In this document: positions 1 through 37,454 of the stretch, piece after piece | How the letters are laid out: each line of letters opens with the position of its first letter | Position numbering within the stretch: the stretch's first letter is position 1 | Virus genome (UHGV): UHGV-2036287 | Length of the DNA stretch: 37,454 nucleotides | Source: a virus | Reading direction: 5' to 3' (one strand) | Notes under the pieces: model-generated | Seen by the model: the letters and a program-made list of their open reading frames with translations, nothing else | Database searches by the model: none | What the model was told of the DNA's origin: nothing | Translations under genes and position numbers: made by a program

Positions 1-62
1 ATGACAAAGTCATCGGGCATTATCTGAACATAAAACACTATCAATAAGTTGGAGTCATTACC
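1..62 (+). mobile_element. IS1 terminal fragment (right end with terminal inverted repeat); body of the element lies upstream of the window
   Basis: nt 1-62 (ATGACAAAGTCATCGGGCATTATCTGAACATAAAACACTATCAATAAGTTGGAGTCATTACC) matches the IS1 end sequence as I recall it; all three forward frames are closed within the first 47 nt. Confidence 0.8.
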
Positions 63-954
<892 letters not shown>

Positions 955-955
955 A

Positions 956-1009
<54 letters not shown>

Positions 1010-1044
1010 CAAAAACAGAACTCGCGCCAGCCTGATTGCAGATA

Positions 1045-1434
1045 TTACTCTTTTTTCTCCGTATCTACATCGGGTTCATCAGCAAATAGCTTGCCCTGCA
1101 TCCGATCCAGTTCTTCTTTTCTTACCCGCTTAACCACGCTGTAGACCCACTGAAGCGAAACACCAAATTTGCGGGCCAGTTCATGGTGGTTACGTCCGTT
1201 AAACTCCCTGAAGATTTCCCGGTCGCGCTGACTGACCTTCCATACCATGCCCATCGGGAAATAAACGTTTTGCCCGCCCCAGACCTGCATCATGCGGTTC
1301 GCGACGGCCTGACCAATCTGGTCGGCAATTGCGGGCTCAATATCAATAATCTCGCGAACGGTCTCAGAGGTATGCTGTGCCAGTTCCACCAGGAGTTCCG
1401 GCCCTTTACTTCGAAACTGATTCAGGTCGCTCAT
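1045..1434 (-). CDS. mor: Mor/C-family transcription activator (middle/late gene activator)
   Basis: 129 aa, same length as Mu Mor; C-terminal HTH (ELARKFGVSLQWVYSVVKR); last gene of the leftward early operon; RBS GGGAG 6 nt upstream. Confidence 0.7.
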   Translation of the reverse strand: MSDLNQFRSKGPELLVELAQHTSETVREIIDIEPAIADQIGQAVANRMMQVWGGQNVYFPMGMVWKVSQRDREIFREFNGRNHHELARKFGVSLQWVYSVVKRVRKEELDRMQGKLFADEPDVDTEKKE

Positions 1435-1858
1435 GTTTTACTCCCGCAGCTCTGCGCTGCCACTTCTTCAGTTTCTCAATAACACTGCTTGCCTGTTCAG
1501 TATTGAGCCAGCGCAGGGCGCTGATGCCCGTTTCCCGCTTGATCCACCGCGCTAATGCATTTTCTGAACGGTCACGAACAATGCCGGCAGCAGCCATTTC
1601 AAGCCATAGCGCACGGATTTTCCTGGACTGCGGATGGTTATCCAGCGGTAAACCGGAGCTGGCTTTTCTGGCAGGCTTAACGCGAAAGCCTTTCCTTTTC
1701 ATGGATTCCAGCACGCAGTTTAGTTGTGTGGTATCCATTCCTTTGGTTGAGGCTTTACCGGTCAGCCCCTGTAACATCTGGCGGTAGCTGTCTTCATCCA
1801 TACCCAGTTCATTACGGGCAATATGAATGAGCTGGATAAGACGTTGTTTAGTCATCAT
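1406..1858 (-). CDS. gemA: GemA-like protein (Mu gp16 family)
   Basis: N-terminus MMTKQRLIQLIHIARNELGMDEDSYRQMLQ resembles the GemA/gp16 family; start moved to the ATGATG at 1858 preceded by AAGGAG; position immediately upstream of mor as in Mu. Confidence 0.6.
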   Translation of the reverse strand: MMTKQRLIQLIHIARNELGMDEDSYRQMLQGLTGKASTKGMDTTQLNCVLESMKRKGFRVKPARKASSGLPLDNHPQSRKIRALWLEMAAAGIVRDRSENALARWIKRETGISALRWLNTEQASSVIEKLKKWQRRAAGVKHERPESVSK

Positions 1859-2063
1859 CGTTGCTCCTTCTGCCTGCATCACCGATATAATCGACATATA
1901 AAGGAAGTGCCACAGGCCAGCACAGGAACATCACCGACCAGCTAATCCAGTAACCGGCACCACTGTAACGTGAATAAAACCCTGAACGGCGGTGCAGTTC
2001 AGCAGTACACCAACCGACAAAACAATACCAGAACAGGGCACATACAACAGATTCAGCCGTCAT
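1848..2063 (-). CDS. Small hydrophobic (membrane) protein, hypothetical
   Basis: Internal Met of the 1848..2219 ORF; Trp/Cys-rich hydrophobic 71 aa; stop overlaps the gemA start (ATGATGACTAA). Confidence 0.3.
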   Translation of the reverse strand: MTAESVVCALFWYCFVGWCTAELHRRSGFYSRYSGAGYWISWSVMFLCWPVALPLYVDYIGDAGRRSNDDD

Positions 2064-2283
2064 TCTGAATATCCCCCCAACTGATATGAATATTACGGGC
2101 AGCAATGACAGGGTCTTTATTCCACCATGCACCTGACATGTATTTTTCAACCTGTTCGTGTCCGGCAATAACACCAATTGTGATCCCCGGCCTGACGTTC
2201 TTAAAAAAGGCGCGGGCAAAAAGGTATCTGGCAGATATTCGGCAGGCTTTTAATTTCCGGCTGTTACCTGATAACGTAATCAT
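2053..2283 (-). CDS. Hypothetical early protein
   Basis: 76-aa ORF whose start abuts the upstream gene's stop; no recognisable motif. Confidence 0.3.
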   Translation of the reverse strand: MITLSGNSRKLKACRISARYLFARAFFKNVRPGITIGVIAGHEQVEKYMSGAWWNKDPVIAARNIHISWGDIQNDG

Positions 2284-2963
2284 CTGGCCTCCAGTTTCTG
2301 CTGTTCCCGCCCACTGACCGGTCGGTGCAGTCTGACGTTCTGCCCTTCTCGAAACCCCGCATAGCGCGAGGCGTCGCCATTGCGACTTCTTCCCGGTTTA
2401 CGCGCCCTGGTGGTTTGCGTCTGCGGGTATTTATGTTCCAGCCACTGCTGCATCAGTTCACGTTCGTCATCGGTCAAGGCGAAGGACTGTATTTCACTGA
2501 TAACGGCCAGCACCCAGCCTTCAGCAAACTGGTCTCCACGGCTGGTGCGGGTGGCGGTTTTTATTCTTTTGTTCTGTGCACTGATATACTGCTGACGCGC
2601 CTTTTTCAGCTGACGGGCCAGCACTTCCCAGGTGTACGCGGCCAGTGCGGCCCGTTCCCGGTTGCCGTAGAACCCCACACCCGGATATGTGCCGGGGTGA
2701 ATGATGGAGTTAACACCAAATGCCTCGCGGATGATGTTCATCAGGCCCAGCATGTAGCGCGGCGGACGGAGGCTGCCTGTCGGCCAGTAGTGACTGATGG
2801 TTTCATCAATATCACTCATGGCGATGTCGGAATGTGTGATGCCGTGAACATCCATCAGTTTACGGGCGCGGCGCAGTGCCAGAGCGGCCTCGTGAGGGTT
2901 GCCGGATGCGGCCAGCGCCAGCAACTTTTTCAGTTTCTCAATGTGTTTATCCTGGTCTGTCAT
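2280..2963 (-). CDS. DUF2786-like early protein
   Basis: N-terminal KIEKLKKLLALAASGNPHEAALALRRARKLM motif typical of DUF2786 proteins in Mu-like early regions (from memory). Confidence 0.45.
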   Translation of the reverse strand: MTDQDKHIEKLKKLLALAASGNPHEAALALRRARKLMDVHGITHSDIAMSDIDETISHYWPTGSLRPPRYMLGLMNIIREAFGVNSIIHPGTYPGVGFYGNRERAALAAYTWEVLARQLKKARQQYISAQNKRIKTATRTSRGDQFAEGWVLAVISEIQSFALTDDERELMQQWLEHKYPQTQTTRARKPGRSRNGDASRYAGFREGQNVRLHRPVSGREQQKLEAR

Positions 2964-3265
2964 TGTTCAGTATCTCCGGTGTACATGACGCCCAGCCGTG
3001 CGGCAAGGCGTTCCAGTTTTTTCTGTTTGTGGAAGTCAATCAGCCGGTCCATCCCCTGAAGGCGCAGCTGCTCTGTCATGATTTCCACGTCTGCCAGCTC
3101 TGCCGCGAGGTCACTTTCGCTGCCCTGTCCGTTCAGGTTGCGGGCAGCACTGGCCGCCAGTTCAGCGGCCTCTTCTGTCAGTTTCAGGGCCTGTGCATCC
3201 GGACCGAAACGCTGCAGGGCCAGACGGTAGAGGGCGGTGCGGGTGAGTTCGGTGTTCCGTGTCAT
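2960..3265 (-). CDS. Small MazG-like nucleotide pyrophosphohydrolase-domain protein (putative)
   Basis: 101 aa with LKLTEEAAELAASA and LAAELADVEIMTEQL segments resembling the EExxE and ELxDV metal-binding helices of MazG-type proteins; by-eye only. Confidence 0.4.
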   Translation of the reverse strand: MTRNTELTRTALYRLALQRFGPDAQALKLTEEAAELAASAARNLNGQGSESDLAAELADVEIMTEQLRLQGMDRLIDFHKQKKLERLAARLGVMYTGDTEQ

Positions 3266-3274
3266 GCCGCGCCC

Positions 3275-3547
3275 TCAGTGTTTCCGGTCGACGGTGATGT
3301 TCAGGCCGCCTTCTGCAGTGGTTTCCACCCGGTACGGCACCTCGTGCTCTGCCGTGTGGGTGAGTGTGTTCATCAGTACCTGCAGGGCAGCCGCCTTTCC
3401 GTTGGTTGCCACAATGGCCTGAGCGGCCATGCTGATTAACGCCGTCAGGACGTGCTTCACATCGGTGAGGTCGCGGCATTCACACTCGTTGACATAGTGT
3501 TCAACAAGGGTTCGGGTGCGCTGTCGTGCTTCCTGTGGGGTAATCAT
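3275..3547 (-). CDS. Hypothetical early protein
   Basis: 90-aa ORF in the operon, coupled to neighbours; no motif recognised. Confidence 0.4.
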   Translation of the reverse strand: MITPQEARQRTRTLVEHYVNECECRDLTDVKHVLTALISMAAQAIVATNGKAAALQVLMNTLTHTAEHEVPYRVETTAEGGLNITVDRKH

Positions 3548-3738
3548 TGCGCGTCCTCCCTGTCAGGGCGGGAGAATTCCATGACGGGCACGTCCGCCGA
3601 AAAATGCTGGCTGCAGTACGGACAGACCAGGGTGACGCGTACCGCAGGGATGTGGTATTTACCGGACATCACGGCGATGGCGCTGTGAAAACGCAGGGCT
3701 GTTATATCCCTCTCGCACTGAATACATTTAAATATCAT
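3544..3738 (-). CDS. Small zinc-ribbon protein (two CxxC pairs)
   Basis: 64 aa with CIQC and CPYC motifs; RBS GAGGA upstream of the ATG. Confidence 0.45.
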   Translation of the reverse strand: MIFKCIQCERDITALRFHSAIAVMSGKYHIPAVRVTLVCPYCSQHFSADVPVMEFSRPDREDAQ

Positions 3739-3835
3739 AATTTAATTCTCCTCTGTTTCCGGCGTGCAGAAGCCCACGGCGCTGACGCCGGAATAAAAAA
3801 GAAAATGTTTTTATTAAATAATTAACGTGGTGTGT

Positions 3836-4366
3836 TTACTGCACATCCTGCTCAAAAGGAATTATTGAAAAATCCTCAATGTCGCTTTTAATGGAAATAC
3901 CGGGAATATTTTTCACGGCCTCTTTTTCATTCAGGATAGCGTCTTTATTTATTTCCTCTTTTACACGAATAAAGCGCTCAAGCCCCAGACGTCTCAGTAA
4001 TTCAATAACATTATCCGCCCCACGGATACTGACTGATGGCGGACGGTTTCGCCACTGCACCTCGCCGGTGGTGAGGTTAGCGAACTTCACCTTCCCGTTG
4101 CCGGTCAGTTCATCACGGTGCGCCTCACACCATGTCTGGATACCGGACTGCAGTTCGGCCATGCGTTTTTTCAGGCTCTCGGTGAGCGGGGCATAACGTG
4201 CAGTGATGTCGCCAATGGTGTCATTCATTTCTGTTTCAGCCCTGACCAGTTCACGTTGCGCGTCACCAAGCAGTCTGATTCCCTCAATGACCTCTTCGCG
4301 TGTCCCCGGCACCCAGAGTGCTGCTGCGGCTTTGATACGTTTTGCCCCTTTTGTACTTTTTGCCAT
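3836..4366 (-). CDS. gam: Gam-like host-nuclease inhibitor (DNA-end binding)
   Basis: 176 aa (Mu Gam is about 174 aa); coiled-coil N-terminus and conserved C-terminal region; position downstream of A and B as in Mu. Confidence 0.7.
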   Translation of the reverse strand: MAKSTKGAKRIKAAAALWVPGTREEVIEGIRLLGDAQRELVRAETEMNDTIGDITARYAPLTESLKKRMAELQSGIQTWCEAHRDELTGNGKVKFANLTTGEVQWRNRPPSVSIRGADNVIELLRRLGLERFIRVKEEINKDAILNEKEAVKNIPGISIKSDIEDFSIIPFEQDVQ

Positions 4367-4393
4367 ATTTTATGACTCCTCCTGTTGTGCTGA

Positions 4394-4663
4394 TTACCAC
4401 AAAGATTCCGGCCACACGACGCGACAGCCGTGCAGTTCGAAAACGCCCTGACGGAAATGTCCCCTGTGGTCATGACCGGTATACAGATAACAGGCCTTTC
4501 CCTGCTCAAGCATGCGCATGCAATGCGCACTCCGGGAAACGCGGATGACAGGTTTGTTACCCCTGATGGTGATGCTTTGTACATCCGTGTTCGTCGCCTT
4601 AAGCGCCATAATGGCTGACTGCACTTTGCTGATTTGCTGGTTGATACCTGTGGTGGATTTCAT
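4394..4663 (-). CDS. Hypothetical early protein (occupies the Mu kil position)
   Basis: 89-aa ORF starting 3 nt after the B stop. Confidence 0.4.
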   Translation of the reverse strand: MKSTTGINQQISKVQSAIMALKATNTDVQSITIRGNKPVIRVSRSAHCMRMLEQGKACYLYTGHDHRGHFRQGVFELHGCRVVWPESLW

Positions 4664-4665
4664 TA

Positions 4666-5832
4666 TTAAACCCCTTTGACAACGTCAGCGTTGACCTGTG
4701 GAACCCCGATTTCAGCGGCCAGATTCATGGCGGCTATTACCAGGTTACTGACGGCCAGCGGATACAGCAGGCTGACCATATTTTTACGATGACTTCCCGG
4801 ATTGCTCAGGCGGGCACGTATGGCATCCACTGCGCTGGCGTCCATAATGTCCGTCAGTTGTTTACCGGCCCGTTGCAGTTTGAACGTCAGAAACTCTTCA
4901 AGGTTATTGTCCAGAGGCAGAAGTTCGACCACCTCACAGCGCTGAACGACTTCACGGACTTCCATATTGCGTTCAGACAGTTTTGTCGCCAGTTCCGGCT
5001 GGCCAATCAGCACGATGGACAGCAGTTTTTTGAAACCGGACTCCAGCTCAAAAAAGCGTTTGAGGTGTTTCAGTGTCGGAATGGGCAGACTGTGGGCCTC
5101 CTCAATCACCAGAACGTGGCTGAACCCCGCCTGGCTGCTGTCTTTCAGGACGCGATGCAACTGGCGAAAGCGGGCGTCCTGACTGCGTCTGATGCTTTCC
5201 AGTGGTGCGATGGTACTGATAATGGCTTCGGCAATCGCTGCTGCCTTCAGGGTTTTCCCTTTCACATCGTTGTCTTCCATAGCGATGATGTATGGCTCGA
5301 TAACAATTACCGGCGCATTCTCGCGGTTGATACGTTCAGTCAGGTCGCGGCGCAGCGTGGATTTACCCGCACCGGACTCACCGATGACGGCCATAAATCC
5401 ACCATGACGGGCTGTCTGGTACAGCGCCTCACGCACATAGCGGATGTCCGGGGTGGTGAACACATCATCAGAACCCTGCATGGCTTCGTCGGCGAACGGG
5501 TCACGGAAAAGACCAAACGCTTTTTTGGTTGCTGGAAATAACACCTGTTTTTTGAGTAACATATTCTCTTCCTCACTGAGGCTCGTTTTATCTGTGGTAC
5601 CCGCTGTACGGGGCGTGGCCGCGACCTGTACAGCATCAAAACTCTTCGTTGTATCAATCCCCTGACTTTCCAGCCAGGACGCAAGACGCCGGCGCACTTC
5701 TCCGGGGCGGGTGCGGGGCCACGCGTTATGATTCACAATCTGGGCCAGCGTGGCCTCAGAAACATCGACAGCTCTCGCCACCACCGCCTGTGAGATACGG
5801 GCCTCTTTCAGTTGCTGCTTCAGTACCAGCAT
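4666..5832 (-). CDS. Transposition ATPase, Mu B-like (AAA+; target DNA activator)
   Basis: Walker A GESGAGKST and Walker B-like VLVIEEAH; N-terminal HTH-like region; start moved to ATG 5832 preceded by GAGGAG (the ORF track begins at a GTG at 5871). Confidence 0.75.
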   Translation of the reverse strand: MLVLKQQLKEARISQAVVARAVDVSEATLAQIVNHNAWPRTRPGEVRRRLASWLESQGIDTTKSFDAVQVAATPRTAGTTDKTSLSEEENMLLKKQVLFPATKKAFGLFRDPFADEAMQGSDDVFTTPDIRYVREALYQTARHGGFMAVIGESGAGKSTLRRDLTERINRENAPVIVIEPYIIAMEDNDVKGKTLKAAAIAEAIISTIAPLESIRRSQDARFRQLHRVLKDSSQAGFSHVLVIEEAHSLPIPTLKHLKRFFELESGFKKLLSIVLIGQPELATKLSERNMEVREVVQRCEVVELLPLDNNLEEFLTFKLQRAGKQLTDIMDASAVDAIRARLSNPGSHRKNMVSLLYPLAVSNLVIAAMNLAAEIGVPQVNADVVKGV

Positions 5833-5842
5833 GTTTTCCTCC

Positions 5843-7612
5843 TCAGTTGCCGTTAACAATGCTGATAACACTGCTGCGGGCCGGCGTGGTCAGCGTGGCC
5901 ATGACTTCATCCAGTGCGGCTTCCGGTACGCCGTCCGGGTACTGTGCCGTTAACTGGCGGTAATGTTCCGGCGTCCAGGTAAGGCCGTCGGCGCTGAACT
6001 TATCGCGCAGGGCTTTCGCGGCCTCCACATGAGTCATGGGACGTTGTTCAGTGCGCGGCCCGCGTACGTCAGAGGCCTGACCGCGCTTCGGCATATAGGC
6101 CGGAAGTGTGGCGTCATCAATATGTTTATACGGGTCAAGCCGCCCGCCGAACGGCAGCGCCTTCGCCTTGCGTGCGGCAGCTGCATCTGTGGCGTTGTCT
6201 GTACCGGTGACCAGTGCTTCAGTTTCTTTTGCCGCCGTCTGCGCCGGTGTTTCCGGCAGGGCTTTGTAACTTTCGCCAAATACCGCCGCGCCTTCAGCAA
6301 AGCCAAACTCGTTCTTTCTGACCTCTTCGACCAGGAAGAACGTCTCGTGGCCGTCCTCACCGGTCAGAACCACCTGTGCCACATCGCTGCGCCACGGGTT
6401 ACGGGTAATCATCAGTTTTTCACCGACCAGTACGCCCGGTACCGTTGATACGTCAAATTCAGTGCCCCGGAACGAGACACGAAGTTTTGGCGTGACTTTG
6501 CGGAGTTCTGGCGCCGCCACAGCCAGTTCACGACATACCTCAACGGAAGGCGCTTTTTTCAGCTGCTCAGCAGTAATCTTCAGCCAGATATCCGTGCGGG
6601 TTTTACCGTGGCGGCTGTGAACAGCCGTGGCGTTAAAGTGGCTGCGCCATTTCGCGGCCAGCGCGTTGAGTTCTTCCAGACTGTGAACCGGCCGGAACTT
6701 CAGACCCGGCTCCAGCTTGCGTTCGATAATGTCTCGCGCCTTTTCCACCTGTCCGGTGGCGCGGGCGTTATGCGGCTTGTGCGCTATCAGGTCAATGCCC
6801 AGTGAGCGGCACATGTTTTTCGTCATACCCGCGGTGTTTGCCGAGCCGGGGTCGAGATAGAGTATTTTTGGCACGCCGTGCAGCACGTCTGCGCCGCCAC
6901 GCTCCTGCATGGCGTTGATAAGCACAGAACACAGGTTCTCACCGGATTCCGCACCCGTCACATACTCAACGTAAATCCAGCCGCTGGCATGGTCGGTAAT
7001 CTCATAACTCCACACGCGGTCACTGGCGATACGGGCAAGGTTAGCGGGCTTGTTCTTGTAGAATTTCGCGCTGTCCATCACCTGCAGCCCTTTGTGTCCA
7101 TTGCTCAAGTAGTAAAGCGTGCAGAGCGAGGCATCAATCTGCCAGACATGATTGGGATGCAGACTGGCCACTTCGGTATGCGGCGCAGGGGCATCCAGTT
7201 GTTCCGGGTGCAGGCCATAGTTACGCAGGGCACGGCTGATGGCATCTTCGGACAACGGGAAAAACTCACCGGTGGTTTCATCTGTTCTGCCTGCGGAGAT
7301 AAAGCCGTTAGCCCGCAGGGTTTCCACTGCATCCGCGATGGAATAGAGACGCTTACCGTTCTTGCGGGTGGCCTCACGCAGTGTGGCAGATATCAGCGCG
7401 GCTTCGTCGCGGGTCAGGGCGCTGCGCCCGGCATCGGCGCGTTTTTTGCGTTTATCAGTCACAGAGACCTCCTTCAGCCTGCGCAGCAGAGTGGCGCGGG
7501 ACATGCCAAGTTCAGCACAGGCAGCGTCGTATATTGCACCGCGTTTACCATGCCCCGCGTCACGTGCCGCGCGGGCGACATAAACCAGTCGTTCAGTCAG
7601 GGCAGCATTCAT
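5843..7612 (-). CDS. DDE transposase, Mu A-like (rve/integrase core)
   Basis: 589 aa; HVWQIDAS motif marking the first catalytic Asp; N-terminal HTH; RBS GGAGG upstream; followed by overlapping B gene. Confidence 0.8.
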   Translation of the reverse strand: MNAALTERLVYVARAARDAGHGKRGAIYDAACAELGMSRATLLRRLKEVSVTDKRKKRADAGRSALTRDEAALISATLREATRKNGKRLYSIADAVETLRANGFISAGRTDETTGEFFPLSEDAISRALRNYGLHPEQLDAPAPHTEVASLHPNHVWQIDASLCTLYYLSNGHKGLQVMDSAKFYKNKPANLARIASDRVWSYEITDHASGWIYVEYVTGAESGENLCSVLINAMQERGGADVLHGVPKILYLDPGSANTAGMTKNMCRSLGIDLIAHKPHNARATGQVEKARDIIERKLEPGLKFRPVHSLEELNALAAKWRSHFNATAVHSRHGKTRTDIWLKITAEQLKKAPSVEVCRELAVAAPELRKVTPKLRVSFRGTEFDVSTVPGVLVGEKLMITRNPWRSDVAQVVLTGEDGHETFFLVEEVRKNEFGFAEGAAVFGESYKALPETPAQTAAKETEALVTGTDNATDAAAARKAKALPFGGRLDPYKHIDDATLPAYMPKRGQASDVRGPRTEQRPMTHVEAAKALRDKFSADGLTWTPEHYRQLTAQYPDGVPEAALDEVMATLTTPARSSVISIVNGN

Positions 7613-7615
7613 TGG

Positions 7616-8527
7616 TTATGCCTCCAGCCCGTTAATCTGTGGCGTCGGCTCAGTCAGCCATGAAGGCGCTGCATTGCCTGTTGGCTCGTCCGGCAGGTCA
7701 AATGTGGAGCGCAGGCTACGCGCTGTGCTTTCCAGTTGACAGACCAGGCCTGCCATGAAGTCTCTGGGGGTATCAATCATGTTTTCAGCACAATATGCGC
7801 ACAGTGTCTCAAAAGCGCTGGACAGTCGGACGGCGATAGCAGATTCCGCCTCAACCGCTAATGCTGTCACTTCCGCCCGCAGCTTCTTAACCTCCTCATC
7901 AGGCTCAGGCGGCTGAATACGGGATTTCTTTTCCAGTCTGGTAGAGAGAGAATCAATTTTTTCATTTTTATCGGCGAGTACGCGCTGTTGTGCTGCGTTG
8001 GTTTCGCGCGCTTCGCGCAGGGCCTGGCGAAGTTCGCGTACTGACATGCGATCAACGTCGTCAAGCGTCAGGCCGGCAACAGTGCCACCATCAGCCAGTT
8101 CGGCAAGGTTTTCATCGTCTTCCGTCATTAACTCGAATAATTTGGCTTTTCCTAAAAGCGCAAACGTCTGCGCTTTTGACTCAAGTTGTGGTGATAAATA
8201 TTTTATTGATGCCTGCATCATTACCTGTGCAGTACGCTTTGACATTGATAATTCAGACTCGACAATATTTATGAAATCACCATGTGGTTCATTTTCTTTC
8301 AGTATTATCAGTCGTTTACCTGCCTCTAGCATGGCCTCAGCACTTTGTGCCATATAAAAGCGTGCTTCGTGAACAATGCGATCTCGTTCATAAGGCAGAC
8401 CATCGCCGAACTGCTGCATGATCTCCACGCGGTGTTGTGCCATGGTATTAAGACTGATGTTGAGATCATCAGACAGCGGCACCTCAGCATTCAGATCAGT
8501 GGACATTGGTGATTTGGTACGTCCCAT
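7616..8527 (-). CDS. Hypothetical early protein (coiled-coil rich)
   Basis: 303-aa ORF with strong RBS (AGGAG 7 nt upstream), ending 4 nt before the transposase start. Confidence 0.5.
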   Translation of the reverse strand: MGRTKSPMSTDLNAEVPLSDDLNISLNTMAQHRVEIMQQFGDGLPYERDRIVHEARFYMAQSAEAMLEAGKRLIILKENEPHGDFINIVESELSMSKRTAQVMMQASIKYLSPQLESKAQTFALLGKAKLFELMTEDDENLAELADGGTVAGLTLDDVDRMSVRELRQALREARETNAAQQRVLADKNEKIDSLSTRLEKKSRIQPPEPDEEVKKLRAEVTALAVEAESAIAVRLSSAFETLCAYCAENMIDTPRDFMAGLVCQLESTARSLRSTFDLPDEPTGNAAPSWLTEPTPQINGLEA

Positions 8528-8537
8528 TGATTACTCC

Positions 8538-8846
8538 TTATAAACGACTACCTGAAATGACACGTTGGTTGATTTCGTTAATACGATCCTGCGCTCGTGC
8601 CATCTCGTTACTGTGAGCCATGGCGATCTGCAGTAACTGGATGCCCGGTGCAAAACGTCCATTCTCCAGTTTCAGGGCCAGCCCTTCTTCAATGAGGGTG
8701 TTGAGTGCCCGATTAATGTTTGCTGGTGACTCGTGCAGTGCTGCCGCCAGTTCACCGTTGGAGATACCGTTCAGAGCGTGGCCACGTAACGCCTTAAGAA
8801 CACGCAAAATACGGGTACCTGCGCTTGATGTATTTGGTTTATTCAT
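8538..8846 (-). CDS. Winged-HTH DNA-binding protein (putative early regulator)
   Basis: ILRVLKALRGHALNGISNGELAAALHESPANINRALNTLIEEGL looks like an IclR/MarR-type wHTH; RBS AGGAGG; ATGA overlap with the upstream gene. Confidence 0.5.
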   Translation of the reverse strand: MNKPNTSSAGTRILRVLKALRGHALNGISNGELAAALHESPANINRALNTLIEEGLALKLENGRFAPGIQLLQIAMAHSNEMARAQDRINEINQRVISGSRL

Positions 8847-9067
8847 GACACCTCCTTAAGGATACCGGGGGTAACTTCTTTACCTATTGCAACCGATAGA
8901 TCTCGCAAAATCCGATAAGTCAAACGACCACGTGGTAGTTCACTTTTACCAGCCCAGCGACTGACTGCCTGTGTGACTGTTCGTGGCTCATAGCCTGCGT
9001 TAAGCGCGAACTGGCGCAAGCTACTGCCTCGTTCAACTAGTCGTGCCCGAACTTGTTGTTTATTCAT
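8843..9067 (-). CDS. ner: Ner-like DNA-binding regulator (Nlp/Ner family)
   Basis: 74 aa; LRQFALNAGYEPRTVTQAVSRWAGKSE parallels Mu Ner (LSRQFGYAPTTLANALERHWPKGE, from memory); first gene of the early operon, divergent from the repressor. Confidence 0.6.
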   Translation of the reverse strand: MNKQQVRARLVERGSSLRQFALNAGYEPRTVTQAVSRWAGKSELPRGRLTYRILRDLSVAIGKEVTPGILKEVS

Positions 9068-9125
9068 ATGCGGATAGTTCCAGTTGGGTTATCATGTACT
9101 CAATATGAATAAATGTACTTATTCA
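9060..9125. promoter_or_regulatory. Repressor/early-operon control region with operator-like half-sites
   Basis: Perfect inverted repeat TGAATAA-N6-TTATTCA at 9106-9125 plus another TTATTCA at 9060-9066 overlapping the ner start codon, in the 74-bp gap between divergent ner and repressor genes. Confidence 0.35.
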
Positions 9126-9155
9126 AAATAAATAAATCAAGTGGAATTACGCAAA

Positions 9156-9572
9156 ATGAATAACAAAGATGTTAACGCTGTGCTTTCCCGGTTAATGTCA
9201 CTATTCCAAGCAGAGAATGATAGTGAGTTGGCAAGAGCGCTTAACGTCAATAGGCAGACACTTGCAAGTTGGAGGAAGCGTGATTCTGTGCCTTATGCAA
9301 TTTGCATAAACATCGCAGAAGAAAAGGGGGTTTCTTTAGATTGGTTGCTAACAGGTAGAAAACAAGGTTTATCAAAAGAAGTAGACGTAACTCCGACGCA
9401 AGTGCAGTTTAGCCAAGCTGACCTTACTATGCTTGAGCTTTTAAAGCAGCTAGACCCCGAGGTTCGTAACGATCTTCTGCGAGGCGCTGCGGAAAAACAG
9501 CGAGTGATCGAGATGGAAAAACAACTGAAGGAATTATCCGCAACGATTGAGCGGTTAAAAAATGTGGGTTAA
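9156..9572 (+). CDS. CI-type phage repressor (HTH N-terminus, coiled-coil C-terminus)
   Basis: NDSELARALNVNRQTLASWRKRDSVPYAICINIAEEKGVSLDWLLTG resembles the phage CI repressor N-terminal domain; divergent from ner; no Shine-Dalgarno (possibly leaderless); the ORF could also start at GTG 9141. Confidence 0.65.
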   Translation: MNNKDVNAVLSRLMSLFQAENDSELARALNVNRQTLASWRKRDSVPYAICINIAEEKGVSLDWLLTGRKQGLSKEVDVTPTQVQFSQADLTMLELLKQLDPEVRNDLLRGAAEKQRVIEMEKQLKELSATIERLKNVG

Positions 9573-9694
9573 TCTATTCCCAATGAGAACAATTGACAAG
9601 GTTATCAAACCTCTTCGTTATATGCGCTGATTTAAACAGTAGGATGTGCTGTTTGCACTAACCATCTGAACTTTCCGCGTTAAGGATTAATCGT

Positions 9695-10588
9695 ATGAGT
9701 GGTGATGTGAGAAATTATCGTATTGAGTTTCATCAGCTATCGTTTAAGGCCACAGATCAGCTGGCAAATCTCGGAGATGCTTTTCAATCTGTAATTGATA
9801 AACAGAGCCCTTCCTCTTCAAACCATGAGGGTTTTACTAGAGAAATTTGGGGGTTGAAAAAACGCGCGGATGGTTCTTTTAGTGGAGAGTTGAGAAAATT
9901 TCGCAACTCGAACATTCCGGATAAAGGTGCACCAGGGAAACAGTCTACCCCTATTCCACTTGCCAAGGATGAAGGGATCATTGAGCGCAATTTCTTTGTA
10001 TTCTATCCTCGAATCAATGTTATAGGTTGGCACTATAATCATATGGCTTGTGGTATAAGCCGTTTTAGTGCATTTCTTTCAACTATCTTTGGTTCAAAGG
10101 TTAAGCCCGCACCTTTGCTGGAAAAAGATGCAATCGCTAGGCTTATGAGAGGAGATGTCAAAATGAAAAAAATCCAGTTGACGATTCCTCGCCCCCGTAA
10201 TCCTGAGTTTTACCCTGATACTGATTTCAGTCAAAAGACACTACAACTGCTTGGTGATGCAGGTGCCGATACAATGCAAATTGTAATGGGGATTAATACT
10301 CGCCGTGGCGATAGTGATGGTAGGCTTAAGCAGAATATAAAATTTGCTATGCAAGAGTTAGTCGAGTTTGGGGCGAAAAAGGCTGTAATTGATGTGTTCG
10401 ATGCTGATGGTGTTGTCCATCCTGTGGATTTGATTGCCGAGCGTATTTCGTCCTATCAATCGGTAGTTACTGACGCTCGTTTCCCTCCAGCCGAAACCAT
10501 GTACCGTCTAATCGATACTGCGTATGCTGAAAACCGGGAGAGTATCAATGCATATATTGGAGAAGATGAACTCGGCCCTATTGCTTAG
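9695..10588 (+). CDS. RexA-like protein (putative sensor of a Rex-type abortive-infection module)
   Basis: 297 aa soluble protein directly downstream of the repressor (lambda RexA is 279 aa); patches resembling lambda RexA from memory (FFVF...IG...FL...G, LMRG); RBS AAGGA; AT-rich relative to the backbone. Confidence 0.5.
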   Translation: MSGDVRNYRIEFHQLSFKATDQLANLGDAFQSVIDKQSPSSSNHEGFTREIWGLKKRADGSFSGELRKFRNSNIPDKGAPGKQSTPIPLAKDEGIIERNFFVFYPRINVIGWHYNHMACGISRFSAFLSTIFGSKVKPAPLLEKDAIARLMRGDVKMKKIQLTIPRPRNPEFYPDTDFSQKTLQLLGDAGADTMQIVMGINTRRGDSDGRLKQNIKFAMQELVEFGAKKAVIDVFDADGVVHPVDLIAERISSYQSVVTDARFPPAETMYRLIDTAYAENRESINAYIGEDELGPIA

Positions 10589-10985
10589 TTTATTGATTGG
10601 ATGTGGGATTGGTTTTCTCTACTGGTTCAAGTTGCCCCATATGCCAGTAGCCGCAATCCCAAACTTCATGACTACATTGTCCAGTGTCTTTGCAACGTTG
10701 TTAGGTTTTATTATTACAGCAATTGCACTACTTGCATCATTGCTTGATAAACCGTTACTTAAAAACATGCAAAAAACCGGACATTACAAGCGTCTGATGA
10801 CCGATGCATTCTACACTTGCTTAGTTTTGCTAGTGTTGGTGTTGACATGTTTGATTGGGTTGATGCTGCAAAGTAAGCATCAAGAGATTGTAGCCGCTAT
10901 CCTCATTGGGCTTGTTGTTATGTCTATGTTGTGTTTATTACAAACAGGTAGGCGATTATTCAATATAATCAAAGTGATATCATAA
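10548..10985 (+). CDS. RexB-like four-TM membrane protein (putative ion-channel effector)
   Basis: About 145 aa with four predicted TM helices (lambda RexB is 144 aa, 4 TM); TLSSVFATLLGFIITAIALLAS resembles the RexB core; start overlaps the end of the upstream gene; RBS GGGAG before ATG 10548. Confidence 0.5.
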   Translation: MHILEKMNSALLLSLLIGCGIGFLYWFKLPHMPVAAIPNFMTTLSSVFATLLGFIITAIALLASLLDKPLLKNMQKTGHYKRLMTDAFYTCLVLLVLVLTCLIGLMLQSKHQEIVAAILIGLVVMSMLCLLQTGRRLFNIIKVIS

Positions 10986-11009
10986 CAATGCACCATCAGG
11001 TGCATTGTT
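10984..11009. terminator. Hairpin between convergent genes (possible bidirectional terminator)
   Basis: AACAATGCACC-ATCA-GGTGCATTGTT, an 11-bp perfect stem with 4-nt loop between the rexB-like stop and the dam stop; no clean U-tract. Confidence 0.35.
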
Positions 11010-11037
11010 ATGCAAGACTACTTACCTCCTTCTGAGC

Positions 11038-11805
11038 CTACTCTAAATTACTTACAATAAGTTCGCGCCGTAGTGTTCCCTTTCCTGCAAGACTGTAGTT
11101 GACCTTCACACAGTGAATGTTCAGACCGTTAAAAACCTGCCGCATTTCCGGGATATCGTTGACCGATATAATCATCTTTCCTCTGATGCAACGGGCCAGC
11201 TCTGCCAACCGCGAGTAGTTCCCTTCAGGAAAATCCACACCATAGCCTTCCGTACCCAGGTACGGTGGGTCGCAGTAGAACAGCGTGTGCGGACGGTCAT
11301 AACGCTCAATGCACTGTTGCCAGTCCATGTGTTCTATCACCGTTCTGGAAAGTCGCAGGTGTGCCGCTGAGAGCTCTTCCTCAATACGCAGCAGGTTGAA
11401 GCGTGGCGGGGATGTGGTGGAGGTGCCGAAACTATGCTCTGCCACCTTGCCACCAAACGCCTGCTTCTGGAGGTAGTAGAACCGTGCCGCACGCTGGATA
11501 TCCGTCAGTGTTTCTTCCGGGGTGATCTGCAGCCATTTGTAGATCTGACGGCTGACCAGCGCCCATTTGAACTGGCGGACAAATTCTTCCAGGTGATGCT
11601 TTACCACCCGGTACAGATTCACCAGTTCACCGTTGATATCATTGATGACTTCGATCTTGCCGGGTGTCTTAAGAAAATAGAGCGCTGCTGCCCCACAAAA
11701 CGGCTCCACATAACATTCATGCGCCGGAAACAGCGGCAGAATGTGTTTTGCAAGGCGGCGTTTGCCACCAATCCACGGCACGATGGGTAATGTCTGCATT
11801 TTCAT
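11038..11805 (-). CDS. dam: DNA N6-adenine methyltransferase (Dam-like, D12 class), orphan
   Basis: PIVPWIGGKRRL and FCGAAALYF SAM-binding region and DPPY catalytic motif; no adjacent restriction enzyme; start set at MKMQ (ATG 11805). Confidence 0.8.
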   Translation of the reverse strand: MKMQTLPIVPWIGGKRRLAKHILPLFPAHECYVEPFCGAAALYFLKTPGKIEVINDINGELVNLYRVVKHHLEEFVRQFKWALVSRQIYKWLQITPEETLTDIQRAARFYYLQKQAFGGKVAEHSFGTSTTSPPRFNLLRIEEELSAAHLRLSRTVIEHMDWQQCIERYDRPHTLFYCDPPYLGTEGYGVDFPEGNYSRLAELARCIRGKMIISVNDIPEMRQVFNGLNIHCVKVNYSLAGKGTLRRELIVSNLE

Positions 11806-11909
11806 AATCTGTAAGCCTTTTACAATTATTAAAAAATATGGCAGTCTGGTCAGGTCTCGCGAGACTGACTGAACCTTGGTCGGCTCACAGCGCATTCCTG
11901 TGGGGCGAT

Positions 11910-11949
11910 GACCAGCCCGGCTTTCGGGTGCCGGGCTGGTCGTTCTTTC
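11910..11949 (+). terminator. Intrinsic-terminator-like hairpin
   Basis: GACCAGCCCGG-loop-CCGGGCTGGTC (11-bp stem) followed by GTTCTTTC on the plus strand; lies between the 71-aa ORF and dam. Confidence 0.4.
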
Positions 11950-11995
11950 ATGATGCGGCAGGGATGGCGGGATTTCTGTTAATGTGGTTTAGGGA

Positions 11996-12211
11996 TTATC
12001 CGGGGCGATTTTCTGACCTTATCCGGTCCAGGGCATAAGTAATACCTTCTGCAAAAACAGAAGTATCAAACTGCTTTTGTATTCCCTGAAAATGAAAAGC
12101 GGCACGACAGACACTCAGTTCTCCGCGGTATAACCGGATAATATCTTCCAGAACATTGTTCACTGCTTCAGCACGGCGCTGATGTTCTGTTAACGTTAAT
12201 CGGGGATTCAT
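11996..12211 (-). CDS. Hypothetical small protein (71 aa)
   Basis: Strong RBS (AAGGAG, 6-nt spacer) before the ATG; no recognisable domain. Confidence 0.45.
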   Translation of the reverse strand: MNPRLTLTEHQRRAEAVNNVLEDIIRLYRGELSVCRAAFHFQGIQKQFDTSVFAEGITYALDRIRSENRPG

Positions 12212-12614
12212 GATGCACTCCTTAAATGATGATTTTTATGTACTCACCGGCAAAATATTCTGCCGATTACTGAACACGCATCCGGCACCTCAGGTTTTGA
12301 TTTATTCTGGTTTTTTCGATATCCCGGACCAGGTTGATCACGACCAGAAAAAGTGCCGGTGTTTTATTGATACGCTGATATGGCTTCGGGATAACAGCTA
12401 TATTCGTTACTCTCAGTTGCTGGCTGTGGGAGCGGCTGATGTCGTCCTCACGGAAAAAACGCTCTGTCTGCTCAATGCCATGCCGACCTTTCTGCAGCCC
12501 CGGCCCGTACCATTTAAAGAGTCACTTCTGGATGCAGTAAAAACCGGTGAAAATGCAGTCATCGCTGAATGCGTATCCCGGATTATGCGTTACGTGTTTA
12601 ATGAACGTAAGTGA
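12210..12614 (+). CDS. Hypothetical protein (134 aa)
   Basis: Only long ORF in a 380-bp stretch with no minus-strand ORF; weak RBS, and its start codon overlaps the divergent 71-aa gene's start, so the call is tentative. Confidence 0.35.
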   Translation: MMHSLNDDFYVLTGKIFCRLLNTHPAPQVLIYSGFFDIPDQVDHDQKKCRCFIDTLIWLRDNSYIRYSQLLAVGAADVVLTEKTLCLLNAMPTFLQPRPVPFKESLLDAVKTGENAVIAECVSRIMRYVFNERK

Positions 12615-13308
12615 GGTTTATCCGCTGTCTGCATAATCCCGATAGCCAGTGCGAGGGGAAGTAATTCCGGGGAAACTCTTTCAAACAGCGATGCCCATTC
12701 TCCTCTCGCCATCACTCTGTCCAGCCCGCCCCCCAACTGCATTTCAGCAATCTTCCTGATTTCCCGGAACAACGCCGCTTTGATCTCTTCATGCTCAGCT
12801 TTATTTTCCGGTGTCAGAAGGTATTCGTCGAAGAACCGGGGAGGCTGGTTAATCGGGATGTGTTCCTGTTTGCCNNNNNNNNNNNNNNNNNNNNNNNNNN
12901 NNNNNGTTTACGTAACTCCTTCATGAGCAGCTCCTGATCGTAAACTGTCATCAGTGCCGCAATGGTGGCATGCTGTGCATCGGGCAGTATCCAGGGTTGC
13001 CGGCCCGTGGGGCATATAACATCCAGCAGCTCATTCGTCCGACAGATACGCTCCTCGCCGTATGACAACAGGCCCTGTCCCGTGTATTCCTCCAGCCTGA
13101 TCACTGTGCCACCCCGTGGCTTCTGCCAGGTCGTCAGATCTTCGCCATTCATACGGCGCTCATTCTCCACGTCAGCAGCATCGACAATGACGCTGTTTCC
13201 GAGTTCCTGTTTCACCATCTCTTCTATCCGCGCCAGTACGTAACTTTTACCGCTGCCCACAGGACCGGACACAGTGACAGTGATGACCGGATTCAGTGTG
13301 TGCGTCAT
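12590..13308 (-). CDS. P-loop NTPase (kinase-like), function unknown; interrupted by an assembly gap
   Basis: Walker A GPVGSGKS at residues 15-22; the reading frame is open on both sides of the N-run (12875-12905), so the two pieces probably form one protein of about 240 aa; exact frame across the gap is unverifiable. Confidence 0.5.
12875..12905. other. Assembly gap (31 N)
   Basis: Run of 31 N characters in the sequence. Confidence 1.
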
Positions 13309-13438
13309 ATCGTATTCTCCTCTGTGAATAATTCATCGTTTATCCTGCACATCCCGTATCCCCGGCTCTCTTAACGCGCTTTAAAATCCTTTGCGCCCTG
13401 TATTTGTGATGCTGTCTCCACCAAACGAGGAGACACAC

Positions 13439-13789
13439 ATGAAAAACCTGAAAAAATTCATTCCCCCTGTTAAAAAACCTCGCCTCAGCGGCTGGCTGCT
13501 GACCTCAGTGCTGTTGCTGGGCACCATCGCTCTGGTCTCACCACAGCAGCTGCCTGTTGTGATCTACAAGCTGGCACTCATCACGCTGGCAGCAGTGCTG
13601 GGTTACTGGCTTGACCGTTCGCTCTTCCCCAAAGCCCGTCCCGGTCAGTACCTGAAACATGACGACAGGCTGATGGCTGAAGGGCGTTTCCCGGTACAGA
13701 CCGGCCTTCACCTGGTGTTTTCTGCTGCGTTAATCCGCCGTGCACTGATTGTTGCAGCGGTCTGCCTGGCTGTTGCGATGGGGCTTTAA
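13439..13789 (+). CDS. Putative holin / small membrane protein (first gene of lysis cassette)
   Basis: 117 aa with 2-3 hydrophobic helices; RBS GAGGAG; immediately upstream of the endolysin. Confidence 0.45.
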   Translation: MKNLKKFIPPVKKPRLSGWLLTSVLLLGTIALVSPQQLPVVIYKLALITLAAVLGYWLDRSLFPKARPGQYLKHDDRLMAEGRFPVQTGLHLVFSAALIRRALIVAAVCLAVAMGL

Positions 13790-13791
13790 TC

Positions 13792-14532
13792 ATGAACTGG
13801 CCGCAGATCACCTGGATTGTATGCATGTCCCTGAAACTGGCTTTCGAAGCCTTTCGGGTCTTCATCAGAACCGAACGCCTGTCAGTCCGCGCCGGGACCT
13901 TTCTGGTTCATATGGCATGGGTATTCTTTGTCGCAATGTTGCTCTGGTGTGGCGGCTTTTTCAGCCAGGCATGCGCAGCACAACCTCCGCAGGCTGCGCT
14001 GCAGTATCGCGATGATGTGATCCGTAATGCCCGGCTTGAATGGGGACTGTCTGCGCCGGTGGCCGATTTCGCCGCGCAACTGCATCAGGAAAGCGGCTGG
14101 CGACCTGATGCGATCTCGCCGGCTGGCGCTCAGGGACTGGCGCAGTTCATGCCTGCCACTGCCGACTGGATAAGCCAGTTGATACCGATGCTGAGCAGTC
14201 GTGAGCCGTTTAATCCGGCATGGGCTATCCGGGCGCTGGTCAGCTATGACCGCTGGCTGTGGCAGCGTGTCAGCGCCGCCAGTGACTGCGAGCGTATGGC
14301 CATGACACTGTCGGGCTATAACGGTGGTCTGGGCTGGGTACAACGGGACAGGCGGCTTGCATCACAGAAAGGTCTGGACAGCACCCGCTGGTTCGGACAT
14401 GTCGCCACGGTGAATGCCGGACGCAATGCGGCCAGCTGGCGGGAGAACCGCCATTATCCGCAGCGCATCCTGCGCGAACTGGCACCGCGATATCTCACAT
14501 GGGGAGGCAGCAGTTGTGTGGCATCTGGTTAA
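13792..14532 (+). CDS. Endolysin, soluble lytic transglycosylase (SLT) domain, possibly with signal/SAR-type N-terminus
   Basis: SLT active-site region LHQESGWRPDAISPAGAQGLAQFMP; hydrophobic stretch MAWVFFVAMLLWCGGFF near the N-terminus; the true start may be the internal Met near 13912. Confidence 0.75.
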   Translation: MNWPQITWIVCMSLKLAFEAFRVFIRTERLSVRAGTFLVHMAWVFFVAMLLWCGGFFSQACAAQPPQAALQYRDDVIRNARLEWGLSAPVADFAAQLHQESGWRPDAISPAGAQGLAQFMPATADWISQLIPMLSSREPFNPAWAIRALVSYDRWLWQRVSAASDCERMAMTLSGYNGGLGWVQRDRRLASQKGLDSTRWFGHVATVNAGRNAASWRENRHYPQRILRELAPRYLTWGGSSCVASG

Positions 14533-15166
14533 AAAGCTGCCGTGGCGCGGCATTCTGCTGGCCATTCTTATCAATGCCTTTCTGGTCGGCCTGTATGCCA
14601 TGGGATACAGAAGTGGTCATGACTCTGCAAAGCGTGACGGTGATACCGCGCTCAGTCAGTTGCAGTCAGCATTTGACGCGTACAAAACGGAGCAGGCAAC
14701 GCTTGAGAATGCTGCGCTGCGGGCCTGGGCCAGACGGTATCAGGAGCAGGTGGCCGCCGGGCAGCGGGCTGAAGCCGGTTATCTTGAGCAGATTGCTCAA
14801 CTGGAGAGCCGGAATAAACAACTACAGGGGCAAATTAACGATGTCACACAGCGCTGGATTGATGAAAAAGGTAAGAGCCATCCCATTGAGTGCGTGTTTA
14901 CTCGCGGTTTCGTGCGCCAGTACAACGCCGCACTCGGATATGACAACGCATCCGTCGACACCGGTCATTCAGACTCAGTTGCCGCCGCTGGCACCCGCTC
15001 TGGCACAGCGACCGGGCAACCTGAAACCGCTGACGCCCGGTTACGCAATTCGGGTGTCTCCCAGCTTGACGTCCTTGCCAACATCATCGACAACGCAGGG
15101 CAATGTCGTCGCTGGCGAAACCAGATAAACGCGCTACTGGATGAACGGGAAGGATTACAGAAATGA
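14516..15166 (+). CDS. Putative i-spanin (Rz-like; N-terminal TM plus periplasmic coiled coil)
   Basis: GTG start after GGAGG; TM segment ILLAILINAFLVGLYAMGY followed by a Gln/Ala-rich coiled coil; follows the endolysin. Confidence 0.5.
   Translation: MWHLVKKLPWRGILLAILINAFLVGLYAMGYRSGHDSAKRDGDTALSQLQSAFDAYKTEQATLENAALRAWARRYQEQVAAGQRAEAGYLEQIAQLESRNKQLQGQINDVTQRWIDEKGKSHPIECVFTRGFVRQYNAALGYDNASVDTGHSDSVAAAGTRSGTATGQPETADARLRNSGVSQLDVLANIIDNAGQCRRWRNQINALLDEREGLQK
14862..15128 (+). CDS. Putative o-spanin (Rz1-like proline-rich lipoprotein) embedded in the +1 frame of the i-spanin gene
   Basis: MKKVRAIPLSACLLAVSC lipoprotein-type signal with candidate lipobox Cys, then a proline-rich mature region (PSTPVIQTQLPPLAPALAQRPGNLKPLTPG); lies wholly inside 14516..15166 in another frame. 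Confidence 0.45.
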   Translation: MKKVRAIPLSACLLAVSCASTTPHSDMTTHPSTPVIQTQLPPLAPALAQRPGNLKPLTPGYAIRVSPSLTSLPTSSTTQGNVVAGETR

Positions 15167-15489
15167 CACTGCAGGTTGAATTCTGGACGGTGGTGAGTTT
15201 TTTGCTCACCTTCATGGGGTTTGTGGGAGGGCTCGCCAAATGGTTGTTCAGTAAAACAGAAGAACGCCAGGCGGCACGATTCGCCTCCCTTGAGCAGGCC
15301 CTGCAACAGTCCGCCTCCAACTGGGGCGAACTGGAAAAAGAATTTATGCGATTTAAAGCGGATTTACCGCTGAATTATGTCCGTCGCGAGGATTATATCC
15401 GTGGCCAGACAGTCATCGAGGCCAAACTGGACGCGCTCTACAACAAACTGGAAGTGGTACAGCAGTACCGCAATACCGGAGGTCAATAA
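15163..15489 (+). CDS. Single-TM lysis-associated protein (DUF2730-like; possibly a Mu gp25-type releasin)
   Basis: 108 aa with N-terminal TM (FWTVVSFLLTFMGFVGGLA) then coiled coil; ATGA-coupled to the spanin gene. Confidence 0.45.
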   Translation: MTLQVEFWTVVSFLLTFMGFVGGLAKWLFSKTEERQAARFASLEQALQQSASNWGELEKEFMRFKADLPLNYVRREDYIRGQTVIEAKLDALYNKLEVVQQYRNTGGQ

Positions 15490-15800
15490 TGGTCGATATT
15501 ACCCGGGTACGCCGAGAATCCCTGCGCTGGAGTCTGCTGGTTGCCCTGAACAAGACCCGCCCTTACACCGCCAGCGAGACGCTGCTGCTGGATGTGTCCC
15601 GTGCCATCTACCCGGACACCACACCGCTGGAACTGCGCCGCGAACTGGATTATCTGGCTGACCGTAAAATGGTTGATCTGGAGAAAAAACCTTCTGGCGA
15701 CTGGTTTGCTGACCTGACCCGCCTCGGCGTAGACCTGGTGGAATACACCGTGGAATGTGGTCCGGGTATTGCCCGCCCGGAAAAGTACTGGAGTGAATAA
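15489..15800 (+). CDS. Hypothetical protein (Mu gp26 position)
   Basis: 103-aa ORF with RBS GGAGG, between lysis and terminase genes. Confidence 0.45.
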   Translation: MVDITRVRRESLRWSLLVALNKTRPYTASETLLLDVSRAIYPDTTPLELRRELDYLADRKMVDLEKKPSGDWFADLTRLGVDLVEYTVECGPGIARPEKYWSE

Positions 15801-16345
15801 TGGCCAGACGCAGCACAATAGAAAAGCTGCCGGAAGACGTGCGCCGCTGGCTTGAACGGGCGCTGACTGAATCCGGCTTCAGCGGGTATAACGAGCTGGA
15901 GTCCCTGCTGCGTGAGCGGGGGTACGTCATCAGCAAATCCGCTATCCATCGCTATGGACAGAAGATTGAGCGCCGCTATGGTGCTATCCGTGCGGCAACA
16001 GAAGCGGCCCGCATGCTGACCGAAGGCGCAGCAGACGATCAGGATGCGCGTTCGGAGGCTGTGATAGCCCTTATTCAGACCGAGCTGTTCGAGAGTATTG
16101 TCCAGTTGCAGGAGGCGGAAGAAGGCGAAGTCGATCCTAAAGAACGCGTGGCCCTGCTGTCGAAGGTGGCGAAGAATGTGGCTACGCTGTCCCGCGCGTC
16201 CGTCAACCTCAAAAAGTTCCAGTCTGAAGTACGGGCCAGAGCGCAGCAGGCAGCCAGCAACGCCGAGAAAATTGCCCGTAAGGGGGGACTGTCAAGCGAC
16301 GCAGTACAGGCGCTTCGTCGCGAGATTCTGGGGATTGCCACATGA
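15800..16345 (+). CDS. Mu gp27-like protein (DUF3486; putative terminase small subunit)
   Basis: 181 aa with N-terminal HTH-like region; ATGA-coupled to the large terminase gene. Confidence 0.55.
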   Translation: MARRSTIEKLPEDVRRWLERALTESGFSGYNELESLLRERGYVISKSAIHRYGQKIERRYGAIRAATEAARMLTEGAADDQDARSEAVIALIQTELFESIVQLQEAEEGEVDPKERVALLSKVAKNVATLSRASVNLKKFQSEVRARAQQAASNAEKIARKGGLSSDAVQALRREILGIAT

Positions 16346-17937
16346 CAAAATCATCCGGAGTGATTTTAAACGCCGCTGGCGGCGGCCCCGAAGGGATGAG
16401 TCCCATGGACGGGAGGAATAACCTTGCTCCCGTTTTGCCTGATACCTCGGCGCTGGATGCCCCTCCCGTTCTGTTGCCTTACCAGCAGCGCTGGGTGGCA
16501 GACACCTCTCCGCTTAAGGTGATAGAAAAGAGCCGTCGTACCGGTATTACATGGGCTGAGGCATCCGATAACGTACTGACCGCCGCCTCTTCTGCGCCAG
16601 CAGGCGGGATGAATGTGTATTACATCGCTTATAACCAGGACATGACCGTCGAATACATTCAGGCGTGTGCGATGTGGGCACGGGCATTCAACTATGCGGC
16701 CAGTGAAATTGAAGAAGGATTCTGGGAAGAGGACGACGACGACAAACACATCAGGACTTACACCATCAAATTTCCTGACTCCGGCTTTCGTATTGTTGCG
16801 CTCTCCAGCCGCCCGTCTAACCTGCGTGGCCGTCAGGGTATTATTGTTATCGACGAAGCGGCGTTCCATGAGCAACTGGACGAACTGCTGAAAGCGGCGC
16901 TGGCGATGCTTGTCTGGGGGGGAAAGGTACGCGTTATCTCCACCCATAACGGTGACGACAATCCGTTCAATACCCTTATCGGGGATATCCGTGCCGGACG
17001 TCAGGGAGGCAGCATACATCGCATCACTTTCCGGGAAGCCGTATCTGAGGGGCTGTTCCGGCGCGTCTGTCTGCGCACCGGGAAGGAATGGTCGGAGGCA
17101 TCCGAGCAGGCCTGGATGGCATCGGTGTACAAATTCTACGGTGCCGGCGCATCCGAAGAGCTTGACTGTATTCCGGCCAACGGTGGCGGTGCCTGGCTGT
17201 CCCGTGCCCTGATAGAGTCCCGCATGTCCGCTGATACGCCGGTATTGCGTCTGACCTGCAAGGAAGGTTATGAACTGCTGTCTGATGAGGTTCGCTTCCG
17301 CGAGACGCAGGACTGGCTTGATGAGTATCTGAAACCCTTGCTGGAGGCACTCCCCACTGATGCCCGCTCTTTCCTGGGGCGCGACTTTGGCCGTAGCGGT
17401 GATTTGTCGGTGGACTATCCCCTGCTGCAGGAGAAGAACCTGGTACGACGCGTGCCATTCGTACTGGAGCTGCGTAACGTGCCGTTCAGACAGCAGGAGC
17501 AAATCACCTGGTATCTGATGGATGGCCTGCCCGGTCTGCTGGGTGCAGCGTTTGATGCCCGTGGTAATGGTGCCTATCTGGCTGAATACGCCATGCAGCG
17601 CTACGGCTCCAGCCGGGTTCAGCAGGTGATGCCAACCGAAGGCTGGTACCGGGAGCATATGCCTCCGGTCAAAGCTGCACTGGAAGACGGTAACCTGGTG
17701 GACTTACCAAAGGATGAAGACACACTGGATGACCTGCGGGCCGTTCAGGTGGTGAACGGTGTCCCCCGCGTACCGGAGCAACGCTCAAAAGCAAAGGCTG
17801 ACGGTGGTAAACGCCACGGGGATTCAGCCATCGCACTGGCGCTGGCGTATTTCGCCAGCCGTGAAATTAACAAAGGGCCGGTGAAGGCAAGCTCACGCCG
17901 TCGTCGTCAGGCGGCCCGTATGCTGGAGGGATTCTGA
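16342..17937 (+). CDS. Terminase large subunit (Mu gp28-like)
   Basis: 531 aa; Walker-B-like IIVIDEAAF, acidic nuclease-domain residues; gene order ahead of portal. Confidence 0.75.
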   Translation: MTKSSGVILNAAGGGPEGMSPMDGRNNLAPVLPDTSALDAPPVLLPYQQRWVADTSPLKVIEKSRRTGITWAEASDNVLTAASSAPAGGMNVYYIAYNQDMTVEYIQACAMWARAFNYAASEIEEGFWEEDDDDKHIRTYTIKFPDSGFRIVALSSRPSNLRGRQGIIVIDEAAFHEQLDELLKAALAMLVWGGKVRVISTHNGDDNPFNTLIGDIRAGRQGGSIHRITFREAVSEGLFRRVCLRTGKEWSEASEQAWMASVYKFYGAGASEELDCIPANGGGAWLSRALIESRMSADTPVLRLTCKEGYELLSDEVRFRETQDWLDEYLKPLLEALPTDARSFLGRDFGRSGDLSVDYPLLQEKNLVRRVPFVLELRNVPFRQQEQITWYLMDGLPGLLGAAFDARGNGAYLAEYAMQRYGSSRVQQVMPTEGWYREHMPPVKAALEDGNLVDLPKDEDTLDDLRAVQVVNGVPRVPEQRSKAKADGGKRHGDSAIALALAYFASREINKGPVKASSRRRRQAARMLEGF

Positions 17938-19433
17938 TGGCGAGGGGTATCTGGGTTTCACCCGATGAATTTGTTGCTTTTTCTGAGCCTCAGAAATCAC
18001 TGACCGCGCAGATTGCCTCCCGCAGCCGCGCGATCGACTTTTACGGACTGGGCATGTATCTGCCCAATCCTGATCCCATTCTCAAGGCTCAGGGACGGGA
18101 TATCCGTATCTACCGCGAACTGCGCACCGACCCGCTGGTCGGGGGCTGTATCCGCAGACGTAAAGCAGCGCTCAAATCACTGGAGCGTGGACTGGAGCGC
18201 GGTCACGCTTCTGCCCGGGTCTTCCGTTTCATCCGCGACATGCTCGACGATCTGGATCTGTCCCGCATCATCGGTGAGATGAGTGATGCCGTGCTCTACG
18301 GGTATCAGCCCTGTGAAATCATGTGGGGCCGTTCGGTCAGGGCGTGGGCAGTGACGGATATTGTCGGCAAACCGCCTGAGTGGTTTCAGTTTGATACGGA
18401 CAACTGCCTGCGCTTCCGGGCGCGTGATGCGGGTGTGGAGGGTGAGCTGCTGTCACCGTCAAAATTCGTGGTGCCGGCACAGGATGCCTCGTATGACAAT
18501 CCTTACGGTTTCCCGGACCTGTCCATGTGCTTCTGGCCGGTCGCCTTCAAGAAAGGCGGGATGAAATTCTGGCTCCGCTTTGCCGAAAAGTTTGGCTCCC
18601 CGTGGGTGATCGGTAAGCACCCGAGGGGTGCAAATGATGCAGAGATTGAAAAACTGCTGGACTCCATGGAGCAGATGGTGGAGGACGCGGTGGCCGCCAT
18701 CCCCGATGACAGCAGCATCGAACTCAAAGCCGCGGATGGTAAGGCGGACAGCAGCGAGGTATTCCGCGAGCTGATCACACTGTCACGCAGTGAGATCTCC
18801 ATTGCATTACTTGGTCAGAATCAGACCACGGAAGCGAACAGTAACAAGGCCTCTGCACAGGCCGGGCTGGAGGTAACGGCTGATATCCGCGATGCGGATG
18901 CGGACATCATTCAGGCAGCAGTGAATCAGGTTATCAGAACGGTGGTCACCCTGAACTTCGGCGATGTGCCGTGTCCGGTCTGGGCCATGTGGGAACAGGA
19001 GACCATTGATGACACCCGCGCCACCCGCGACGAAAAACTCACCCGGGCGGGTCTGCGTCTGACCCCGCAATACTTTAAGCGTGAGTACCAGCTGCAGGAC
19101 GGCGATATTGACGAGACACCACCGTCGGAACGCCAGAATAACATGCTGCCGCTGTCATTTGCCGAGGCGATTGATGCCGATATTCAGGCTCAGCAGCAGC
19201 TTGACGACGCGCTGGACATTCTGATGAACGGAGGTGTGTTAAATGGCACGCTGGAACCCGTCCTGGCACCTCTGTTTAAGCGGGTCGAAAACGGGGTTAA
19301 CCCGTCTGAGCTGCTGGGCGAACTGGCGGAGCTCTACCCTCAGATGAACACGGACGATCTGCAGGAACGGCTGGCCCGCATTCTCTTTGTGGCAAATATC
19401 TGGGGGCGTCTGCATGAGCGTGACAACGGCTGA
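17937..19433 (+). CDS. Portal protein (Mu gp29-like, DUF935)
   Basis: 498 aa; size and position between terminase and the F-like gene; start overlaps the terminase stop (TGATG). Confidence 0.75.
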   Translation: MARGIWVSPDEFVAFSEPQKSLTAQIASRSRAIDFYGLGMYLPNPDPILKAQGRDIRIYRELRTDPLVGGCIRRRKAALKSLERGLERGHASARVFRFIRDMLDDLDLSRIIGEMSDAVLYGYQPCEIMWGRSVRAWAVTDIVGKPPEWFQFDTDNCLRFRARDAGVEGELLSPSKFVVPAQDASYDNPYGFPDLSMCFWPVAFKKGGMKFWLRFAEKFGSPWVIGKHPRGANDAEIEKLLDSMEQMVEDAVAAIPDDSSIELKAADGKADSSEVFRELITLSRSEISIALLGQNQTTEANSNKASAQAGLEVTADIRDADADIIQAAVNQVIRTVVTLNFGDVPCPVWAMWEQETIDDTRATRDEKLTRAGLRLTPQYFKREYQLQDGDIDETPPSERQNNMLPLSFAEAIDADIQAQQQLDDALDILMNGGVLNGTLEPVLAPLFKRVENGVNPSELLGELAELYPQMNTDDLQERLARILFVANIWGRLHERDNG

Positions 19434-20235
19434 ACTGGCGTACTGCATGACGCTTCCCCCGAAGCGGGCAGTCAGTTACCTGAAGTCCAAAGGGTATCAG
19501 ATTACCTGGGACTGGGAAGAAATGTGGCAGGAAGCCCATGCCCGCGCCTTTACCGTCGCTAAAGTGACCCGCCTGGATATTCTGGAAGATATTCGCGGGG
19601 CACTGCAGCAGGCTGTCGATGAAGGAAAAACCGATCGCTGGTTCCGGCAGGAGCTGAAGCCGGTGCTGAAGCGTAAGGGATGGTGGGGACCACGTGACAC
19701 GACTGACCCGGTAACGGGTGAGCCGGTCACCATTCAGCAGGGCAGCCCGTGGCGGCTCGACACCATCTTTCGCACCAATATGTCCGTACTCTACAGCGCC
19801 GGTCGTTGGGCGGAGCAGATGGAAAACGTCGACGACAGGCCGTACTGGATGTATACCGGCATCAACGACAGCCATACCCGCAGGAGCCATCTGGCGCTGC
19901 ATGGTCTGGTGCTGCGCTGGGATGACCCGTTCTGGCAGGCATTTTACCCGCCGAACGGCTGGCGCTGCCGCTGTAGTGTGATTGCCCTGAGTGCGGCGGA
20001 TGTCCGTGCCCGTGGCCTGAAGGTTATCAGCTCCGGCTCTGCCATGGGCCAGGAACTGAAACTGGTCTCAGAGAAAACCGGCGAAATGCGGAACGTGGCC
20101 ACCTTTAATACCGGCACCACGAAGGTGACCACCGACGTCGGCTGGTCTTATGCACCGGGGGCAGCATACCGTCCCGACCTGGCCCGCTATCAGGGTACGC
20201 TTCAGCCACTGGCACAACAGGAACTGAGAGGATAA
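19414..20235 (+). CDS. Head morphogenesis protein, Mu F-like (gp30)
   Basis: Conserved core (YWMYTGINDSHTRRSHLALHG...FYPPNGWRCRC) typical of the Mu F / SPP1 gp7 family; start could be 19387. Confidence 0.7.
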   Translation: MSVTTAELAYCMTLPPKRAVSYLKSKGYQITWDWEEMWQEAHARAFTVAKVTRLDILEDIRGALQQAVDEGKTDRWFRQELKPVLKRKGWWGPRDTTDPVTGEPVTIQQGSPWRLDTIFRTNMSVLYSAGRWAEQMENVDDRPYWMYTGINDSHTRRSHLALHGLVLRWDDPFWQAFYPPNGWRCRCSVIALSAADVRARGLKVISSGSAMGQELKLVSEKTGEMRNVATFNTGTTKVTTDVGWSYAPGAAYRPDLARYQGTLQPLAQQELRG

Positions 20236-20237
20236 CA

Positions 20238-20696
20238 ATGGCTTCCGATAACCTGGTCAGTATCACCATTAACGATAAATCCCTGCGCCGGAGCCTCCGT
20301 GCGCTGGATCTTGCTGCCACAGACCTGGAGCCCGCGATGCGCAAAATCGCCGGAACCCTGCTGGCGGAAACACAGTTTAACTTTCTTGATGAGGGGCGTC
20401 CGGGGTGGATGCCCTCGCTGGCAGCGGAAGAACGTGACGGGCAGACACTGCAGGATACCGGGCGTCTGATGGGGTCAGTATCAACCGACCATGACGACTG
20501 GCAGGCTGTTGTGGGGACCAACGTTGTTTACGGTGCCATTCACCAGTTCGGGGGTAAAACGGGGCGTAATGAGTCTGTTGAACTTCCGGCCCGCCCGTTC
20601 CTGCCGGTGACGGGGGATGGAGAACTACAGCCTGAAGTGGTAATCCCCATCCTTGATACCATTGTCCGCCATCTTGAATCAGCGGCCCGTCGCTGA
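20238..20696 (+). CDS. Virion morphogenesis protein, Mu G-like
   Basis: 152 aa; GAIHQFGG motif and position after the F-like gene. Confidence 0.6.
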   Translation: MASDNLVSITINDKSLRRSLRALDLAATDLEPAMRKIAGTLLAETQFNFLDEGRPGWMPSLAAEERDGQTLQDTGRLMGSVSTDHDDWQAVVGTNVVYGAIHQFGGKTGRNESVELPARPFLPVTGDGELQPEVVIPILDTIVRHLESAARR

Positions 20697-20910
20697 GTTT
20701 TCTCTCTTCAGGCGGGTGATTTATCATTGCCAGCGAATGAGGGGCTGTATTACCTTTATAAAGGCTTTACAGCCTCTGTTTTATAACCGCTTCCGGTTCA
20801 CCGCATTGCTTTCCCTGTCCTTCTCCCCTGATGTTTTCTAAAGCAGATTAAAATCACCGGGCCTGCATTTCTCACAAACTGTCTCCGACAACATAACGCG
20901 GGACAGCAAA

Positions 20911-22026
20911 ATGTCAGCCATTCACATTTTTAAAGCCGGTACTCATACCGATATGCACGGCAAAAAACTGCCGTTCACGCCAGACGATCTTGCCGCCTGC
21001 GTGAAAGCCTATGACCCGTCCGTCCATGAAGCACCACTCGTGATTGGTCATCCCAGAACGGAAGACCCGGCGTGGGGCTGGGTGAAAGCCCTGTCGCTCA
21101 GCGGCGTCGATCTGATGGCAGAGCCTGCCCAGCTGGACCCGCAGTTTGCTGAGATGGTCACCGACGGACGATTCAAAAAAGTGTCCGCCTCTTTCTACCT
21201 CCCGGATTCACCGTCCAATCCGAAGCCCGGCGTGCTCTACCTGCGCCATGTGGGCTTTCTCGGGGCACAGCCACCTTCCGTCAAGGGGCTGAAACAGGTG
21301 TCCTTCAGTGAGCAGGAAGAAGGTGTGGTGGAGTTCGCCGACTGGCAGGCCATCACGAATGCCTCCCTGTGGGGAAAGCTGCGCGATTTTCTGATCGCCC
21401 GCTTCAGTCTGGACGAAGCAGAAAAAGTCCTGCCGGAATGGCAGCTCAACAATCTGCGCGAAGAGGCGTACCGCGACACACCGTCGCAGGATGCAGCAGG
21501 TGCGCAATTCAGTGAGACAGGCCAGGTGCCGTCTTCCGCAAGTAACGAGGAATCATCGATGACAAAAGAAGAGATTGAAGCCCTTCAGGAGGAGAACCGC
21601 CGCCTGAAGCAGCAGGCTGCTGATCGCGATGCGCGTGATGCACAGGTCAGACAGGAGCAACTGCATAAGGACAATGTGGCCTTTGCAGAAAAACTGGTCG
21701 CAGAGGGCCGTCTGGCTCCCCGCGCCTCCTCCGTGGTGGTTGCCCTGCTGGATGCCGTCGCCGGTGGCGACAAGCCGGTGGAGTTTGCTGAGGGGGAAAG
21801 CCGCACACCGCTGGCCACCGCCTTTCGTTCATTGCTCTCCGACGGGGAGCCGGTGATGAATTTCGCCGAACAGGCCACAAAAGAGCGTGTCGGCGACACG
21901 GTGAAGGTGGATGTGGCAGAGTTTGCGGAAGCCGATCCTGAGCGTCTGGCCCTGCATCAGAAAGCAGTGGCCCTGTCCAAAAAAGAAGGCATCAGCTATG
22001 AGGCTGCTGTCGCACGCTGCCTGTAA
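20911..22026 (+). CDS. Head protease/scaffold protein, Mu I-like
   Basis: 371 aa; N-terminal protease-like domain then Glu/Ala-rich coiled-coil scaffold region; directly upstream of the major head gene. Confidence 0.65.
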   Translation: MSAIHIFKAGTHTDMHGKKLPFTPDDLAACVKAYDPSVHEAPLVIGHPRTEDPAWGWVKALSLSGVDLMAEPAQLDPQFAEMVTDGRFKKVSASFYLPDSPSNPKPGVLYLRHVGFLGAQPPSVKGLKQVSFSEQEEGVVEFADWQAITNASLWGKLRDFLIARFSLDEAEKVLPEWQLNNLREEAYRDTPSQDAAGAQFSETGQVPSSASNEESSMTKEEIEALQEENRRLKQQAADRDARDAQVRQEQLHKDNVAFAEKLVAEGRLAPRASSVVVALLDAVAGGDKPVEFAEGESRTPLATAFRSLLSDGEPVMNFAEQATKERVGDTVKVDVAEFAEADPERLALHQKAVALSKKEGISYEAAVARCL

Positions 22027-22040
22027 TTTAAGGAGAGAGC

Positions 22041-22994
22041 ATGTCTGATTACTTAAAAGGTAAACGTGTCGTTGATCCGGTACTGACCAGTATCGCCCGT
22101 GGCTATAAAAATGCCGCATTCATCGGCGAACGTATTTTCCCCGTCGTGCTGACGGACAAGGAAGGCGTGCGTGTACCGACCTTCGGGAAAACCGCCTTTG
22201 TGGAATATGACACCGAGCGTGCCGTCGGGGCGGACAGCAATGTTCTGGTCCGTGAAAAAACAGGCACGCTGGACCTGGTGCTGGGTGAACACGATCTGGC
22301 TGCGCCGGTGGACTATCGCGAGCAGGCGGAGTCCATGTTTAACGAAGAGAGCAAGGCCATCCGTCGCGCCACGAATGGCGTGAACCTGCGCCGTGAACTT
22401 ATCGCTGCCCGTCTGGCTCAGGATGAAAAGGTCTACCGTACCGGGCACGTCAAAAAACTGACAGCCAGTGATCGCTGGGCCGGTGGTAAGGGGGACCCCA
22501 TCGGGGTGATTGAAGCCGGTATGGAAGCGGTCCGTACGGCCACGGGGCTGCGTCCTAACCTGATGACCATGGGGGCCGGCGTGATGGCGCTGCTGAAGTT
22601 CCACCCGGCGATTCAGGCCGCCATCGGAGCCAACGAACGCAAGCGCATCACCACAGAAATCCTGCAGGACCTCTTTCAGATCGAAGAGATCGTCATCGGT
22701 GCCCCAGTCTCCCTGCCGTCCATGAAAGCGGCAATGGATAAGAACAGCGTGCCGGCGGATATCTGGGGAGACAATCTGATGCTGCACTATGTCGGCAAAC
22801 CGCAGCCGGGGGCGGACAGCGCGGACGAGAACGAGCCGTCCTTCGGCTACACCCTGCGTCGTAAGGGGATGCCTGTTGCCGACAAATACGACGGAGCCGG
22901 TGGCAAGGTGAAGTACTGCCGTTATACCGATATCTACAAAGTCGCCGTGGTTGGTGGCGATGCCGGGTATCTCATTACCGGTATCAGTAAATAA
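22041..22994 (+). CDS. Major head (capsid) protein, Mu T-like
   Basis: 317 aa; strong RBS (AAGGAGAGAG); follows the protease/scaffold gene. Confidence 0.7.
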   Translation: MSDYLKGKRVVDPVLTSIARGYKNAAFIGERIFPVVLTDKEGVRVPTFGKTAFVEYDTERAVGADSNVLVREKTGTLDLVLGEHDLAAPVDYREQAESMFNEESKAIRRATNGVNLRRELIAARLAQDEKVYRTGHVKKLTASDRWAGGKGDPIGVIEAGMEAVRTATGLRPNLMTMGAGVMALLKFHPAIQAAIGANERKRITTEILQDLFQIEEIVIGAPVSLPSMKAAMDKNSVPADIWGDNLMLHYVGKPQPGADSADENEPSFGYTLRRKGMPVADKYDGAGGKVKYCRYTDIYKVAVVGGDAGYLITGISK

Positions 22995-23003
22995 GGAGGC
23001 GTT

Positions 23004-23342
23004 ATGGGAACCACTCAGCAGGTCATTCTGATCACAACCGTAACGGCAGGGGCAGCACTGGCACAGCAGCGTTTTGTCGGGGCAGATAATACCCCCTGTA
23101 AAGCCGGTGCCGCAGCGCTCGGGGTTGCCGAAGTGGATGCTGTTACCGGCGACAGCACGCCGGTGAGCGTTCTGGGCATTATTGCTGTCGAGGCCGGGGC
23201 CGCTGTCAGCCGTGGTGTGGCTGTTCAGTCAGATGCTCAGGCCAGAGCCGTGCCGCAGTCCGGCGACGGTAAATCCTGTGGTATTGCACTTGATGAAGCC
23301 GGGGGTGAAGGCGACGTCATTCGTATCCTGCGCGGGGTGTGA
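23004..23342 (+). CDS. Hypothetical head-associated protein (Ala/Gly/Val-rich)
   Basis: 112-aa ORF with RBS AGGAGG immediately after the capsid gene. Confidence 0.4.
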   Translation: MGTTQQVILITTVTAGAALAQQRFVGADNTPCKAGAAALGVAEVDAVTGDSTPVSVLGIIAVEAGAAVSRGVAVQSDAQARAVPQSGDGKSCGIALDEAGGEGDVIRILRGV

Positions 23343-23343
23343 C

Positions 23344-23790
23344 ATGTACTGCACCCTGGAGGATTTGCTTGCGCAGGTGCCGGAGCGGACGCTTATCGAG
23401 CTCACCAGTGAAGAGATGGACTTCGACTCGCCTGCAACAGTGAATACCCGTGTGGTGGACAGCTGTATCCGCTATGCCGACGAGCTGATTGATGCCCATC
23501 TGCGCGGACGCTATATCCTGCCACTGGCAGAGATACCGACTGTTCTGCGGGACATTGCCATCACGCTGGTCCGTTACCGGCTCTACGCCCGCCGCCCGGA
23601 AGGTGACCTCCCGGATACGGTGAAGGATGACCACAAAGAAGCGCTGCGGCAACTCAGGGAGTTACGTGATAACAGGCTCACGCTGGGGCTGCCGTCCACT
23701 CAGAAAGATGTGCCTGAGCCTGGCGAGTTTCGTGTACGCAGTCGCCCGGCCACTTTCGGCGGTCGTGACGGTTTACTGGAGAAATACTGA
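23344..23790 (+). CDS. Mu gp36-like protein (DUF1320; head completion/connector candidate)
   Basis: Starts at ATG 23344, 2 nt after the upstream stop; 148 aa. Confidence 0.45.
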   Translation: MYCTLEDLLAQVPERTLIELTSEEMDFDSPATVNTRVVDSCIRYADELIDAHLRGRYILPLAEIPTVLRDIAITLVRYRLYARRPEGDLPDTVKDDHKEALRQLRELRDNRLTLGLPSTQKDVPEPGEFRVRSRPATFGGRDGLLEKY

Positions 23791-24254
23791 TGAACGTTCT
23801 GCCCGTCCTTGATGCGGTACTGGCCCGGTTACGCGAGAAGCTGCCGCAACTGCAGGTGGAGTACTTCCCGGAGAAACCGGCTGAATATCGCCTGAACCAT
23901 CCGGTTGGCGCGTTGCTGCTGAGCTATGCCGGTTCGCGCTTTGACAGGCCGGATGATACCGGTGCGGTGATCCAGTCTCAGACTATCCAGCTCTGCGTCA
24001 CGGTGGTCTTCCGCCAGCTCAACGGTAAAAAAGGGGCGATTAATGTCCTGGATGCTGTCCGCCGCATTCTCGGTGGCCACACCCCGCCCGGCTGCCGCCG
24101 CCGTATCTGGCTGACCCGCGAGGTGTTTATCGGTGAAGTCAGGGGGCTGTGGCAATACGCCCTCGACTTCGCGACTGAAAGCATCTTTATCGAAGACAGC
24201 GATTTACCGTCCGGCCCGCTGTTAACCGAAGTGAACTATGAGGAAAGCGAGTGA
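23790..24254 (+). CDS. Mu gp37-like protein (DUF1834; head-tail joining candidate)
   Basis: 154-aa ORF, ATGA-coupled to the upstream gene. Confidence 0.45.
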   Translation: MNVLPVLDAVLARLREKLPQLQVEYFPEKPAEYRLNHPVGALLLSYAGSRFDRPDDTGAVIQSQTIQLCVTVVFRQLNGKKGAINVLDAVRRILGGHTPPGCRRRIWLTREVFIGEVRGLWQYALDFATESIFIEDSDLPSGPLLTEVNYEESE

Positions 24255-24505
24255 TGAAAGCATACCGCTATTCCGGCCCGGCCAGCGGCGTCACGCTGTC
24301 GGACGGAACCGAAATCCTGCTCTGGCCGGGGAAGGCGGTTTCCCTGCCGGAGGAGCATGACTACGTGAAGGTACTGGTGGCGCTGAAGCATCTGACGCCG
24401 GTACCAGAAGATACTAAACCCGCCGTCACACCGGCTGTGCAGTCACCAAAGCGCAGAAGCAGCAGTGACAGCGAAGTGAAAACGGAGGACGCCCATGGCA
24501 GCTAA
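24251..24505 (+). CDS. Hypothetical protein
   Basis: 84-aa ORF coupled at both ends within the head-tail block. Confidence 0.35.
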   Translation: MMKAYRYSGPASGVTLSDGTEILLWPGKAVSLPEEHDYVKVLVALKHLTPVPEDTKPAVTPAVQSPKRRSSSDSEVKTEDAHGS

Positions 24506-25922
24506 CTATCTGCATGGTCCCGAAACCATTGAGGTGGAAAACGGAGCCCGCCCGGTTAAAACGGTGAAATCTGCCGTTATTGGCCTGATTGGTACCGCCC
24601 CGATGGGGGATGTCAATACGCTGGTACAGTGCCTGTCTGAGAAAGACGCAGCGGCATTTGGCAGCCAGTTCACCGGCTTTACCATTCCGCAGGCGCTGGA
24701 TGCGATTTATGACCATGGTGCAGGCACCGTTCTGGTCATTAACGTCCTCGACCCGGCGAAACATAAAACGGCGATCGAGGATGAGGTGGTTACCTTTGAC
24801 AAATCGACAGGGCAGGCCAGACTGGCGCATCCGGTTGTCGCTAATGTGGTGGTGAAAAACAGTGAAGGCAGCACCACCCACACGGCGAACACGGACTACC
24901 GTGTTGATGCGCAGGCGGGTGTGCTCACGAACCTGGGCAAGGCTATTGAGGCCGGTGGCAGCGTGAAGGTGAGCTATGAGTACGCGGACCCGTCGAAGGT
25001 GACTGCGGCGGACATCATCGGCGGGGTGAACAGCGCCGGAAACCGAACCGGCATGAAGCTGCTTAACGACAGCTTCAACCTGTACGGCTATTTCGCCAAA
25101 ATTCTGATTGCGCCGGTGTTCTGCACCCAGAAGAGTGTCGCAGTTGAGCTTATCGCCATGGCAGAGAAGCTGGGCGCGGTAACCTACATTGATGCGCCTG
25201 TCGGTACCACCTTTGCACAGGCTCTGGCAGGTCGTGGCCCGGAAGGCACCATCAACTTCAATACCAGCTCCGACCGCGTCCGTCTGTGCTATCCGCATGT
25301 GAAGGTATATGACCCGGTGACAAACACAGAGCGTCTGGAGCCGCTCAGCCAGCGTGCAGCAGGTCTGCGTGCCAGAGTCGATCTGGACAAGGGCTACTGG
25401 TGGTCATCCTCCAATCAGGAGATTCTGGGGATCACCGGCGTGGAGCGCCAGCTGTCCGCGATGATTGATGACCCGCAGAGTGAGGTAAACCTGCTTAACG
25501 AACAGGGGATCACCACGGTATTCAGCAGTTACGGCAGCGGCCTTCGTCTGTGGGGTAACCGGACGGCAGCATGGCCAACGGTCACCCATATGCGTAACTT
25601 TGAGAACGTTCGCCGCACCGGTGATGTGATCAACGAGTCCATTCGTTATTTCAGCCAGCAGTACATCGACATGCCGATTACTCAGGCGCTGATTGATGCA
25701 CTGACGGAGTCGGTCAACGCCTACGGTCGCAAAATGACTGGTGATGGTGCGGTACTGGGCTTCCGTTGCTGGTTTGATCCGGCCCGCAATCCGGAGACGG
25801 AGCTGGCCGCCGGGCACCTGTTGCTGAGCTACAAATATACGCCACCACCGCCGCTGGAGCGACTGACGTTTGAGACTGAGATCACCTCGGAATACCTGTT
25901 AACCCTGAAAGGGGGCAACTGA
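24495..25922 (+). CDS. Contractile tail sheath protein (P2 FI / Mu L family)
   Basis: 475 aa; size, position before the tube gene, conserved C-terminal sheath region. Confidence 0.75.
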   Translation: MAANYLHGPETIEVENGARPVKTVKSAVIGLIGTAPMGDVNTLVQCLSEKDAAAFGSQFTGFTIPQALDAIYDHGAGTVLVINVLDPAKHKTAIEDEVVTFDKSTGQARLAHPVVANVVVKNSEGSTTHTANTDYRVDAQAGVLTNLGKAIEAGGSVKVSYEYADPSKVTAADIIGGVNSAGNRTGMKLLNDSFNLYGYFAKILIAPVFCTQKSVAVELIAMAEKLGAVTYIDAPVGTTFAQALAGRGPEGTINFNTSSDRVRLCYPHVKVYDPVTNTERLEPLSQRAAGLRARVDLDKGYWWSSSNQEILGITGVERQLSAMIDDPQSEVNLLNEQGITTVFSSYGSGLRLWGNRTAAWPTVTHMRNFENVRRTGDVINESIRYFSQQYIDMPITQALIDALTESVNAYGRKMTGDGAVLGFRCWFDPARNPETELAAGHLLLSYKYTPPPPLERLTFETEITSEYLLTLKGGN

Positions 25923-26443
25923 TGTCAAAGATTGAGATAAACCGCATCACGAATGCCAACATCTATCTGGATGGTACTAACCTGCTGGGACGGGCTGAGG
26001 AAGTTAAACTCCCCGATGTCTCCATGATTATGCAGGAACACAAGGCGCTGGGGATGGTGGGTAAGGTGGAACTCCCGGCTGGTTTTGACAAACTGGAAGG
26101 CGAAATCAAATGGAACAGCTTTTACCGCGATGCGATGCTGTCTGCCGCGAACCCGTACAGGTCGCTGGCACTGCAGTGTCGTTCCAGCGTCCAGCGCTAC
26201 AGCTCGCAGGGGCTGATTGACGAAATCCCGCTGGTCACCTTCCTGACGATTATGTTCAAGAAGAACCCGCTGGGGACGTTCAAACAGCACGAGAACGCCG
26301 AGTTCTCCAGTAGCTTCACCTGCACGTATATCAGACAGGTACTGGATGGTGAAGAGCTGCTGCAACTGGACTATCTGGCCAACATCTTCCGGGTCGGCGG
26401 TGTTGATCAACTGACTGACTACCGTATCAATATCGGGGGCTGA
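25922..26443 (+). CDS. Tail tube protein (P2 FII / Mu M family)
   Basis: 173 aa; start overlaps the sheath stop (TGATG). Confidence 0.7.
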   Translation: MSKIEINRITNANIYLDGTNLLGRAEEVKLPDVSMIMQEHKALGMVGKVELPAGFDKLEGEIKWNSFYRDAMLSAANPYRSLALQCRSSVQRYSSQGLIDEIPLVTFLTIMFKKNPLGTFKQHENAEFSSSFTCTYIRQVLDGEELLQLDYLANIFRVGGVDQLTDYRINIGG

Positions 26444-26445
26444 CG

Positions 26446-26727
26446 ATGAGTGTTGAACTGACGGATAAAGGAAGACGATGTGCGGCACTGGGCATGTCAA
26501 ATGGTACGTGGTTTACCCTCCTTGATATTCCGGGGGTGGAAACCCTTTTTAATACCCGTAAAACCAATGACCCGATTGACTGCACACGTTCAAAGGCCCG
26601 CAAACTGGCGGATTTGATTGAAGCATGGGAGCCTCCCGACCACTGGTTCTCCGGCACCGGCAAATCTGAGGGAAAGACGCTTCTCATCGCTTTCCTGCGT
26701 AACTGCAAGGGGTTTCGCACTTGCTGA
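26446..26727 (+). CDS. Hypothetical small protein (moron-like insert between tube and chaperone genes)
   Basis: 93-aa ORF followed by a clean terminator hairpin; no motif recognised. Confidence 0.4.
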   Translation: MSVELTDKGRRCAALGMSNGTWFTLLDIPGVETLFNTRKTNDPIDCTRSKARKLADLIEAWEPPDHWFSGTGKSEGKTLLIAFLRNCKGFRTC

Positions 26728-26733
26728 CATCAC

Positions 26734-26760
26734 AGGGGCTCCGGCCCCTTCTTCTTAATC
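26734..26760 (+). terminator. Rho-independent terminator
   Basis: AGGGGC-TCCG-GCCCCT stem-loop followed by TCTTCTTAATCTCC. Confidence 0.5.
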
Positions 26761-26824
26761 TCCTTTAATATCCGTCACGCGCTTCTCCCGACATACTGCC
26801 CTGAACTTACACAGGAGCACAATC

Positions 26825-27160
26825 ATGTCACAGACCCCATCCGATACTTTTAAATTGTCTTATCCCTTCACCACTGCTGCAGGCACCAGAATTGAGCAGG
26901 TTGAACTGAAACGCCTGACGGTAAAAGACCTGAAGCAGGTGCGCAAAATCAGCAAAAACCCGGCAGACTGGGACGAACCGCTGATTGCCCGCAGTACTGG
27001 TCTTCTCCCGGAAGATCTCGACAATATGGATCTGGCTGATTACCTGCAGTTACAGAAACGATTTCAGCTCATCACGGGGATGGGTGAGAGCAACCAGGGC
27101 GCTGACGCAGGCGCAGGGGCTGCTGGCGAGATGGTTCCGGTTTCAGCCGGGGGAGATTGA
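26825..27160 (+). CDS. Tail assembly chaperone (P2 gpE-like), upstream frame
   Basis: 111 aa, acidic, directly upstream of the tape measure gene; RBS AGGAG. Confidence 0.6.
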   Translation: MSQTPSDTFKLSYPFTTAAGTRIEQVELKRLTVKDLKQVRKISKNPADWDEPLIARSTGLLPEDLDNMDLADYLQLQKRFQLITGMGESNQGADAGAGAAGEMVPVSAGGD

Positions 27161-27242
27161 TGCCCTCGATACTGACGATCTGGAGATGTGGCTGGAGCAG
27201 GCTGAAGAGCAAATAAAAAGCGAGTACGGCGACAAATCATAG
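26825..27242 (+). CDS. Putative frameshift-extended tail assembly chaperone (E+E'-like fusion)
   Basis: A second ORF in another frame (open 26985-27242) overlaps the 3' half of the chaperone ORF and extends to within 75 bp of the tape measure start, the classic position for a programmed frameshift; by my frame arithmetic the shift is +1, which is unusual. Confidence 0.4.
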
Positions 27243-27317
27243 TACAGACAGCCGCCAGTAGCGGCTGTTCTGCGTTATCCCCTCACGTCTTTTCACCTTC
27301 CCCGGAGGTTAACCACT

Positions 27318-30269
27318 ATGTCGGGACAGTTTTCAGTCGGCGTTGTTATCGGCGGGATGATTGGCAGCACATTCCGTTCTGCAATGAGCGGTACCCGCCG
27401 TGCGCTTGATTCCCTGAGCGATACCTCACGCCGCCTGCAGGAACGTCAGAACGCTTTAACCCGTGCAACAGAACGTTATGGTCAACTGGGTTCTTCCCGG
27501 ATGCAGCATCTCAACAGCGAGCTGCTGCGGGTAAGCCGCACCATGGAGCAAATTGAGCGCCAGCAGCGCCGTCTGTCAGCGGCATCCGCTACCAGTGATG
27601 CGCTGAAAGCTAACCGCATGGCGCTGTATGGTCAGGGGATTGAAGCGTATGGCATGGCACAGACTGTTTATCATACGGTTTCCCCTGCCGTTCAGCAGTC
27701 CATGTCTTTTCAGGACAAAATGATTGATATGTCGATCACCGCAAAATATGACAATAAAACGCGGGATGCACTTGCCGGACAGATAAAAGGCTGGGCGCTT
27801 AAATACAATCAGTATCAGGATGAGCTGCAGGAGGCGGTGGGTTCACTCATCAGCGACAATATTGATAATGTGTCAGATATCGGTTTTCTGATGCCGGATA
27901 TTGCCCGCGCGGCAACGGCAACACGCACGTCTGCTCAGGACTGGGCAAAAGTGGCCGCAGTCTGGCAAAACTCCCTGAAAGGTGCGGCCAGAGATTTTGG
28001 TGCCGTTCAGAATATTATGGCTTATGCCGGTGACCAGGGGTCATTTGAAATCCCGGATCAGGTCAAGTGGATGCAGTCCCTGGCCCCAATGATGGCGGGT
28101 ATTGCCAGTGGAAAAGAAGCTGTTGCTGAAATCGGGGCCAGTCTCCAGATAGCAAAAATCGGTGCAGGTTCCACCGACGAAGCAGCCAATAATTTTAAAA
28201 ACTTTCTTACCAAAATTTTTGCCCGCGATACTCAGAAACAGTTTGCTGATCTGGGTATTGATTTGCAGGGATCTATTGCGAGTTATAAAGCTGCGGGGAT
28301 CTCTCCGATTGAAGGGATGTTGAGTGTTATAGAACGTTACCTCAATGCCAAAAGCCCCGAAGCGCTGGCCGGCTTCAAATCAGCCATGAAAATAAAGAAT
28401 GATACGGCAAGAGATGAGGCACTTCAGGCTCTGGCGAAAAACTTTGGTCTGGGCGATATGTTCGCGGATATGCAGGTCATGGCATTTATCCGCCCGATGC
28501 TGGCCAACATGGACAGATATCGAGAGATCCGTGCCGGTGCTCTCAGGGCTGCGGATAACGATTTGCTTGCCAGTGCTTATGATCAGCGGCTGAAATCTCC
28601 CCTTGAAGCCACTAAAACACTTATGGTCAGCAGTCGCGATCTGGCAATTACGCTGGGCGATCAATTAGCTCCATCTTTTATTTCTTTGACTCAGGAACTG
28701 CTTCCACTCATTCAGGGGGCAAAACACTGGGTAGCGACTCACCCGCAATTTGTCAGTGGGGCTTTTAAGCTCATCAGTGCGCTCCTTGCGATTAAGATAG
28801 CGACTGTTGGTCTCAAACTGGGGCTGAATCTCCTTATTTCCCCCTTTGTAAGTGTCTGGAAAAATGCTGTTTTACTTCGGGGCAACTGGCTTCGTCTGTC
28901 GCTCGCACTGGGGCAAGGCGGTAAGCTCCGCTGGCTGGTGACCGGATTTAGCGCCGTCGCCAGAGGAGCCAGAACACTGAGTGGCGTGCTCTCCGGGGGG
29001 CTGGTTCGCGGAATTATGCTCGCCGGACGTGCTGTTCTCTGGATTGGACGTGCGCTGATGATGAATCCCATCGGTCTCGTTATCACCGCTGTCGCGGCAG
29101 CAGCTTACCTTATCTACCGCAACTGGGGGGCAGTCAGTGGCTGGTTTAAACAGCGCTGGGCAGACATTCAGGAAGCCTTTAACGGCGGCATTGTGGGAAT
29201 TGGTAAGTTGCTGATTAACTGGTCGCCGGCAGGCCTGCTCTATAAAGCCTTTGCGGCTGCGCTGAAATATTTCGGCGTTGCTCTGCCGGCAAAGTTCACC
29301 GACTTCGGTGGCCATCTTATCGACGGTCTGATTAACGGTATCAAAAACAAATGGGGGTCGCTCAAATCCAGTGTAACCGGAATGGGTGACAGCATCAGTA
29401 GCTGGTTTAAACAGTGCTGGGCTGACATTCAGGAAGCCTTTAACGGCGGTATCGCGGGAACTGGTAAGCTGCTGATTAACTGGTCGCCGGCAGGTCTGCT
29501 CTATAAAGCCTTTGCAGCTGCGCTGAAATATCTTGGTGTTGATCTGCCGGCAAAGTTTACCGACTTCGGTGGCCATCTTGTCGATGGTCTGATTAACGGT
29601 ATCAAAAACAAATGGGAGTCGCTCAAATCCAGTGTAACCGGAATGGGTGACAGCATCAGTGGCTGGTTCAGCGAAAAGCTGGGCATTCATTCGCCGAGCC
29701 GCGTGTTTATGGGCTTTGGTGACAATATCGCGCAGGGGGCCGCCATTGGCCTGCAGCGGACCACTCCGCTTGCAGCTCTGGCCGGGCAGCGAATGGCCAG
29801 TGAACTGCTCCCCAAAATGCCCGTGAGCATTCAGGGGCCAGAAATACGGGATAACACTTCAGGTGTTCGCTTCAGTATGCCGTTGCCCGATATCAATGGG
29901 TTTATGTCGTCTGCTAAAAATGCGATCGGAGCCGTAATCAATAGTTTGTCTTCCATGCCCGCTATTCCGCTCTCCACCCGGGCATCGATTTTACCAGGGC
30001 AACGTCTGGCAAATGAGATGACACCGGATGTTCCCCGTATCCCCTCGCCTGAAATCCTGGCTGCCGGATATTCAGGCCGTGGTGCAACTGCAACCGGCGG
30101 TGGAACGTCTGGTGGTATCCAGGTCAGCTTTAATCCTCAGTTTTTCCTCAATGGCAGGGAAACCACAGCGCCTGCAGGACTGACTGGTGCCCTGAATATG
30201 AGTCTGCATGAGCTGGAAAAAATGCTGGAGCGTCTGCTGGCTCAGAAACAACGTAAGGAGTACCGCTGA
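27318..30269 (+). CDS. Tail tape measure protein
   Basis: 983 aa; N-terminal coiled coil, hydrophobic central segments, internal 87-aa tandem duplication; position between chaperone and baseplate genes. Confidence 0.8.
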   Translation: MSGQFSVGVVIGGMIGSTFRSAMSGTRRALDSLSDTSRRLQERQNALTRATERYGQLGSSRMQHLNSELLRVSRTMEQIERQQRRLSAASATSDALKANRMALYGQGIEAYGMAQTVYHTVSPAVQQSMSFQDKMIDMSITAKYDNKTRDALAGQIKGWALKYNQYQDELQEAVGSLISDNIDNVSDIGFLMPDIARAATATRTSAQDWAKVAAVWQNSLKGAARDFGAVQNIMAYAGDQGSFEIPDQVKWMQSLAPMMAGIASGKEAVAEIGASLQIAKIGAGSTDEAANNFKNFLTKIFARDTQKQFADLGIDLQGSIASYKAAGISPIEGMLSVIERYLNAKSPEALAGFKSAMKIKNDTARDEALQALAKNFGLGDMFADMQVMAFIRPMLANMDRYREIRAGALRAADNDLLASAYDQRLKSPLEATKTLMVSSRDLAITLGDQLAPSFISLTQELLPLIQGAKHWVATHPQFVSGAFKLISALLAIKIATVGLKLGLNLLISPFVSVWKNAVLLRGNWLRLSLALGQGGKLRWLVTGFSAVARGARTLSGVLSGGLVRGIMLAGRAVLWIGRALMMNPIGLVITAVAAAAYLIYRNWGAVSGWFKQRWADIQEAFNGGIVGIGKLLINWSPAGLLYKAFAAALKYFGVALPAKFTDFGGHLIDGLINGIKNKWGSLKSSVTGMGDSISSWFKQCWADIQEAFNGGIAGTGKLLINWSPAGLLYKAFAAALKYLGVDLPAKFTDFGGHLVDGLINGIKNKWESLKSSVTGMGDSISGWFSEKLGIHSPSRVFMGFGDNIAQGAAIGLQRTTPLAALAGQRMASELLPKMPVSIQGPEIRDNTSGVRFSMPLPDINGFMSSAKNAIGAVINSLSSMPAIPLSTRASILPGQRLANEMTPDVPRIPSPEILAAGYSGRGATATGGGTSGGIQVSFNPQFFLNGRETTAPAGLTGALNMSLHELEKMLERLLAQKQRKEYR
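29142..29663 (+). repeat. Tandem direct duplication, 2 x 261 bp, inside the tape measure gene
   Basis: Units starting at 29142 and 29403 are about 90% identical and in frame, encoding WFKQ(R/C)WADIQEAFNGGI...GMGDSIS(S/G) twice. Confidence 0.9.
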
Positions 30270-31153
30270 TGTTTGCCGTACTGGGTGATATTGAGTTTGA
30301 GCTGATTACCTACTGGGACGGCTTCGAGGCCACGTTCGGCGTCGATTATGCGGAGCATGCCCGCATCGGGGGTAAGCCTGGCCTGCAGTTCGTCGGCGAC
30401 AGGCTGGACGAAATCCAGATAAGTCTGGTCTTCCATCAGCATTATTGTGTACCCGATGTGGAGCTGGCGAGACTGCGAACAGCCATGAAAGCCCATCAGG
30501 CACTGGCGCTGGTCTTCGGCAACGGTGACTATCGTGGCTGGTTCGTGATTACCGATGTGACCGCAACCAGCGAGCAGACAGACAGCACCGGTAACGTGCT
30601 GGCTGTCAGTGCCACCGTGTCTCTCCGGGAATACACCGGTGATCCGAAAAATCCTCTGCAACCACCGGCAATACGCACGAAGCTCCCGGGTGTCGGGGCG
30701 GTCTCCGGTGCCATTCCTTCACCTTCAGGGGTGGCGCAGTTCATCCGCAACGGCGTCAACTATGCGAAACAGGCGCAGTCTGTACTCCAGACCACTATCA
30801 GCGCCGTTCGGGTGACACAGAAAATGAAGGATAACCCCGTTGTCGCACTGACCCGTGTGCCGGGGCTGATGAGCGGACTGGGTAATATCTCCGGGGCTCT
30901 GGGGAAAAGTGTTCCGGCGTTTAACGCACTCTCTGAATCCATGCCCGATGCCATCAGTCTGGCCAGAACAGCCAGCGAAGCAGCCACGTATGTACAGCAG
31001 GCACAGTCTGCGCTGAGTGGTGTGGACAAAAGAAATATTGCAGGTGCTCTGGATACCGTTTCCGGGCAGCTTAACGCCGCCGGCACAGCATTCAACCGCA
31101 TGTCTCCGGGATTAAGTGCAATGGCCGCCAGAATACTGACGAGGAGTGTGTGA
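30269..31153 (+). CDS. Tail protein, P2 gpU / Mu N N-terminal domain-like
   Basis: N-terminus MFAVLGDIEFEL...GKPGLQFVG resembles the gpU / DNA-circularisation N-terminal domain family; start overlaps the tape measure stop. Confidence 0.5.
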   Translation: MFAVLGDIEFELITYWDGFEATFGVDYAEHARIGGKPGLQFVGDRLDEIQISLVFHQHYCVPDVELARLRTAMKAHQALALVFGNGDYRGWFVITDVTATSEQTDSTGNVLAVSATVSLREYTGDPKNPLQPPAIRTKLPGVGAVSGAIPSPSGVAQFIRNGVNYAKQAQSVLQTTISAVRVTQKMKDNPVVALTRVPGLMSGLGNISGALGKSVPAFNALSESMPDAISLARTASEAATYVQQAQSALSGVDKRNIAGALDTVSGQLNAAGTAFNRMSPGLSAMAARILTRSV

Positions 31154-31365
31154 TGTTTCTTGAACATGTTACCCGTGACGGAGAGCGCTGGGATTCGCTG
31201 GCATGGCAGTACTACGGTGACCCGCTGGGCTATCCCCGGATTATTGCCGCCAATCCGCACGTGGCCATCACGCCGGTGCTGCCCTCCGGGCTGTTGTTAC
31301 TGATCCCGGTGATTGAGGCTGAAGAAGCCCGTACAGAAGAGGATATTGCCCCATGGCTGAGATAA
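31150..31365 (+). CDS. Tail protein X (P2 gpX-like)
   Basis: 71 aa with the ERWDSLAWQYYGDP motif typical of gpX. Confidence 0.6.
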   Translation: MMFLEHVTRDGERWDSLAWQYYGDPLGYPRIIAANPHVAITPVLPSGLLLLIPVIEAEEARTEEDIAPWLR

Positions 31366-32494
31366 ACAGCACTGCGCAAGTCACATCAGCGTTAACCGGC
31401 GTCAGCGATGTGCTGACACCGGTGTTCACTCTGTGGTATCTGCAGAAAAACATCACCTCTGATATCGCGCCTTATGTCACCCGTGTGACCTGGAGCGATA
31501 GTCCGATACCATTGAGGTGGAGCTGGACGACACCGATGGCCGCTGGCTGGATAAGTGGTATCCGGGCAAGGGTGACACGCTGACGCTGAAAATGGGCTAT
31601 CAGGGCGAGAAGCTGCTGTCCTGCGGTACGTTCTCTATAGACGAGATCGAAGTGAGTTCGCCCGCTTCCGTTGTTTCTATCCGTGGGGTGGCCACCTCGG
31701 TTAACAGTGCCCTGCGGACTAAAACCAGTCGTGGTTTTGAGAACACCACGCTGGCAGCTGTTGCGGGGCGGATTGCCAGAAAGCACCGACTGAAACTGGT
31801 GGGCAGCATTGAGTCCATCAGAATCGACCGGGTGACCCAGTATGCTGAAACCGACGTGGGTTTTCTGCGCCGGCTGGCCAGCGAGTATGGTTATGCAGTG
31901 AAAGTGGTCAGTGACCAGCTGATTTTTTCTCATCTGGCCACACTGCGCAGTCAGGAGCCGGTCAGGCAGTTAAAACCGCAGGATGTGGCCCGCTTTTCCC
32001 TGCGTGACACCATCAACCGGGTCTATAAATCTGCAAAGGTAAAACACCAGAAAAGCAGCAGTAAAAAACTGATCGTCTACGAAGCTGATGGTGGTACCCG
32101 TGAAAGCGACAAAAAGCTCAAAGGTGGTAAGGTTACCAGCGCTGACTCACTTAAAGTTAACAGCCGCGTCAGCGACCCGGACAGTGCCCGGATTAAAGCG
32201 GATTCAGCACTGGCCAGACATAACGAATACCAGCAGAACGGCTCCCTGACGCTGACGGGAACACCTCAACTGACAGCAGGCAACAAAATTGAACTGGTGG
32301 GTTTTGGGCAGTTATCCGGGCCATGGCTCATAACCACTGCCCGCCATGCGTTTGACCGTAACAGCGGCTACACCACAGAGCTGGAAGTGGCACGGGGGCC
32401 AGTCACAAGAGGGAAAAAACAAAAAACTCAGAAACTCACGGTTTATCACCCGGATGGCAGTACATCGACGGTGATTAAGGAGAAGAAAAAATGA
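31353..32494 (+). CDS. Tail/baseplate hub protein, P2 gpD / Mu P family, interrupted by a frameshift near 31500 (possible pseudogene or sequencing error)
   Basis: N-terminal 50 codons are in one frame (stop at 31581-31583); the rest, including the conserved EVELDDTDGRW segment, is in the -1 frame opening at 31502; combined length about 380 aa matches gpD. Confidence 0.6.
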
Positions 32495-33087
32495 CTGGTG
32501 TCACTCGTCAGGTCGGTACGGTCAGTGCCGTTGATGCCGACAGGGTTCAGGCCCGCGTTCGTCTGCCTGAATGCGATAACCTGCGCACAAACTGGCTTAA
32601 CGTGCTGCAGCGCAATACCCAGGATAACAAAGATTACTGGCTCCCTGACGTGGGGGAGCAGGTTGAGGTGCTGCTCGATGCCAACGGCGAGGATGGTGTT
32701 ATTCTGGGCGCGGTGTATTCAGACGTCGATAAACCACCGTTCAGTGACAAAAATATCCGGGGAACCCGGTTTGCTGATGGTGCAGAGTACAGCTACAACC
32801 GGAAGACGCACACTCTGATCATCCGGGGCGGCATTGAGCATATTGTCATTGAGTGTGGTGCTGATGTGGTATTGAAAACACAGAAAGCCACGATTGACGC
32901 ACCGGAAACCGAACTTACCGGAGATCTGCGTGTCAGGGGTAAGCTGATTTACGAAGGAGGCATGGCGGGTTCTGGTGGTGAAGGTGTTACCGCGACCATC
33001 CATGGCAATATCGAGATTAAAGGGAATGCCCATGCCACGGGCAGTATGTTGTCTGATGGCGAAAACTCCAGCCACCACTCCCACTGA
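32491..33087 (+). CDS. Baseplate spike / assembly protein V (P2 gpV-like)
   Basis: 198 aa; OB-fold N-terminus and Gly-rich C-terminal region; gene order D-V-W-J-I. Confidence 0.7.
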   Translation: MTGVTRQVGTVSAVDADRVQARVRLPECDNLRTNWLNVLQRNTQDNKDYWLPDVGEQVEVLLDANGEDGVILGAVYSDVDKPPFSDKNIRGTRFADGAEYSYNRKTHTLIIRGGIEHIVIECGADVVLKTQKATIDAPETELTGDLRVRGKLIYEGGMAGSGGEGVTATIHGNIEIKGNAHATGSMLSDGENSSHHSH

Positions 33088-33141
33088 GCTTTTTAAACGC
33101 CTTTAATATCAGCGTTCCCGCACGGGGGCAATACTGCCCCC

Positions 33142-33489
33142 ATGAAAACAACCTCAGTATTCTGGCAACCAGCCCTGCAGGCTCCCGGCGAAATTGTCCG
33201 GGGGCTGGATGATATCCGGCAGGCGATTCAAATTATCCTGCGGACTCCCCGCGGCAGCGACCCGCATCGCCCGGAGTTCGGCAGCAATCTGCATCTTTAT
33301 ATCGACTGGCCTGTAGACCGGGCCATTCCGCATGTGGTGCGCGAATCCGTCGATGCCATCCGGCGCTGGGAGCCCCGCTGCCAGCTTATGTCAGTTAAAC
33401 CCGCCGTCGACGGCGAACATCTTACGCTCCGGGTGAGCTGGAAAGGCTCAGACGGACAGACCCGGACTCAGGAGCTGCTATGGCGCTGA
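33142..33489 (+). CDS. Baseplate protein W (P2 gpW / T4 gp25-like)
   Basis: 115 aa; position and size. Confidence 0.7.
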   Translation: MKTTSVFWQPALQAPGEIVRGLDDIRQAIQIILRTPRGSDPHRPEFGSNLHLYIDWPVDRAIPHVVRESVDAIRRWEPRCQLMSVKPAVDGEHLTLRVSWKGSDGQTRTQELLWR

Positions 33490-34583
33490 CAGAACCCGAT
33501 TTTATTGAACGCGATGCCGACAAAATCACGGCAGAAATGATTGCGAAGTATGAAGCGGATACCGGCAAAACGCTGTACCCGGCACAGGCAGAACGTCTGC
33601 TGATTGATCTGTGGGCCTATCGCGAAATGCTGGTCAGGGTTGCGGTACAGGAGGCAGCAAAGCAGAATCTGGTCGCCTTTGCCCGTGAGCCGATGATTGA
33701 TTACCTCGGTGAACTGGTTGGTGTATACCGTCTTGCCGCGCAGCCTGCCACCACCACGCTCCAGTTCTCCGTAGATGAGGCACTGGCCATTGATGTGCTG
33801 ATCCCGGCAGGCACCCGCGTCAGCGCTTCCGACAGCGTTATTTTTGCCACCGATACAGATGTGGTACTGAAGGCCGGATTGCTGCTGGTCAATGTCACGT
33901 CCACCTGTACCGAACCCGGTACCGCTGGTAACGGCTGGCAACCTGCGCAGGTCAGTCAGTTACTCGATGAGATTGATAACGTCGACATGCTGGTGAGCAA
34001 TCTGACGGTCAGTTCCGGCGGTTCAGAACAGGAAGACGATGACAGGCTCCGGGAGCGTATCAGGCTGGCCCCGGAGTCATTCACCAATGCCGGAAGCCGT
34101 GGCGCATACCGCTTTCATGCCATGCAGGCCCATCCCAACATTGTCGATGTTGCTGTGCTTTCCCCGGTTCCCGGGACCGTAGATCTGTATCCGCTGCTCA
34201 GTACCGGTCTGCCGGACGGCGGTGTTCTCACGCTGGTAGAGAGTTTCTGCTCTGATGAGAAAGTCAGGCCACTCACTGATACAGTGCGGGCTAAAACACC
34301 AGTGAAGGTGGATTACACCATTGAAGCCAGGATTACGATCTATCGTGATCAGGATGCCAGGTCTGTAAAAGATGCCGCTAACAGCGCCATACAGAACTGG
34401 GTGGCATCACGTGCCGCCACGCTGGGGCGTGATATTGTCCCCAGCCAGATTATCAGTGCATTGTCCGTTTCCGGGGTGTACCAGGTTGAACTGGTGAAAC
34501 CGGCACTGAGGGTGGTGGCAGAAAACGAATGGGCAAACTGTACGGCGATCACACTTAACATGAGTGGAGTGTCTGATGACTGA
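33480..34583 (+). CDS. Baseplate protein J (P2 gpJ-like)
   Basis: 367 aa; overlaps W and I genes as in P2-type baseplate operons. Confidence 0.7.
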   Translation: MALTEPDFIERDADKITAEMIAKYEADTGKTLYPAQAERLLIDLWAYREMLVRVAVQEAAKQNLVAFAREPMIDYLGELVGVYRLAAQPATTTLQFSVDEALAIDVLIPAGTRVSASDSVIFATDTDVVLKAGLLLVNVTSTCTEPGTAGNGWQPAQVSQLLDEIDNVDMLVSNLTVSSGGSEQEDDDRLRERIRLAPESFTNAGSRGAYRFHAMQAHPNIVDVAVLSPVPGTVDLYPLLSTGLPDGGVLTLVESFCSDEKVRPLTDTVRAKTPVKVDYTIEARITIYRDQDARSVKDAANSAIQNWVASRAATLGRDIVPSQIISALSVSGVYQVELVKPALRVVAENEWANCTAITLNMSGVSDD

Positions 34584-35154
34584 GCCATTACAACTCCCGC
34601 CACCGCTTGAGGGTGATATCAGTCTCAGGACGCTGGGAAGACTGGCAGGGCGGCTGGATAACATCGACCTGAGCGTACTGATGGTCTTTCTCGTCGATAT
34701 CGTCGACAGTTCTGCGCTGCCATGGCTGGGCGAGCAGTTCTCACTGTCTGGCGATGGCTGGGAGCTGGCGGAATCGGACGATGTTCGCCGCATGCTTATA
34801 AAAGCAGCCATCGAACTACACCGGTATAAAGGGACGCCGTGGTCAATCCGGGAAGTTATCCGCCGTTTTGGCTTTGGTGAAGTGGATCTGATTGAAGGCA
34901 CAGGTCGTCTCAGTTACGACGGCAATCGCAGCTATAACGGACTGTTTGTTCATGGAGATACAGCCGCCTGGGCGGTTTATCGCGTTATTCTGAAACAGCC
35001 CATTACTAACGATCAGGCCGCGATGCTGCGTCAGACGCTCGCTGCATTTGCACCGGCCCGCTGCCATCTGGCCAGCCTGGAGTATCAGTCTGTGGCCATT
35101 CGCTATAACAATACCGCCATCCATGATGGCAGTTATAACCACGGGAGCAGTTGA
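34576..35154 (+). CDS. Tail protein I (P2 gpI-like)
   Basis: About 192 aa from ATG 34576 (the ORF also has a GTG at 34564); upstream of the tail fibre gene. Confidence 0.6.
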   Translation: MTEPLQLPPPLEGDISLRTLGRLAGRLDNIDLSVLMVFLVDIVDSSALPWLGEQFSLSGDGWELAESDDVRRMLIKAAIELHRYKGTPWSIREVIRRFGFGEVDLIEGTGRLSYDGNRSYNGLFVHGDTAAWAVYRVILKQPITNDQAAMLRQTLAAFAPARCHLASLEYQSVAIRYNNTAIHDGSYNHGSS

Positions 35155-35156
35155 TT

Positions 35157-36449
35157 ATGGGAAACCTGAATGAAACAGAAAAGTGGGAAGAAAATATCTA
35201 TCAACTGGAGACATCAGATCCGGTTCTGGGTGGTGCTGACGGGATATCAAATCGAGCCCCCCGGCAACTGGCAAACAGGACGAAATGGCTGAAGAAAAAA
35301 ACGGAGGAAGCCGCACAGTCACTGGCTGAACACGTACGTTCCCGTAACCACCCGGACGCGACACTGACAGCTAAGGGGTTCACCCAACTGAGCAGTGCCA
35401 CCAACAGCACCTCTGAAACGCTGGCCGCCACACCAAAAGCCGTCAAGGCTGCATACGACCTTGCAGCCGGCAAGGCGCCCGTCAGCCACACTCACCCGTG
35501 GAGTCAGATAACGGGAGTGCCTGCTGCCTCGCTGACGGCAAAAGGCACCGTACAACTGAGCAGTGCCACCAACAGCACCTCTGAAACGCTGGCCGCCACA
35601 CCAAAGGCCGTCAAGGCTGCATATGACCTGGCTGCCGGCAAGGCCCCCGTCAGCCACACTCACCCGTGGAGTCAGATAACGGGAGTGCCTGCTGCCTCGC
35701 TGACGGCAAAAGGCACCGTACAACTGAGCAGTGCCATCAACAGCACGTCTGAAATACTGGCCGCCACACCGAAAGCGGTCAAGGCTGCATACGATCTGGC
35801 AAACGGAAAACAACCGGCAGATGCCACGCTCACTGCTCTGGCAGGACTTGCCACTGCAGCAGATCGGTTGCCTTATTTTACCGGAGCAGACCGCGCAGCG
35901 CTGGCAACCCTTACAGCTATTGGTCGCGCTATTATCGCTAAGGGCAGTATAAAAGATGTCCTCAATTACCTTGGTTTGGGGGAAGGCTCTGCATTGCCTG
36001 TTGGTGTACCGGTTCCATGGCCCACCGCCACACCGCCAGCAGGCTGGTTACAGTGCAACGGAGCTACGTTCACCAAAGAACAATATCCTGTTCTGGCCAG
36101 AGTCTACCCGACCCTCCGTCTTCCCGATTTACGCGGTGAGTTTATCCGTGGATGGGACGACGGGCGCAAGATTGACGAGGGGCGTAAGTTGCTTTCATGG
36201 CAGAAAGGTACACTGGTCGGCGGTCATGACGATAACGATTCTTCGCTGGATATCTCGTACATGAGTAACGGAAATAATATTGACTATGGCGGCGATAAGG
36301 TGTTTGCGGGGAATTACCGTAGCGATTATTTGTGGTACGCAATTCTGGGTGGAACAAACAGTCGCGCAAAAGCCGAATTAAACGGAGCATTCTTTAACAT
36401 AACCCGCCCCCGCAATATCGCGTTTAACTATATCGTGAGGGCGGCGTGA
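35157..36449 (+). CDS. Tail fibre protein (P2 H / Mu S-like) with internal tandem repeats and variable C-terminal tip
   Basis: About 430 aa; three copies of a 56-aa unit (TAKG..QLSSATNSTSETLAATPKAVKAAYDLAAGK...); C-terminus ends RPRNIAFNYIVRAA; the ORF track begins at a TTG at 35151. Confidence 0.75.
   Translation: MGNLNETEKWEENIYQLETSDPVLGGADGISNRAPRQLANRTKWLKKKTEEAAQSLAEHVRSRNHPDATLTAKGFTQLSSATNSTSETLAATPKAVKAAYDLAAGKAPVSHTHPWSQITGVPAASLTAKGTVQLSSATNSTSETLAATPKAVKAAYDLAAGKAPVSHTHPWSQITGVPAASLTAKGTVQLSSAINSTSEILAATPKAVKAAYDLANGKQPADATLTALAGLATAADRLPYFTGADRAALATLTAIGRAIIAKGSIKDVLNYLGLGEGSALPVGVPVPWPTATPPAGWLQCNGATFTKEQYPVLARVYPTLRLPDLRGEFIRGWDDGRKIDEGRKLLSWQKGTLVGGHDDNDSSLDISYMSNGNNIDYGGDKVFAGNYRSDYLWYAILGGTNSRAKAELNGAFFNITRPRNIAFNYIVRAA
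35364..35830 (+). repeat. 168-bp tandem repeats (about 2.8 copies) within the tail fibre gene
   Basis: Units starting at 35364, 35532 and 35700 are near-identical at the nucleotide level. Confidence 0.85.
36104..36169. repeat. Left copy of an inverted repeat (at least 66 bp perfect) inside the tail fibre gene
   Basis: 36104-36169 is identical to the reverse complement of 37389-37454; similarity continues imperfectly for about 25 bp further inward. Confidence 0.8.
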
Positions 36450-36455
36450 TACCGT

Positions 36456-37070
36456 TCAGCTGGCAAGTGCCAGTGGCGCTTCCGGCCAGCTGATTTCAGG
36501 TGCCGTGCTGATATCCAGTGCGTTCAGCTCGTCGATATAATCCAGCACGGCGTTCAGTTTTGCCGTTTCTTCTGGTGTCAGACTGCGACCAGCACGCAGT
36601 TTGAGGTTGATAAGATCGACGGACGCCATCGCCTGTTTCACCCGTTGCTGGCGTTGCTGTCTGGCAACCTCCAGTTCTGCGGCTCGCTGCCGTTCAGTAT
36701 CGGTTACCCACGCCTCACCGTTCCAGGTATCCCATGGCGTGGCCGGCTGTTTTGTGGTGGTGTCCGCCGGGTAATCACCCGGTTGGGTAATCAGAACGGG
36801 GTTACCGTTCTCCGTGCTGTATACCGTCTCGCCGCGGTGATCAGGCACATGCTCCCACCCGTTCAGCGTGGCAGTCCGGCAAACCACGTAACCCGAAATT
36901 GCCTCCGGCGGTGCATCGGCGCACGAATGTGCCGGAGTACCCACCCCAAGGGCGAGATACTCCACAGAGGATGAGGTGTATTCCCGGGTTTCCTCGTCAT
37001 AGTGATATACAGTGATCTCGCCCGCTACAGTGGCGATACCGTTTTCATCCAGAACTGCAGTGTTACTCAT
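36456..37070 (-). CDS. Tail fibre assembly protein (Mu U / P2 G family), opposite strand
   Basis: 204 aa; conserved C-terminal region (LTPEETAKLNAVLDYIDELNALDIS); translationally coupled (TAATG) to the upstream minus-strand fibre-tip ORF. Confidence 0.7.
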   Translation of the reverse strand: MSNTAVLDENGIATVAGEITVYHYDEETREYTSSSVEYLALGVGTPAHSCADAPPEAISGYVVCRTATLNGWEHVPDHRGETVYSTENGNPVLITQPGDYPADTTTKQPATPWDTWNGEAWVTDTERQRAAELEVARQQRQQRVKQAMASVDLINLKLRAGRSLTPEETAKLNAVLDYIDELNALDISTAPEISWPEAPLALAS

Positions 37071-37454
37071 TAAACTGCCCTCACAATGTAATTAAGTGCA
37101 ATGCTACGGGGTCTGACAGTGATACCCTTCGCATACCCGCTTCTGATAGAGGTCAGAATAGTAGCCTGCATACCATTGTCTGACATTGCCACGACAGGAT
37201 CGCTGAATGTTGTCCCGTCCGGCATTTTAAAGCTGCCCTCACGAAGGTCTGTAATGGAATCTTCATTGTTGAATCCCATGCCGACTATCCCCGAGGTTCC
37301 CGTAGTGTCCTGGTTATAATAATCCAGCATTGCTGTTCTTAACAGCGTTGCCCCTTGTGCGGACAGCAACTTACGTCCTGTATCAACTTTGCGCCCGTCG
37401 TCCCATCCACGGATAAACTCACCGCGTAAATCGGGAAGACGGAGGGTCGGGTAG
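37070..37454 (-). CDS. Alternative tail-fibre C-terminal domain on the opposite strand (5' end beyond the window)
   Basis: Frame open to the window edge; N-terminal part in the window (YPTLRLPDLRGEFIRGWDDGRK...) is encoded by the inverted repeat and matches residues of the plus-strand fibre; C-terminus ends RPRSIALNYIVRAV, paralleling the plus-strand fibre C-terminus. Confidence 0.6.
   Translation of the reverse strand, partial: YPTLRLPDLRGEFIRGWDDGRKVDTGRKLLSAQGATLLRTAMLDYYNQDTTGTSGIVGMGFNNEDSITDLREGSFKMPDGTTFSDPVVAMSDNGMQATILTSIRSGYAKGITVRPRSIALNYIVRAV
37389..37454. repeat. Right copy of the inverted repeat (truncated by the window edge)
   Basis: Reverse complement is identical to 36104-36169. 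Confidence 0.8.

Follow-up and report, generated by a model that had tools for sequence, protein, structure and literature searches.

What kind of temperate phage occupies a 37,454-nt stretch of viral DNA (UHGV virus genome UHGV-2036287, hereafter the window), how did it enter the chromosome of its host, and is this copy intact? A first-pass annotation had proposed a mosaic transposable prophage with a leftward early and a rightward late operon, which was borne out by gene layout, collinearity with phage BcepMu, termini, and target duplications. We conclude that positions 883-37454 are almost certainly a BcepMu-type (Mu-like, "saltovirus") temperate myophage prophage that inserted by DDE transposition into E. 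coli yejO. Minus-strand genes run continuously from 9067 to 1045, a CI-type repressor gene (9141-9572) lies on the plus strand, and plus-strand lysis, head, and tail genes follow at 13391-36449. An inverted early operon, distinct transposition proteins, and TG...CA ends are on record for the B3 and BcepMu groups (PMC5977238, PMC2628397); the prophage is an ordinary copy of the long-known BcepMu group, and the earlier reading was right but already known.

The left boundary was located by a switch in database matches: those to intact yejO end at 882, while other E. coli prophage copies match from 883 (TGATTAGAC...), which displaces the element start of 1045 given previously. The window reads ...GTTAGA|TGATTAG at this junction, with GTTAGA (877-882) being the left copy of a 6-bp target-site duplication. 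As the window holds the left end alone, the duplication was pieced together from a second metagenome contig with the same insertion site (L019), where the right junction reads ...GCGCATCA|GTTAGAccctatc followed by yejO; GTTAGA is single in the empty site of intact K-12 yejO, and all three sequences are concordant. The target, yejO, is an autotransporter gene, and next to this prophage it is truncated by an IS1 element. The left terminus (883-1044) starts with the base at which all E. coli copies start; behind its 5'-TG lie a pair of subterminal repeats, GAGATAAATG (894-903) and GAGATATTTA (917-926), which are putative transposase-binding sites. The element reads TGAT...ATCA, each end carrying GATAWWT repeats at its positions 12-21 and 35-44, and BcepMu likewise has TG...CA ends with GATAWWT repeats at identical positions at both ends. 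Further, a perfect 6-bp duplication was present at all seven independent E. coli insertions checked at both junctions (wcaJ, phoA, a DUF2300 gene, yaaU-kefF, the nagE side, rlmI, and yejO), compared with 5 bp in Mu, and two further right-hand flanks bring the different ones seen in E. coli to nine.

The right end lies beyond the window, which stops within an invertible tail-fibre segment. Judged from the copy in E. coli AR_0067 (99.3-99.97% identical across aligned blocks), ~850 bp of the element is missing: the alternative fibre end is cut short, and neither the invertase gene (573 bp) nor the right terminus is included. The fibre gene (35151-36449, plus strand; Pfam Phage_fiber_2 and Collar; 50% identical to P2 H) has a constant N-terminal part, 168-bp repeats (Tandem Repeats Finder), and then the variable C-terminal end currently in place. 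Within it lies the left inverted repeat of the segment (35971-36196), whose right arm starts at 37365 and runs past the window end; in a full copy, the repeats are 229 nt, inverted, and 91% complementary. The enclosed minus-strand genes are a fibre assembly (chaperone) gene (36456-37070; Caudo_TAP E = 3.5e-28), antisense to the fibre gene in the present orientation, and an incomplete alternative fibre C-terminal coding segment (37070-37454), equivalent to a 160-aa minus-strand "phage tail protein" in AR_0067. The "G" that had been listed in a rightward tail order is thus present, but on the minus strand and inside the invertible segment.

In all full copies a recombinase gene directly follows the fibre segment, and together with the P2-like tail proteins this could suggest a P2/Mu hybrid prophage that integrates site-specifically, with this serine recombinase as its integrase. 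The expectation of no integrase just outside the window accordingly needs qualifying, as a serine recombinase does lie there in relatives, but in length and domains this protein resembles a Gin/Hin invertase (190 aa, with Resolvase and HTH_7 as its only domains) and not a large serine integrase, and it adjoins the inverted repeat pair, whose segment is known in both orientations (flipped in E. coli E1433 and Ecol_745). Profile scans found an integrase domain, tyrosine type included, in none of 56 ORFs, and no tRNA gene was found in the window. Contradicted by the invertase architecture, by nine or more unrelated insertion sites sharing no att core, and by the 6-bp duplications, site-specific integration has practically no probability left to it.

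DDE transposition is instead indicated by TnpA (5843-7612, minus strand), a transposase of the BcepMu/B3 lineage whose sole Pfam match is rve (35.8 bits). It is 69% identical to BcepMu TnpA and 57% to B3 TnpA, and its catalytic triad (D160, D254, and E290) is invariant across a seven-phage alignment. Its partner (4666-5871, minus strand), an AAA+ ATPase annotated as "ExeA family" (AAA_22 E = 4e-20), is 59% identical to BcepMu gp08 and is the analogue of MuB. Could the phage then be a true relative of Mu and D108 (Muvirus), transposing by MuA and MuB and repressed by Mu c? Several proteins have homologues in Mu (Mor, GemA, Gam, terminase, portal, F, and G), and the PHROGs of the two transposition proteins are common to MuA and MuB (phrog_310 and phrog_296, "DNA transposition protein"), but TnpA matches profile positions 129-687 alone in phrog_310, lacks all four MuA-specific Pfam domains (DDE_2, HTH_Tnp_Mu_1, HTH_Tnp_Mu_2, and Mu-transpos_C), and finds MuA at a BLASTP E of 0.4 and an hhalign probability of 0.1. 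Likewise, the ATPase is without Phage-MuB_C and finds MuB at E = 2.5. A poor structure model of TnpA (pLDDT 58.9) makes its structural placement merely suggestive. The "Mu-type transposition" proposed earlier therefore stands functionally but not by sequence, domains, or length of the duplication. With nucleotide alignment to Mu covering just 2.4% of the element, and with a CI-type repressor, an inverted early arm, and sheath and tube proteins matching P2 and not Mu, the results on domains and identity contradict a Muvirus, which is very improbable.

The remaining early genes are all on the minus strand. The first is a small Ner/Cro-like HTH protein of the BcepMu gp16 family (8843-9067; phrog_8503 and phrog_925, "HTH DNA binding protein"), which scored 29.1 bits against NCBIfam BcepMu_gp16, under the cut-off of 34. 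It is followed by a 102-aa winged-helix regulator (8538-8846; HTH_IclR; phrog_1368, "transcriptional regulator") kept in all six relatives compared, and, directly upstream of tnpA, by a DUF3102 protein (7616-8527) with homologues at the equivalent position in B3 (52%), BcepMu (40%), phiSHP3 (31%), and Bise (38%). Beyond the ATPase gene lie an 89-aa ORF (4394-4663) of phrog_2041, a family without functional annotation, and the host-nuclease inhibitor Gam (3836-4366; Phage_Mu_Gam E = 1.9e-40), which is 61% identical to Mu Gam and for which no BcepMu counterpart was found. Six small genes with Pfam and PHROG matches (1848-3738), one of them encoding a DUF2786/DUF7168 protein (2280-2963) and another an NTP-pyrophosphohydrolase-like one (2960-3265), had no match in BcepMu, Mu, or P2. 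The operon finishes with a GemA homologue (1406-1897; Pfam GemA E = 1.4e-40; 45% to BcepMu and 36% to Mu) and a Mor/C-family late-transcription activator (1045-1434; Pfam Mor E = 1.3e-43; 54% to BcepMu gp01 and 31% to Mu Mor).

Immunity was correctly assigned to a CI-type rather than a Mu c-type repressor: the protein (138-143 aa; 9141-9572) matches Phage_CI_repr (E = 1.2e-17), while Mu c carries HTH_Tnp_Mu_1. It consists of an N-terminal HTH only, without a peptidase S24 domain, and no match to the BcepMu repressor was found. Direct and inverted repeat searches of the divergent control region (9068-9165) revealed three ~18-nt repeats, TAYKCAAWATRAATAA (9097-9114, 9120-9137, and 9148-9165), which are candidate operators. 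A generic sigma-70 promoter scan returned sites no more numerous than in shuffled sequence.

A mixed-orientation accessory block (9.6-13.3 kb) separates immunity from late genes. It starts with two plus-strand, low-GC (41%) cargo ORFs (9695-10985), recognized by composition, that match only PHROGs without functional annotation and have no significant Pfam, PADLOC, or NCBIfam match, followed by a Dam-type N6-adenine DNA methyltransferase (11038-11895, minus strand; MethyltransfD12 E = 1.2e-29; PADLOC MTase_II E = 1.4e-112). Three accessory ORFs (11996-13308) complete it, of 71 aa (minus), 134 aa (plus), and a phrog_3787 protein (12590-13308, minus) whose gene is broken by 31 N at 12875-12905.

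Late genes, on the plus strand up to the fibre, begin behind the first of three exact copies of TTAANNNNCTTTAAWATC (13371-13388, 26755-26772, and 33093-33110). Every copy is intergenic and on the plus strand, and a related motif occurs at the equivalent BcepMu sites, from which we infer late promoters. The lysis cassette (13391-15166; Holin_2-3 and SLT) encodes a holin, an SLT transglycosylase endolysin, and a spanin-like lipoprotein (50%, 61%, and 31% to BcepMu gp21-23), and two small conserved ORFs follow (15163-15800; 52% and 57% to BcepMu gp25 and gp26). The head was rightly described as Mu-type: the small (gp27) and large (gp28) terminase subunits (15800-17937; Phage_Mu_Gp27 E = 1.3e-56; TerL 63% to BcepMu and 49% to Mu) precede the portal, Mu F-like head, and Mu G-like virion morphogenesis proteins (17937-20696; Portal_Mu E = 2.9e-90, Phage_Mu_F, and Phage_tail_S; 27%, 48%, and 29% to Mu). 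Next are the maturation protease/scaffold and major capsid protein (20911-22994; phrog_976 and phrog_1005; 50% and 44% to BcepMu gp32 and gp34), and decoration, completion, and neck genes (23004-24505; Phage_cement_2, Phage_Mu_Gp36, Gp37, and an 84-aa ORF).

The tail proteins proved P2-type as claimed, with sheath, tube, U, D, V, W, J, I, and H 25-50% identical to P2, but their order, listed earlier as P2-like, is that of Mu and BcepMu; P2 has V-W-J-I-H-G ahead of FI-FII-E-T-U-D, and X elsewhere. The contractile sheath and tube (24495-26443; P2 FI/FII type; Phage_sheath_1 and Phage_tube) are 76% and 67% identical to BcepMu and 33% and 29% to P2; neither matched Mu. Downstream (26446-27242) are a 93-aa ORF, the second TTAANNNNCTTTAAWATC copy, and a tail assembly chaperone (26825-27160; Phage_TAC_7 E = 3.5e-22) overlapped by an extension ORF in the +1/-2 frame (26985-27242), with a G5 run at 27149-27153; frameshifting is likely here. 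The tape measure gene (27318-30269; PhageMin_Tail) contains a 261-bp tandem repeat (29134-29668; Tandem Repeats Finder) and is followed by a 294-aa GpU-domain protein and tail protein X (30269-31365; Phage_P2_GpU E = 4.3e-39 and Phage_tail_X), the gpD-type baseplate hub gene (31353-32494; Phage_GPD), and baseplate genes V, W (gp25), J, and I (32491-35154; Phage_base_V, GPW_gp25, Baseplate_J, and Tail_P2_I), among which the third motif copy lies.

A 13-bp deletion at 31500, seen against AR_0067 and phage PhiKM, breaks the hub gene into two ORFs; the gene is intact in both of those (384 aa), as it also is in contigs L018-L021. Because this essential gene is frameshifted, the window copy is probably unable to build tails, and taken with the 31-N gap, the deletion may mean either a defective or an imperfectly assembled copy. 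Is the prophage, then, BcepMu-type by origin but now a remnant that produces no infectious particles? The IS1-truncated yejO beside it would agree, as would lesions in other E. coli copies (IS100 in tnpA of E1433, an internal stop in gam of FDAARGOS_1258, and a capsid frameshift in A31), while all genes other than gpD are intact, copies that are 99.3-99.97% identical across aligned blocks have an intact D gene, as does L019 at the same insertion site, and the deletion is possibly an assembly error, given the N run. We regard a defective remnant as a serious possibility, though somewhat short of an even chance.

For a functional BcepMu-type copy, the gene content suggests the following cycle. 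The CI-type repressor would act on the repeats of the ~90-bp divergent control region to keep the leftward early promoter off; upon derepression, the early transcript would deliver, in order, the Ner-like protein, winged-helix regulator, DUF3102 protein, TnpA, AAA+ ATPase, Gam, GemA, and, last, Mor. TnpA would bind the paired repeats at the ends and, with targets selected by the ATPase, both integrate the element and transpose it replicatively, staggering its cuts by 6 bp. Mor may then turn on several rightward late promoters, the candidates being the TTAANNNNCTTTAAWATC copies ahead of the holin, tail-chaperone, and baseplate W genes, and the Mu-type terminase would package by headful, taking up host DNA at the ends. 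The Gin/Hin-type invertase would flip the fibre segment and so could switch host range.

Whole-prophage comparison confirmed the likeness to the BcepMu group gene by gene (e.g., TnpA and sheath), with 40 of 55 genes matching BcepMu in conserved order and orientation at 31-76% amino acid identity. Mu protein matches were restricted to Mor, GemA, Gam, TerL, portal, F, G, and gp47, and those to P2 were restricted to tail proteins. At the nucleotide level, PhiKM, a Bcepmuvirus in GenBank taxonomy, is 97.5% identical across 89% of the element, and Klebsiella phage KP12 is ~86% identical. Among 5426 complete E. coli genomes, 637 (about one in eight) carry the transposase gene, with up to three copies per genome.

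The first-pass annotation correctly recognized a known phage type, the BcepMu group of transposable phages, with some details of its reading to be amended. Gene content was assigned using Pfam, PHROGs, and NCBIfam, and the 55 translated genes of the window were searched against Burkholderia phage BcepMu (NC_005882; Summer et al. 2004, J Mol Biol 340:49), Mu, and P2. BcepMu proved collinear with the element, with 40 of the 55 genes matching at 31–76% identity in the same order and on the same strand (sheath 76%, TerL 63%, and homologous rve-type TnpA and AAA_22 ATPase), while matches to the other two phages were limited. Those to Mu comprised only Mor (31%), GemA (36%), Gam (61%), TerL (49%), portal (27%), F (48%), G (29%), and, weakly, gp47, and those to P2 only tail proteins (sheath 33%, tube 29%, U 25%, D 33%, V 28%, W 39%, J 33%, I 26%, and H 50%), with no tblastn match of window proteins to P2 outside its tail genes. 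At the nucleotide level, alignments with phage PhiKM (PQ738613) covered 89% of the element (97.5% identity), those with BcepMu 30% (68% identity), those with Mu 2.4%, and those with P2 1%. The Escherichia phages PhiKM and Phi06_2974 B, Klebsiella phage KP12 (OM835952), and prophages of several E. coli strains, AR_0067 and EC958 among them, are essentially the same phage, differing in insertion site, fibre repeat number, and segment orientation; in PhiKM the immunity and accessory block also differs, leaving 8.8–11 kb of the window unmatched. Near-identical phages and prophages are already deposited, and the case has little discovery value. A literature search on PhiKM or KP12 found no paper. 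The BcepMu family, with its inverted early arm, distinct transposase lineage, Mu-like head, and P2-like tail, was reportedly described in 2004. In ICTV practice, genera are separated at ~70% nucleotide similarity. Because similarity to BcepMu is only ~20% (30% aligned at 68% identity), the E. coli lineage would, by this 70% rule, rank as a genus of its own among the BcepMu-like phages; GenBank nevertheless lists PhiKM under Bcepmuvirus.

The early arm lies on the minus strand from 9067 down to 1045 and encodes a 74-aa Ner/Cro-like HTH protein (BcepMu gp16 family, under the NCBIfam cut-off), a 102-aa winged-helix (wHTH) protein, a DUF3102 protein, TnpA, an ATPase, a small ORF, Gam, six small ORFs, GemA, and Mor. 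The repressor gene follows on the plus strand (9141–9572; Phage_CI_repr, E = 1.2e-17; no peptidase domain), and then an accessory block of mixed orientation (9.6–13.3 kb) with two low-GC ORFs, a Dam methylase, and three more ORFs. From 13391 all late genes are on the plus strand, beginning with holin, SLT endolysin, and spanin, continuing with head genes (Mu gp27-type and gp28-type terminase, Mu portal, Mu F, Mu G, protease/scaffold, capsid, Mu gp36, and Gp37), and closing with tail genes (sheath, tube, E-family chaperone, tape measure, GpU-domain protein, X, D, V, W, J, I, and fibre). Gene calls and Pfam assignments therefore confirmed the leftward early operon and rightward late operon described from sequence inspection, together with the Mu-type head (Pfam Mu gp27, Portal_Mu, Mu_F, and Mu_Gp36, beside the TerL and F identities to Mu) and a CI-type rather than Mu c-type repressor, as Mu c carries HTH_Tnp_Mu_1. 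The Mu-type terminase is a putative headful packaging enzyme, which would leave virion DNA flanked by variable host sequence, as expected of BcepMu-like transposable phages. Rfam returned nothing in the window, and no tRNA genes were found there.

With BcepMu the element shares a minus-strand arm running from Mor and GemA to ATPase, TnpA, a DUF3102-like protein (gp10), a wHTH protein (gp12), and the gp16-like HTH protein, as well as a plus-strand repressor gene, lysis genes, Mu-type head genes, and P2-type tail genes. The repressors themselves are unrelated (HTH_3/HTH_31 in BcepMu), Gam, Dam, the invertible fibre segment, and the invertase are found only here, and acyltransferase, SSB-like, and HU-like genes only in BcepMu. 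Pseudomonas phage B3 (NC_006548) likewise has an inverted early arm, the wHTH, DUF3102, TnpA, and ATPase cassette (TnpA 57%, DUF3102 52%, ATPase 55%), BcepMu-like lysis genes, and Mu-like head genes, but its tail is of the non-contractile siphovirus type and lacks P2-type genes. Compared to Mu, B3 has been described as having an inverted early operon and different transposition proteins (PMC5977238). The likeness of our element to Mu extends to a transposase with an AAA+ ATPase, Gam, GemA, Mor, TG...CA ends, insertion at random accompanied by a short duplication, Mu-type terminase, portal, F, and G, a Gin-type invertible fibre segment, and the functional order of the tail (sheath, tube, chaperone, tape measure, hub, spike, wedge, fibre). 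In Mu, however, early and late genes all run in one direction after the repressor, whose DNA-binding domain is common to the Mu transposase, and there are two Mor/C-family genes where one was found here; the element also differs in its P2-type sheath and tube, and the full AR_0067 copy has no com/mom.

The element was initially taken to start at 1045, which is the stop codon of its first gene; alignment boundaries place the true start at 883. The window opens with an IS1 end (1–62) directly adjoining a fragment of yejO, an E. coli autotransporter gene (63–882; Pfam Pertactin and Autotransporter) with 100% identity to intact yejO in many genomes. The match to intact yejO ends exactly at 882, and alignments with other E. 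coli copies repeatedly start at 883, with the left-hand DNA differing each time. With an IS1 end on one side of the fragment and the prophage on the other, yejO has been hit twice. Window 78–226 also matches a stretch of yejO that was packaged by Mu and stands as the variable host end in a virion sequence record (LR595867, Mu_3F6).

The left end, which lies inside the window, reads TGATTAGACTTGAGATAAATG..., and the right end, read in near-identical copies, ...CATTTATCGCGCGGCGCATCA, giving 5'-TG...CA-3' termini with paired subterminal repeats. Each end has two GATAWWT-centred repeats, at positions 12–21 and 35–44, and the BcepMu ends, with the same TGA... termini, carry identical repeats at identical positions; these are likely the transposase-binding sites. 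An rve core, close to Tn552, and TG...CA ends have been described for BcepMu-related elements (PMC2628397). Target duplication was assessed by comparing the six bases 5' of the left end with the six bases 3' of the right end. Both flanking hexamers were equal in all six independent E. coli insertions, i.e., CATAGC in wcaJ, CGTACA in phoA, GCCACG in a DUF2300 gene, GCTACC in the yaaU-kefF spacer, CTTCTC on the nagE side, and GCTTTT in rlmI. At the window's own site in yejO the duplicated bases are GTTAGA, which the window carries immediately 5' of 883. A metagenome contig (L019), retrieved by look-up of the window's exact fibre protein, runs from the right end through GTTAGA into the remainder of yejO, while empty K-12 yejO (...gagtGTTAGAccct...) has GTTAGA once. 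Together, the left junction in the window, the right junction in L019, and the empty K-12 site make a clean filled/empty comparison with a 6-bp duplication, and the right junction predicted for the window copy is ...GCATTTATCGCGCGGCGCATCA followed by GTTAGACCCTATC of yejO. Perfect 6-bp duplications were hence present at 7/7 insertions checked, yejO included, and two additional right-hand flanks were found in contigs L018 and L020. Mu duplicates 5 bp of its target, so the stagger differs here. The 6-bp duplication and the common end repeats provide simple rules for delimiting such prophages.

Transposition had been called Mu-type in the first-pass annotation, which holds for function (a DDE transposase with an AAA+ partner, TG...CA ends, and random insertion) but not for membership of the MuA and MuB families, as judged by Pfam, BLASTP, and hhalign. 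The transposase TnpA (minus strand, 589 aa) has rve as its sole Pfam hit (35.8 bits), and its DDE triad (D160, D254, and E290) does not vary among seven phages, even where identity falls to 32%. It shares this rve-only profile with BcepMu TnpA (gp09, 69% aa identity), as the ATPase (minus strand, 401 aa) shares AAA_22 with BcepMu gp08 (59%). By contrast, MuA carries DDE_2, HTH_Tnp_Mu_1, HTH_Tnp_Mu_2, and Mu-transpos_C, and none of these four domains was found in the window TnpA. BLASTP of TnpA against MuA gave E = 0.4, hhalign of a 7-phage TnpA profile against MuA gave a probability of 0.1, and searches of PDB sequences with the single sequence and with the 7-phage profile returned retroviral integrase cores only (best E = 1.7e-5) and no MuA; the ATPase had no informative match among PDB sequences. 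Both TnpA and MuA do fall in the remote-homology cluster PHROG 310, where the window TnpA spans profile positions 129–687 only and is thus without the I-alpha operator/enhancer-binding part that is present in MuA and in the Mu repressor c. Similarly, PHROG 296 and AAA_22 are common to the ATPase and MuB, whereas Phage-MuB_C is missing from the ATPase. We conclude that the module works like that of Mu yet lies outside the MuA and MuB families, which matches the literature on the BcepMu and B3 groups.

The Tn7/Tn552/IS21-type systems (TnsB-TnsC, IstA-IstB) also combine an rve core with a partner AAA+ ATPase, and the GenBank note for BcepMu labels its TnpA a 'Tn552/IS1604 rve transposase'. However, sequence similarity to these systems is marginal, with best NCBIfam matches of TnpA to IS481 and IS21 transposases far under cut-offs, and the element is a phage genome rather than a transposon. 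Structural comparison is unreliable here: an AlphaFold2 model of TnpA, built on an alignment of 24 sequences, was of low quality (mean pLDDT 58.9, catalytic core <50), and Foldseek of this model against PDB ranked TnsB and IstA at the top, with MuA not listed, at TM 0.13–0.24, so that a placement near TnsB/IstA is suggestive only. Annotation pipelines call this transposase 'integrase' and the ATPase 'ExeA family', which can mislead.

The wHTH-DUF3102-TnpA-ATPase cassette (wHTH and DUF3102 genes at 7616–8846) is kept in order and sequence across phages of E. coli, Burkholderia, Pseudomonas, and Stenotrophomonas, and a cyanophage supports it in part at the sequence level; in the most distant relatives the ATPase (46–59% identity) is better conserved than the transposase (32–69%). 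In Mu, the I-alpha domain, which TnpA lacks, couples transposition to the operator/enhancer. Speculatively, the DUF3102 protein might act with the wHTH protein as a dedicated third transposition factor, possibly supplying in trans the end-synapsis/enhancer function that MuA provides in cis, an idea that we regard as rather unlikely. If true, BcepMu/B3-type phages would have solved replicative transposition by a separate mechanism of their own, one that uses a 6-bp stagger.

Integration by a site-specific recombinase is an alternative to transposition, and a serine integrase just outside the window had been named as evidence that would refute the latter. No integrase domain was found in the scanned window ORFs, but a serine recombinase gene does lie just past the fibre segment in every full copy. 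Its product is only 190 aa long with Resolvase and HTH_7 domains alone, i.e., an invertase, and the adjoining segment is bounded by 229-nt inverted repeats (left arm 35971–36196, right arm from 37365) and occurs in both orientations, with the window and AR_0067 opposite to E1433 and Ecol_745. Given this size and domain content, the inverted repeats, and the two orientations, the recombinase and segment form a fibre switch of the Gin/Hin type, like that of Mu, rather than a means of integration. The window itself includes the left repeat and part of the right repeat but not the invertase gene. Within the segment (35971–37454 in the window and 37474–39096 in record L002) there is a single fibre-assembly (chaperone) gene, antisense to the fibre gene in the window orientation, so the fibre end now in place would be made without a co-transcribed chaperone. 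The S21EC and A31 copies have two or three alternative fibre ends.

The tail had been described as P2-like with genes in the order FI, FII, E, T, U, X, D, V, W, J, I, H; the proteins are indeed P2-like at 25–50% identity, but this order is not that of P2, in which a V-W-J-I-H-G operon lies upstream of FI-FII-E-T-U-D and X is among the head and lysis genes. Here the tail genes form a single block in the functional order of Mu and BcepMu, and P2 capsid, terminase, integrase, cox/C, and replication genes are absent. The chaperone belongs to the E/gp41 family (Phage_TAC_7) and, as in P2, has an overlapping extension ORF (26985–27242), though in the +1/−2 frame rather than the −1 frame of P2 E/E', and from this arrangement we infer chaperone frameshifting. 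A G5 run (27149–27153) that immediately precedes the stop codon of the chaperone gene may serve as a slip site. The tape measure gene contains a 261-bp (87-aa) tandem repeat (29134–29668) and the fibre gene a 168-bp repeat (35385–35801); the tape measure proteins of E. coli copies are 821, 983, or 1070 aa long, implying that tails of different lengths exist.

Candidate regulatory features were found at several sites. The ~90-bp divergent region between the early operon and the repressor gene has three ~18-nt repeats, which are candidate operators. The search for Mor/C-family genes gave a single one, located leftmost in the early operon, so that expression of the late genes probably relies on it. 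Three exact copies of an 18-nt motif, TTAANNNNCTTTAAWATC, lie on the plus strand in intergenic positions before the holin (13371–13388), tail-chaperone (26755–26772), and baseplate W (33093–33110) genes; its expected count is 0.17 even with two mismatches allowed, though this test is partly circular because the pattern was derived from those sites. Related motifs are present at the equivalent sites of BcepMu (GGCTTTAATATC in the V-W gap and GATTAAAAGACC before the holin and protease genes), and the G-I gap of the window (~20845–20862) contains GATTAAAATCACC. Such sites are candidate Mor-dependent late promoters. A generic sigma-70 scan of 8.8–13.5 kb gave fewer promoter-like sites than shuffled sequences (5 vs 7.3), and we claim no promoter from it. 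In both the E. coli phage (window ~20740–20790) and BcepMu (~18730–18770), the gap that separates the Mu G-like gene from the protease gene contains a conserved hairpin around TTTATAAAGGCTTTAC with a T-rich run after it. In Mu this central gap houses the strong gyrase site, to which the hairpin could correspond, though it resembles a terminator at least as much and could be one. Beside the repressor gene, the two low-GC ORFs (9695–10985; 297 and 153 aa, 41% GC) had no significant Pfam, PADLOC, or NCBIfam match and hit only PHROGs without assigned function; they may be lysogenic-conversion or exclusion cargo.

Judged from the AR_0067 copy, whose aligned blocks are 99.3–99.97% identical to the window, the window stops within the tail-fibre region and ~850 bp are absent, comprising the rest of the alternative fibre end, the 573-bp recombinase gene, and the right terminus. 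At window 31500, 13 bases (AACATCAAAAATG) are absent relative to AR_0067, PhiKM, and contigs L018–L021, in all of which the gpD-type baseplate hub gene is intact; the deletion frameshifts this gene and, should it be real, would leave the window copy unable to build tails. Elsewhere, 31 N at 12875–12905 stand in place of 41 bases found in AR_0067, and a true disruption of the gene at 12590–13308, which encodes a 242-aa phrog_3787 protein with a weak P-loop signal, was rejected, as the break is this N run, which reflects either masking or a gap in the assembly. Independent lesions were found in other E. coli copies, including an IS100 inside tnpA in E1433 (6026–9754 of that record, L007), an internal stop in gam (L011, 3999–4529), and a frameshifted capsid gene (L012, 22236–23191), which suggests that decay of prophage copies after insertion is frequent.

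This prophage type is common in E. coli, inactivating host genes where it inserts (yejO here; wcaJ, phoA, and rlmI elsewhere). Its transposase gene was present in 637 of 5426 complete E. coli genomes, in up to 3 copies and almost always on the chromosome, with close homologues across Enterobacterales and Burkholderia, and the carriers include the ST131 strain EC958.

Follow-up and report, generated by a model that had tools for sequence, protein, structure and literature searches.

A putative immunity operator array over the early promoter of a BcepMu-like prophage of Escherichia coli

The interval between the divergent repressor and ner-like genes of the virus genome UHGV-2036287 is probably the immunity operator array of a BcepMu-like prophage, at which the repressor, by way of half-sites close to TGAATAA and TTATTCA, would shut the early promoter, Pe; comparison of the DNA with that of its relatives leads us to hold this reading with good confidence. 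Throughout, the window denotes the whole stretch of DNA that was analysed, 37,454 nucleotides in length, and positions are counted from its first letter.

The window is a transposable E. coli prophage of the BcepMu-like kind. Twenty-three complete E. coli genomes contain its region 8500-9700 at 99.9-100% identity, and 604 of the 5426 complete genomes of this species match it in part. The phage records KP12 and Phi06_2974 B match the region at 84% and PhiKM, which is classified as Bcepmuvirus, matches the IclR-like gene of the window at 88%. Genes on the minus strand are ner, one for an IclR-type HTH protein, a DUF3102 gene, an rve transposase, an ExeA-like gene, gam and mor. The repressor gene and ner are divergent, and the transposase genes lie downstream of ner. 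The left flank of the window (1-1000) is unlike that of an identical prophage inserted adjacent to flgB in E. coli strain Ecol_448 (locus L003), which is consistent with transposition into different chromosomal sites. Two genes stand 3' of the repressor (9695-10985), encoding a 297-aa protein and an overlapping 153-aa hydrophobic protein that is probably a membrane protein. The 297-aa protein had no Pfam match, its sole match being PHROG 7651 (unknown function), and a PADLOC search of these genes for defence systems gave zero matches. Other prophages of the family hold a nucleoid-associated protein (FAM21845) or a 175-aa hypothetical protein (KP12) in the same slot, which looks like a variable cargo position.

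An earlier note on this DNA drew attention to a palindrome in the gap between the two regulators, and the palindrome is indeed exact: a perfect 7-6-7 inverted repeat at 9106-9125, composed of TGAATAA (9106-9112), ATGTAC (9113-9118) and TTATTCA (9119-9125), which spans the -10 hexamer of Pe and the bases just upstream of its predicted start. A further TTATTCA is present, as had been described, at 9060-9066 over the ner start codon, which reads CAT at 9065-9067 on the plus strand. The length of the gap, previously put at 74 bp, needs correction, since it is 88 bp when measured to the conserved repressor start, ATG 9156, and comes to 73 bp only with the start at GTG 9141. The latter codon was rejected, since in relatives it is either out of frame or runs into a stop, while ATG 9156 is conserved in relatives and is the start chosen in RefSeq. 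Two copies of the heptamer were absent from the earlier account: a third exact one at 9157-9163, overlapping the start codon of the repressor gene, and one matching at 6/7 positions at 9129-9135. So was a perfect TTATGCA-ATT-TGCATAA at 9293-9309, which is taken up below.

How far such repeats might arise by accident must be weighed carefully in a gap that is 70% A+T. When the 88-bp gap was shuffled, 8-10% of the shuffles yielded a perfect inverted repeat whose arms were 7 bp or longer and whose spacer was 0-12, so that the palindrome is not significant by itself. There are five half-sites with at most one mismatch in 9050-9170 where 1.45 are expected, a number reached in 20 of 2000 shuffles; in the whole window the heptamer occurs 10 times (3.15 expected), with 5 of these 10 copies within 8839-9163. 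Three exact heptamers, at 8839-8845, 9060-9066 and 9157-9163, correspond to ATGAATAA, that is to Met-Asn-Lys/Asn codons at the starts of genes, and the first of them was rejected as an operator because it is a start-codon coincidence. Moreover, part of the left arm of the palindrome (TAA at 9110-9112 and G at 9107) is shared by every immunity group as part of the promoter or leader, and with such group-wide bases in an A+T-rich region part of the symmetry may be incidental. The shuffles of the gap, the heptamers at gene starts and these group-wide bases could be taken to mean that the palindrome is an accident of an A+T-rich promoter, that the heptamers are simply Met-Asn-Lys starts and that no protein recognises the palindrome. 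We regard this as very unlikely, in view of four observations that are set out below: each immunity group has a different palindrome at the same position; the site is retained together with the same repressor HTH at 61-80% identity; the non-coding half of the site at the repressor start codon fits the site of its own group best; and synonymous positions are frozen at a further copy inside the repressor gene.

The half-site over the ner start codon (ATG AAT AAA) at 9060-9066 is a different matter. Relatives with the same repressor HTH read TTGTTCA here in 10 of the 10 aligned, the result of one synonymous AAC/AAT change, and the KP12 type likewise reads TTGTTCA at the ner start codon. Reading of the sequence by eye found no partner half-site for it in either registration. 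The proposal that this half-site is a binding site is thus not borne out, and it is probably a codon coincidence.

Prediction of the early promoter depended upon the relatives. A standard promoter scan of 8800-9700 with a threshold of 9/12 gave nothing in the gap, because Pe scores 8/12, and the promoter was recovered by homology with relatives and a relaxed scan. In the window the predicted Pe runs leftward on the minus strand, with TTGATT as -35 (9135-9140, read 9140 to 9135), a 17-bp spacer and TACATT as -10 (9112-9117, read 9117 to 9112), and it is the best candidate on that strand. The homologous position holds TTGACA-16-TACAAT in KP12 (11/12) and TTGATA-17-TACAAT in locus L047 (10/12). 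TCAA of the -35 and TA of the -10 (9116-9117) are invariant across 15 immunity groups, the -10 conforming to TAnnnT family-wide. Since the homologous hexamers score 10-11/12 in relatives and TCAA and TA do not vary in the 15 groups, we assign 9140-9112 as a predicted, family-conserved early promoter. Transcription would start near 9105, and the palindrome covers the predicted -10 hexamer and the bases up to this putative start.

Downstream of the predicted start, the early transcript has a 38-nt leader that is conserved across all immunity groups and that likely contains the ribosome-binding site of ner. Within this 5' untranslated region lies the conserved block GTTCC..TTGG.TA..TGTACTCA (9078-9104, minus strand), which may serve as a translation signal for ner, as a target of Ner (see below) or as both. 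For the repressor gene we found no convincing promoter, Pc: the best plus-strand candidate, TCAATA (9100)-18-CAAAAT (9124-9129), scores 7/12 and was rejected, not being kept in the Serratia relatives when the alignment was read by eye.

Symmetry across the family suggests a binding unit other than the 7-6-7 palindrome. We collected 80 loci encoding relatives of the repressor, and scored the palindromicity of 17-mers in 26 distinct control regions. The score peaks exactly in the Pe spacer, with a mean of 5.19 of 8 pairs against a background of about 2.2, and 14 of the 26 regions have at least 6 of 8 pairs there; a second peak (4.46/8) is found at the repressor start codon. The palindromes of the Pe spacer differ by group, with examples such as TACGCAA-A-TTGCGTA, ATCCGCA-ATA-TGCGGAT and TTACCCA-AAA-TGGGTAA. 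In the window, the spacer site, which we call O-mid, is TTATTCA-AAA-TAAATAA (9119-9135), a 17-bp 7-3-7 site with one mismatch that fills the 17-bp spacer of Pe; O-mid is most likely the primary operator. To its right, O-right (TTACGCA-AAA-TGAATAA, 9147-9163) places the repressor ATG 9156 at positions 10-12 of the 17-mer and is a candidate autoregulatory or cooperative site. On the other side lies the candidate O-left (GTACTCA-ATA-TGAATAA, 9096-9112), which has two mismatches and covers the predicted Pe start and the first transcribed bases. The left half of O-left is leader sequence common to all immunity groups, and its palindromicity across the family is only a weak bump at offset -23/-24.

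The 7-6-7 registration also peaks family-wide at the offset of the palindrome, with 4.23 of 7 pairs against a background of about 1.8, and a perfect 7-6-7 repeat is found in two other groups (L066 and L070: CGCATAA/TTATGCG and CGTGTAA/TTACACG). The palindrome is made up of the left half of 9119-9135 and the right half of the weaker site at 9096-9112. When up to 3 mismatches to the 7-3-7 pattern were allowed, the window had 7 matches, compared with 0.9 expected; the four best, which are O-left, O-mid, O-right and a perfect palindrome at 9293-9309, all lie in 9096-9309. The likely binding unit is the 17-bp 7-3-7 site, which recurs across the family, and the 7-6-7 palindrome is probably not the unit, though sequence does not tell the two registrations apart and the latter may also be in use; written out in isolation they are TTATTCAAAATGAATAA and TGAATAAATGTACTTATTCA, respectively. 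One match elsewhere, at 10956-10972 at the end of the 153-aa ORF, reads TTATTCAATATAATCAA, an exact TTATTCA with a poor partner (3 mismatches to 7-3-7), and is probably due to chance.

The question of which protein might recognise these sites can be addressed by asking what changes when they change. The ner region of 39 E. coli genomes has 88-93% DNA identity to that of the window, and the homology ends at 9104, one base before the palindrome. In these prophages, which are of the KP12 type, Ner is identical to that of the window at 73 of 74 residues; the repressor has an unrelated N-terminal domain, but its C-terminal 55 residues are 74-87% identical to those of the window repressor. The palindrome at the corresponding position is a different one, TGGGT..ACCCA around TTGACA-16-TACAAT. 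By comparison, relatives with the same HTH as the window (61-80% identity), found in Limnobaculum, Pseudocitrobacter, Serratia and viral contigs, keep (T/C)GAATAA-NNGTAC-TTATT(C/T)(A/G) while the neighbouring intergenic bases vary, and they keep also the (T/C)(G/A)AATAA copy at 9129-9135 and ATGAATAA at the repressor start. The comparison of the window with loci L001 and L004-L007 has a sharp recombination boundary at 9104/9105, ner, the leader and the C-terminal 55 residues of the repressor being common to both types. From their sequences, the repressors of the two E. coli immunity types are domain chimeras.

The earlier note had left it open whether the CI-type repressor, the Ner-like protein or both bind the interval. 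The part of this proposal that concerns the repressor is upheld as far as comparison can take it, in that the sites overlap the conserved Pe and change with the repressor HTH; the part that concerns Ner is not. Binding of TGAATAA-N6-TTATTCA by Ner, either alone or with sites shared between it and the repressor in the manner of Cro and CI, has some appeal, as Ner is an HTH protein encoded beside the palindrome and, in phage Mu, the stretch between the divergent Pe and Pc promoters is where Ner acts. We consider it highly improbable nonetheless, given that Ner is nearly unchanged in the prophages with an unrelated palindrome and that its HTH motif, PRTVTQ.V.RWAG, is near-invariant across all immunity groups (overall identity 50-96%), whereas the operator varies completely. 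A protein with so constant an HTH should have a target that is conserved in the family, and the leader block at 9078-9104, which would suit Ner better than the palindrome does, is a candidate for that target.

The Ner-like gene (8843-9067, minus strand; 74 aa) is the first of the early operon; it is plainly conserved and matches phrog_8503 at 1e-34. Its product has a weak match to HTH_35, at E=0.007 and below the cut-off, and 33% identity over 42 aa to a Mu Ner sequence. The ORF is without annotation in RefSeq NZ_CP015076, which is 100% identical to the window, and is called hypothetical in the KP12-type prophages.

The repressor to which we attribute recognition of the sites (9156-9572, plus strand; 138 aa) begins with an HTH of the Phage_CI_repr type, which a variable linker joins to a helical domain at the C-terminus. 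PF07022, Phage_CI_repr, is the one Pfam family that it matches significantly (1.2e-17; 64.4 bits against a cut-off of 22), and the Pfam search gave no match to an S24 domain. The nearest solved structures are the HTH proteins XPH1, 186 CI and 434 repressor/Cro, the direct match to 186 CI (2fjr, residues 10-73) and to 434-type HTH proteins being weak and limited to residues ~9-72 of the repressor. A single-sequence model of low confidence (mean pLDDT 56.5), used for the layout of secondary structure only, has five helices in residues 3-66, an unstructured stretch at 67-86, a short helix at 87-97 and a long helix at 101-135. The alignment, too, is least conserved at residues 67-86. A flexible tether could explain half-sites at two spacings.

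The site at the repressor start codon can be compared with the spacer sites of the groups. O-right is closer to the O-mid of its own group than to those of other groups (0 of 20000 permutations), and, as the right half of O-right is coding, its conservation must be partly a matter of protein constraint; the non-coding half taken alone has the same own-group preference (0/20000). In several immunity groups (loci L064, L070-L073, L079-L082 and L091, at ~1490-1512 in each) the repressor starts with a TTG that lies inside a TTGGG(A/T)AA half-site, with complementary TTTCC or TTCCC upstream, so that an operator-like palindrome seems to include the start codon.

Complementarity of this kind, retained in other groups with TTG start codons included, might alternatively work at the RNA level, where a hairpin in the leader of the repressor mRNA or around the start codon would control translation or stability, and the palindrome does fold with -4.1 kcal/mol and a z-score of -2.5. 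The stems are, however, weak and rich in A-U, Rfam gave no match and a promoter/terminator scan found no terminator with a T-run, while O-right of the window, with 5 of 8 complementary pairs, is not predicted to form the hairpin at all. In addition, the palindrome lies upstream of the predicted start of the early transcript, which would therefore not contain it, and the recurrence of the half-site at several places and in both orientations suits recognition by a protein rather than a single stem. We judge control through RNA to be extremely unlikely as the role of these repeats and retain the repressor as the protein that would bind them.

The last member of the array lies within the repressor gene itself. 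O-int (TTATGCA-ATT-TGCATAA, 9293-9309) is a perfect 7-3-7 palindrome over codons P46-N52, 174 bp from the centre of O-mid. Codons 46-50 are invariant, as CCT TAT TCA ATT TGC, in all 14 members of the specificity group of the window, the exception being at codon 48, which is TCA in 13 of the 13 with Ser and GCA, for Ala, in the window; at codon 51 the 10 members with Ile all use ATA. Of the 37 other degenerate conserved codons of the gene only one is invariant, which gives a hypergeometric estimate of ~7e-6 for the codon invariance at O-int, and synonymous sites are thus frozen at 9291-9308. In the relatives the left half of O-int is exactly TTATTCA. Across 15 groups the 17-mer at this place has 5-8 of 8 pairs palindromic and stands 174-176 bp from the spacer site, and O-int is more like the O-mid of its own group than the O-mid of others (0 of 20000 permutations). 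It is wholly coding, so its conservation is partly due to protein constraint. These findings point to O-int as an auxiliary operator; a constraint at the level of RNA is possible instead. As a separate observation, the FAM21845-type repressor gene (L004, ~1966-1977, +153 to +164) contains ACCCATTTGGGT, a perfect copy of the symmetry of its own operator at a similar distance into the gene, in parallel with O-int, and KP12 itself has only the ACCCA half at the corresponding intragenic place.

A more general proposal can be made from the O-int comparison, though we offer it tentatively and would put its chances at somewhat below even. This family of repressors may keep a functional copy of the operator within the codons of the DNA-binding domain (P-Y-x-x-C-I/V; 9293-9309 in the window), always 174-176 bp from the promoter operator, and a second on the start codon, which in some groups is the TTG of a TTGGG half-site. 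Coding sequence and DNA specificity would then co-evolve, and the copies might serve autoregulation by looping or by a roadblock.

For the array as a whole, the mechanism that we propose is as follows. The repressor HTH would recognise half-sites close to TGAATAA and TTATTCA; the central site at 9119-9135 would occupy the spacer of Pe, and the half-site at 9106-9112 would cover the last part of the -10 hexamer and the stretch from there to the start, so that bound repressor would exclude RNA polymerase from Pe. With Pe off, ner, the IclR-like gene, the DUF3102 gene, the transposase and the downstream early genes would be silent, and their silence would maintain lysogeny and confer immunity. 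The copies at 9147-9163, on the repressor start codon, and at 9293-9309, within the gene, may add cooperativity, looping or negative autoregulation. Binding by the repressor, the 7-3-7 unit, the start of transcription, looping and autoregulation are all inferences from sequence.

Several well-studied switches resemble this arrangement in part. As in the c/Ner system of Mu, which has operators O1-O3 and divergent promoters Pe and PcM, a repressor gene is divergent from an early operon that begins with ner and runs into the transposase, a small HTH protein of the Ner type is the first early product, and the repressor is proposed, here from sequence, to block the early promoter. The layout of the Mu promoters has been described (PMC3820752). 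The repressor of the window differs from that of Mu in having a Phage_CI_repr HTH and is not a homologue of Mu c; furthermore, the control region is 88 bp here compared to ~200 bp in Mu and the proposed sites are short symmetric palindromes. A consensus search of 8800-9700 for an IHF site, as in Mu, gave no match to WATCAANNNNTTR.

In phage lambda, Cro and CI share operators. The putative operators of the window are like OR1-OR3 of the lambdoid CI/Cro system in being 17-bp symmetric sites in tandem, with centres 23 and 28 bp apart, across divergent units, the specificity of which is exchanged as an immunity module. Unlike lambda CI, the window repressor is without the S24 (LexA-like) autocleavage domain, having 138 aa and a helical C-terminus; Ner, which occupies the position of Cro, does not appear to co-vary with the operators; and the repressor gene carries one site at its start codon and another in its interior. 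Coliphage 186 CI, which uses distant flanking sites, has an N-terminal DNA-binding domain of the same Pfam family (PDB 2fjr; 1.2e-17 for the window repressor). The window repressor is nonetheless shorter than the solved 2fjr chain (138 aa vs 189 aa), and its C-terminal part, modelled as a linker and a long helix, is without a match to the 186 CI oligomerisation domain. O-int, finally, resembles lac O2 in lacZ and gal OI in galE as an operator copy of high quality that lies in coding sequence, at a distance of one to two hundred bp from the sites near the promoter, with the difference that it lies in the repressor's own gene, in the codons of the DNA-binding domain, and that looping is only proposed.

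The switch of the window lacks defining features of each of the Mu, lambda and 186 families. It is most likely an ordinary phage repressor-operator arrangement that combines a gene order like that of Mu, 17-bp tandem sites like those of lambda and a DNA-binding domain of the 186 CI type, and the sites on the start codon and within the gene are its only mildly unusual features.

Our search of the literature found no published description of operators for BcepMu-like phages. While the general understanding of phage switches is unchanged by this work, it provides base-level predictions for the lysis-lysogeny switch of this group, namely the operators, the early promoter and the immunity boundary at 9104/9105. 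The intragenic site, if true, would be a compact example of an operator within the coding sequence of its own repressor. For the family, the proposed array would explain the heteroimmunity of close prophages, in which the N-terminal HTH of the repressor and the operators would be swapped together while Ner and the C-terminal domain of the repressor are kept.

Follow-up and report, generated by a model that had tools for sequence, protein, structure and literature searches.

The 37,454 nt stretch of viral DNA that we have analyzed (the window) contains at 9141-10985 a repressor gene, a gene for a soluble protein (A) and an overlapping gene for a membrane protein (B), all of them in the + strand according to ORF analysis. 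The A-B pair is probably a distant homologue of lambda RexA/RexB and a moron of a Mu-like transposable E. coli prophage. No phage-exclusion system has been known for longer than lambda Rex. The evidence for homology, which is largely supported, comes from structure and from a bridging sequence, not from direct sequence matches. A sequence-only reading of this region had proposed a RexA/RexB-like module. The fold of A upholds this proposal, and so does the partner, indirectly, through an intermediate sequence (B22) and the register of its transmembrane (TM) helices. On the other hand, direct membership in Pfam, PADLOC or NCBIfam families has to be dropped: the suggested search against Rex and defence models in these collections gave no match for the window proteins.

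The repressor, the gene pair and their expression signals

Table 1. Location of the repressor, the RexA/RexB-like pair and the neighbouring noncoding features in the window.
Feature	Coordinates	Strand	Remarks
CI-type prophage repressor (HTH)	9141..9572	+	PF07022, PHROG
Spacer, 122 nt, repressor to RexA-like gene	9573..9694	+	No terminator-like structure
297 aa soluble RexA-like protein, DUF6731	9695..10588	+	Proposed cytoplasmic sensor / DNA-binding component
145 aa four-TM RexB-like partner	10548..10985	+	Proposed membrane effector
14 bp perfect hairpin	10981..11012	.	Between the convergent membrane-partner and dam genes

The arrangement shown in Table 1, a repressor followed in the same orientation by a soluble protein and an overlapping four-TM protein, had been proposed by the sequence-only reading, and both ORF calls and hydropathy agree with it. 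The same applies to the description of this region as an AT-rich island. Its GC content is 0.417; that of the window averages 0.545, with an sd of 0.040 among stretches of 1845 nt, and this region is the lowest-GC stretch of all. Both the soluble and the membrane ORFs are real genes, and the pair is kept in more than 50 loci.

The repressor ORF has 143 aa when read from its GTG start. Most copies found in databases, which are named phage repressor, have 138 aa and start at the ATG in position 9156; this ATG is likely to be the true start. The protein corresponds to PF07022 (Phage_CI_repr, E 1.2e-17) and also matches PHROG transcriptional repressor families.

A consensus scan of the spacer found no terminator and no + strand promoter, and its fold z-score is -0.22. 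As no terminator-like structure is present, read-through from the repressor promoter into the RexA-like gene is plausible. The spacer is not conserved; its sequence differs in cassette copies from other contexts. We have also looked for a shared promoter in the flanks of cassette copies, where divergence begins exactly at the start and stop codons. We infer that the pair is co-transcribed with the repressor; in most loci the cassette has no repressor beside it.

The ORF of the membrane partner may be read from 10524 or from 10548. The ATG in the latter position is preceded by a Shine-Dalgarno sequence (GGGAGAG) and is supported as the start by the homologues, which have 145 aa. This gene overlaps the upstream A gene by 41 nt. 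The hairpin has a dG of -21.2 kcal/mol (z -6.3) in one strand and -22.6 kcal/mol (z -5.6) in the other, and none of 200 shuffles was equally stable. It is probably a bidirectional terminator that closes the module, not flagged by the consensus scan because it has no T tract.

Probable relationship of both proteins with RexA and RexB

The A protein gives no PF20505 match by itself in hmmscan. Judging by its full-length homologues, it belongs to this family (DUF6731): 15 of 17 match PF20505, including P0004, which has 76% identity. The profile of A homologues covers 1,051 clusters at 50% identity, with a size of about 290 aa. Among the conserved motifs of A are E-G-L-x-E-K-N and I-D-L-I-A-D-R. 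A literature search for DUF6731 found no papers, and RefSeq labels both genes of the pair as hypothetical in E. coli and Salmonella.

Structure prediction of A was another suggestion of the sequence-only reading. In the AlphaFold model, which is of moderate confidence, a split globular domain built on seven strands is joined by a middle domain of four strands and by a helix at the C-terminus, and the order of these elements agrees with the RexA topology. Lambda RexA is the best PDB match to this model with two structure-comparison methods, which covered about 350,000 and 48,000 chains. The next-best matches are RdgC, IML3/CHL4/CENP-N and 3OH8, which are precisely the neighbours listed for RexA itself in the paper describing its structure (PMC11077077). 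The identity between A and RexA in the structural alignment is about 14%. These results support a RexA/RdgC two-domain fold for the predicted A protein, with a split domain, a dimerization-type middle domain and a C-terminal helix. In a fold search of BFVD with A, all the matches were unnamed phage proteins except for one, which is RdgC-like. Membership of A in RdgC was rejected, as RexA scores above RdgC in both structure searches.

Direct sequence comparison of A with RexA is mostly negative. The RexA models of Pfam (PF15969) and PADLOC (PDLC02339) do not match A at E <= 1, although lambda RexA, our positive control, matches both. None of 17 close A homologues matches the RexA model at E <= 10, and none of five further DUF6731 members matches PADLOC RexA. 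BLASTP of A against lambda RexA gave nothing, and RexA was absent from the results of phmmer and profile hmmsearch of PDB sequences. The PDB sequence search did give an eIF2-alpha S1-domain match (E 0.017), which is weak and probably spurious. When DUF6731 and RexA profiles are aligned with hhalign the probability is low (2.5-15%, E 0.018-0.0018), with 147-157 collinear columns. The score is 29.6, compared with 13.6 +/- 2.2 (maximum 19.8) in 60 block shuffles; the RexA profile giving this score and 157 columns included a Pfam RexA member from the P4 hotspot.

A short LMRG patch had been noted as a resemblance of A to RexA. It is found in both proteins (150-153 in the window protein, 137-140 in lambda), about 10 residues out of register: the profile alignment sets EPLMRG of lambda against APLLEK of the window protein (139-144). 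The identity is therefore probably coincidental, and we have discarded LMRG as a shared motif.

The B protein has four hydrophobic segments by hydropathy and four long helices in the AF2 secondary structure. Its hydropathy profile correlates with that of RexB (r 0.65 at zero offset). Like RexB, B is a four-TM inner-membrane protein of about 145 aa encoded directly downstream of its soluble partner. It has a conserved cytoplasmic loop, D-K-x-L-x-x-N-M-x-K-T-G-H-Y. Its structure prediction has a pLDDT of 60, which is too poor, so the model was left out of the fold search. Neither B nor 18 other family members match the RexB models PF15968 (Pfam) and PDLC02340 (PADLOC), both of which recognize lambda RexB used as a positive control. 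BLASTP of B against lambda RexB gives E 0.4, and direct hhalign is weak (probability 31%, score 28.6 against 13.8 +/- 2.6 in block shuffles). The TLSS..A.T patch, noted as a resemblance to RexB, does exist, and it falls within the one B-RexB segment that BLASTP and hhalign align.

A further link is provided by system 22 of the P4 hotspot, a two-gene RexAB-like system described by Rousset et al. 2022 (PMC9122126, Table S1B). Its soluble protein, A22, is a member of Pfam RexA (E 5e-11) and its membrane protein, B22, matches PADLOC RexB (E 4.4e-6). B22 also matches the profile of the window partner with 27.7 bits, while the maximum in 500 block shuffles is 7.1. Comparison of B22 with the partner family by hhalign gives a probability of 87.5% and a score of 40.1, against 13.0 +/- 2.9. 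The partner family is thus connected with RexB through B22, which supports the relationship indirectly. DUF6731-type sequences were also sought by their motifs in the supplements of this study, with no true match.

We have also compared the repressor, A and B with all models in PADLOC-DB v2, including Kiwa and the candidate PDC systems, and no match was found at E <= 1. Six other family members do not match any PADLOC model either. Kiwa membership was discarded on this basis.

Distribution of the pair and alternative explanations

Related loci were searched for with a 17-sequence alignment. A B homologue is found downstream of A in all 52 loci with downstream DNA, with E values from 1e-11 to 1e-68, and this pairing holds even in loci whose A protein has just 23-35% identity with that of the window. 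The A-B order usually includes a gene overlap across the loci of the family. As B is kept in every case, the pair is under selection, not A alone.

The cassette is found in several contexts. At least three backbones unrelated to one another, that of the window and those of two other loci, L034 and L055, carry it right behind a CI repressor. The order in L055 is P22_Cro in the - strand, then an HTH_3+Peptidase_S24 CI repressor in the + strand, A and B; L034 is similar. Both have the synteny of the lambda immunity region in unrelated phages. In the majority of loci the cassette does not adjoin a repressor. For example, two copies (L056 and L057) are beside a P2-type portal and terminase, the P2 defence hotspot. 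Lambdoid prophages have copies next to Q, and a CP4-like island is a further location. In the related phage KP12, a different gene occupies the same slot between repressor and dam. These observations support the movement of the pair as a two-ORF cassette among accessory slots of prophages. The suggestion that it had been acquired is therefore supported, with another gene in the KP12 slot and the same pair in other prophage slots and islands.

This distribution bears on the possibility that A mainly modulates the lysis-lysogeny switch of its own prophage, B being an accessory and exclusion not the selected function. Lambda RexA does bias the bistable switch, independently of RexB, it binds DNA non-specifically and it binds repressor components. 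The repeated placement of the cassette right after a CI repressor also fits such a role. Nevertheless, most copies have no repressor nearby, as they are located next to Q, next to a portal of the P2 type or in an island which is not of phage origin, and B is retained in the 52 loci, so that selection would act on the pair. We consider this explanation quite improbable.

It is improbable too that A shares its fold with RexA only as part of a wider RdgC-like superfamily, the pair having another membrane role, such as classical superinfection exclusion by a block of DNA entry or a toxin-antitoxin-like addiction, with no abortive-infection logic. The RdgC/IML3/CENP-N fold serves varied DNA-binding roles, the similarity of A and RexA sequences is under routine thresholds, and the cloned Rex-like P4 systems have no reported Rex phenotype: two were cloned, and they are absent from the seven systems that the text reports as protective (PMC9122126). 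However, RexA clearly outscores RdgC in both structure searches. Besides, the partner is tied to RexB by B22, whose own companion A22 genuinely belongs to Pfam RexA, and gene order, sizes and TM register are all as in Rex. The whole resemblance might also be an artefact, two unrelated hypothetical genes made to look like Rex by an over-read AlphaFold model and by the likeness that small membrane proteins with four helices generally have to one another. The moderate confidence of the A model, the poor B model and the tendency of TM proteins to give spurious matches point in this direction. We find this hardly credible, since two independent structure methods give the same top match, shuffling in blocks, which preserves local hydrophobicity, never gives scores as high as the real ones, and the pairing is strict. 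Homology with RexA/RexB is the reading that we favour.

Proposed function and comparison with known systems

The mechanism of lambda Rex is incompletely established and still unsettled. By analogy, the function that we infer for the pair is abortive infection or exclusion of the Rex type. No terminator separates the pair from the repressor ahead of it, and copies are found in known defence slots of prophages. In a lysogen, the pair would be transcribed with the repressor or just after it. A would probably be a dimeric, non-specific DNA binder which senses an intermediate, made of DNA or of DNA and protein, from a superinfecting phage. A might then activate B, probably through the conserved cytoplasmic loop, and B would dissipate the membrane potential, so that infection aborts. 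The overlap between both genes suggests a translational coupling which would fix the A:B ratio. This ratio is critical for lambda Rex (Adams 2024, PMC11077077, and earlier Rex literature summarized there).

A broader proposal, which we consider rather unlikely, is that DUF6731 and its four-TM partner form the main branch of a Rex superfamily, unrecognized until now, in Proteobacterial prophages, satellites and islands. The repressors ahead of the cassette are of different types, PF07022 in the Mu-like phage and HTH+S24 in L034 and L055. Repeated capture behind unrelated CI repressors could reflect a conserved functional coupling of Rex-like proteins to the immunity switch, beyond convenient expression in the lysogen. 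If this were true, the pair would be both a switch modulator and an exclusion device, with triggers possibly unlike those of lambda Rex.

The pair is a previously unannotated Rex-type variant. A large family, with about 1,050 clusters of DUF6731 proteins and a four-helix membrane partner, is missed by standard defence-gene finders, including PADLOC. Its link with RexA/RexB offers a testable function hypothesis for a family listed as unknown in Pfam. The many diverse homologues and the conserved motifs in A and in the B loop may be used to dissect the communication between sensor and effector in Rex. The annotation of defence genes in prophages may also be improved, including Mu-like phages, whose lysogeny-side morons have been little studied.

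Several known systems may be compared with the pair. RdgC (PDB 2OWL/2OWY), encoded by a stand-alone chromosomal gene, has a housekeeping role and lacks a membrane partner. System 22 is also a soluble plus four-TM pair in a defence hotspot of prophages or satellites, and its B22 is a significant homologue of the window partner family. The difference lies in recognition: A22 is identified as Pfam RexA and B22 as PADLOC RexB, while the window proteins are a DUF6731 member with no RexA match and a partner with no RexB match. Actinobacteriophages contain divergent pairs of a RexA-like and a membrane protein in temperate phages (Sbash gp30/31, CarolAnn gp44, Toast gp42), similar to ours judging by their description. 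They are often beside the immunity repressor and exclude other phages (PMC11077077). Their hosts are Gram-positive and their A proteins are longer (337-372 aa).

The main comparison is with lambda RexA/RexB (PDB 8TWQ). We have checked the cI-rexA-rexB region in NC_001416, and the lambda-like arrangement that had been claimed is confirmed in gene order and in size, 297 and 145 aa in the window against 279 and 144 aa in lambda. In both cases a soluble and then a membrane gene follow directly after a CI-type repressor, in its strand, as an AT-rich moron on the lysogeny side, and the four TM helices of B are in the RexB register. There are also clear differences. The lambda genes are separated by a 15 nt gap instead of overlapping, and the window phage is Mu-like and transposable, with a PF07022 repressor which has no S24 domain. 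The window proteins do not match the RexA/RexB models directly, and the low structural-alignment identity given above also sets A apart. Finally, the phage collection contains only a few variants of canonical Rex, while the DUF6731 family is far larger and more widely placed.

The module and its prophage

The module consists of three co-oriented ORFs on the + strand, which code for a CI-type repressor, a soluble protein (A) and a hydrophobic membrane protein (B). The sequence-only reading had described this arrangement of a repressor, a 297 aa soluble protein and an overlapping 145 aa membrane protein: it is confirmed by the ORFs, by the PF07022 match of the repressor and by an overlap of 41 nt between A and B. 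This overlap corresponds to the ATG at 10548, which we consider the start of B because all homologues have 145 aa and because a GGGAGAG Shine-Dalgarno sequence precedes it. For the repressor, RefSeq and most database copies use an alternative ATG at 9156, which gives 138 aa. The segment 9141-10985 is also AT-rich, as had been proposed, with a GC content of 0.417 against 0.545 ± 0.040 for segments of the same size, the lowest in the window. A folding analysis found no significant structure in the 122 nt spacer between the repressor and A.

A leftward early operon lies opposite the repressor and codes for a Ner-like HTH protein, DUF3102, a transposase, a MuB-like ExeA ATPase and Gam. The late genes are rightward. 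By this gene content and orientation, the window is a Mu/BcepMu-like transposable prophage. The repeats in the divergent region are probably the repressor/Ner operators of this Mu-like phage. The dam gene, which PGAP calls in a shorter form of 255 aa, and the 134 aa ORF lie in a further accessory stretch, with the immunity region on one side and the lysis genes on the other.

Features of the module, its surroundings and related loci
Sequence	Feature	Position	Strand	Description
Window	Ner-like gene	8843-9067	-	
Window	Divergent region, Ner-like gene to repressor	9056-9165		Several TTATTCA/TGAATAA copies, both orientations; three 18 nt direct repeats (TAYTCAAAATRAATAAAT-like), spacing 23 and 28 nt
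Window	CI-type repressor	9141-9572	+	143 aa from GTG start; PF07022, E 1.2e-17
Window	Soluble protein A	9695-10588	+	297 aa
Window	Membrane protein B	10548-10985	+	145 aa
Window	14 bp hairpin	10981-11012		Between module and convergent dam gene; dG about -21 to -23 kcal/mol, z about -6
Window	Dam-family N6-adenine methyltransferase	11038-11895	-	TIGR00571, E 2.6e-33; convergent with the Rex-like pair
Window	ORF	12210-12614	+	134 aa, no family match
Window	ORFs broken by masked bases	~12814-13308	-	X runs in translations
Window	Run of 31 N (masked bases)	~12860-12900		
Locus L007, Klebsiella phage KP12 (OM835952)	Hypothetical gene in repressor-dam slot	5603-6136		177 aa, different from the pair
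Locus L083, E. coli AR_0067 (NZ_CP032261)	Partner gene	7042-7386		Called by PGAP as a truncated 114 aa protein
Locus L002, Scandinavium goeteborgense (CP054058)	Partner ORF	6848-7282		Intact, 144 aa, without gene call

The soluble protein

The A protein has no match in Pfam, PADLOC or NCBIfam, and when PHROG is also included its sole match is one PHROG of unknown function. BLASTP gives no alignment with lambda RexA. The Pfam and PADLOC libraries contain models of RexA and RexB, which the lambda proteins, used as positive controls, match strongly. A belongs to a known domain family: 15 of its 17 homologues carry PF20505 (DUF6731), for which we have found no literature report. A profile search against 1.84 billion representatives gives 1,051 clusters at E <= 1e-3; of the 150 listed, nearly all have a single domain and a length of about 290 aa.

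The predicted fold is that of RexA. An AlphaFold2 model based on the 17-sequence alignment has moderate confidence (pLDDT 74, pTM 0.72). Among 350,542 PDB chains, its best Foldseek match is lambda RexA (8TWQ_B, E 1.4e-8, probability 1.0), followed by Iml3, RdgC and CENP-L/N. Seven strands and three helices come first, four strands and two helices form the middle unit, and the last elements are one strand and a long C-terminal helix pair. This order of elements is common to lambda RexA, whose crystal structure has a split globular domain with a seven-stranded sheet, a four-stranded dimerisation domain and a kinked C-terminal helix. In profile comparisons by hhalign, a 124-member DUF6731 alignment reaches a probability of 2.5% against a small RexA profile. 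When a divergent Pfam RexA member is added the probability is 15%, over 157 collinear columns; this is low, but the score is 29.6, against 13.6 ± 2.2 (maximum 19.8) for block shuffles.

The DUF6731 alignment (window protein residues 210-287) also has a weak PDB match to the eIF2-alpha S1/OB region (E ~0.02), centred on the conserved I-D-L-x-x-x-R motif. It is probably spurious.

The membrane partner and its link to RexB

We assembled 53 loci from genomes, viral contigs and metagenomes. Pairing is obligate: a B homologue is present 3' of the DUF6731 gene in 52 of the 52 loci with downstream DNA (hmmsearch E 1e-11 to 1e-68), even where A identity with the window protein falls to 23-35%. Most partners have about 140-157 aa and overlap the A gene, with four hydrophobic segments. 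Conservation clusters in two places: TM2 with the basic loop after it (T-L-L-G-F-x-I-T ... D-K/R-x-L-x-x-N-M-x-K-T-G-H-Y/F), and a G-R/K-R-F/L motif at the C terminus. The positive-inside rule predicts a cytoplasmic location for both loops. Annotation of the partner family is systematically incomplete, as two examples in the Table show.

B and RexB have equal length, and their hydropathy correlation peaks at zero offset (r 0.65). The BLASTP alignment with lambda RexB is weak but collinear (26% identity over 92 residues, E 0.4), and the predicted structure of B is a poor model. The profile match to RexB strengthens with alignment diversity: 18 sequences give an hhalign probability of 4% and a score of 21.3 (block shuffles 12.5 ± 2.4), while 49 sequences give 31%, E 5e-4 and 28.6 (13.8 ± 2.6, maximum 22.4).

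A firmer link comes from P4-hotspot system 22, labelled 'RexA | RexB ... similar to lambda-encoded RexAB' in Table S1B of Rousset et al. 2022 (PMC9122126). Its soluble protein is a Pfam RexA member (E 5e-11, 43 bits). Its four-TM partner, B22, matches PADLOC RexB (E 4.4e-6) and, more strongly, our partner-family profile (27.7 bits; the best of 500 block shuffles reaches 7.1); hhalign gives a probability of 87.5% and a score of 40.1 (control 13.0 ± 2.9). Therefore, the partner family is the membrane component for a bona fide RexA and is linked by sequence to RexB. The other homology probabilities are below conventional cut-offs. Rousset et al. cloned two Rex-like P4 systems, which are absent from the seven described as protective. 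The second pair with this label, system 36 (308 aa and a 194 aa four-TM protein), has no match to Pfam RexA or to the profiles of RexB, DUF6731 and the partner family; it may be a further divergent branch or be mislabelled.

The proposed Rex likeness stands as to fold, constant pairing and the B22 link, while a direct match to a Rex family model is lacking. The sequence-only interpretation was essentially right.

Mobility and proposed function

An identical module is found at varied chromosomal sites in 23 of 5,426 complete E. coli genomes, always annotated as two hypothetical proteins, and at least 1,000 contigs of several Enterobacteriaceae encode the exact proteins. In copies with 73-80% protein identity and differing contexts, flank similarity ends at the start and stop codons: the mobile unit is the two ORFs alone. 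The cassette moves among accessory and defence slots. In the window and four other loci (L029, L040, L045, L061) it lies 3' of a Mu-like phage repressor. Elsewhere it adjoins the Q antiterminator of lambdoid prophages, or a P2-type portal and terminase, a documented P2 defence hotspot, or it occupies the margin of a CP4-like island that also carries CbtA/CbeA, antirestriction and RadC genes. In this island, from Citrobacter amalonaticus, the pair forms one end of a CP4-57-like element, next to DUF4942, DUF5983, CbtA/CbeA, RadC, an antirestriction gene and DUF932, so the cassette is not confined to functional prophages. KP12, a related transposable phage (82% DNA identity in the repressor region), has a different gene in the repressor-dam slot, which is thus a variable moron site. 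The cassette behaves as a lysogeny-expressed moron.

By analogy with lambda Rex (Adams 2024, PMC11077077), a Rex-type mechanism is likely as a whole. The lysogen would express the pair, in this prophage probably through transcription that continues from the repressor promoter, and the overlap suggests translational coupling setting the A:B ratio. A would bind DNA non-specifically as a dimer and sense a DNA or DNA-protein intermediate that is specific to infection. A would then activate the membrane partner, membrane potential would be lost and the infection would abort. That the same fold serves a different membrane-linked function is unlikely, and a modulator role in the repressor switch is slightly less probable still. 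With the Foldseek and B22 matches, an artefactual Rex resemblance is very improbable.

In summary, the module is a divergent Rex branch that lacks annotation, not an entirely new system. In two loci (L055, L034) it lies 3' of a full HTH+Peptidase_S24 CI repressor opposite a Cro-type gene, the cro|cI-rexA-rexB layout of lambda in unrelated phages. This branch is invisible to current defence-finding models and far larger than the canonical Rex family.

Follow-up and report, generated by a model that had tools for sequence, protein, structure and literature searches.

A methylase gene and a conserved three-gene module as two separable accessory units in the immunity–lysis interval of a BcepMu-like prophage of Escherichia coli

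In the temperate phages P2 and 186, the genes for a repressor and a small protein (C/Cox and CI/Apl, respectively) are divergent and their transcripts overlap at the 5′ ends. A pair of genes in the prophage locus described here is placed in a comparable way. Three differences stand out: here it is the start codons themselves that overlap (as CATG), a winged-helix protein, and no classical HTH repressor, is the predicted regulator, and the module lies in cargo regions instead of the immunity locus. No sequence relationship of the pair to P2 C/Cox or 186 CI/Apl was found.

The transposable phage Fc02 (Beetrevirus) provides another comparison. Its olg1, olg2 and gene 10 are expressed in opposite life-cycle phases (PMC9936078), and they are likewise small, immunity-proximal antisense genes of a transposable phage, although homology is not assumed. 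Overlap is extensive among the Fc02 genes and is confined to the start codons and a short 3′ end here. Exclusion activity has been demonstrated for Fc02; for the present genes it would be a putative role.

DNA modification is a further property of the transposable phages. In place of Mom, Mu-like prophages have m6A methyltransferases such as the non-specific Hia5, Hin1523 and Nme1821 (Drozdz et al. 2012, PMC3299994). The methylase at our locus shares with Mu Mom and the Hia5-type enzymes that it is a DNA modification enzyme of a transposable phage and presumably guards the phage DNA against restriction, but it is not homologous to Mom and its genome position differs as well. B3 ORF48, its close relative, is outside the 1000 sequences nearest Hia5 (PMC3299994).

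With phage B3 ORF48, phiE125 gp27 and the VP882 methylase, it is 63–67% identical. The likeness is full-length, the DPPY motif is shared, and all are orphan genes of temperate or transposable phages. The present copy differs in being located between the immunity and lysis genes without an upstream gene for a Com-like zinc finger, whereas the B3 homolog sits directly behind a Com-like gene in the late region. The methylase is an ordinary phage enzyme of a type widespread in temperate phages.

The window, that is the whole stretch of 37,454 nucleotides analysed here (viral genome UHGV-2036287), is a BcepMu-like transposable prophage of E. coli. This prophage type occurs in ~11% of the complete E. 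coli genomes, and the block of four genes under study is present in 626 of 5,426. The whole region of 8500–14600 is common to only 23 of the 636 E. coli genomes with the prophage type. The slot between the repressor and holin genes is mosaic among the relatives, and a different gene pair lies behind the repressor in each immunity type.

The methylase gene (dam) and the other three genes (the trio) are found apart. In ETEC L4_E1441 and KP12, dam is without the trio and adjoins the holin gene. The trio recurs in two other relatives, L016 and L078, where it adjoins the holin gene, and dam is absent from L078. Relative SF-173 has only a Walker-A fragment of 158 aa, strain 8178 has an unrelated DUF2441 gene in the slot, and none of the block's genes was found in BcepMu itself.

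Since dam, the trio and the Walker-A fragment segregate independently, the four genes are hardly one system. Two accessory units that can occur apart, the methylase and a conserved three-gene module, make up the block as a mosaic. The data support its being accessory cargo and not conserved core, and the slot that it fills, with the immunity genes on one side and the lysis genes on the other, is hypervariable. The preliminary description had proposed a cargo hotspot, and the mosaic slot and the rare sharing of the whole region bear this out; conservation of these genes as core genes of related phages was not seen. Its description of the block as a single cluster is not supported as given, dam and the trio being freely separable in the relatives.

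The four ORFs are all genuine and lie at the coordinates given for them, and their matches to phage protein families (Table 1) are far better than chance. They had been described together as transcribed opposite to the late genes. Three of them are indeed on the minus strand, but the 134-aa ORF stands apart on the plus strand like the late genes, so the block as a whole is not transcribed against them as a single unit. This ORF runs antisense, enclosed by the 242-aa and 71-aa genes, and overlaps the start of the latter by 2 nt and the 3′ end of the former by 25 nt. That either of the two short ORFs is spurious was considered and rejected; both are conserved.

Table 1. Coordinates of the genes and candidate regulatory features in the window
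Feature	Position	Strand	Details
Candidate bidirectional terminator	10981..11012		perfect 14-bp hairpin CATAACAATGCACC-ATCA-GGTGCATTGTTATG, read from the sequence; putative function
Dam-family N6-adenine DNA methyltransferase	11038..11805	-	255 aa, D12-class, orphan; PF02086, TIGR00571, phrog_56
Sigma-70-like promoter candidate for dam	11825..11853	-	CTGACC-17 nt-AATAAT; consensus scans only
Hairpin between the 71-aa stop and dam	11914..11945		GC-rich, 12-bp stem, strong
71-aa soluble protein	11996..12211	-	phrog_4490, E=7e-53; head-to-head partner of the winged-helix gene
CATG	12209..12212		two divergent start codons overlapping by 2 nt; 64/64 loci
134-aa winged-helix protein	12210..12614	+	predicted DNA-binding regulator; phrog_2266, E=3e-44
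Candidate operator palindrome	12248..12265		18-bp, near-perfect, CGGCAAAATATTCTGCCG; within the winged-helix gene, 37-54 nt before the start codon of the 71-aa gene
242-aa modular protein, Walker-A	12590..13308	-	phrog_3787: N-terminal half 1e-90, C-terminal half 5e-58
Divergent intergenic region	13309..13438		130 bp, flanked by the 242-aa gene and the holin gene, which starts at 13439

The methylase scores well above the cut-off of PF02086 (E=8e-30, 104.8 bits against 22) and barely over that of TIGR00571 (116.5 bits against 114.85). It also matches phrog_56 (E=1e-99) and PADLOC MTase_II (E=1e-112), and its best PDB matches are DpnM (1e-17) and EcoDam (2.5e-16). Motif IV is present as YCDPPYLG with DPPY, and the AdoMet motif I reads EPFCGAAA, an FxGxA in which the final Gly of FxGxG is replaced by Ala. 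An in-frame upstream ATG at 11895 would alternatively give a protein of 285 aa. No restriction enzyme gene lies beside the methylase gene and its neighbours have no nuclease domains, so the methylase is an orphan. The earlier assignment as an orphan D12-class methyltransferase is supported by the two profiles above their cut-offs and by the lack of an adjacent endonuclease gene.

Against NF008152, the equivalog of the GATC-specific Dam, the methylase reached 71.5 bits, below the cut-off of 441. The EcoDam residues R124, N120, L122 and P134, which we take to be its GATC contacts, correspond to A, G, K and S here by HMMER, in an alignment uncertain at the loop. GATC was not clustered at the candidate regulatory sites. 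That M.EcoMIV of ST131 EC958, reported as transcriptionally silent (PMC4659465), might be this methylase was a lead that brought no confirmation; the coordinates assumed for it fell outside the prophage. M.EcoGIX was dropped as a prophage-borne lead, being plasmid-borne.

The block does not contain a module of the Mu com-mom type, in which the gene of a small Cys4 zinc-finger translational activator directly precedes and overlaps the modification gene: here the protein encoded upstream is of 71 aa with one Cys, and 190 nt and a hairpin come before dam. The −10 element of the promoter candidate for dam ends 20 nt before the ATG. This promoter-like site and the hairpin set dam off from the trio. 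The hairpin has folding energies of −28.7 and −36.2 kcal/mol and z-scores of −5.25 and −4.18 on the minus and plus strands, respectively, and a U-rich tail on the plus strand only.

The candidate bidirectional terminator lies where the 153-aa gene and dam converge, at the stop of the former and the 3′ end of the latter. Rfam gave no match within 10800–13600. In the divergent intergenic region before the 242-aa gene, consensus scans gave no good sigma-70 match from which the minus-strand array could be transcribed.

A run of N at 12875–12905 divides the Walker-A ORF of the window into two parts in different frames. The break is only apparent: the 100%-identical chromosome NZ_CP032261 has 41 bases where the window has 31 N, and one intact ORF of 242 aa is present there. 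In the protein, an N-terminal Walker-A mini-domain is joined through a variable middle part to a helical C-terminal domain that is conserved. The GPVGSGKS motif, which fits the Walker A pattern GxxxxGK[ST] after a β-strand, is kept in all variants and in the L078 homolog, and a VIVD/CIIE strand follows 20 residues past the Walker-A Lys.

The protein is modular. Natural variants of 182 aa are without residues 53–124, the N-domain is 54% identical in a 258-aa protein of L078 that ends in a similar C-terminal motif, and the C-domain stands alone in L016 as a 102-aa ORF. Pfam, NCBIfam and PDB matches are all sub-threshold and confined to β1-P-loop-α1, and the N-domain profile matched only the generic P-loop of ABC ATPases. 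No relatives were found in the GTDB species representatives, and among the phage records only PhiKM has one. From a shallow alignment, AF2 gave only a poor model of the protein (pLDDT 42.7).

For the 134-aa protein, a high-confidence model predicts a winged helix with structural neighbours of MarR type, and weak profile matches to YjcQ, AspA, Fur and MarR cover the helix-wing region. The protein is predicted to be a DNA-binding regulator. The modelled fold is the winged helix-turn-helix shared with the MarR/PadR/Rrf2-type regulators, but in the model a loop stands where the canonical second helix would be, and the protein has a characteristic N-terminal helix (FN..G.IF..LY..FP.P) and two helices at its C-terminus. 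Neither Pfam nor NCBIfam matched the protein or 107 relatives, and a Foldseek search of the model against BFVD gave no match at E≤0.001.

This winged-helix family comprises 195 clusters at 50% identity, none with a curated annotation. Its distant members are likewise lone genes flanked by opposite-strand genes.

The 71-aa protein has homologs of 69–90 aa at the same position in L016, L078 and L076. Its ribosome-binding site, called perfect in the preliminary description, is strong indeed, with AAGGAG 6 nt before the ATG. The small partners of the Mu type and the P2 type have no detectable homology in the profile–profile comparison (probability 0.1% in each of two runs).

The CATG overlap of the two start codons was found at all 64 loci checked, BcepMu-like and P2-like, and one further relative has a 4-nt gap instead. 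Across these loci of two unrelated phage groups, the winged-helix proteins are only about 30% identical (~70% divergence). The conserved start-codon geometry implies regulatory constraint. In the P2-like phages, the pair has a non-homologous small partner and is located in the gpA-gpQ locus beside reverse-transcriptase and Fic cargo. That locus has been shown to be a defence hotspot (PMC9122126).

Since the start codons overlap, the promoter and the ribosome-binding site of each gene must fall within the coding sequence of the other, and the 5′ ends of both transcripts must therefore overlap. Sigma-70 scans around the CATG of seven loci found no strong or positionally conserved sites for either gene. 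The candidate operator palindrome is partly conserved in L016 and not in L078 or the P2-type loci. As it is conserved only partly and in L016 alone, the evidence for an operator is weak, and palindrome scans found no operator common across the subfamilies.

Selection on the pair differs among the phages. The P2-type winged-helix genes have dN/dS of about 0.09–0.10. The P2-type small ORF has 0.13–0.19 in its own frame, >1 in four of the five other frames and 0.29 in the fifth, and this frame-specific purifying selection indicates that it is coding. In the E. coli lineages, the constraint on the pair is weak, with dN/dS of 0.49 and 0.68 from few substitutions.

Moreover, the winged-helix gene is disrupted in 3 of the 13 Mu-type viral contigs. 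It is deleted in contigs L058 and L059 and interrupted by an early stop in L014, and the small gene is intact in these contigs. In L073, the small gene is shortened and the winged-helix gene is intact. The disruptions and the weak constraint suggest that the module may be dispensable or decaying.

We favour, at slightly less than even chance, the explanation that the trio contains a switch of a repressor and a small gene beside a methylase for self-protection in the lytic cycle, the two being separable units in the hypervariable slot. DNA binding, repression, the timing of expression and the roles of the small and Walker-A proteins, as we infer them, would be as follows. The winged-helix protein would be a repressor made in the lysogen. 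Its DNA binding together with the convergent transcription would silence the small gene and the Walker-A read-through, and the lytic programme would override the silencing. The two genes would then work as a face-to-face toggle of the kind that P2 has in C/Cox and 186 in CI/Apl. The methylase most likely modifies the replicating phage DNA in lytic growth, and the methylation would shield the progeny genomes from restriction as Mom does in Mu.

The trio had earlier been suggested to be a defence, anti-defence or toxin–antitoxin module, and nothing positive emerged for any of them, with no matches in PADLOC, Pfam, NCBIfam or the PDB sequences. A 53%-identical Serratia homolog carries the label 'DUF2513', which Pfam did not reproduce. 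In PADLOC-DB 2.0, which covers systems described up to 2023, the 71-aa and 134-aa proteins had no match and the 242-aa protein had only P-loop noise at E of at least 0.009. It is rather unlikely that the trio or the pair constitutes an undescribed anti-phage system of superinfection exclusion or abortive infection, in which the winged-helix protein would serve for regulation or sensing and the effectors would be the small and Walker-A proteins. The slot is a cargo hotspot, the P2-type pair is in the gpA-gpQ defence hotspot near reverse-transcriptase and Fic cargo (PMC9122126), and in Fc02 a 7.9-kDa immunity-proximal protein from antisense-overlapping genes excludes superinfecting phages (PMC9936078). 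However, none of the three proteins is matched in PADLOC 2.0 or has nuclease, membrane or NAD-related domains, the disrupted winged-helix genes are tolerated, and the P2-type pair is accompanied by other cargo instead of standing alone, so it may regulate from the flank and not be the system itself. Improbable, too, is a module for anti-defence or host takeover that acts with the methylase in the lytic phase and would, for instance, block a restriction or immune system of the host. The trio is co-oriented with dam and directly upstream of it in most E. coli copies, the lack of a sigma-70-like array promoter is compatible with activator-dependent middle or late expression, and a distant family member is near an Apyc1-like anti-Pycsar gene. 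Yet dam and the trio occur independently, no methylase is near the P2-type pair, and the trio proteins are not acidic DNA mimics and are unlike any known inhibitor.

A toxin–antitoxin or addiction pair that stabilises the prophage, formed by the small and winged-helix proteins, is highly unlikely. The pair does resemble one as a two-gene module of a small protein and a predicted DNA-binding partner that is mobile between unrelated phage types, and the P-loop region has a weak Zeta_toxin match (E=0.068). But the genes are divergent and not co-transcribed, no TA family is matched, and the small partner differs between the phage types. By genomic evidence only, three contigs lose the winged-helix gene and keep the small gene, and a fourth has a shortened small gene and keeps the winged-helix gene; where the 134-aa gene is deleted or truncated in natural variants, the genes beside it remain intact, a weak argument against addiction. 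We give hardly any credence to the four genes being one methylase-based system, such as atypical restriction–modification or epigenetic defence, with the Walker-A protein as the effector. They are adjacent in most E. coli copies and the P-loop weakly matches BrxC/BrxD and HerA, but those matches span only the Walker-A motif, and the trio is parted from dam by the strong hairpin and by a promoter-like site of dam's own. Such a single system was rejected, being largely refuted by the separate occurrence of dam, the trio and the Walker-A fragment.

Returning to the repressor and small-gene switch, a bolder version of it is conceivable but doubtful: the pair may be a new mobile genetic toggle, in which the mutually antisense 5′ ends and the repressor bring about two exclusive expression states. 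If this is true, the toggle passes among temperate phages of unrelated kinds (BcepMu-like, P2-like and others), and its role would be either to gate the adjacent cargo, such as the Walker-A protein, or to encode a new exclusion or counter-defence function through interchangeable small effectors.

The slot between immunity and lysis is a true cargo hotspot. Because the gene pair differs in each immunity type, it is a practical place for finding new exclusion genes. The split of the block into a separable methylase and a conserved trio tells experimenters which genes should be cloned jointly. If the pair gates the cargo in the P2 defence hotspot, the finding would bear on how the defence genes of prophages are controlled.

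Many E. coli chromosomes, NZ_CP032261 among them, have prophages that match the region at 100% identity, and Escherichia phage PhiKM (Bcepmuvirus) matches it at 97%. Among 5,426 complete E. coli genomes, 626 have the block of four genes (Table). All four ORFs of the preliminary description are present, with PHROG family matches at E-values of 1e-44 to 1e-100, but its view that the whole block is transcribed opposite to the late genes fails at the plus-strand 134-aa ORF. This ORF's ATG overlaps the opposite-strand 71-aa ATG inside a CATG (12209–12212), and at the other end the ORF shares 25 nt with the 3′ end of the Walker-A gene. It is annotated by RefSeq and absent from the PhiKM record (L002 7131–7535) despite 100% protein identity there. 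The same record gives dam a longer 285-aa start.

Table. Features of the block and its surroundings in the window
Feature	Position	Strand	Remark
Transposase, ExeA-like B protein, Ner/IclR-like regulators	upstream of block	-	Mu-type early genes
cI-like repressor	9141–9572	+	followed by two further plus-strand genes
Perfect 14-bp hairpin	10981–11012		dam 3′ end, convergence with repressor operon
dam, 255-aa methylase	11038–11805	-	
Candidate sigma-70-like site of dam		-	CTGACC-17-AATAAT, consensus scan
12-bp GC hairpin	11914–11945		z about -4 to -5; between dam and 71-aa gene
71-aa small gene	11996–12211	-	
134-aa winged-helix gene (fold predicted)	12210–12614	+	
18-bp palindrome	12248–12265		common to L016 only
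242-aa Walker-A gene	12590–13308	-	
Holin, SLT endolysin, spanins, late genes	downstream of block	+	

An N run at 12875–12905 puts 31 N in place of 41 real bases (tcaccggtcagccaacagaatgttgttcgtctccgaagtac in NZ_CP032261), and this change of length splits the Walker-A ORF into two out-of-frame pieces. The two halves match the phrog_3787 profile (242 positions) at 1–134 and 149–242, and the ORF is a single one of 242 aa once the bases of the identical chromosome are filled in. Of the earlier assignment as a P-loop NTPase, the Walker-A strand-loop-helix stands as the sole recognisable feature, while profile and PDB-sequence searches gave no match outside that motif. By its sequence the protein is a putative, unproven NTPase. 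It is modular, since a 258-aa protein of L078, a more distant BcepMu-like prophage, shares only the ends (54% identity over the first 74 residues including GPTGSGKS, and a similar C-terminal motif) around an unrelated middle, and since the E. coli variants include 182-aa forms with no middle and 141–158-aa forms, annotated 'ABC transporter ATPase', with no C-domain.

The slot between the repressor and holin genes is a cargo hotspot, as had been proposed, with alternative contents across related prophages. When 6.1 kb from the repressor through the endolysin was queried against E. coli genomes, 636 matched, only 23 with the full arrangement and about 500 with the dam-to-holin part only. In SF-173 the repressor is accompanied by two unrelated genes, and a 158-aa Walker-A fragment is all that is present of the block. 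In ETEC L4_E1441 dam is the sole block gene, together with the repressor and genes for a nucleoid-associated protein and a 401-aa protein. Strain 8178 lacks all four block genes and has a DUF2441 gene. Klebsiella phage KP12 carries dam with an unrelated 188-aa gene, BcepMu itself gp18–gp20 without dam, and L078 the 242-, 134- and 71-aa trio adjoining the holin without dam. The metagenomic relative L016 has dam and the 134- and 71-aa pair, but of the third protein it has just the C-terminal domain, encoded by a 102-aa ORF. These differences show dam and the trio to be units independent of each other. The region as a whole is a real, well-delimited accessory region. In H90 (NZ_CP174453) and H95 (NZ_AP029163), both ST131-type, an IS66-family element (ISEc23) is inserted within the cargo region equivalent to 8500–14600.

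Directly behind the repressor, on the same strand within 9141–10985, lie a 297-aa gene and a gene for a 153-aa multi-pass membrane protein. The layout resembles lambda cI-rexA-rexB, as the name 'Rex-like pair' had implied, but these and the corresponding gene pairs have no RexA/RexB, Pfam or PADLOC match. The pair differs per immunity type (L070, L071, L072, L061); its counterparts elsewhere encode proteins of 328+193/203 aa, a 401-aa protein together with a nucleoid-associated one, or a protein of 177 aa. Such repressor-proximal pairs might provide a second source of exclusion genes.

The methylase is of a known kind, a phage Dam-family enzyme. It passes PF02086 and, by a small margin, TIGR00571. 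The DPPY motif is present, and alignments to DpnM and EcoDam have E of about 1e-17 to 1e-16. Its score is far under the EcoDam equivalog cut-off, and the GATC-contacting residues of EcoDam have no match in it by HMMER alignment, so it would be unsafe to assume GATC specificity. The nearest relatives among phages, 63–67% identical, are the methylases of B3 (ORF48; a Pseudomonas transposable phage), phiE125 (gp27; Burkholderia), phi1026b, KS9 and VP882 (Vibrio). In B3 the gene immediately follows a Com-like translational regulator inside the late region, whereas the present prophage has no Com-like gene at dam. The B3 arrangement fits the idea that Mu-like phages lacking Mom protect themselves with an adenine methyltransferase (Drozdz et al. 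2012, PMC3299994). According to the same paper, B3 ORF48 is no near relative of the non-specific Hia5 family.

GATC is under-represented in the whole window, with 98 observed and 181 expected by a second-order Markov model (ratio 0.54); CATG, GTAC and GCGC are near 1. This scarcity is curious in a phage encoding a Dam-family enzyme, and we draw no firm interpretation. On the plus strand of 11799–11955, a promoter-like TTTTCA-16-TACAAT, its -10 ending at 11826, faces the GC hairpin, which has a U-rich tail on that strand only. Purely speculatively, the two may delimit a small RNA some 120 nt long, placed back-to-back with the dam promoter; the candidate has no Rfam match.

The winged-helix and small genes keep their geometry across BcepMu-like and P2-like phages. 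Winged-helix homologs of about 31% identity occur in the P2-like phages Klebsiella ST147-VIM1phi7.1, Midge and FSL SP-004, between gpA and the portal gene gpQ and next to reverse transcriptase or Fic cargo, a locus shown to be a defence hotspot (Rousset et al., PMC9122126). The P2-like family members sit beside reverse transcriptase plus HTH cargo and a Fic protein (L073/L074 4066–5302, L005 1068–2108) and one in a metagenomic contig lies near an Apyc1-like (anti-Pycsar) metallo-beta-lactamase-fold gene (L079 2596–3357). At all 64 loci checked (BcepMu-like, P2-like, three GTDB genomes and L078), the winged-helix ATG overlaps that of a divergent 63–86-aa ORF in CATG. One additional relative has a 4-nt gap instead, and more distant members are lone genes between opposite-strand genes with normal intergenic spacers.

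The small partners are of two families, Mu-type (69–90 aa, AE...AEGLT.AL) and P2-type (63–64 aa, NNDLSSRE), with no homology detectable between them by profile–profile comparison. The P2-type ORF is under frame-specific purifying selection, with dN/dS of 0.13–0.19 in frame and above 1 in four of the other five frames; for the winged-helix gene paired with it the value is about 0.1. The closely related E. coli copies of the pair give 0.49 and 0.68, from too few substitutions to judge. The winged-helix gene is reduced to 33 aa by a ~300-bp deletion in L058 and L059 (both 4001–4102) and stopped at codon 40 in L014 (3393–3515), with the 71-aa and Walker-A genes intact; these natural variants are possible ready-made knock-outs.

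As to function, the hotspot contexts and the Fc02 precedent (PMC9936078) suggest defence or exclusion by the trio, and an anti-defence role alongside dam is possible. A toxin–antitoxin role is disfavoured by the divergence of the genes and the natural losses of single ones, and a single system of all four genes by the separability of dam and the trio. The trio is a conserved set, and its regulator/small-gene geometry seems to have no earlier description.

With overlapping start codons, the ribosome-binding site and any proximal promoter of either gene lie within the coding sequence of its partner, and the 5′ ends of the two mRNAs are necessarily antisense to each other, the same geometry as in face-to-face promoter switches. 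Any transcript reading through from the Walker-A gene into the 71-aa gene would likewise run antisense to the winged-helix gene. On these grounds we favour a model where the lysogen would make the winged-helix protein, acting as a repressor, and where expression of the minus-strand genes would follow once the lytic programme overrides it. Indirect support comes from the predicted fold, the habit of the family as a lone antisense gene, the finding of no sigma-70-like promoter for the minus-strand array and the suitably placed palindrome; promoter scans around the pair gave no conserved sites. Though not shown to be a new system, the trio supplies a specific regulatory hypothesis that is easy to test.

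Follow-up and report, generated by a model that had tools for sequence, protein, structure and literature searches.

The prototype embedded spanin is Rz/Rz1 of phage lambda, in which the o-spanin (Rz1) is encoded wholly within the i-spanin gene (Rz), in its +1 frame and from about 0.5 to 0.94 of its length, limits within which about 70% of embedded spanins are reported to fall (PMC6139136). Closer to the locus described here are BcepMu and phiE255, which represent an embedded two-component spanin family (Kongari et al. 2018), with BcepMu gp24 annotated as 'Rz1, out of frame, embedded proline-rich protein' (NC_005882). The DNA that we analysed, a 37,454-nucleotide stretch of the UHGV virus genome UHGV-2036287 hereafter called the window, is by its sequence a BcepMu-like prophage, here identical to E. 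coli Ecol_745, of a type present in 637 of 5,426 complete E. coli genomes and also in many Enterobacterales; a literature search found no description of this E. coli prophage's spanins. We are highly confident that the gene at 14516-15166 and the +1-frame ORF nested in it (14841/14862-15128) encode the two subunits of a two-component spanin of the BcepMu gp23/gp24 type, and we infer, by analogy, that the inner protein would be lipidated and would act in lysis.

The lysis cassette lies on the + strand and begins with a holin gene (13439..13789; PF13272 Holin_2-3, E=1.6e-41; phrog_1528 holin, E=8.5e-55; 'putative holin' according to PGAP in the identical E. coli record), for which the ATG at 13439 is the start annotated by PGAP and the ORF is extendable to a TTG at 13391. 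It is followed by an endolysin, a lytic transglycosylase with an SLT domain (13792..14532; PF01464 SLT, E=1.8e-14; phrog_669 endolysin, E=8.8e-69), whose 3' end overlaps the start of the i-spanin gene by 17 nt. The o-spanin CDS, at its maximal extent 14841..15128 on the same strand, sits wholly inside the i-spanin gene in the +1 frame, 3' of both holin and endolysin. This is the synteny of BcepMu genes 21-27, namely holin, SLT endolysin, Rz with a +1-frame Rz1, a gp25-like membrane protein, gp26 and TerS, and in BcepMu, as in the window and in lambda, Rz1 occupies about 0.5-0.94 of Rz. The cassettes of Pseudomonas phages B3 and JBD and of Ralstonia phage RS138 differ in having an extra small gene between endolysin and Rz. 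As a candidate for the true o-spanin we also considered the next gene downstream (15163-15489), a match to PHROG 462 'lipoprotein', and rejected it, as it encodes no Cys and is a TMD protein like BcepMu gp25. Nor is it a homologue of the Mu gp25 releasin, to which it has no BLASTP similarity and with which it shares no DUF2730 match; it is only a positional and topological analogue.

The outer ORF (14516..15166, +) runs from a GTG to a TGA over 216 codons, with a GGAGG Shine-Dalgarno sequence 8 nt 5' of its start. Its product matches phrog_1403 (Rz-like spanin) over residues 3-216 of 216 with E=1.9e-90, which bears out the 216-codon Rz-like gene proposed in the initial annotation, and in the identical E. 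coli record this CDS has likewise been called by PGAP, as a 'lysis system spanin subunit' (WP_021552087.1), while no Pfam family reaches threshold. BLASTP against BcepMu gp23 Rz gave E=9e-10, and tblastn recovered the annotated Rz of phages B3, JBD25 and RS138. The Kyte-Doolittle profile (19-residue windows) peaks at 2.15 for residues 12-30 and exceeds 1.6 nowhere else in the protein, which places a putative N-terminal transmembrane anchor at about residues 10-30 (14543..14605, +), a segment that is helical in the AF2 model. We infer a type II inner-membrane topology with this single N-terminal TMD and the bulk of the protein in the periplasm, the orientation being taken from the flanking K6, K7 and R11 by the positive-inside rule. 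The AF2 model, of moderate confidence only (mean pLDDT 62), has helices at residues 10-118 and 183-215 with a low-confidence stretch at 141-177 between them, suggesting a layout of TMD, long helix, disordered linker (residues 141-177, pLDDT <50; 14936..15046, +) and C-terminal helix. The lambda i-spanin has the same order of TMD, first helix, linker and second helix, and in both systems the o-spanin core lies opposite the i-spanin linker; with BcepMu gp23 the window protein shares the motif CVFT.GFVR..NAA as well as the C-terminal helix. Two cysteines, C126 and C197, are invariant in 29 aligned i-spanin sequences.

Read in the +1 frame from the ATG at 14862 to the TAA at 15128, the inner ORF encodes MKKVRAIPLSACLLAVSC... 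and is 88 aa long, as originally described; the sequence PGNLKPLTPGYAIR is part of the same +1-frame protein. A second in-frame ATG, however, lies 7 codons 5' at 14841 (MSHSAGLMKK...), a start position common to 11 of 12 aligned family members, and the precursor may start there instead and comprise 95 aa. This upstream start aligns with that of BcepMu gp24 and of other family members (ATG or GTG), and the mature protein is unchanged whichever ATG is used. Shine-Dalgarno sequences are weak at both starts, with AGGGG about 10 nt before 14841 and GGA 3 nt before 14862.

The lipoprotein-type signal of the initial annotation is recognised at 14862..14915 (+), where a signal peptide, MKKVRAIPLSACLLAVS, is predicted to end at a lipobox Cys18 (TGC, 14913-14915) before which signal peptidase II would cleave. 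It consists of a charged n-region (MKKVR, +3), a hydrophobic core (AIPLSACLLAV, Kyte-Doolittle 2.33) and the lipobox LAVSC, followed by Ala at +2. Both a regex scan and direct inspection of the sequence found that Cys18, and not Cys12, satisfies a PS51257-type rule ({DERK}6-[LIVMFWSTAG]2-[LIVMFYSTAGCQ]-[AGS]-C, with the Cys at 15-35 and K or R in the first 7 residues). At -3 the lipobox has Ala instead of the canonical Leu, Val or Ile, a variant that passes PS51257 and fails the strictest lipobox pattern. Lipidation at Cys12 ('LSAC') was discarded: a Pro at -4 breaks PS51257, the signal would be only 11 residues long, and homologues use the second Cys, as does BcepMu gp24, which likewise has two cysteines in its signal region and its lipobox (LSAC) on the second. 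Lipoprotein sorting in E. coli follows the +2 rule, by which an Asp at this position leads to Lol avoidance. With no such Asp at +2, the predicted o-spanin would be sorted to the outer membrane.

The mature o-spanin is a 71-aa, low-complexity sequence rich in Pro, Ser and Thr, with no Cys beyond that of the lipobox. Prolines account for 11 of its residues (15%), and Pro, Ser and Thr together for 44%, so that 'very proline-rich', as it had first been called, is an overstatement. A conserved proline-rich core spans residues 30-63, HPSTPVIQTQLPPLAPALAQRPGNLKPLTPGYAI (14949..15050, +), and is supported by frame-specific diversities and by a motif, L..RP....PLTP.Y, common to the o-spanins of BcepMu, B3 and RS138. 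Like lambda Rz1, the inner protein is predicted to be a proline-containing, probably unstructured outer-membrane lipoprotein. There is no detectable homology to lambda, as neither window protein matches the lambda-type Rz or Rz1 Pfam model, and the dimensions differ, with a mature o-spanin of 71 aa against 40 aa and an i-spanin of 216 aa against 153 aa; the penta-proline stretch and the equivalent of Cys29 are also missing from the window o-spanin (lambda features from PMC6139136 and general knowledge).

Homology does extend to BcepMu. A pairwise BLASTP comparison of the inner protein with gp24 gave E=1e-5, with 39% identity over 56 aa, and both proteins have a Ser/Thr/Pro tail after the motif L..RP....PL[TI]PGYA. 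An HMM derived from 15 distant o-spanins of non-enterobacterial origin, among them the annotated BcepMu gp24 'Rz1', was run against the 680 six-frame segments of the window and retrieved this frame as the sole significant match (E=3.8e-9, against 0.012 for the runner-up), and a multiple alignment of the o-spanins revealed a common start, lipobox and L..RP....PLTP.Y motif. The two systems are nevertheless distant: the Rz proteins are only 31% and the Rz1 proteins only 39% identical, both over partial alignments, the lipobox is LAVSC in the window and LSAC in BcepMu, and the hosts are Enterobacterales and Burkholderia, respectively. Compared with gp24, the E. coli o-spanin also carries 7 inserted residues after the lipobox and is missing the periplasmic Cys (MVCPRP in gp24). 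Pseudomonas phages B3 (ORF27, 'Rz-like spanin'), JBD25, JBD18 and JBD67 and Ralstonia phage RS138 (ORF28) encode i-spanins about 27-33% identical to the window Rz, all with a +1 lipoprotein ORF of the pattern C[AG][ST]TTPP...RPGPPP.LTP.Y; their o-spanins differ from that of the window in having one periplasmic Cys or more and a larger number of Pro (15-19).

Across a wider set of 104 loci with an Rz homologue (27-100% identity), drawn from enterobacterial prophages, Burkholderia, Pseudomonas and Ralstonia phages and metagenomic viral contigs, 102 carry a +1 ORF with a lipobox at the same relative position. In the two exceptions, L016 (Mixta mediterraneensis) and L090, the Rz frame breaks off at residue 191 and the lipobox Cys is changed to Tyr.

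We considered whether the +1 ORF could be a non-coding by-product of Rz, whose composition would leave the frame open and whose conservation the inner ORF would simply mirror. Its length is no argument against this, as a +1 ATG-ORF of at least 88 aa arises in 35% of 20,000 synonymous-codon shuffles of Rz, and we do not use it as evidence; the window's +1 frame is open for 203 codons, a stretch that is mostly incidental because relatives have stops 5' of Rz1. Conservation over the signal-peptide part of Rz1 is similarly uninformative, since this part overlaps the most conserved Rz motif, CVFTRGFVRQYN. A PS51257-type lipoprotein signal, by contrast, was recovered in only 49 of the 20,000 synonymous shuffles (0.25%) and in 125 of 20,000 codon-order shuffles.

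Evidence that separates the two frames came from 58 distinct enterobacterial alleles. In all 58 the +1 frame is open, ends at the same TAA and retains both ATGs, and all keep the lipobox (LAVSC in 56, LAASC in 2), followed at +2/+3 by Ala-Ser in 56 and Val-Ser in 2. Stops in the +1 frame occur 5' of the Rz1 span in 49 of the 58 alleles (1-7 stops each) and never inside it, which a by-product would not explain. Rz-synonymous diversity falls 2.8-fold in the overlap (0.283 vs 0.10, permutation p<1e-4), and over Rz codons 145-180, which correspond to the proline-rich core, the wobble periodicity flips from the Rz frame to the +1 frame: diversity is 0.16-0.28 at Rz position 1 and 0.035-0.12 at the nearly frozen position 3. 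For the core at 14949-15050, the Rz1 frame gives 0.235 for synonymous and 0.092 for amino-acid diversity, and the Rz frame 0.055 and 0.264, respectively. Rz amino acids thus change where those of Rz1 are kept, a pattern that only selection on the +1 frame fits. These are pairwise diversity statistics on related alleles of a mosaic prophage family, and recombination history could account for some of the regional drop in diversity, though not for the frame-specific flip. Relatives with only about 30% Rz identity, moreover, still encode a homologous +1 lipoprotein, and we regard the by-product reading as highly improbable.

The comparative evidence as a whole exceeds chance by a wide margin and shows that both reading frames are conserved protein-coding sequence, with the o-spanin under purifying selection of its own. 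The shared DNA is partitioned: Rz dominates selection where its C-terminal helix is encoded, and Rz1 where Rz has its flexible linker (14936..15046), whereas neither frame varies where the Rz1 signal peptide and the Rz motif CVFTRGFVRQYN are encoded. Every sequence-testable feature of the embedded Rz/Rz1 architecture suggested by the initial annotation is present, together with homology to gp24 and the same synteny.

A second possibility is that the product of the +1 ORF is indeed secreted or lipidated and has another job, such as superinfection exclusion or lysogenic conversion, while the o-spanin function is provided elsewhere or is dispensable. Prophages do encode lipoproteins with other roles, and the enterobacterial clade has acquired a 7-residue insertion and lost the periplasmic Cys. 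We consider this very unlikely, however, as o-spanins are defined by just this context, inside Rz in a holin-endolysin-Rz cassette, the protein is homologous to the annotated BcepMu Rz1, and the cassette yielded no second lipobox ORF, the gene at 15163-15489 being devoid of Cys. The +1 lipoprotein ORF is moreover missing, among the 104 loci, only in the two where Rz homology itself breaks off at residue 191, and the combination of a Cys-less o-spanin with a 2-Cys i-spanin is documented (PMC6139136). Synthesis of the +1 sequence as a fusion of the Rz N-terminus to an Rz1-frame C-terminus by +1 ribosomal frameshifting, to which the weak Shine-Dalgarno sequences at both candidate starts and an A-run at the junction (GAAAAAGG, 14864-14871) might point, is vanishingly improbable, as in the Rz frame the A-run does not form a canonical X XXY YYZ heptamer, ribosomes would have to shift by +1 and not by -1, a fusion would bury a signal peptide and lipobox conserved in all 102 loci, an ATG or GTG start is kept at the same position across the family, and lambda and BcepMu Rz1 are independent cistrons (PMC6139136).

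As a two-component spanin of the gp23/gp24 type, the pair would be expected to act according to the lambda Rz/Rz1 paradigm (Kongari et al.). With its C-terminal part, the o-spanin would bind the C-terminal helix of the i-spanin, itself anchored in the inner membrane, and the two would bridge the periplasm, held within the murein meshwork. Holin triggering, followed by murein degradation by the SLT endolysin, would release the complexes, whose collapse would fuse the inner membrane with the outer and let the virions out. As the lipobox Cys is the only one in the mature o-spanin, homotypic disulfides could come only from the i-spanin, through the invariant C126 and C197, and these supply the complex with at least one periplasmic Cys, as in the rule described previously (PMC6139136). 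As 124 of 526 o-spanins have no periplasmic Cys (PMC6139136), a Cys-less o-spanin paired with a 2-Cys i-spanin falls within the documented range.

A periplasmic Cys soon after the lipobox (AP.CPP-type), found in BcepMu, B3, JBD25 and RS138, is absent from the window and from 58/58 enterobacterial alleles; its loss is a clade-specific difference and is not treated in the literature as a family-defining criterion. The o-spanins of the enterobacterial clade also share the 7-residue insertion after the lipobox relative to other family members. The wider family includes strictly embedded members (the window, BcepMu, RS138) and barely overlapped ones, as the +1 ORF of the B3 type extends 7-19 nt past the Rz stop and is strictly 'overlapped'. 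A tentative and rather doubtful extension of these observations is that the enterobacterial clade forms a distinct sub-type of a BcepMu/B3 spanin family of mixed embedded and barely overlapped members, in which the o-spanin lost all periplasmic cysteines and gained the insertion, and covalent stabilisation is left to the two invariant i-spanin cysteines. If so, the family would offer a natural series for the interconversion of embedded and overlapped spanins, with two frames alternating in constraint on one DNA.

The o-spanin is an ordinary, well-known kind of phage gene, of which this member is new and unannotated, and our understanding of phage lysis is unchanged by it; its value is mainly practical, for annotation, and the locus is a clean teaching example of dual-frame selection in which the constrained frame alternates along shared DNA. 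The suspicion that standard annotation misses such genes was well founded here: none of the records inspected (three from RefSeq E. coli, two from annotated phages) contains the o-spanin, and a search of 5.8 billion predicted proteins with the inner protein returned only 6 matches, chimeric or mis-called, which indicates that gene callers skip the ORF and does not inform its function. The inner protein has no Pfam, PHROG or NCBIfam match, so a family profile such as the 15-member HMM would recover it automatically. The i-spanin, for its part, is mislabelled in database entries, as 'lipoprotein', as 'hypothetical protein' and even as 'OmpH family'.

Within the Rz-like gene of this prophage, the initial annotation proposed an embedded Rz1-like o-spanin, and both the observation and its interpretation proved right: the inner gene belongs to a known two-component spanin family, the BcepMu/B3 type, and is unannotated. 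The outer ORF, encoding Rz, runs on the plus strand from a GTG at 14516 to a TGA at 15166 (216 codons), and the Shine-Dalgarno motif GGAGG lies 8 nt before this GTG. On the same strand, its +1 frame holds an 88-codon inner ORF from an ATG at 14862 to a TAA at 15128, whose translation, MKKVRAIPLSACLLAVSC followed by ASTTPHSDMTTHPSTPVIQTQLPPLAPALAQRPGNLKPLTPGYAIRVSPSLTSLPTSSTTQGNVVAGETR, is the same 88-aa sequence as originally proposed and has a mature part of 71 aa containing 11 Pro, 12 Thr and 8 Ser. The length of this ORF is uninformative, since a +1-frame ATG-initiated ORF of at least 88 aa arose in 35% of synonymous-codon shuffles of Rz (n = 20,000). Under a PROSITE PS51257-type rule (Cys at position 15-35, K/R among residues 1-7, and no charged residue in the 6 positions preceding the lipobox), a lipoprotein signal was rare among shuffled sequences, appearing in 49 of the 20,000 synonymous shuffles and, when codon order was shuffled instead, in 125 of 20,000. 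From the sequence, the lipidated residue of the inner protein is predicted to be Cys18 (LAVS-C, counting from ATG 14862), and the Ala at +2 leads us to expect sorting to the outer membrane. Cys12, also considered as a lipidation site, fails this rule due to a Pro at -4.

A further in-frame ATG lies at 14841, 7 codons 5' of 14862 (MSHSAGLMKK...), and corresponds in the alignment to the start codon (ATG or GTG) of other family members. It follows an AGGGG by approximately 10 nt, while GGA alone is found 3 nt 5' of ATG 14862, and synonymous diversity between the two ATGs is very low (0.034). As the mature lipoprotein is identical from either start, we give the maximal CDS as 14841-15128.

We analysed selection on the two frames in a set of 58 distinct alleles from enterobacteria. 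Synonymous diversity in the Rz frame drops from 0.283 over codons 1-108, which are not overlapped, to 0.10 over the overlapped codons 116-205, a ratio of 2.8 (bootstrap range 1.9-4.3; permutation p < 1e-4). Over Rz codons 145-180, diversity reaches 0.16-0.28 at the Rz1 wobble position (Rz position 1) and just 0.035-0.12 at Rz position 3; this codon-position pattern is the decisive signal of selection on the embedded frame. Across Rz1 residues 30-63, synonymous and amino-acid diversity are 0.235 and 0.092 in the Rz1 frame, and 0.055 and 0.264 for the same nucleotides in the Rz frame. The Rz1 tail (residues 64-88) behaves in the opposite way (Rz1 0.024 and 0.262; Rz 0.214 and 0.094), whilst the signal peptide region is near-invariant in both frames. 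Both ATGs, the same TAA and the lipobox (LAVSC in 56 alleles, LAASC in 2) are retained in every one of the 58, and none carries an in-frame stop within the Rz1 span; upstream of this span, 49 of the 58 have between 1 and 7 stops in the +1 frame.

We then consider the partner i-spanin, which displays a single hydrophobic segment at residues ~10-30. An AlphaFold2 model (29 homologues; mean pLDDT 62) places helices at residues 10-118 and 183-215, separated by a low-confidence linker (141-177). The linker corresponds to the stretch in which constraint is on the Rz1 frame, and the C-terminal helix to that in which the Rz frame prevails. This modelled layout matches that of lambda Rz (TMD, first coiled coil, linker, second coiled coil). 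Cys126 and Cys197 of Rz are invariant, and the mature o-spanin has no Cys beyond that of the lipobox in any of the 58 alleles, whereas those of BcepMu, B3 and RS138 have one. A Cys-free mature o-spanin is within the known range, given that 124 of 526 surveyed o-spanins lack a periplasmic Cys and that, in lambda, a single Cys at a suitable place in either of the subunits is enough (PMC6139136). By analogy with lambda, the o-spanin would be exported, lipidated on Cys18 and transferred to the outer membrane, and would bind the inner-membrane-anchored i-spanin at its C-terminal helix; following holin triggering and removal of the murein by the SLT endolysin, the spanin complexes would fuse the inner and outer membranes.

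A comparative set of 104 loci encoding an Rz homologue (27-100% identity) was assembled from RefSeq E. coli, GenBank phages, one-genome-per-species contigs and IMG/VR. A +1 ORF was counted if it lay at the equivalent position and had a start codon, a basic n-region, a lipobox Cys and 25 or more mature residues. Such an ORF is present in 102 of these loci. In the other two, L016 (Mixta mediterraneensis) and L090, Rz homology stops at residue 191 and a Tyr replaces the lipobox Cys; in L016 it picks up again ~2 kb downstream, which suggests an insertion in the Rz region. In Candidatus Erwinia dacicola (L013/L088), Rz has an in-frame stop and the Rz1 frame is still open. All of these look like decaying prophages. 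Members at ~30% Rz identity (BcepMu, B3, JBD25/TAB03, Komp_PAO1_1, RS138 and a human-gut contig) encode homologous +1 products that share the start position, the lipobox and the motifs C[AG][ST]T.P and L..RP....PLTP.Y. A profile made from 15 distant o-spanins only, searched against all 680 six-frame window segments of at least 30 aa, matches the +1 frame at E = 3.8e-9 (second-best segment, 0.012), and the inner protein matches BcepMu gp24 by BLASTP (E = 1e-5). This gp24, annotated as 'Rz1, out of frame, embedded proline-rich protein', sits inside the gp23 Rz of BcepMu (NC_005882), whose gene order is the same as that of the window cassette. Whilst the o-spanin ORF is fully embedded in the window, BcepMu and RS138, that of B3-type relatives ends 7-19 nt past the Rz stop and is strictly 'overlapped' (in B3, 1766-2074 versus 1456-2067 for Rz; L094-L103 alike). 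One homologous family therefore seems to cover both architectures. Kongari et al. 2018 listed (BcepMu, phiE255) and (B3, JBD25, JBD18, JBD67) as embedded two-component families, with B3 entered as embedded, and saw no family spanning both architectures (PMC6139136).

The main value of the inner gene is for annotation. As the initial annotation had anticipated, it is missing from the inspected RefSeq E. coli records and from phages PhiKM and KP12. Against 5.8 billion predicted proteins, its product gave 6 matches only, chimeric or truncated; no Pfam, PHROGs or NCBIfam model matches it, and no NCBIfam model matches BcepMu gp24. Naming of the i-spanin in public records is inconsistent and sometimes wrong: in RefSeq E. 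coli the outer gene appears as 'lipoprotein', 'hypothetical protein' or 'lysis system spanin subunit'; PhiKM and KP12 have it as 'putative lipoprotein', and close homologues go by 'OmpH family outer membrane protein' or 'aldo-keto reductase family protein'.

The E. coli Ecol_745 chromosome matches the segment at 100% identity and Escherichia phage PhiKM, of the genus Bcepmuvirus, at 98.8%; similar DNA is present in 637 of the 5,426 complete E. coli genomes. Within a minus-strand ORF (12814-13308), positions 12875-12905 read as 31 consecutive N, bases that are masked or unknown. The cassette itself, on the plus strand, comprises a holin (13439-13789; PF13272), followed by the SLT lytic transglycosylase endolysin (13792-14532), then Rz (14516-15166; phrog_1403 'Rz-like spanin', E = 1.9e-90), a 108-aa TMD protein (15163-15489; PHROG 462), a 103-aa protein and a Mu gp27-type small terminase. 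The TMD protein corresponds to BcepMu gp25 and contains no Cys, yet PHROG 462 is labelled 'lipoprotein'. Its position is that of Mu gp25, the 'releasin' (PMC9239132), but it has neither BLASTP similarity to Mu gp25 nor a DUF2730 match; it might have an analogous accessory role in lysis. The SLT endolysin has 246 aa as compared to 203 aa for BcepMu gp22, with an extension in its N-terminal ~65 residues whose hydrophobic stretch, FLVHMAWVFFVAMLLWCGGFFSQACAAQP, includes a lipobox-like FSQAC. It could be a secreted endolysin of the signal-anchor-release, signal-peptide or lipoprotein type, which, if true, would alter holin control of lysis.

Follow-up and report, generated by a model that had tools for sequence, protein, structure and literature searches.

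A predicted +1 frameshift at UUU_C in the gpE-type tail assembly chaperone gene of BcepMu-like prophages

Results

A tail chaperone pair between the tube and tape measure genes

We analyzed the viral genome UHGV-2036287, a DNA of 37,454 nucleotides read on one strand, the whole of which is referred to here as the window. The locus under study is the tail chaperone pair of a BcepMu-like myovirus prophage of E. coli. It belongs to a contractile-tail module spanning positions 24495–32494, which comprises the sheath gene (PF04984/PF17482), the tube gene, a 93-aa ORF, the chaperone gene, the tape measure gene, and homologues of gpU, gpX, and gpD. The chaperone pair sits between the tube and tape measure genes (Table 1), the same position as that of the G/GT pair in lambda.

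A sequence-only reading of the window had taken the first gene of the pair (ORF1) for a gpE-like chaperone. This assignment was borne out by a match of ORF1 to PF10109 (Phage_TAC_7; E 3.5e-22; 78.7 bits against a cutoff of 25; residues 8–81) and by the tube and tape measure genes on its flanks. The family is labeled 'tail assembly chaperone E, or 41 or 14'. A Shine-Dalgarno sequence, AGGAG, lies ahead of ORF1 at 26813–17. RefSeq names the product 'phage tail assembly protein', and this 111-aa product is the sole annotation at the stretch. A search of NCBIfam with ORF1 and ORF2 returned nothing useful.

The same reading had reported a second ORF (ORF2) overlapping the first, had placed it in the +1 frame, and had found no canonical slippery heptamer. 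Both ORFs were present as described. The codons of ORF1 start at positions that are 2 mod 3 and those of ORF2 at positions that are 0 mod 3, so that ORF2 lies in the +1 (equivalently, -2) frame, in agreement with the earlier arithmetic. A heptamer of the form X_XXY_YYZ was indeed absent, as is to be expected because the target frame is not -1.

The neighborhood of the pair contains several further features. The conserved 93-aa ORF between the tube and chaperone genes (26446–26757 region) scored 24.9 bits against DUF7739, below the cutoff of 27. It is followed at 26734–26759 by a terminator-like hairpin, AGGGGCTCCGGCCCCT, with a T-rich tail, inside what is presumably a single late tail operon. 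A perfect 8-bp GC-rich hairpin, ACAGCCGC-CAGTA-GCGGCTGT, occupies 27248–27268, 6 nt past the +1 stop and 50 nt ahead of the tape measure start; a terminator scan made no call there because the hairpin has no T run. Within the tape measure gene, positions 29134–29668 form a tandem duplication with a unit of 261 nt (87 aa; 2.0 copies; 93% identity). The gene is 2952 nt long in the window, versus 2466 nt in KP12 and E. coli JNEC-KY180, which would predict a longer tail for this prophage than for those two. In PhiKM, the tape measure gene contains a sequencing gap.

Table 1. Coordinates of genes, domains, and sites at the chaperone locus of the window
Feature	Position	Strand	Description
Tail tube gene	25922–26443	+	PF04985, E 2.9e-53
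Frame-0 tail assembly chaperone gene (ORF1)	26825–27160	+	111 aa, predicted major product; P2 gpE / Mu gp41-type
Open +1-frame stretch (ORF2)	26985–27242	+	85 aa from TTG, ending ...DALDTDDLEMWLEQAEEQIKSEYGDKS; TAG stop at 27240–42; translation proposed for 27066–27239 only
Proposed recoding site CGA_UUU_CAG	27059–27067	+	Candidate; slip from UUU (27062–64) to UUC (27063–65), resuming at AGC 27066
+1-frame coding part of the predicted fusion	27066–27239	+	58 aa, SSSRGWVRATRALTQAQGLLARWFRFQPGEIDALDTDDLEMWLEQAEEQIKSEYGDKS; from translation and synonymous-dominated variation in the +1 frame
Alternative lineage-specific candidate GGG_A	27077–27080	+	Frame-0 ACG_GGG_ATG; +1 Trp TGG at 27081–83
E'-like domain, LARWFRFQPGEIDALDTDDLEMWLEQAEEQIKS	27123–27221	+	Probably homologous to the -1-frame extension of P2 gpE+E'
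G5 run	27149–27153	+	Mu-like in appearance; rejected as shift site
Tape measure protein gene	27318–30269	+	PF10145, E 2e-20; RefSeq 'phage tail tape measure protein'; presumed chaperone client

The +1 extension resembles the E' extension of P2

The predicted 138-aa fusion of the two frames matched PF10109 with an E value of 1.5e-23, and its residues 100–132 gave 18.3 bits against PF06528 (Phage_P2_GpE), below the gathering cutoff of 23. Among 17 divergent +1 extensions, 12 matched PF06528, the best of them with an E value of 8e-8. When a profile of the +1 extensions was compared with the P2 E' peptide by hhalign, the two aligned with 90.8% probability (E 1.2e-6). These comparisons support ORF2 as the likely counterpart of the P2 E' extension.

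A homologue in Pasteurella phage AFS-2018a carries a canonical G_GGA_AAG heptamer and a -1 extension, which scored 51 bits against PF06528. Because both P2 and AFS-2018a use -1, the homologous two-domain protein appears to be encoded with differing frame relations.

Conservation of the frame relation among relatives

The stretch was 99.4% identical to that of Escherichia phage PhiKM, which is labeled as a Bcepmuvirus. It was found in 637 of 5426 complete E. coli genomes (about 12%), in 580 of them at an identity of at least 99%. For comparison, we assembled 80 viral contigs and 11 genomes close to the window, together with annotated phage or prophage records of Salmonella, Ralstonia phage YO107_2, two Pseudomonas phages, and the Pasteurella phage, along with relatives; BcepMu and 14 relatives were also among the loci compared. 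The alignment-based scan of viral contigs gave close relatives only, and the distant lineages were added one by one. Fourteen BcepMu-group loci were checked by their reading frames, and the other loci were tested formally.

Across seven lineages, about 135 related loci share the +1 relation; the compared sequences are phylogenetically related, so that such counts do not represent independent events. At every locus except that of the Pasteurella phage, the conserved C-terminal peptide was found in the +1 frame of the chaperone. The end of the +1 ORF keeps a nearly constant distance from a conserved Phe codon, which it follows by 54–62 codons in most lineages and by 79 in BcepMu. The frame-0 stop wanders, lying anywhere from 10 to 36 codons past the conserved Phe TTT. 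In most relatives, it occurs at the equivalent of 27137, giving 104-aa products, and a CAG>TAG allele at 27095–27097 truncates the frame-0 chaperone to 90 aa (L024, L025, and P0012; a cluster on 914 contigs). Because this 90-aa allele is common, the low-complexity frame-0 tail, QGADAGAGAAGEMVPVSAGGD, seems to be dispensable, and it is probably a mere shadow of the +1 coding sequence.

Purifying selection passes from frame 0 to the +1 frame inside the overlap

We examined the pairwise differences among 65 unique close homologs in all three frames. Upstream of 27062, the synonymous fraction was 0.60 in frame 0, 0.10 in the +1 frame, and 0.07 in the -1 frame. In the region 27114–27239, the corresponding values were 0.09, 0.54, and 0.07. 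These fractions indicate that both the frame-0 part and the +1 part are translated and that the -1 frame is not.

Codon by codon, constraint changed from frame 0 to +1 at 27074–27081. At the switch point, the frame-0 ACN (Thr) codon accounted for 1062 synonymous and 0 nonsynonymous differences and the +1 GGN codon for 1098 synonymous and 64 nonsynonymous differences, and the TGG was invariant. From 27078/27081 on, variation in the +1 frame was mostly synonymous. In the window's lineage, four frame-0 codons past TTT are still constrained and the +1 residues there are variable; frame-0 constraint beyond a shift site is expected anyway, because most ribosomes would remain in frame 0. Purifying selection thus passes from one frame to the other inside the overlap.

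The +1-frame Trp codon (TGG, 27081–27083) overlaps a frame-0 NTG_G codon for Met, Leu, or Val. A +1 Trp 3–6 codons past TTT_C is kept in the enteric, Salmonella, Ralstonia-type, Pseudomonas group 1, and BcepMu sequences, and is not kept in the Bise group.

UUU_C as the candidate shift site

We are highly confident that a programmed shift into the +1 frame makes a gpE+E'-like fusion. The +1 frame lacks a conserved start codon, and the fusion must therefore arise by recoding. The candidate site for this event, UUU_C at 27062–65, lies about 95 nt upstream of the frame-0 stop. CGATTTC was invariant in 68 unique close homologs. TTT_C was present in 79 of 79 unique sequences from six lineages, as well as in 13 more BcepMu-group sequences. 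The alignment of homologous chaperone pairs, which had been proposed from the sequence alone as a way of finding a conserved shift site, thus yielded an invariant element. In its codon context, the site reads CGA_TTT_CAG in the E. coli group and Salmonella, CGA_TTT_CTG/CTC in the Ralstonia-type sequences, GTG/ACG_TTT_CGG/CAA in Pseudomonas group 1, GCA/GCG/AAA_TTT_CAA/CAG in the Bise group, and TCC/GCC/TCT_TTT_CGC/CGT in the BcepMu group, BcepMu itself having TCC_TTT_CGC.

As a codon control, we took the 12 alignment columns of the 79 unique sequences in which a residue other than Met or Trp was at least 90% conserved. Eleven of these columns used 2–6 codons each; Phe alone was fixed, with TTT in 79 of 79. 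The residue past Phe varies (Q/L/R), yet its first base is always C. In the GC-rich lineages, TTT is a minority Phe codon, with a share of about 0.2–0.4. The invariance of CGA/TTT/C could in part be due to a constraint other than slippage.

The limits of the shift region were set from both sides. Its 5' bound is given by +1-frame stops: in the Ralstonia-type and Pseudomonas groups these precede TTT by 3 codons, and in one further relative (L088) by 5. Past the conserved Phe codon, no +1-frame stop was found in the relatives compared. The 3' bound is the switch of selection, with +1 constraint from 27078/27081. Between these two bounds, all lineages compared share TTT_C and no other element. 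From these comparisons, we put the probability that the chaperone pair is made from one mRNA by a +1 shift at UUU_C at roughly 0.7. Accordingly, we infer that the slip takes place at UUU_C and not a few codons downstream, and that it is a +1 and not a -2 event.

Alternatives to a shift at UUU_C

The switch of constraint from frame 0 to +1 maps exactly to a G run, ACG_GGG_A (27074–80), at which tRNAGly might slip by +1 from GGG to GGA, or at which a Mu-like -2 shift might add a Gly. Within the window's own lineage, such a site would account for the data just as well; GGG in the P site is prone to shifting (bioRxiv 10.1101/2025.10.02.679949), and the related Mu chaperone shifts on a G run. However, the Salmonella, Ralstonia-type, Pseudomonas, and BcepMu sequences, all of which have the +1 layout, carry no GGG_A at this position. 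Moreover, the landing codon of a -2 shift, CGG or CNG, would pair poorly, and the invariance of TTT_C in GC-rich hosts would be left unexplained. We therefore regard recoding at the G run as unlikely.

A small gene translated from its own start, for example GTG at 27084, would require no frameshift at all. PGAP makes such a call from the equivalent GTG in a degraded copy (L005), where it annotates a 52-aa 'GpE family phage tail protein' (WP_001202894.1), and BcepMu gp42 was deposited as a stand-alone CDS. In most relatives, however, GTG 27084 is GCA, and four relatives have no ATG, GTG, or TTG anywhere from the last +1 stop to the conserved domain. In addition, the +1 constraint sets in ahead of this GTG and already covers the invariant Trp at 27081, and the homologous domain of P2 is made as a fusion only. 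With no start codon conserved, we rejected independent initiation of ORF2, which we consider quite improbable.

The G5 run near the frame-0 stop (GGG_GGA, 27149–54) is similar to CGG_GGG_CGA of Mu and, at three codons ahead of the stop, is where sites of this kind usually occur. Either a Mu-like -2 shift or a near-stop +1 shift could be envisaged there. This possibility is very remote. The run is broken in several relatives (CCTGGGG, CCGAGTG), and the conserved E' motif LLARWFRFQP, which is under +1 selection, lies upstream of it. The run was also discarded on two further grounds: most relatives end frame 0 at the equivalent of 27137, and the 90-aa allele at 27095; and +1 constraint begins about 70 nt upstream of the run.

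Finally, a few database entries encode in-frame 138-aa fusions, as they would if the frames differed through an indel error or the gene were decaying in a prophage and the overlap had no function, but this is hardly credible given a two-frame layout that is the same in hundreds of complete genomes and seven divergent lineages, with both frames under selection. An indel error had been named at the outset as one of the findings that would overturn a frameshift; the stretch proved to be at least 99% identical in 580 complete E. coli genomes, and the +1 layout recurred in all related loci. Because the stretch is kept across hundreds of complete E. coli genomes, the frame difference is not a sequencing error.

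The 138-aa fusions in the databases are rare and have differing junctions, near 27098, in the G4 run, or in the G5 run. In L080 and L094 and in P0001–P0011, loss of a single nucleotide, often from the G4 or G5 run, joins the two frames in one ORF of 138–140 aa. Most likely, these entries reflect homopolymer errors in assembly or decay of the gene copy (Erwinia tracheiphila) rather than natural fusions.

Proposed mechanism and search for stimulators

E. coli has a single tRNAPhe, with the anticodon GAA. According to the +1 slip at UUU_C that we favor, most ribosomes would read frame 0 as far as the stop at 27158–60 and produce the 111-aa chaperone. A minority would slip one base forward at CGA_UUU_C (27059–65), where the P-site tRNAPhe on UUU would re-pair to the overlapping UUC, replacing a G·U wobble with a G:C pair. 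AGC at 27066 would be read next, and +1 translation would end at the TAG at 27240–42. The resulting fusion of 138 aa would consist of chaperone residues 1–80, a short linker, and the E'-like domain. Judging from lambda gpG/gpGT and P2 gpE/gpE+E', the N-terminal domain common to both products may serve to coat the tape measure protein, and tube subunits may be recruited by the E' domain of the minor product. The tube is named as the presumed partner of E' on the basis of the lambda model, in which gpGT is paired with gpV (PMC5009743). The frequency of the slip would set the ratio of the two products.

We looked for elements that could stimulate the slip. CAG, the A-site codon that the window has in frame 0, is not rare; depending on the lineage, the codon there is CAG, CTG, CAA, CGG, or CGC. 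RNAalifold applied to 19 sequences detected no conserved 3' RNA structure (zero pairs), and the fold of the window site as a single sequence was not significant (z = -1.45). This single-sequence fold pairs CGAUUUC with GAGAUUG about 90 nt downstream, a pairing that we attribute to the conserved Arg-Phe and Glu-Ile codons. When the upstream part of the alignment was inspected, no conserved Shine-Dalgarno-like element was seen. The rare codon CGA precedes UUU only in the enteric and Ralstonia-type groups; as a speculation, it may help there by weaker E-site pairing. No stimulator was found, and the efficiency of the slip, which we likewise infer, is perhaps only at background level. The efficiency of the -2 shift in Mu has been estimated at about 2.2%, and a low, unstimulated slip could thus suffice here.

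Discussion

Frameshifts in tail assembly chaperone genes are already known in the -1, -2, and +1 directions, as are +1-prone UUU_Y sites, and the present case is a +1 variant. Our literature search, which did not extend to Xu 2004 and Baranov 2006, found no +1 site in BcepMu-like or gpE-type chaperones, and we found no annotation of the +1 fusion. The clade with UUU_C consists of BcepMu-like prophages and related myovirus prophages of Escherichia, Salmonella, Klebsiella, Pantoea, Brenneria, Ralstonia/Burkholderia, and Pseudomonas. On balance, we lean toward the view that in this large clade of gpE-type chaperones the E' fusion results from a +1 slip on the invariant UUU_C, apparently without a stimulator. 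By the same reading, a homologous protein would be reached at the same domain boundary by a -1 shift in P2 and the Pasteurella phage, by a -2 shift in Mu, which is distant, and by a +1 shift in the clade, so that the direction was swapped in evolution and the product kept; this product would have gone unannotated, and the deposited model of BcepMu would be wrong.

If this is true, the site is a natural and very widespread bacterial programmed +1 frameshift on a bare UUU_C, and selection keeps a ratio-setting chaperone frameshift even though its direction changes within one protein family. In practical terms, the predicted 138-aa product is unannotated in hundreds of E. coli genomes and in the records of PhiKM, KP12, and BcepMu, and it will escape tools whose search is for -1 heptamers close to the stop codon. 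Our general understanding of tail assembly is unchanged.

The paradigm for gene pairs of this kind is the tail chaperone frameshift of lambda G/GT, reportedly set out by Xu et al. in 2004. As in lambda, a second ORF overlaps the first in another frame, has no conserved start, and is open among relatives; the canonical -1 heptamer X_XXY_YYZ of the paradigm is missing from the locus studied here.

Tail chaperone gene pairs shift by -1, -2, or +1 in different phages (PMC5009743). The initial sequence-only reading had set the apparent +1 frame against -1 as the usual direction: the frame itself was confirmed, and the arrangement is not unprecedented at this gene pair, given the -2 shift of Mu (PMC5009743).

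The closest parallel in product is P2 gpE/gpE+E', which has a PF10109 N-terminus, a probably homologous PF06528-type extension, and a location between the tube (FII) and tape measure (T) genes. The fusion is 142 aa in P2 versus a predicted 138 aa here. The P2 shift, like the one predicted here, comes where the chaperone domain ends, at a Phe TTT codon or beside it. The mechanisms differ, in that P2 uses a -1 tandem slip on T_TTT_TTG, whereas the site here is CGA_TTT_CAG, with no heptamer and a predicted single P-site slip in the +1 direction.

Mu gp41 is likewise a myovirus chaperone encoded ahead of the tape measure gene, and its extension shares the arithmetic frame of ORF2 (+1 = -2). The protein is a remote member of PF10109, and GenBank marks its -2 shift as verified. 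Unlike the window product, which has no match to PF23746 (Gp41_Mu), the Mu product matches this family at 8.1e-34, and its extension shows no similarity to E'. In the Mu site, CGG_GGG_CGA, a G5 run allows perfect -2 re-pairing of tRNAGly; no such run exists at the junction here.

At the level of the site itself, the nearest counterparts are Yersinia YopN-TyeA and influenza A PA-X, the latter having UUU_C within UCC_UUU_CGU (PMC3498833). In both, UUU is followed by C and tRNAPhe re-pairs to UUC, no downstream structure is obligatory, and a fusion or alternative product is made at a low level, much as we propose for the prophage chaperone. The frame-0 UUU followed by a pyrimidine, a feature of UUU_Y sites, is conserved at the nucleotide level here. 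YopN-TyeA and PA-X differ from the chaperone in biological role, and the window site is flanked by CGA before and CAG after, which is not rare.

BcepMu (AY539836) connects the two sets of comparisons. It has an orthologous module, in which gp41 is the frame-0 chaperone and gp42 a +1 E'-like ORF, and its sheath, tube, tape measure, gpU, gpX, and gpD genes are in the same order as in the window. As deposited, gp42 is a stand-alone lambda-G analogue that slips into gp43. The latter ORF lies in the frame of gp41 and overlaps the tape measure start (L207 4603–5364 for gp41–gp43). In this GC-rich DNA, it has the appearance of a spurious reading frame. The comparative data favor, instead of the deposited model, a probable fusion of gp41 to gp42 by +1 slippage. 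The BcepMu site, TCC_TTT_CGC, has the same pattern as the UCC_UUU_CGU of influenza PA-X.

Follow-up and report, generated by a model that had tools for sequence, protein, structure and literature searches.

A private 13-bp deletion has probably inactivated the baseplate hub gene of an otherwise intact BcepMu-like prophage of Escherichia coli

The stretch of DNA analysed here, hereafter the window, comprises the 37,454 nucleotides of virus genome UHGV-2036287 and is a scaffold of an E. coli draft genome, in which a BcepMu-like prophage is inserted in the autotransporter gene yejO. Positions 1-61 are the end of an IS1 element, positions 62-882 are part of yejO, and the prophage end lies at about 883 (Table 1). 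This yejO::prophage junction was found in 0 of 5,426 complete E. coli genomes; the prophage end adjoins different host DNA in different genomes, and up to three copies of the related prophage region were seen per genome. The DNA of R4, which is 99.98% identical, is annotated as encoding an integrase-catalytic-domain protein (590 aa; a DDE-type transposase), an ExeA family (MuB-like) ATPase, Mor and Gam, and Escherichia phage PhiKM (PQ738613) is classified as Bcepmuvirus. Judged by its transposase, MuB-like ATPase, Mor, Gam and variable insertion sites, the element appears to be a Mu-like transposable prophage of the Bcepmuvirus kind. Since transposition, lysis, head and tail genes are all present, we are dealing with a whole Mu-like prophage and not with a tailocin, and the term "tailocin-incapable", used in an earlier sequence-only reading of this DNA, is inapplicable.

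Positions 35151-37454 form an invertible tail-fibre segment, with alternative fibre C-termini and fibre-assembly genes on opposite strands; positions 35971-36196 match, in inverted orientation, the far side of the segment in relatives. The window ends before the Gin-like recombinase found in AR_0013, and it is probably the invertible segment that caused the contig to break at this end.

By the Pfam matches of its neighbours, the gene under study holds the hub position of a contractile-tail baseplate cluster (U, X, hub, V, W/J/I). All other late genes that were compared with relatives are open over their full length. The ATG of the gpV-like spike gene overlaps the stop codon of the hub gene (ATGA), with AAGGAG 8 nt upstream; since the spike gene has this ribosome-binding site of its own, strong polarity is not expected. 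Within the tape-measure gene (27318-30269), a segment of about 260 bp (about 87 aa) is duplicated in tandem at 29116-29668, with about 91% identity. Elsewhere this gene is annotated as an incomplete pseudogene (SK1144), coincides with a sequencing gap (PhiKM) or is in large part absent (L013, GCA_013820845.1), and the tandem repeat may explain the defects in SK1144 and PhiKM. At 26825-27245, the gene for the tail assembly chaperone (111 aa, Phage_TAC_7) overlaps with a subsequent ORF that is read in a different frame (...FRFQPGEIDALDTDDLEMWLEQ...), an arrangement that looks like a candidate for the programmed frameshift of E/E' type commonly present upstream of the tape-measure gene.

Table 1. 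Features of the prophage and of its hub gene region in the window
Feature	Position	Strand	Evidence or remark
BcepMu-like (Bcepmuvirus) transposable prophage	883..37454		left end ~883; right end past the window, which stops within the invertible tail-fibre segment
GpU-like tube initiator, 294 aa, intact	30269..31153	+	PF06995, 133 bits; exact protein widespread in E. coli
Tail protein X (small hub-wedge protein), intact, overlaps start of hub gene	31150..31365	+	PF05489, 65 bits
Hub gene, retained 5' part, codons 1-49 (M1..D49)	31353..31499	+	identical to intact gene; alignment with SK1144 and PhiKM; PHROG 52 covers residues 1-50 only
Deletion junction, 13 nt (AACATCAAAAATG) absent; microhomology of 1 nt (A) only	31499..31500	+	alignments with relatives
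Out-of-frame tail of 76-aa ORF, 27 unrelated residues (SPIPLRW...RVTR), TGA at 31581-31583	31500..31583	+	no family match past residue 50
Hub gene, 3' part, -1 frame, codons S55..K384 and stop	31502..32494	+	PF05954 Phage_GPD; 325-aa fragment scores 42.3 bits
Baseplate spike, gpV-like, 198 aa, intact	32491..33087	+	PF04717
Wedge genes, full-length open: W/gp25-like (33142-33489), J-like (33480-34583), I-like (to 35154)	33142..35154	+	ORF list; Pfam of corresponding genes in related loci; R4 and AR_0013 annotation

In place of a single uninterrupted frame, the hub gene of the window is in two pieces in the ORF list, a 76-aa ORF at 31353..31583 (frame 0) and a 325-aa ORF at 31517..32494 (frame 2), both homologous to a single 384-aa "phage late control D family protein". 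In the three-frame translation, frame 2 is open from 31502, directly after a TAG at 31499-31501, so that the two reading frames share 82 nt (31502-31583). The shift is -1, and it occurs at 31499/31500. The sequence-only reading had already placed the 5' codons and the rest of the gene in different frames, on which ORF list and three-frame translation agree, and its switch near 31500-31505 is borne out by the position found here. It had assumed, however, a single missing nucleotide, and here the comparison with relatives gave a different answer. In a three-way alignment, 13 nt (AACATCAAAAATG) present in both SK1144 and PhiKM are missing between 31499 and 31500 of the window, and apart from this block the three sequences differ only by one substitution in PhiKM. 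The same 13-nt gap was found against every relative compared. The missing bases are codons N50-I-K-N and the first base of E54; the intact gene, which we take as ancestral, has 1155 nt and encodes 384 aa, reading ...VTWSD-NIKNE-SDTIEVELDD... around this point. Inserting one base would indeed give a 380-aa frame, as had been calculated, but this is not the ancestral protein.

We found neither a homopolymer nor a flanking repeat at the junction, the nearest A5 run being at 31446. Given a gap of 13 nt and not of one, a simple base-calling or homopolymer error is unlikely, and we rejected a single-base error as the cause. A deletion between direct repeats was rejected as well, since the nearby CGATA...CGATA pair would give an in-frame loss of 21 bp and not the observed junction. 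An antisense ORF (31472..31933, 153 aa) has no PHROG family match and was treated as spurious.

The assignment of the gene as gpD-like, proposed earlier from the sequence alone, withstood the searches made here and agrees with the gene order U-X-D-V-W-J-I-H. The Pfam family Phage_GPD (PF05954; cutoff 30.1 bits) matches the intact relative with 41.7 bits and scores above the cutoff on the window's 325-aa fragment too. The closest solved structure is the hub of the R2 pyocin (PDB 6u5h_C, E 2.6e-18), with residues 33-352 of the query aligned to residues 13-323 of the chain, an alignment that spans the deleted segment as well as its flanking residues. On the intact protein the match to PHROG 52, "tail protein", extends over residues 1-376, whereas on the 76-aa ORF it stops at residue 50, which indicates that residues 51-76 of this ORF are out-of-frame read-through. 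Taken on its sequence, the window copy thus reads as a pseudogene of the Phage_GPD family rather than as a functional member. Four further PHROGs of "unknown function" (4456, 20686, 33062 and 24348; 50-135 positions) match only sub-segments of the hub protein and were apparently assembled as families from pieces of D genes that are split or truncated in phage records.

Mutants in gene D of P2 and in gene P of Mu are known to make no tails. In Mu, gp44 is the trimeric hub, whose tube-like domains form a pseudo-sixfold ring, and it attaches to both the spike and the tape-measure protein's C-terminus at the centre of the baseplate (PMC11915804).

Is the deletion shared by relatives? A megablast search with positions 31150-32500 gave matches in 634 complete E. 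coli genomes as well as in PhiKM, and among the matches listed every top match spans 1364 bases against 1351 in the query. Both SK1144 and PhiKM carry one CDS of 1155 nt, annotated as "phage late control D family protein" and "tail formation protein GpD", respectively. With a shorter query of 71 bases across the junction, 628 complete genomes were matched; the best 15 rows all span 84 bases (71+13), and no ungapped full-length match ranked above them among the complete E. coli genomes. Among the matches listed, therefore, the deletion was not found in any of the approximately 630 complete E. coli genomes that carry the gene. A 40-mer across the junction gave 0 exact matches in collections of genomes, viruses and metagenome contigs, and the 76-aa product is absent among approximately 15 billion proteins. 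Based on these findings, we rejected the idea of a pseudogene shared by a whole lineage. Moreover, the 384-aa hub gene is intact in 10/10 loci that encode exactly the GpU-like neighbour of the window.

Exact copies of the 325-aa and 300-aa C-terminal products occur in other records, from other causes, and none of the loci examined as possible carriers of the deletion proved to be one. The noisy long-read assembly of L003 contains homopolymer insertions, in L004 the cause is a separate nonsense mutation (TGG to TAG, codon 47), L005 and L006 are the ends of contigs that continue into adapter sequence, and the contigs of L007-L009, which encode the 300-aa product, end short of the junction region.

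L004 (positions 1767-1907; Logan SRR32318925) comes from another E. coli isolate and represents an independent inactivation of the hub gene, a few codons away from the deletion in the window. In the complete genome of AR_0013 (L010), the genes for DUF3486, a small hypothetical protein and GPW/gp25 are annotated with an "internal stop", and the tail fibre gene is in pieces; unlike in this copy, all four genes are intact in the window. The hub nonsense mutation of L004 and the pseudogenes of AR_0013 suggest that decay is common in this prophage family.

The reading we prefer, with a probability of about 0.7, is that the window carries a private and recent inactivating 13-bp deletion in the hub gene of an otherwise intact Mu-like prophage. 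The loss of 13 bp at 31499/31500 would have removed codons 50-53 and shifted the frame by -1. Translation from the native start would then yield 49 correct residues followed by 27 unrelated ones before the stop at 31583, and the remaining 330 codons would be left in another frame without a good independent start. The hub trimer is expected to be the centre on which the spike, the C-terminus of the tape-measure protein, the tube initiator and the wedges assemble, and if it is absent, tails and infectious particles should not form. In this respect the earlier argument, from the loss of a functional hub to the loss of tails, seems to us sound as far as the sequence goes. As up to three copies of the prophage region occur per genome, another related prophage of the strain could, however, provide the hub protein in trans. 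The prophage would be tail-defective while its other genes look intact, a state that would fit recent, strain-private prophage decay. This reading supposes that the deletion is present in the DNA of the cell, as we infer.

The most serious alternative, though in our view a less likely one, is an assembly artefact, in which the strain has the 13 bases and an intact hub gene, and the bases were dropped during contig joining or gap closing of a scaffolded short-read draft. The finding of a 13-bp deletion in place of the assumed single base shifts the odds between sequencing error and real mutation. The sequence-only reading had considered that a sequencing error would fit the draft status of the DNA. 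The draft status itself holds, since the run of N is a genuine gap of the scaffold; a simple base-calling or homopolymer error is unlikely, as both size and context of the lesion speak against it. The 31-N run at 12875-12905 stands for 41 real bases in R4, and must therefore be a scaffold gap of estimated size and not a length-preserving mask. It points to imperfect coverage and to the probable use of a scaffolding or gap-closing step, and such steps can create small local deletions. The run lies inside a gene that encodes a 243-aa hypothetical protein in R4. Furthermore, both ends of the window break in repeats, the left one in IS1 and the right one in the invertible fibre segment, a pattern typical for short-read drafts, and the lesion is a singleton from one assembly, which is how either a recent mutation or an artefact would be expected to look.

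Against this stands how clean the neighbouring sequence is. In comparisons with AR_0013 over 24.5 kb and with R4 over approximately 36 kb, every indel except the 13-nt gap is offset by another within a few bases; these others are paired 1-nt gaps in the divergent fibre region (AR_0013 and R4) and in the tape-measure repeat (R4 only). Positions 883-12874 differ from R4 by 2 mismatches in 11,992 positions, and, leaving the 13 nt aside, positions 26269-35153 match L014 (GCA_964052335.1) with 0 mismatches over 8,872 b. With so few mismatches to L014 and R4, the local error rate must be very low. The match to L014 includes the 260-bp tandem repeat of the tape-measure gene, which is difficult to assemble and was assembled identically. 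Moreover, no repeat of k-mer length flanks the junction, so that a graph collapse is not expected, and 13 bases are atypical of a base-calling or homopolymer error. The clean surroundings and the lack of a repeat or homopolymer at the junction thus argue against both base-calling error and repeat collapse.

Returning to a genuine deletion, it could also have been fixed through a benefit to the host, by disarming a freshly acquired transposable prophage that keeps its immunity, transposition and lysis genes, or the hub-less element could spread by intracellular transposition or with the hub of a sibling prophage. We consider such scenarios very improbable.

Finally, we give hardly any credence to the proposal that programmed -1 frameshifting joins the two ORFs, or that a reinitiated C-terminal fragment of 300-325 aa still works as a hub: the -1 direction and the 82-nt overlap would suit the former, but there is no slippery heptamer of the type X XXY YYZ in 31353-31583 and the split is absent from the relatives examined, each of which has a single 384-aa frame. 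A programmed frameshift is thereby rejected as far as sequence tells, lacking both slippery site and conservation. As to reinitiation, the earliest possible restart codons in the 3' frame are GTG 31517 (325 aa) and ATG 31592 (300 aa); the latter sits 9 nt past the stop of the 76-aa ORF, so that some reinitiation is conceivable, but the GTG has no Shine-Dalgarno sequence at a useful distance upstream. A fragment restarted at either codon would lack the first 59-84 residues, and since conserved residues of the R2 pyocin hub and of PHROG 52 align to the N-terminal segment that is missing or garbled here, function of such a fragment as a hub is unlikely.

If the deletion is real, as in the reading we prefer, the prophage should be regarded as tail-defective, and neither plaques, nor transduction, nor use as an inducible phage should be expected of it, although prophage-finding tools would still see a complete element. 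An artefact would point to a local error of the draft. In both cases the significance beyond annotation is small.

The closest counterparts of the window are PhiKM and the widespread BcepMu-like prophages of E. coli (SK1144, R4, AR_0013), which have the same gene order and 98.8-99% nucleotide identity in the X-D-V region. In R4 and other prophages of complete genomes, the 12-kb early region is 99.98-100% identical to that of the window. What sets PhiKM, SK1144, R4 and AR_0013 apart is that their 384-aa hub gene is intact and includes the 13 bases. By Pfam and structure match, the reconstructed 384-aa protein resembles the members of the Phage_GPD family (P2 gpD, Mu gp44, the R2 pyocin hub 6U5H chain C and the N-terminal part of T6SS VgrG), and its neighbours are those expected for this family (a U-like initiator, X, the V spike, W, J, I and fibre genes). 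The window gene differs from the family in being broken, with no intact product readable from the native start. Its two ORFs, which overlap in the 0 and -1 frames and lie in a cluster of tail genes, also recall the chaperone frameshifts of P2 (E/E') and lambda (G/GT); in the window, however, the split is in the wrong gene, lacks a slippery site and is not conserved in relatives. A further parallel is offered by cryptic and defective prophages, which decay by small inactivating mutations. The window resembles them in that a single private deletion shifts the frame of an essential structural gene while the prophage is otherwise intact, and nothing in it is distinctive in comparison with such decay. 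Under either reading, deletion or artefact, the event is an ordinary one, of a kind already well understood.

Follow-up and report, generated by a model that had tools for sequence, protein, structure and literature searches.

Genes and features at the tail-fibre locus

The window, that is, the whole stretch of DNA analysed here (37,454 nt), carries a Bcepmuvirus-like prophage (Table 1) from which, judging by its relatives, about 850 bp of the right end are absent. Pfam searches identified an rve transposase, AAA_22, Portal_Mu and the tail sheath, and relatives have annotated baseplate genes V, W, J and I. The prophage is 98.7% identical to Escherichia phage PhiKM, which is classified as Bcepmuvirus and for which our literature search found no publication. 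Identity with the host gene yejO stops at position 882, which marks an insertion in yejO. In relatives, 78 bp separate the stop codon of an invertase gene from the right end (...GCGCATCA), and the flanking DNA differs between genomes. The prophage ends read TGAT... and ...ATCA and carry GATAAATG motifs, and four insertion sites were found (yejO, paaJ, next to aroA, and next to an Ail/Lom pseudogene). The rve transposase with its AAA+ partner, the Mu-type portal, the P2-type tail and the varied insertion sites all fit a Bcepmuvirus-like transposable phage. The left end of the window sits in IS1, and positions 1-882 (IS1 and yejO) gave matches that never continue into the prophage, so that no complete genome was found to share the prophage-host junction of the window.

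Table 1. Features at the tail-fibre locus and the surrounding prophage, in window coordinates
Feature	Position	Strand	Evidence or remark
Bcepmuvirus-like (Mu-head, P2-tail) transposable prophage	883..37454	+	Left end at 883 (TGATTAG...)
Tail-fibre gene, constant part and tip cassette A	35157..36449	+	ORF; Pfam Phage_fiber_2 (three copies) and Collar
Three tandem 168-nt repeats, Phage_fiber_2 shaft	35364..35867	+	Repeat family D1; Pfam; in the constant part
Left 26-bp crossover site, TCCTCAATTACC TT GGTTTGGGGGAA	35959..35984	.	Centre dinucleotide at 35971-35972
Left arm of the 229-nt repeat	35968..36196	+	Repeat of relative L001 mapped onto the window; inside the invertible segment
66-nt perfect core	36104..36169	+	Exact match to the right arm; not the crossover point
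Tip A-specific coding sequence, currently expressed	36197..36449	+	No chaperone gene after tip A on the + strand
Single tail-fibre assembly (Tfa) gene	36456..37070	-	Pfam Caudo_TAP, E 3.5e-28
Alternative tip cassette B, 5' end cut by the window edge	37070..37454	-	Frame open to the edge
Right arm of the repeat	37362..37454	-	93 of 229 nt within the window

The fibre ORF is bounded by 35151 or 35157 and 36449, and its ATG at 35157 comes after the gpI stop codon at 35154. Its constant 5' part comprises positions 35157-35970 and terminates in the crossover site. The Pfam Collar domain covers fibre residues 285-332, within the region of the left repeat arm, and the variable region is homologous to the tip of T4 gp37 (PDB 2xgf, E 5.6e-14). 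Escherichia phage 503046 has a tip with 100% identity to the tip A-specific sequence. A tblastn search against phages returned one identical prophage-derived record for it, the remaining matches being weak (30-43% identity).

The minus-strand ORF in the right arm encodes the same YPTLRLPDLRGEFIRGWDDGRK peptide as the fibre ORF. In relatives, where cassette B is complete, it comprises 170-175 aa with a Pfam Collar domain and ends at a right crossover site, with an in-frame TGA stop immediately outside. A Collar domain is present in every cassette, and it is the C-terminal part of the fibre that is exchanged in frame; each tip is made up of a collar domain, a short insert that varies and a C-terminal strand that the tips share. 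In RefSeq, the fibre gene of this prophage family is given as strings of pseudogene fragments and the spare cassettes of relatives as free-standing 'phage tail proteins', and both labels mislead.

The ATG of tfa overlaps the stop codon of tip B (TAATG) and is served by the ribosome-binding site GAGGG; from this arrangement, tfa is predicted to be translationally coupled to tip B. In the orientation found in the window, tfa is antisense to the late transcript.

Inverted repeat and crossover sites

A sequence-only reading of this DNA had reported a perfect inverted repeat of at least 66 bp, and positions 36104-36169 are indeed the exact reverse complement of 37389-37454. The expected number of perfect inverted repeats of this length in 37.5 kb of random sequence is about 1e-31 (approximately 7e8 position pairs / 4^66). 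A repeat search at lower stringency extended the match inward to 36104-36196 / 37362-37454 (93 nt at 91%). In complete E. coli genomes the full repeat measures 229 nt, and its right arm extends 136 nt past the window edge. The coordinates of the left arm were obtained from relative L001, in which the repeat lies at 7818-8046 / 9212-9440 with 93% identity between the arms. The earlier placement of the left arm in the fibre gene and of the right arm in the minus-strand ORF holds, but the repeat is not at the start of that ORF, because the ORF runs about 130 nt further past the edge. The 229-nt repeat is the collar-domain coding sequence carried by every cassette, and not the recombination site.

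The crossover sites are 26-bp sites of the Gin/Hin type at the outer ends of the 229-nt repeat. The left site of the window is identical to the left site of relatives L001 and L005, the pair that flipped there, and it matches the published Phi2_5prime site of E. coli EC958 (PMC4134206). In relatives, the second site lies in inverted orientation 120-145 nt past the window edge. The two sites, TTCCCCCAAACC AA GGTAATTGAGGA and TTCCCCCAAACC AA CGTTTATCTCTC, are inverted with respect to each other, share the same central dinucleotide and resemble Mu gix (TTATCCAAAACC TC GGTTTACAGGAA), the inner half-site being equal to gix at 9 of 12 positions. They also agree with the Sandmeier consensus as quoted in PMC4134206. 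Recombining sites within the 66-nt perfect block, and with them an invertible unit of 36170-37388, had been suggested from the sequence; both have to be given up, as the unit extends from about 35971 to about 37588 (extrapolated window coordinates). The closest relatives of the window (L001 and L002) have two sites and a segment of 1,617 bp. On the other hand, ST131 and plasmid variants have three sites, one on the left and two on the right, making four arrangements and three alternative fibre C-termini possible; a second right-hand site of this kind would fall past the right edge of the window.

An invertase beyond the window edge in relatives

No serine recombinase was found in the window, where a tblastn search with the invertase of the relatives gave only noise (E of at least 2). 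In every relative examined, an invertase gene of 190 aa starts 200 nt past the window edge. Its product, WP_000904922.1 ('recombinase family protein'), is encoded in complete genomes that are 97-99% identical to the window and contains a Resolvase domain (E 8e-51) and a C-terminal HTH_7. It shares 76% identity over 181 residues with Mu Gin (PDB 4m6f/3uj3, E 2e-93), and its Ser9 is found within the motif YIRVSTNDQ. Of the 790 genomes with any match, 740 have the arm, the site and the invertase in one contiguous stretch, leaving about 50 (approximately 6%) without a contiguous arm and invertase. The proposal that a Gin/Cin/Pin-family invertase lies beyond the right edge is thus borne out in close relatives, in which rightward extension recovered the remaining repeat, the second site and the Gin-family serine invertase.

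The first 240 nt of the invertase gene are 77% identical to gin. Besides, three G-N13-C Fis-like motifs with AT-rich centres occur at +22, +94 and +140 in the invertase gene and gin alike, which is suggestive only; we infer from this that the switch may use a Fis-dependent enhancer located in cis, within the 5' end of the invertase gene. A scan for sigma-70-like promoters of tfa or the invertase in L001 7600-10200 found none, with 2.3 expected by chance. This result is uninformative, because the late promoters of Mu-like phages are activator-dependent.

Both orientations occur in related genomes

Among complete genomes, 327 contain the junction predicted for the flipped segment as one contiguous match (up to 100.0% over 959 nt), in agreement with the computed flipped configuration, which gives an uninterrupted in-frame fibre of 445 aa. 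The orientation of the window is found in 103 complete genomes. In AR_0013 and CE10 the prophage is the same and sits at one shared insertion site, and the inversion is precisely what sets the two apart: an in-silico flip reduces the mismatches over 4,071 bp from 887 to 0. A pair of ST131 genomes gave 10 mismatches when flipped, as against 925 unflipped. The two orientations in nature are a result of the present comparison, and switching within one culture has been reported for prophage Phi2 of EC958, for which PacBio reads from a single culture gave both orientations (PMC4134206). The flipped and unflipped genomes, the isogenic pair and the published reads for the same locus support the view, first taken from the sequence, that this is an invertible tail-fibre segment.

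Proposed mechanism

Based on these results, we conclude with high confidence that the DNA between 35959 and the right edge represents the left-hand four-fifths of an invertible tail-fibre segment, driven by a Gin-family serine invertase, in a Bcepmuvirus-like prophage inserted in yejO. Following the left site, the segment carries tip A on the plus strand and a single tfa and tip B on the minus strand. The invertase would cut both sites at the identical central AA/TT and rotate the segment, by which tip A would be replaced in frame by tip B (432 aa to 445 aa) and tfa would come to lie directly downstream of the fibre gene. The exchange of tips presumably changes receptor specificity and hence host range. 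Past the window edge we would expect GCTCTGGCCAGAAC..., followed by the site TTCCCCCAAACCAACGTTTATCTCTC, the invertase and ...GCGCATCA with yejO. By analogy with the relatives, the genome from which the window derives probably still has the right site and the invertase, and the switch is probably active in this strain. The activity is read from the relatives because the window contains neither the right site nor the invertase and no complete genome carries its yejO insertion.

The right edge of the window is most likely the point at which a short-read assembler stopped at the perfect 66-nt core of the repeat. The window shows once more that contigs from short reads are interrupted within repeats of this kind, and the entire segment was lost in the same manner from the deposited 'partial genome' of PhiKM.

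Alternative explanations

It is improbable that the switch is dead in the strain of the window, the right site and/or the invertase having been deleted or disrupted and tip A fixed. Such a loss would be compatible with a window that ends ahead of the right site, with a contig that begins in IS1 in a genome whose IS elements are active, and with the roughly 50 genomes lacking a contiguous arm and invertase; truncated invertases do exist, as shown by Phi4 of EC958 (PMC4134206). However, the contig stops exactly at the end of the perfect repeat, provided that its tip-B arm equals that of L001 and L005 (99.7% identical), in which the next base past the edge is G versus A in the other arm. This counts against a dead switch because assemblers stop in this way at intact inverted repeats. 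The remaining prophage also looks intact, and Gin-family invertases encoded elsewhere in the cell are able to work in trans (PMC4134206).

It is very improbable that homologous recombination by RecA, acting on the long arms (in the 66-nt core, for instance), inverts the segment in place of a site-specific reaction. The arms would offer a possible substrate, being 229 nt long and 93% identical with perfect blocks of 66-129 nt, but an exchange in a perfect block would leave arm differences behind. Between AR_0013 and CE10, all 15 arm differences travelled with the segment, even the ones at 18-68 nt from the centre of the site. Since the first of them lies 18 nt inward of the centre, the exchange took place no further than about 19 bp from it, at a distance of over 130 nt from the 66-nt core. 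The junction itself is a 26-bp Gin-type site that adjoins a Gin homologue, as expected for the site-specific inversion that we favour.

There is hardly any chance that the minus-strand ORF represents a second fibre gene in inverted orientation that is complete, independent and equipped with its own promoter, in which case the repeat would reflect paralogy and nothing would invert. The frame of the ORF stays open at the window edge, and in relatives RefSeq lists the ORF as a CDS of its own named 'phage tail protein', both of which would suit a separate gene. However, in the relatives it is a collar cassette of 170-175 aa only, with neither a Phage_fiber_2 shaft nor an N-terminal attachment part, which refutes this alternative reading there. 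The similarity to the fibre ends at the crossover site next to the in-frame TGA, the sigma-70 scan of L001 found no promoter-like site, and hundreds of genomes fuse the ORF in frame to the constant part. An assembly artefact at the edge, such as a fold-back or a chimeric contig end, is next to impossible: both ends of the window are repeats, IS1 on the left and the inverted repeat on the right, so that the assembler determined the contig boundaries, but finished genomes are collinear with the window over the whole 2,304 nt at 98%, and only the truncation is artefactual. A crossover in the 66-nt core, a separate second fibre gene and a fold-back artefact were all rejected. Complete genomes and published work decided the question as a whole.

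A single assembly gene for several tips

The observation that only one chaperone gene is present, and that none follows the expressed tip, was correct and proved to be a conserved feature of the lineage. A tblastn search of the window for a second tfa returned only the known gene. Tips A, A' and C are without a tfa of their own in the window, in L001-L005 and in EC958, and the single-tfa layout is likewise found on a phage-plasmid and in Klebsiella phage KP12. Mirror-image pairs of a tip with its own chaperone, the layout of Mu G and P1 C, are absent from the window, L001-L005, EC958, the phage-plasmid and KP12. Searches for relatives of Tfa among solved structures found none at E <= 0.01, and Mu U and U' gave no tblastn match to the Tfa of the window.

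One chaperone for two or three tips raises the doubtful possibility that the switch toggles more than the identity of the tip. Tips A, A' and C may fold without a Tfa encoded in cis and represent a chaperone-independent class of gp37-like collar tips. On the other hand, the single Tfa may be provided by an unrecognised route that is independent of orientation, or by other prophages. The orientation of the window may also be an OFF state that is defective in the fibre. It is not certain that a functional fibre is made in both states, because tip A, unlike the tips of Mu and P1, has no chaperone in cis. We found no mention of the single-chaperone asymmetry in the literature on Phi2 of EC958 and related fibre switches, and the EC958 figure legend speaks in general terms of mirror-image cognate pairs (PMC4134206). 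The single-chaperone design poses a small, testable question, namely which gp37-like tips need Tfa.

Comparison with known inversion systems

The locus is a textbook host-range switch and is already known, since prophage Phi2 of E. coli O25b:H4-ST131 EC958 has the same locus (Forde et al. 2014, PLoS One, PMC4134206). The tail genes and the constant fibre part of Phi2 are 98.2% identical to the window, tip B and tfa are 99.2% identical, and its invertase protein is identical to WP_000904922.1 of the relatives. The crossover sites published for Phi2, TCCTCAATTACCTT GGTTT.G.GGAA and GAGAGATAAACGTT GGTTTGGGGGAA, are the same as those described here and belong to an imperfect inverted repeat of 227 bp (PMC4134206). 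EC958 differs in having three sites and three cassettes (A', B and C) in a 2,067-bp segment, whereas the window has allele A at the first position, the specific part of which is without a counterpart in EC958, where allele A' is found in its place. The insertions differ as well, being next to aroA in ST131 and in yejO in the window.

The sequence-only reading had compared the layout with the Mu G, P1 C and e14 P systems, and this stands for the invertase, the inverted sites and the in-frame exchange of tips, but not for mirror-image chaperone pairs. The likeness to Mu G/Gin comprises an invertase with 76% identity, inverted 26-bp sites with a 2-bp central overlap, an invertase gene directly to the right of the segment on the plus strand, an in-frame exchange of the fibre C-terminus and a transposable phage as carrier. 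On the other hand, Mu G spans 3 kb, contains two complete Sv-U pairs and has repeats of only 34 bp, whereas the segment described here measures 1.6 kb and has 229-nt repeats, cassettes of about 160-175 aa and a single tfa. The central dinucleotide is AA/TT here and GA/TC in Mu. The C segment of P1, inverted by Cin, contains long inverted repeats whose outer ends carry the crossover sites, and these repeats are shared fibre coding sequence. The P1 repeats are about 0.6 kb long, and there are two chaperone genes.

The three-site variants follow the same logic as the three-repeat 'shufflon' in a P2-like prophage of EPEC E2348/69 (Goldberg et al. 2014, PMC4272514), with which we also group Min of plasmid p15B, a multiple-inversion system. 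Shufflons of the R64 type (Rci tyrosine recombinase, 19-bp sfx sites, pilV) do not fit a locus with a serine invertase and a phage fibre as target. With regard to the tip itself, the collar domain of the cassettes aligns with T4 gp37 (PDB 2xgf, E 5.6e-14) and the shared C-terminus NIAFNYIVRAA with the gp37 C-terminus NIAFNYIVRLA, but the inserts between the collar parts are unrelated and far shorter here (about 60-90 aa), and T4 does not invert. Finally, the module of tips, single Tfa and invertase is found at 99.9% identity on an unrelated phage-plasmid, which makes this copy a clean example of the horizontal exchange of a complete host-range switch.

Inverted repeat and fibre genes in the window

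The last 66 nt of the window are the exact reverse complement of an internal stretch and reach its final base, and when mismatches are allowed the repeat grows inward to 93 nt at 91% identity. By our own arithmetic, a perfect inverted repeat of 66 nt is expected about 1e-31 times in a random sequence of 37.5 kb, and the repeat is therefore not due to chance. The left arm lies in the tail-fibre ORF and the right arm in a minus-strand ORF open at the window edge, both encoding the same peptide, YPTLRLPDLRGEFIRGWDDGRK. Between the arms, the ATG of the tail-fibre assembly (chaperone) gene tfa shares bases with the stop codon of the minus-strand tip (tip B, the alternative to tip A, which is now fused to the constant fibre part). 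No second tfa and no serine recombinase were found in the window. The arrangement described by the sequence-only reading, with repeat arms in the fibre gene and in the minus-strand ORF, a single chaperone gene coupled to the alternative tip and no visible invertase, was thus recovered within the window.

Three tandem repeats of 168 nt (100%, 92% and 63% identity) make up the fibre shaft, and the repeat number varies by backbone, from three in the window to five on a plasmid. The fibre ORF is uninterrupted in the window. RefSeq/PGAP splits the intact gene of this prophage family (window 35157-36449) into two to four pseudogene fragments ('incomplete, partial in the middle of a contig'; AR_0013 7205-8299, E300010 7205-8431, CE10 5606-6739), and calls each spare tip cassette a 'phage tail protein' CDS in its own right.

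Features of the prophage and its invertible region
Feature	Coordinates	Strand	Remarks
IS1 end	window 1-62		last 62 nt
Part of autotransporter gene yejO	window 63-882		100% identical to other strains
Prophage left end	window 883 (883-930)		starts TGATTAG..., TGATTAGACTTGAGATAAATG...; inserted in yejO
Tape-measure protein	window 27318-30269		
gpW/gp25 baseplate gene	window 33142-33489		115 aa, intact
Tail-fibre ORF	window 35151/35157-36449	+	three Phage_fiber_2 repeats and Collar domain; holds left arm
Fibre shaft repeats	window 35364-35867		
Left crossover site	window 35984-35959	-	
Perfect repeat	window 36104-36169 / 37389-37454		66 nt
Repeat with mismatches	window 36104-36196 / 37362-37454		93 nt
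tfa	window 36456-37070	-	Caudo_TAP, between arms
Prophage right terminus	AR_0013 (L001) 10077-10154		ends ...CATTTATCGCGCGGCGCATCA

Crossover sites and invertase in relatives

The fibre region is present in 774 of 5,426 complete E. coli genomes, and two collinear relatives, AR_0013 and E300010 (98-99% identical), were used to extend the sequence rightward. In both, the repeat runs 136 nt further, giving a complete repeat of 229 nt at 88-93% identity (window 35968-36196 and its partner arm). It is followed by a 26-bp site, TTCCCCCAAACC AA CGTTTATCTCTC, of which the left site, TTCCCCCAAACC AA GGTAATTGAGGA, is the mirror image, then by a 54-nt spacer and the plus-strand gene of a 190-aa 'recombinase family protein' (WP_000904922.1). 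This protein contains Resolvase and HTH_7 domains and a catalytic serine at position 9, and is 76% identical to Gin of Mu over 181 residues (E 2e-93 against PDB 4m6f, 3uj3). Among the 790 genomes having any match, 740 carry arm, site and recombinase as one contiguous stretch. Both the rest of the repeat and the Gin-family invertase, which had been placed beyond the right edge, are thus found there in relatives.

The predicted flipped junction, built by inverting the AR_0013 sequence between the two site centres, is contiguous in 327 complete genomes (best match CE10, 100.0% over 959 nt) and the orientation of the window in 103, so that both proposed orientations occur among relatives. AR_0013 and CE10 carry one prophage at one insertion site, with common flanking genes, protein accessions and gpW internal stop; inverted in silico at 7821-9437, AR_0013 equals CE10 over 4,071 bp with 0 mismatches, compared to 887 when unflipped. 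In an ST131 pair (L003/L004) with identical right flanks, flipping the segment between the left site and the middle one leaves 10 mismatches versus 925. The AR_0013 and CE10 prophages, otherwise identical, are told apart by six SNPs, all of them in the fibre shaft repeats.

Fifteen differences separate the arms of AR_0013, the nearest to the site centre being 18 nt inward of it, and beyond the centre the outer flanks diverge at once, from the first base on. All 15 differences travelled with the segment between AR_0013 and CE10, which places the exchange within ~19 bp around the central dinucleotide and rules out an exchange in the long perfect block (69-197 nt inward in AR_0013), corresponding to the 66-nt core. 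As read from these alignments, the flip carries the signature of site-specific, not homologous, recombination. The invertible unit would extend from about 35971 to about 37588 in extrapolated window coordinates, instead of the 36170-37388 previously suggested, since the sites are at the outer ends of the repeat.

The locus has been described before. PacBio assembly of E. coli EC958 yielded 'spurious' contigs holding prophage tail-fibre segments in alternative orientation, and the crossover sites reported for Phi2 (Table 3), TCCTCAATTACCTT GGTTTAGGAGAA and GAGAGATAAACGTT GGTTTGGGGGAA, are each 'part of 227 bp imperfect inverted repeat' with an invertible segment of 2,067 bp between them (Forde et al. 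2014, PMC4134206). We confirmed these sites at their published coordinates in the EC958 region. The Phi2 invertase is identical in protein to that of the relatives, and Phi2 is 98.2% identical to the window across the tail genes and constant fibre part; tip B and tfa are 99.2% identical but on the opposite strand, and the EC958 reference is therefore in the other orientation. Rearranged fibre segments and an invertase have also been described in a 'Burkho_phiE255' (Bcepmuvirus) prophage of ST131 wound isolates (bioRxiv paper). Besides, a third, internal site, TTC(T/C)CC(T/C)AAACC AA CGTTTCTATGCC, is found between the ST131 Phi2 cassettes (L003 9412-9437; EC958, reverse complement of L007, 5997-6022); Table 3 of PMC4134206, as read, lists two outer sites only, and the flip between L003 and L004 uses the middle one.

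Tip cassettes

Four tip alleles were seen, i.e., A (window, AR_0013, E300010), A' and C (ST131), and B (all loci). Every cassette comprises a collar domain, for which the repeat codes, an unrelated insert of 60-90 aa and, last, a common C-terminus, RPR(N/S)IA(F/L)NYIVRA(A/V). In T4 gp37 the chain comes back, its last strand completing the collar. The collar part of the cassettes aligns with the receptor-binding tip of gp37 (PDB 2xgf, E 5.6e-14), and the gp37 C-terminus, NIAFNYIVRLA, aligns with the common C-terminus. A similar returning strand would account for the common ending of all cassettes and for the existence of the long repeat, the latter being structural coding sequence and not a recombination site.

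The alternative in the sequence-only reading, that the minus-strand ORF is a complete inverted second fibre gene, is refuted in relatives, where it is a collar-only cassette of 170-175 aa delimited by the site, immediately beyond which lies an in-frame TGA. Three sites in all, one on the left and two on the right, are present in the ST131 and plasmid variants and allow four arrangements and three C-termini, a logic like that of an EPEC P2-like prophage (PMC4272514).

The prophage and its missing right end

The window is a Bcepmuvirus-like transposable prophage, with an rve transposase, its AAA+ partner, a Mu-type portal and a P2-type sheath, and is 98.7% identical to Escherichia phage PhiKM, classified as Bcepmuvirus. 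Insertion is Mu-style and the termini are Mu-like: four different insertion sites occur among the loci, and the right flanks vary between genomes (Ail/Lom pseudogene, paaJ, or aroA side). A prophage at the yejO insertion point of the window was absent from all complete E. coli genomes searched. Each end carries GATAAATG motifs, to which the transposase probably binds. In relatives, the right end (...GCGCATCA) is 78 bp past the invertase stop, and thus only ~850 bp of the element are missing from the window.

Repeated DNA is found at both ends of the window. The base just past the edge is G in AR_0013 and CE10, the closest across tip B (99.7%), whereas the other arm predicts A, so that the perfect repeat would end exactly at the edge. 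As a de Bruijn-graph assembler stops in this way at an inverted repeat, the cut-off at the edge most likely reflects a break in the assembly. The PhiKM record, deposited as 'partial genome' (PQ738613.1, ~19287-20544), passes from a truncated 320-aa fibre gene directly to the early region, without invertible segment and invertase, probably reflecting the same repeat-induced assembly problem.

The gpW/gp25 gene is intact in the window and has an internal stop in AR_0013 (4992-5339) and CE10 (3393-3740), and on this basis the prophage of the window may be functional and those two not. The tape-measure protein contains, in translation, a ~95-aa tandem duplication (WFKQ(R/C)WADIQEAFNGGI...GMGDSIS twice); the gene is annotated as truncated or incomplete in E300010 and L003, and the region is thus variable.

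A 92.5-kb phage-plasmid (NZ_CP022228.3, 33677-46453) carries the invertible module behind a different constant fibre part of 628 aa with five shaft repeats. Its tfa and invertase proteins are identical to those of the prophage, arm and invertase are 99.9% identical in nucleotides, and on plasmids the arm/invertase search found 435 matching places. It seems that the entire switch is transferred horizontally as one unit.

Single chaperone and comparison with known switches

The oddity of one chaperone gene, pointed out from the sequence, is real and conserved. All E. coli loci examined have one tfa, coupled to tip B, with tips A, A' and C lacking one, and the same layout is found in the phage-plasmid and in Klebsiella phage KP12. 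In the orientation of the window, tfa runs antisense to the transcript of the fibre gene, and a sigma-70-like scan of AR_0013 7600-10200 found no independent promoter for it. Tip A may fold without Tfa, may obtain it in trans, or may represent a defective state. Apart from this single chaperone, the finding is already explained.

The likeness to Mu G and P1 C holds in part. The mirror-image layout of Mu and P1, with paired chaperones, is not matched, as only one tfa is present. On the other hand, the inner half-site matches Mu gix (TTATCCAAAACC TC GGTTTACAGGAA, from the fetched G segment) at 9 of 12 positions, and the gene order, a segment followed by a plus-strand invertase, is like that of Mu. 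Overall, these results support the interpretation as an inversion switch, with corrected crossover sites and segment boundaries, which as a whole works like Mu G/Gin.
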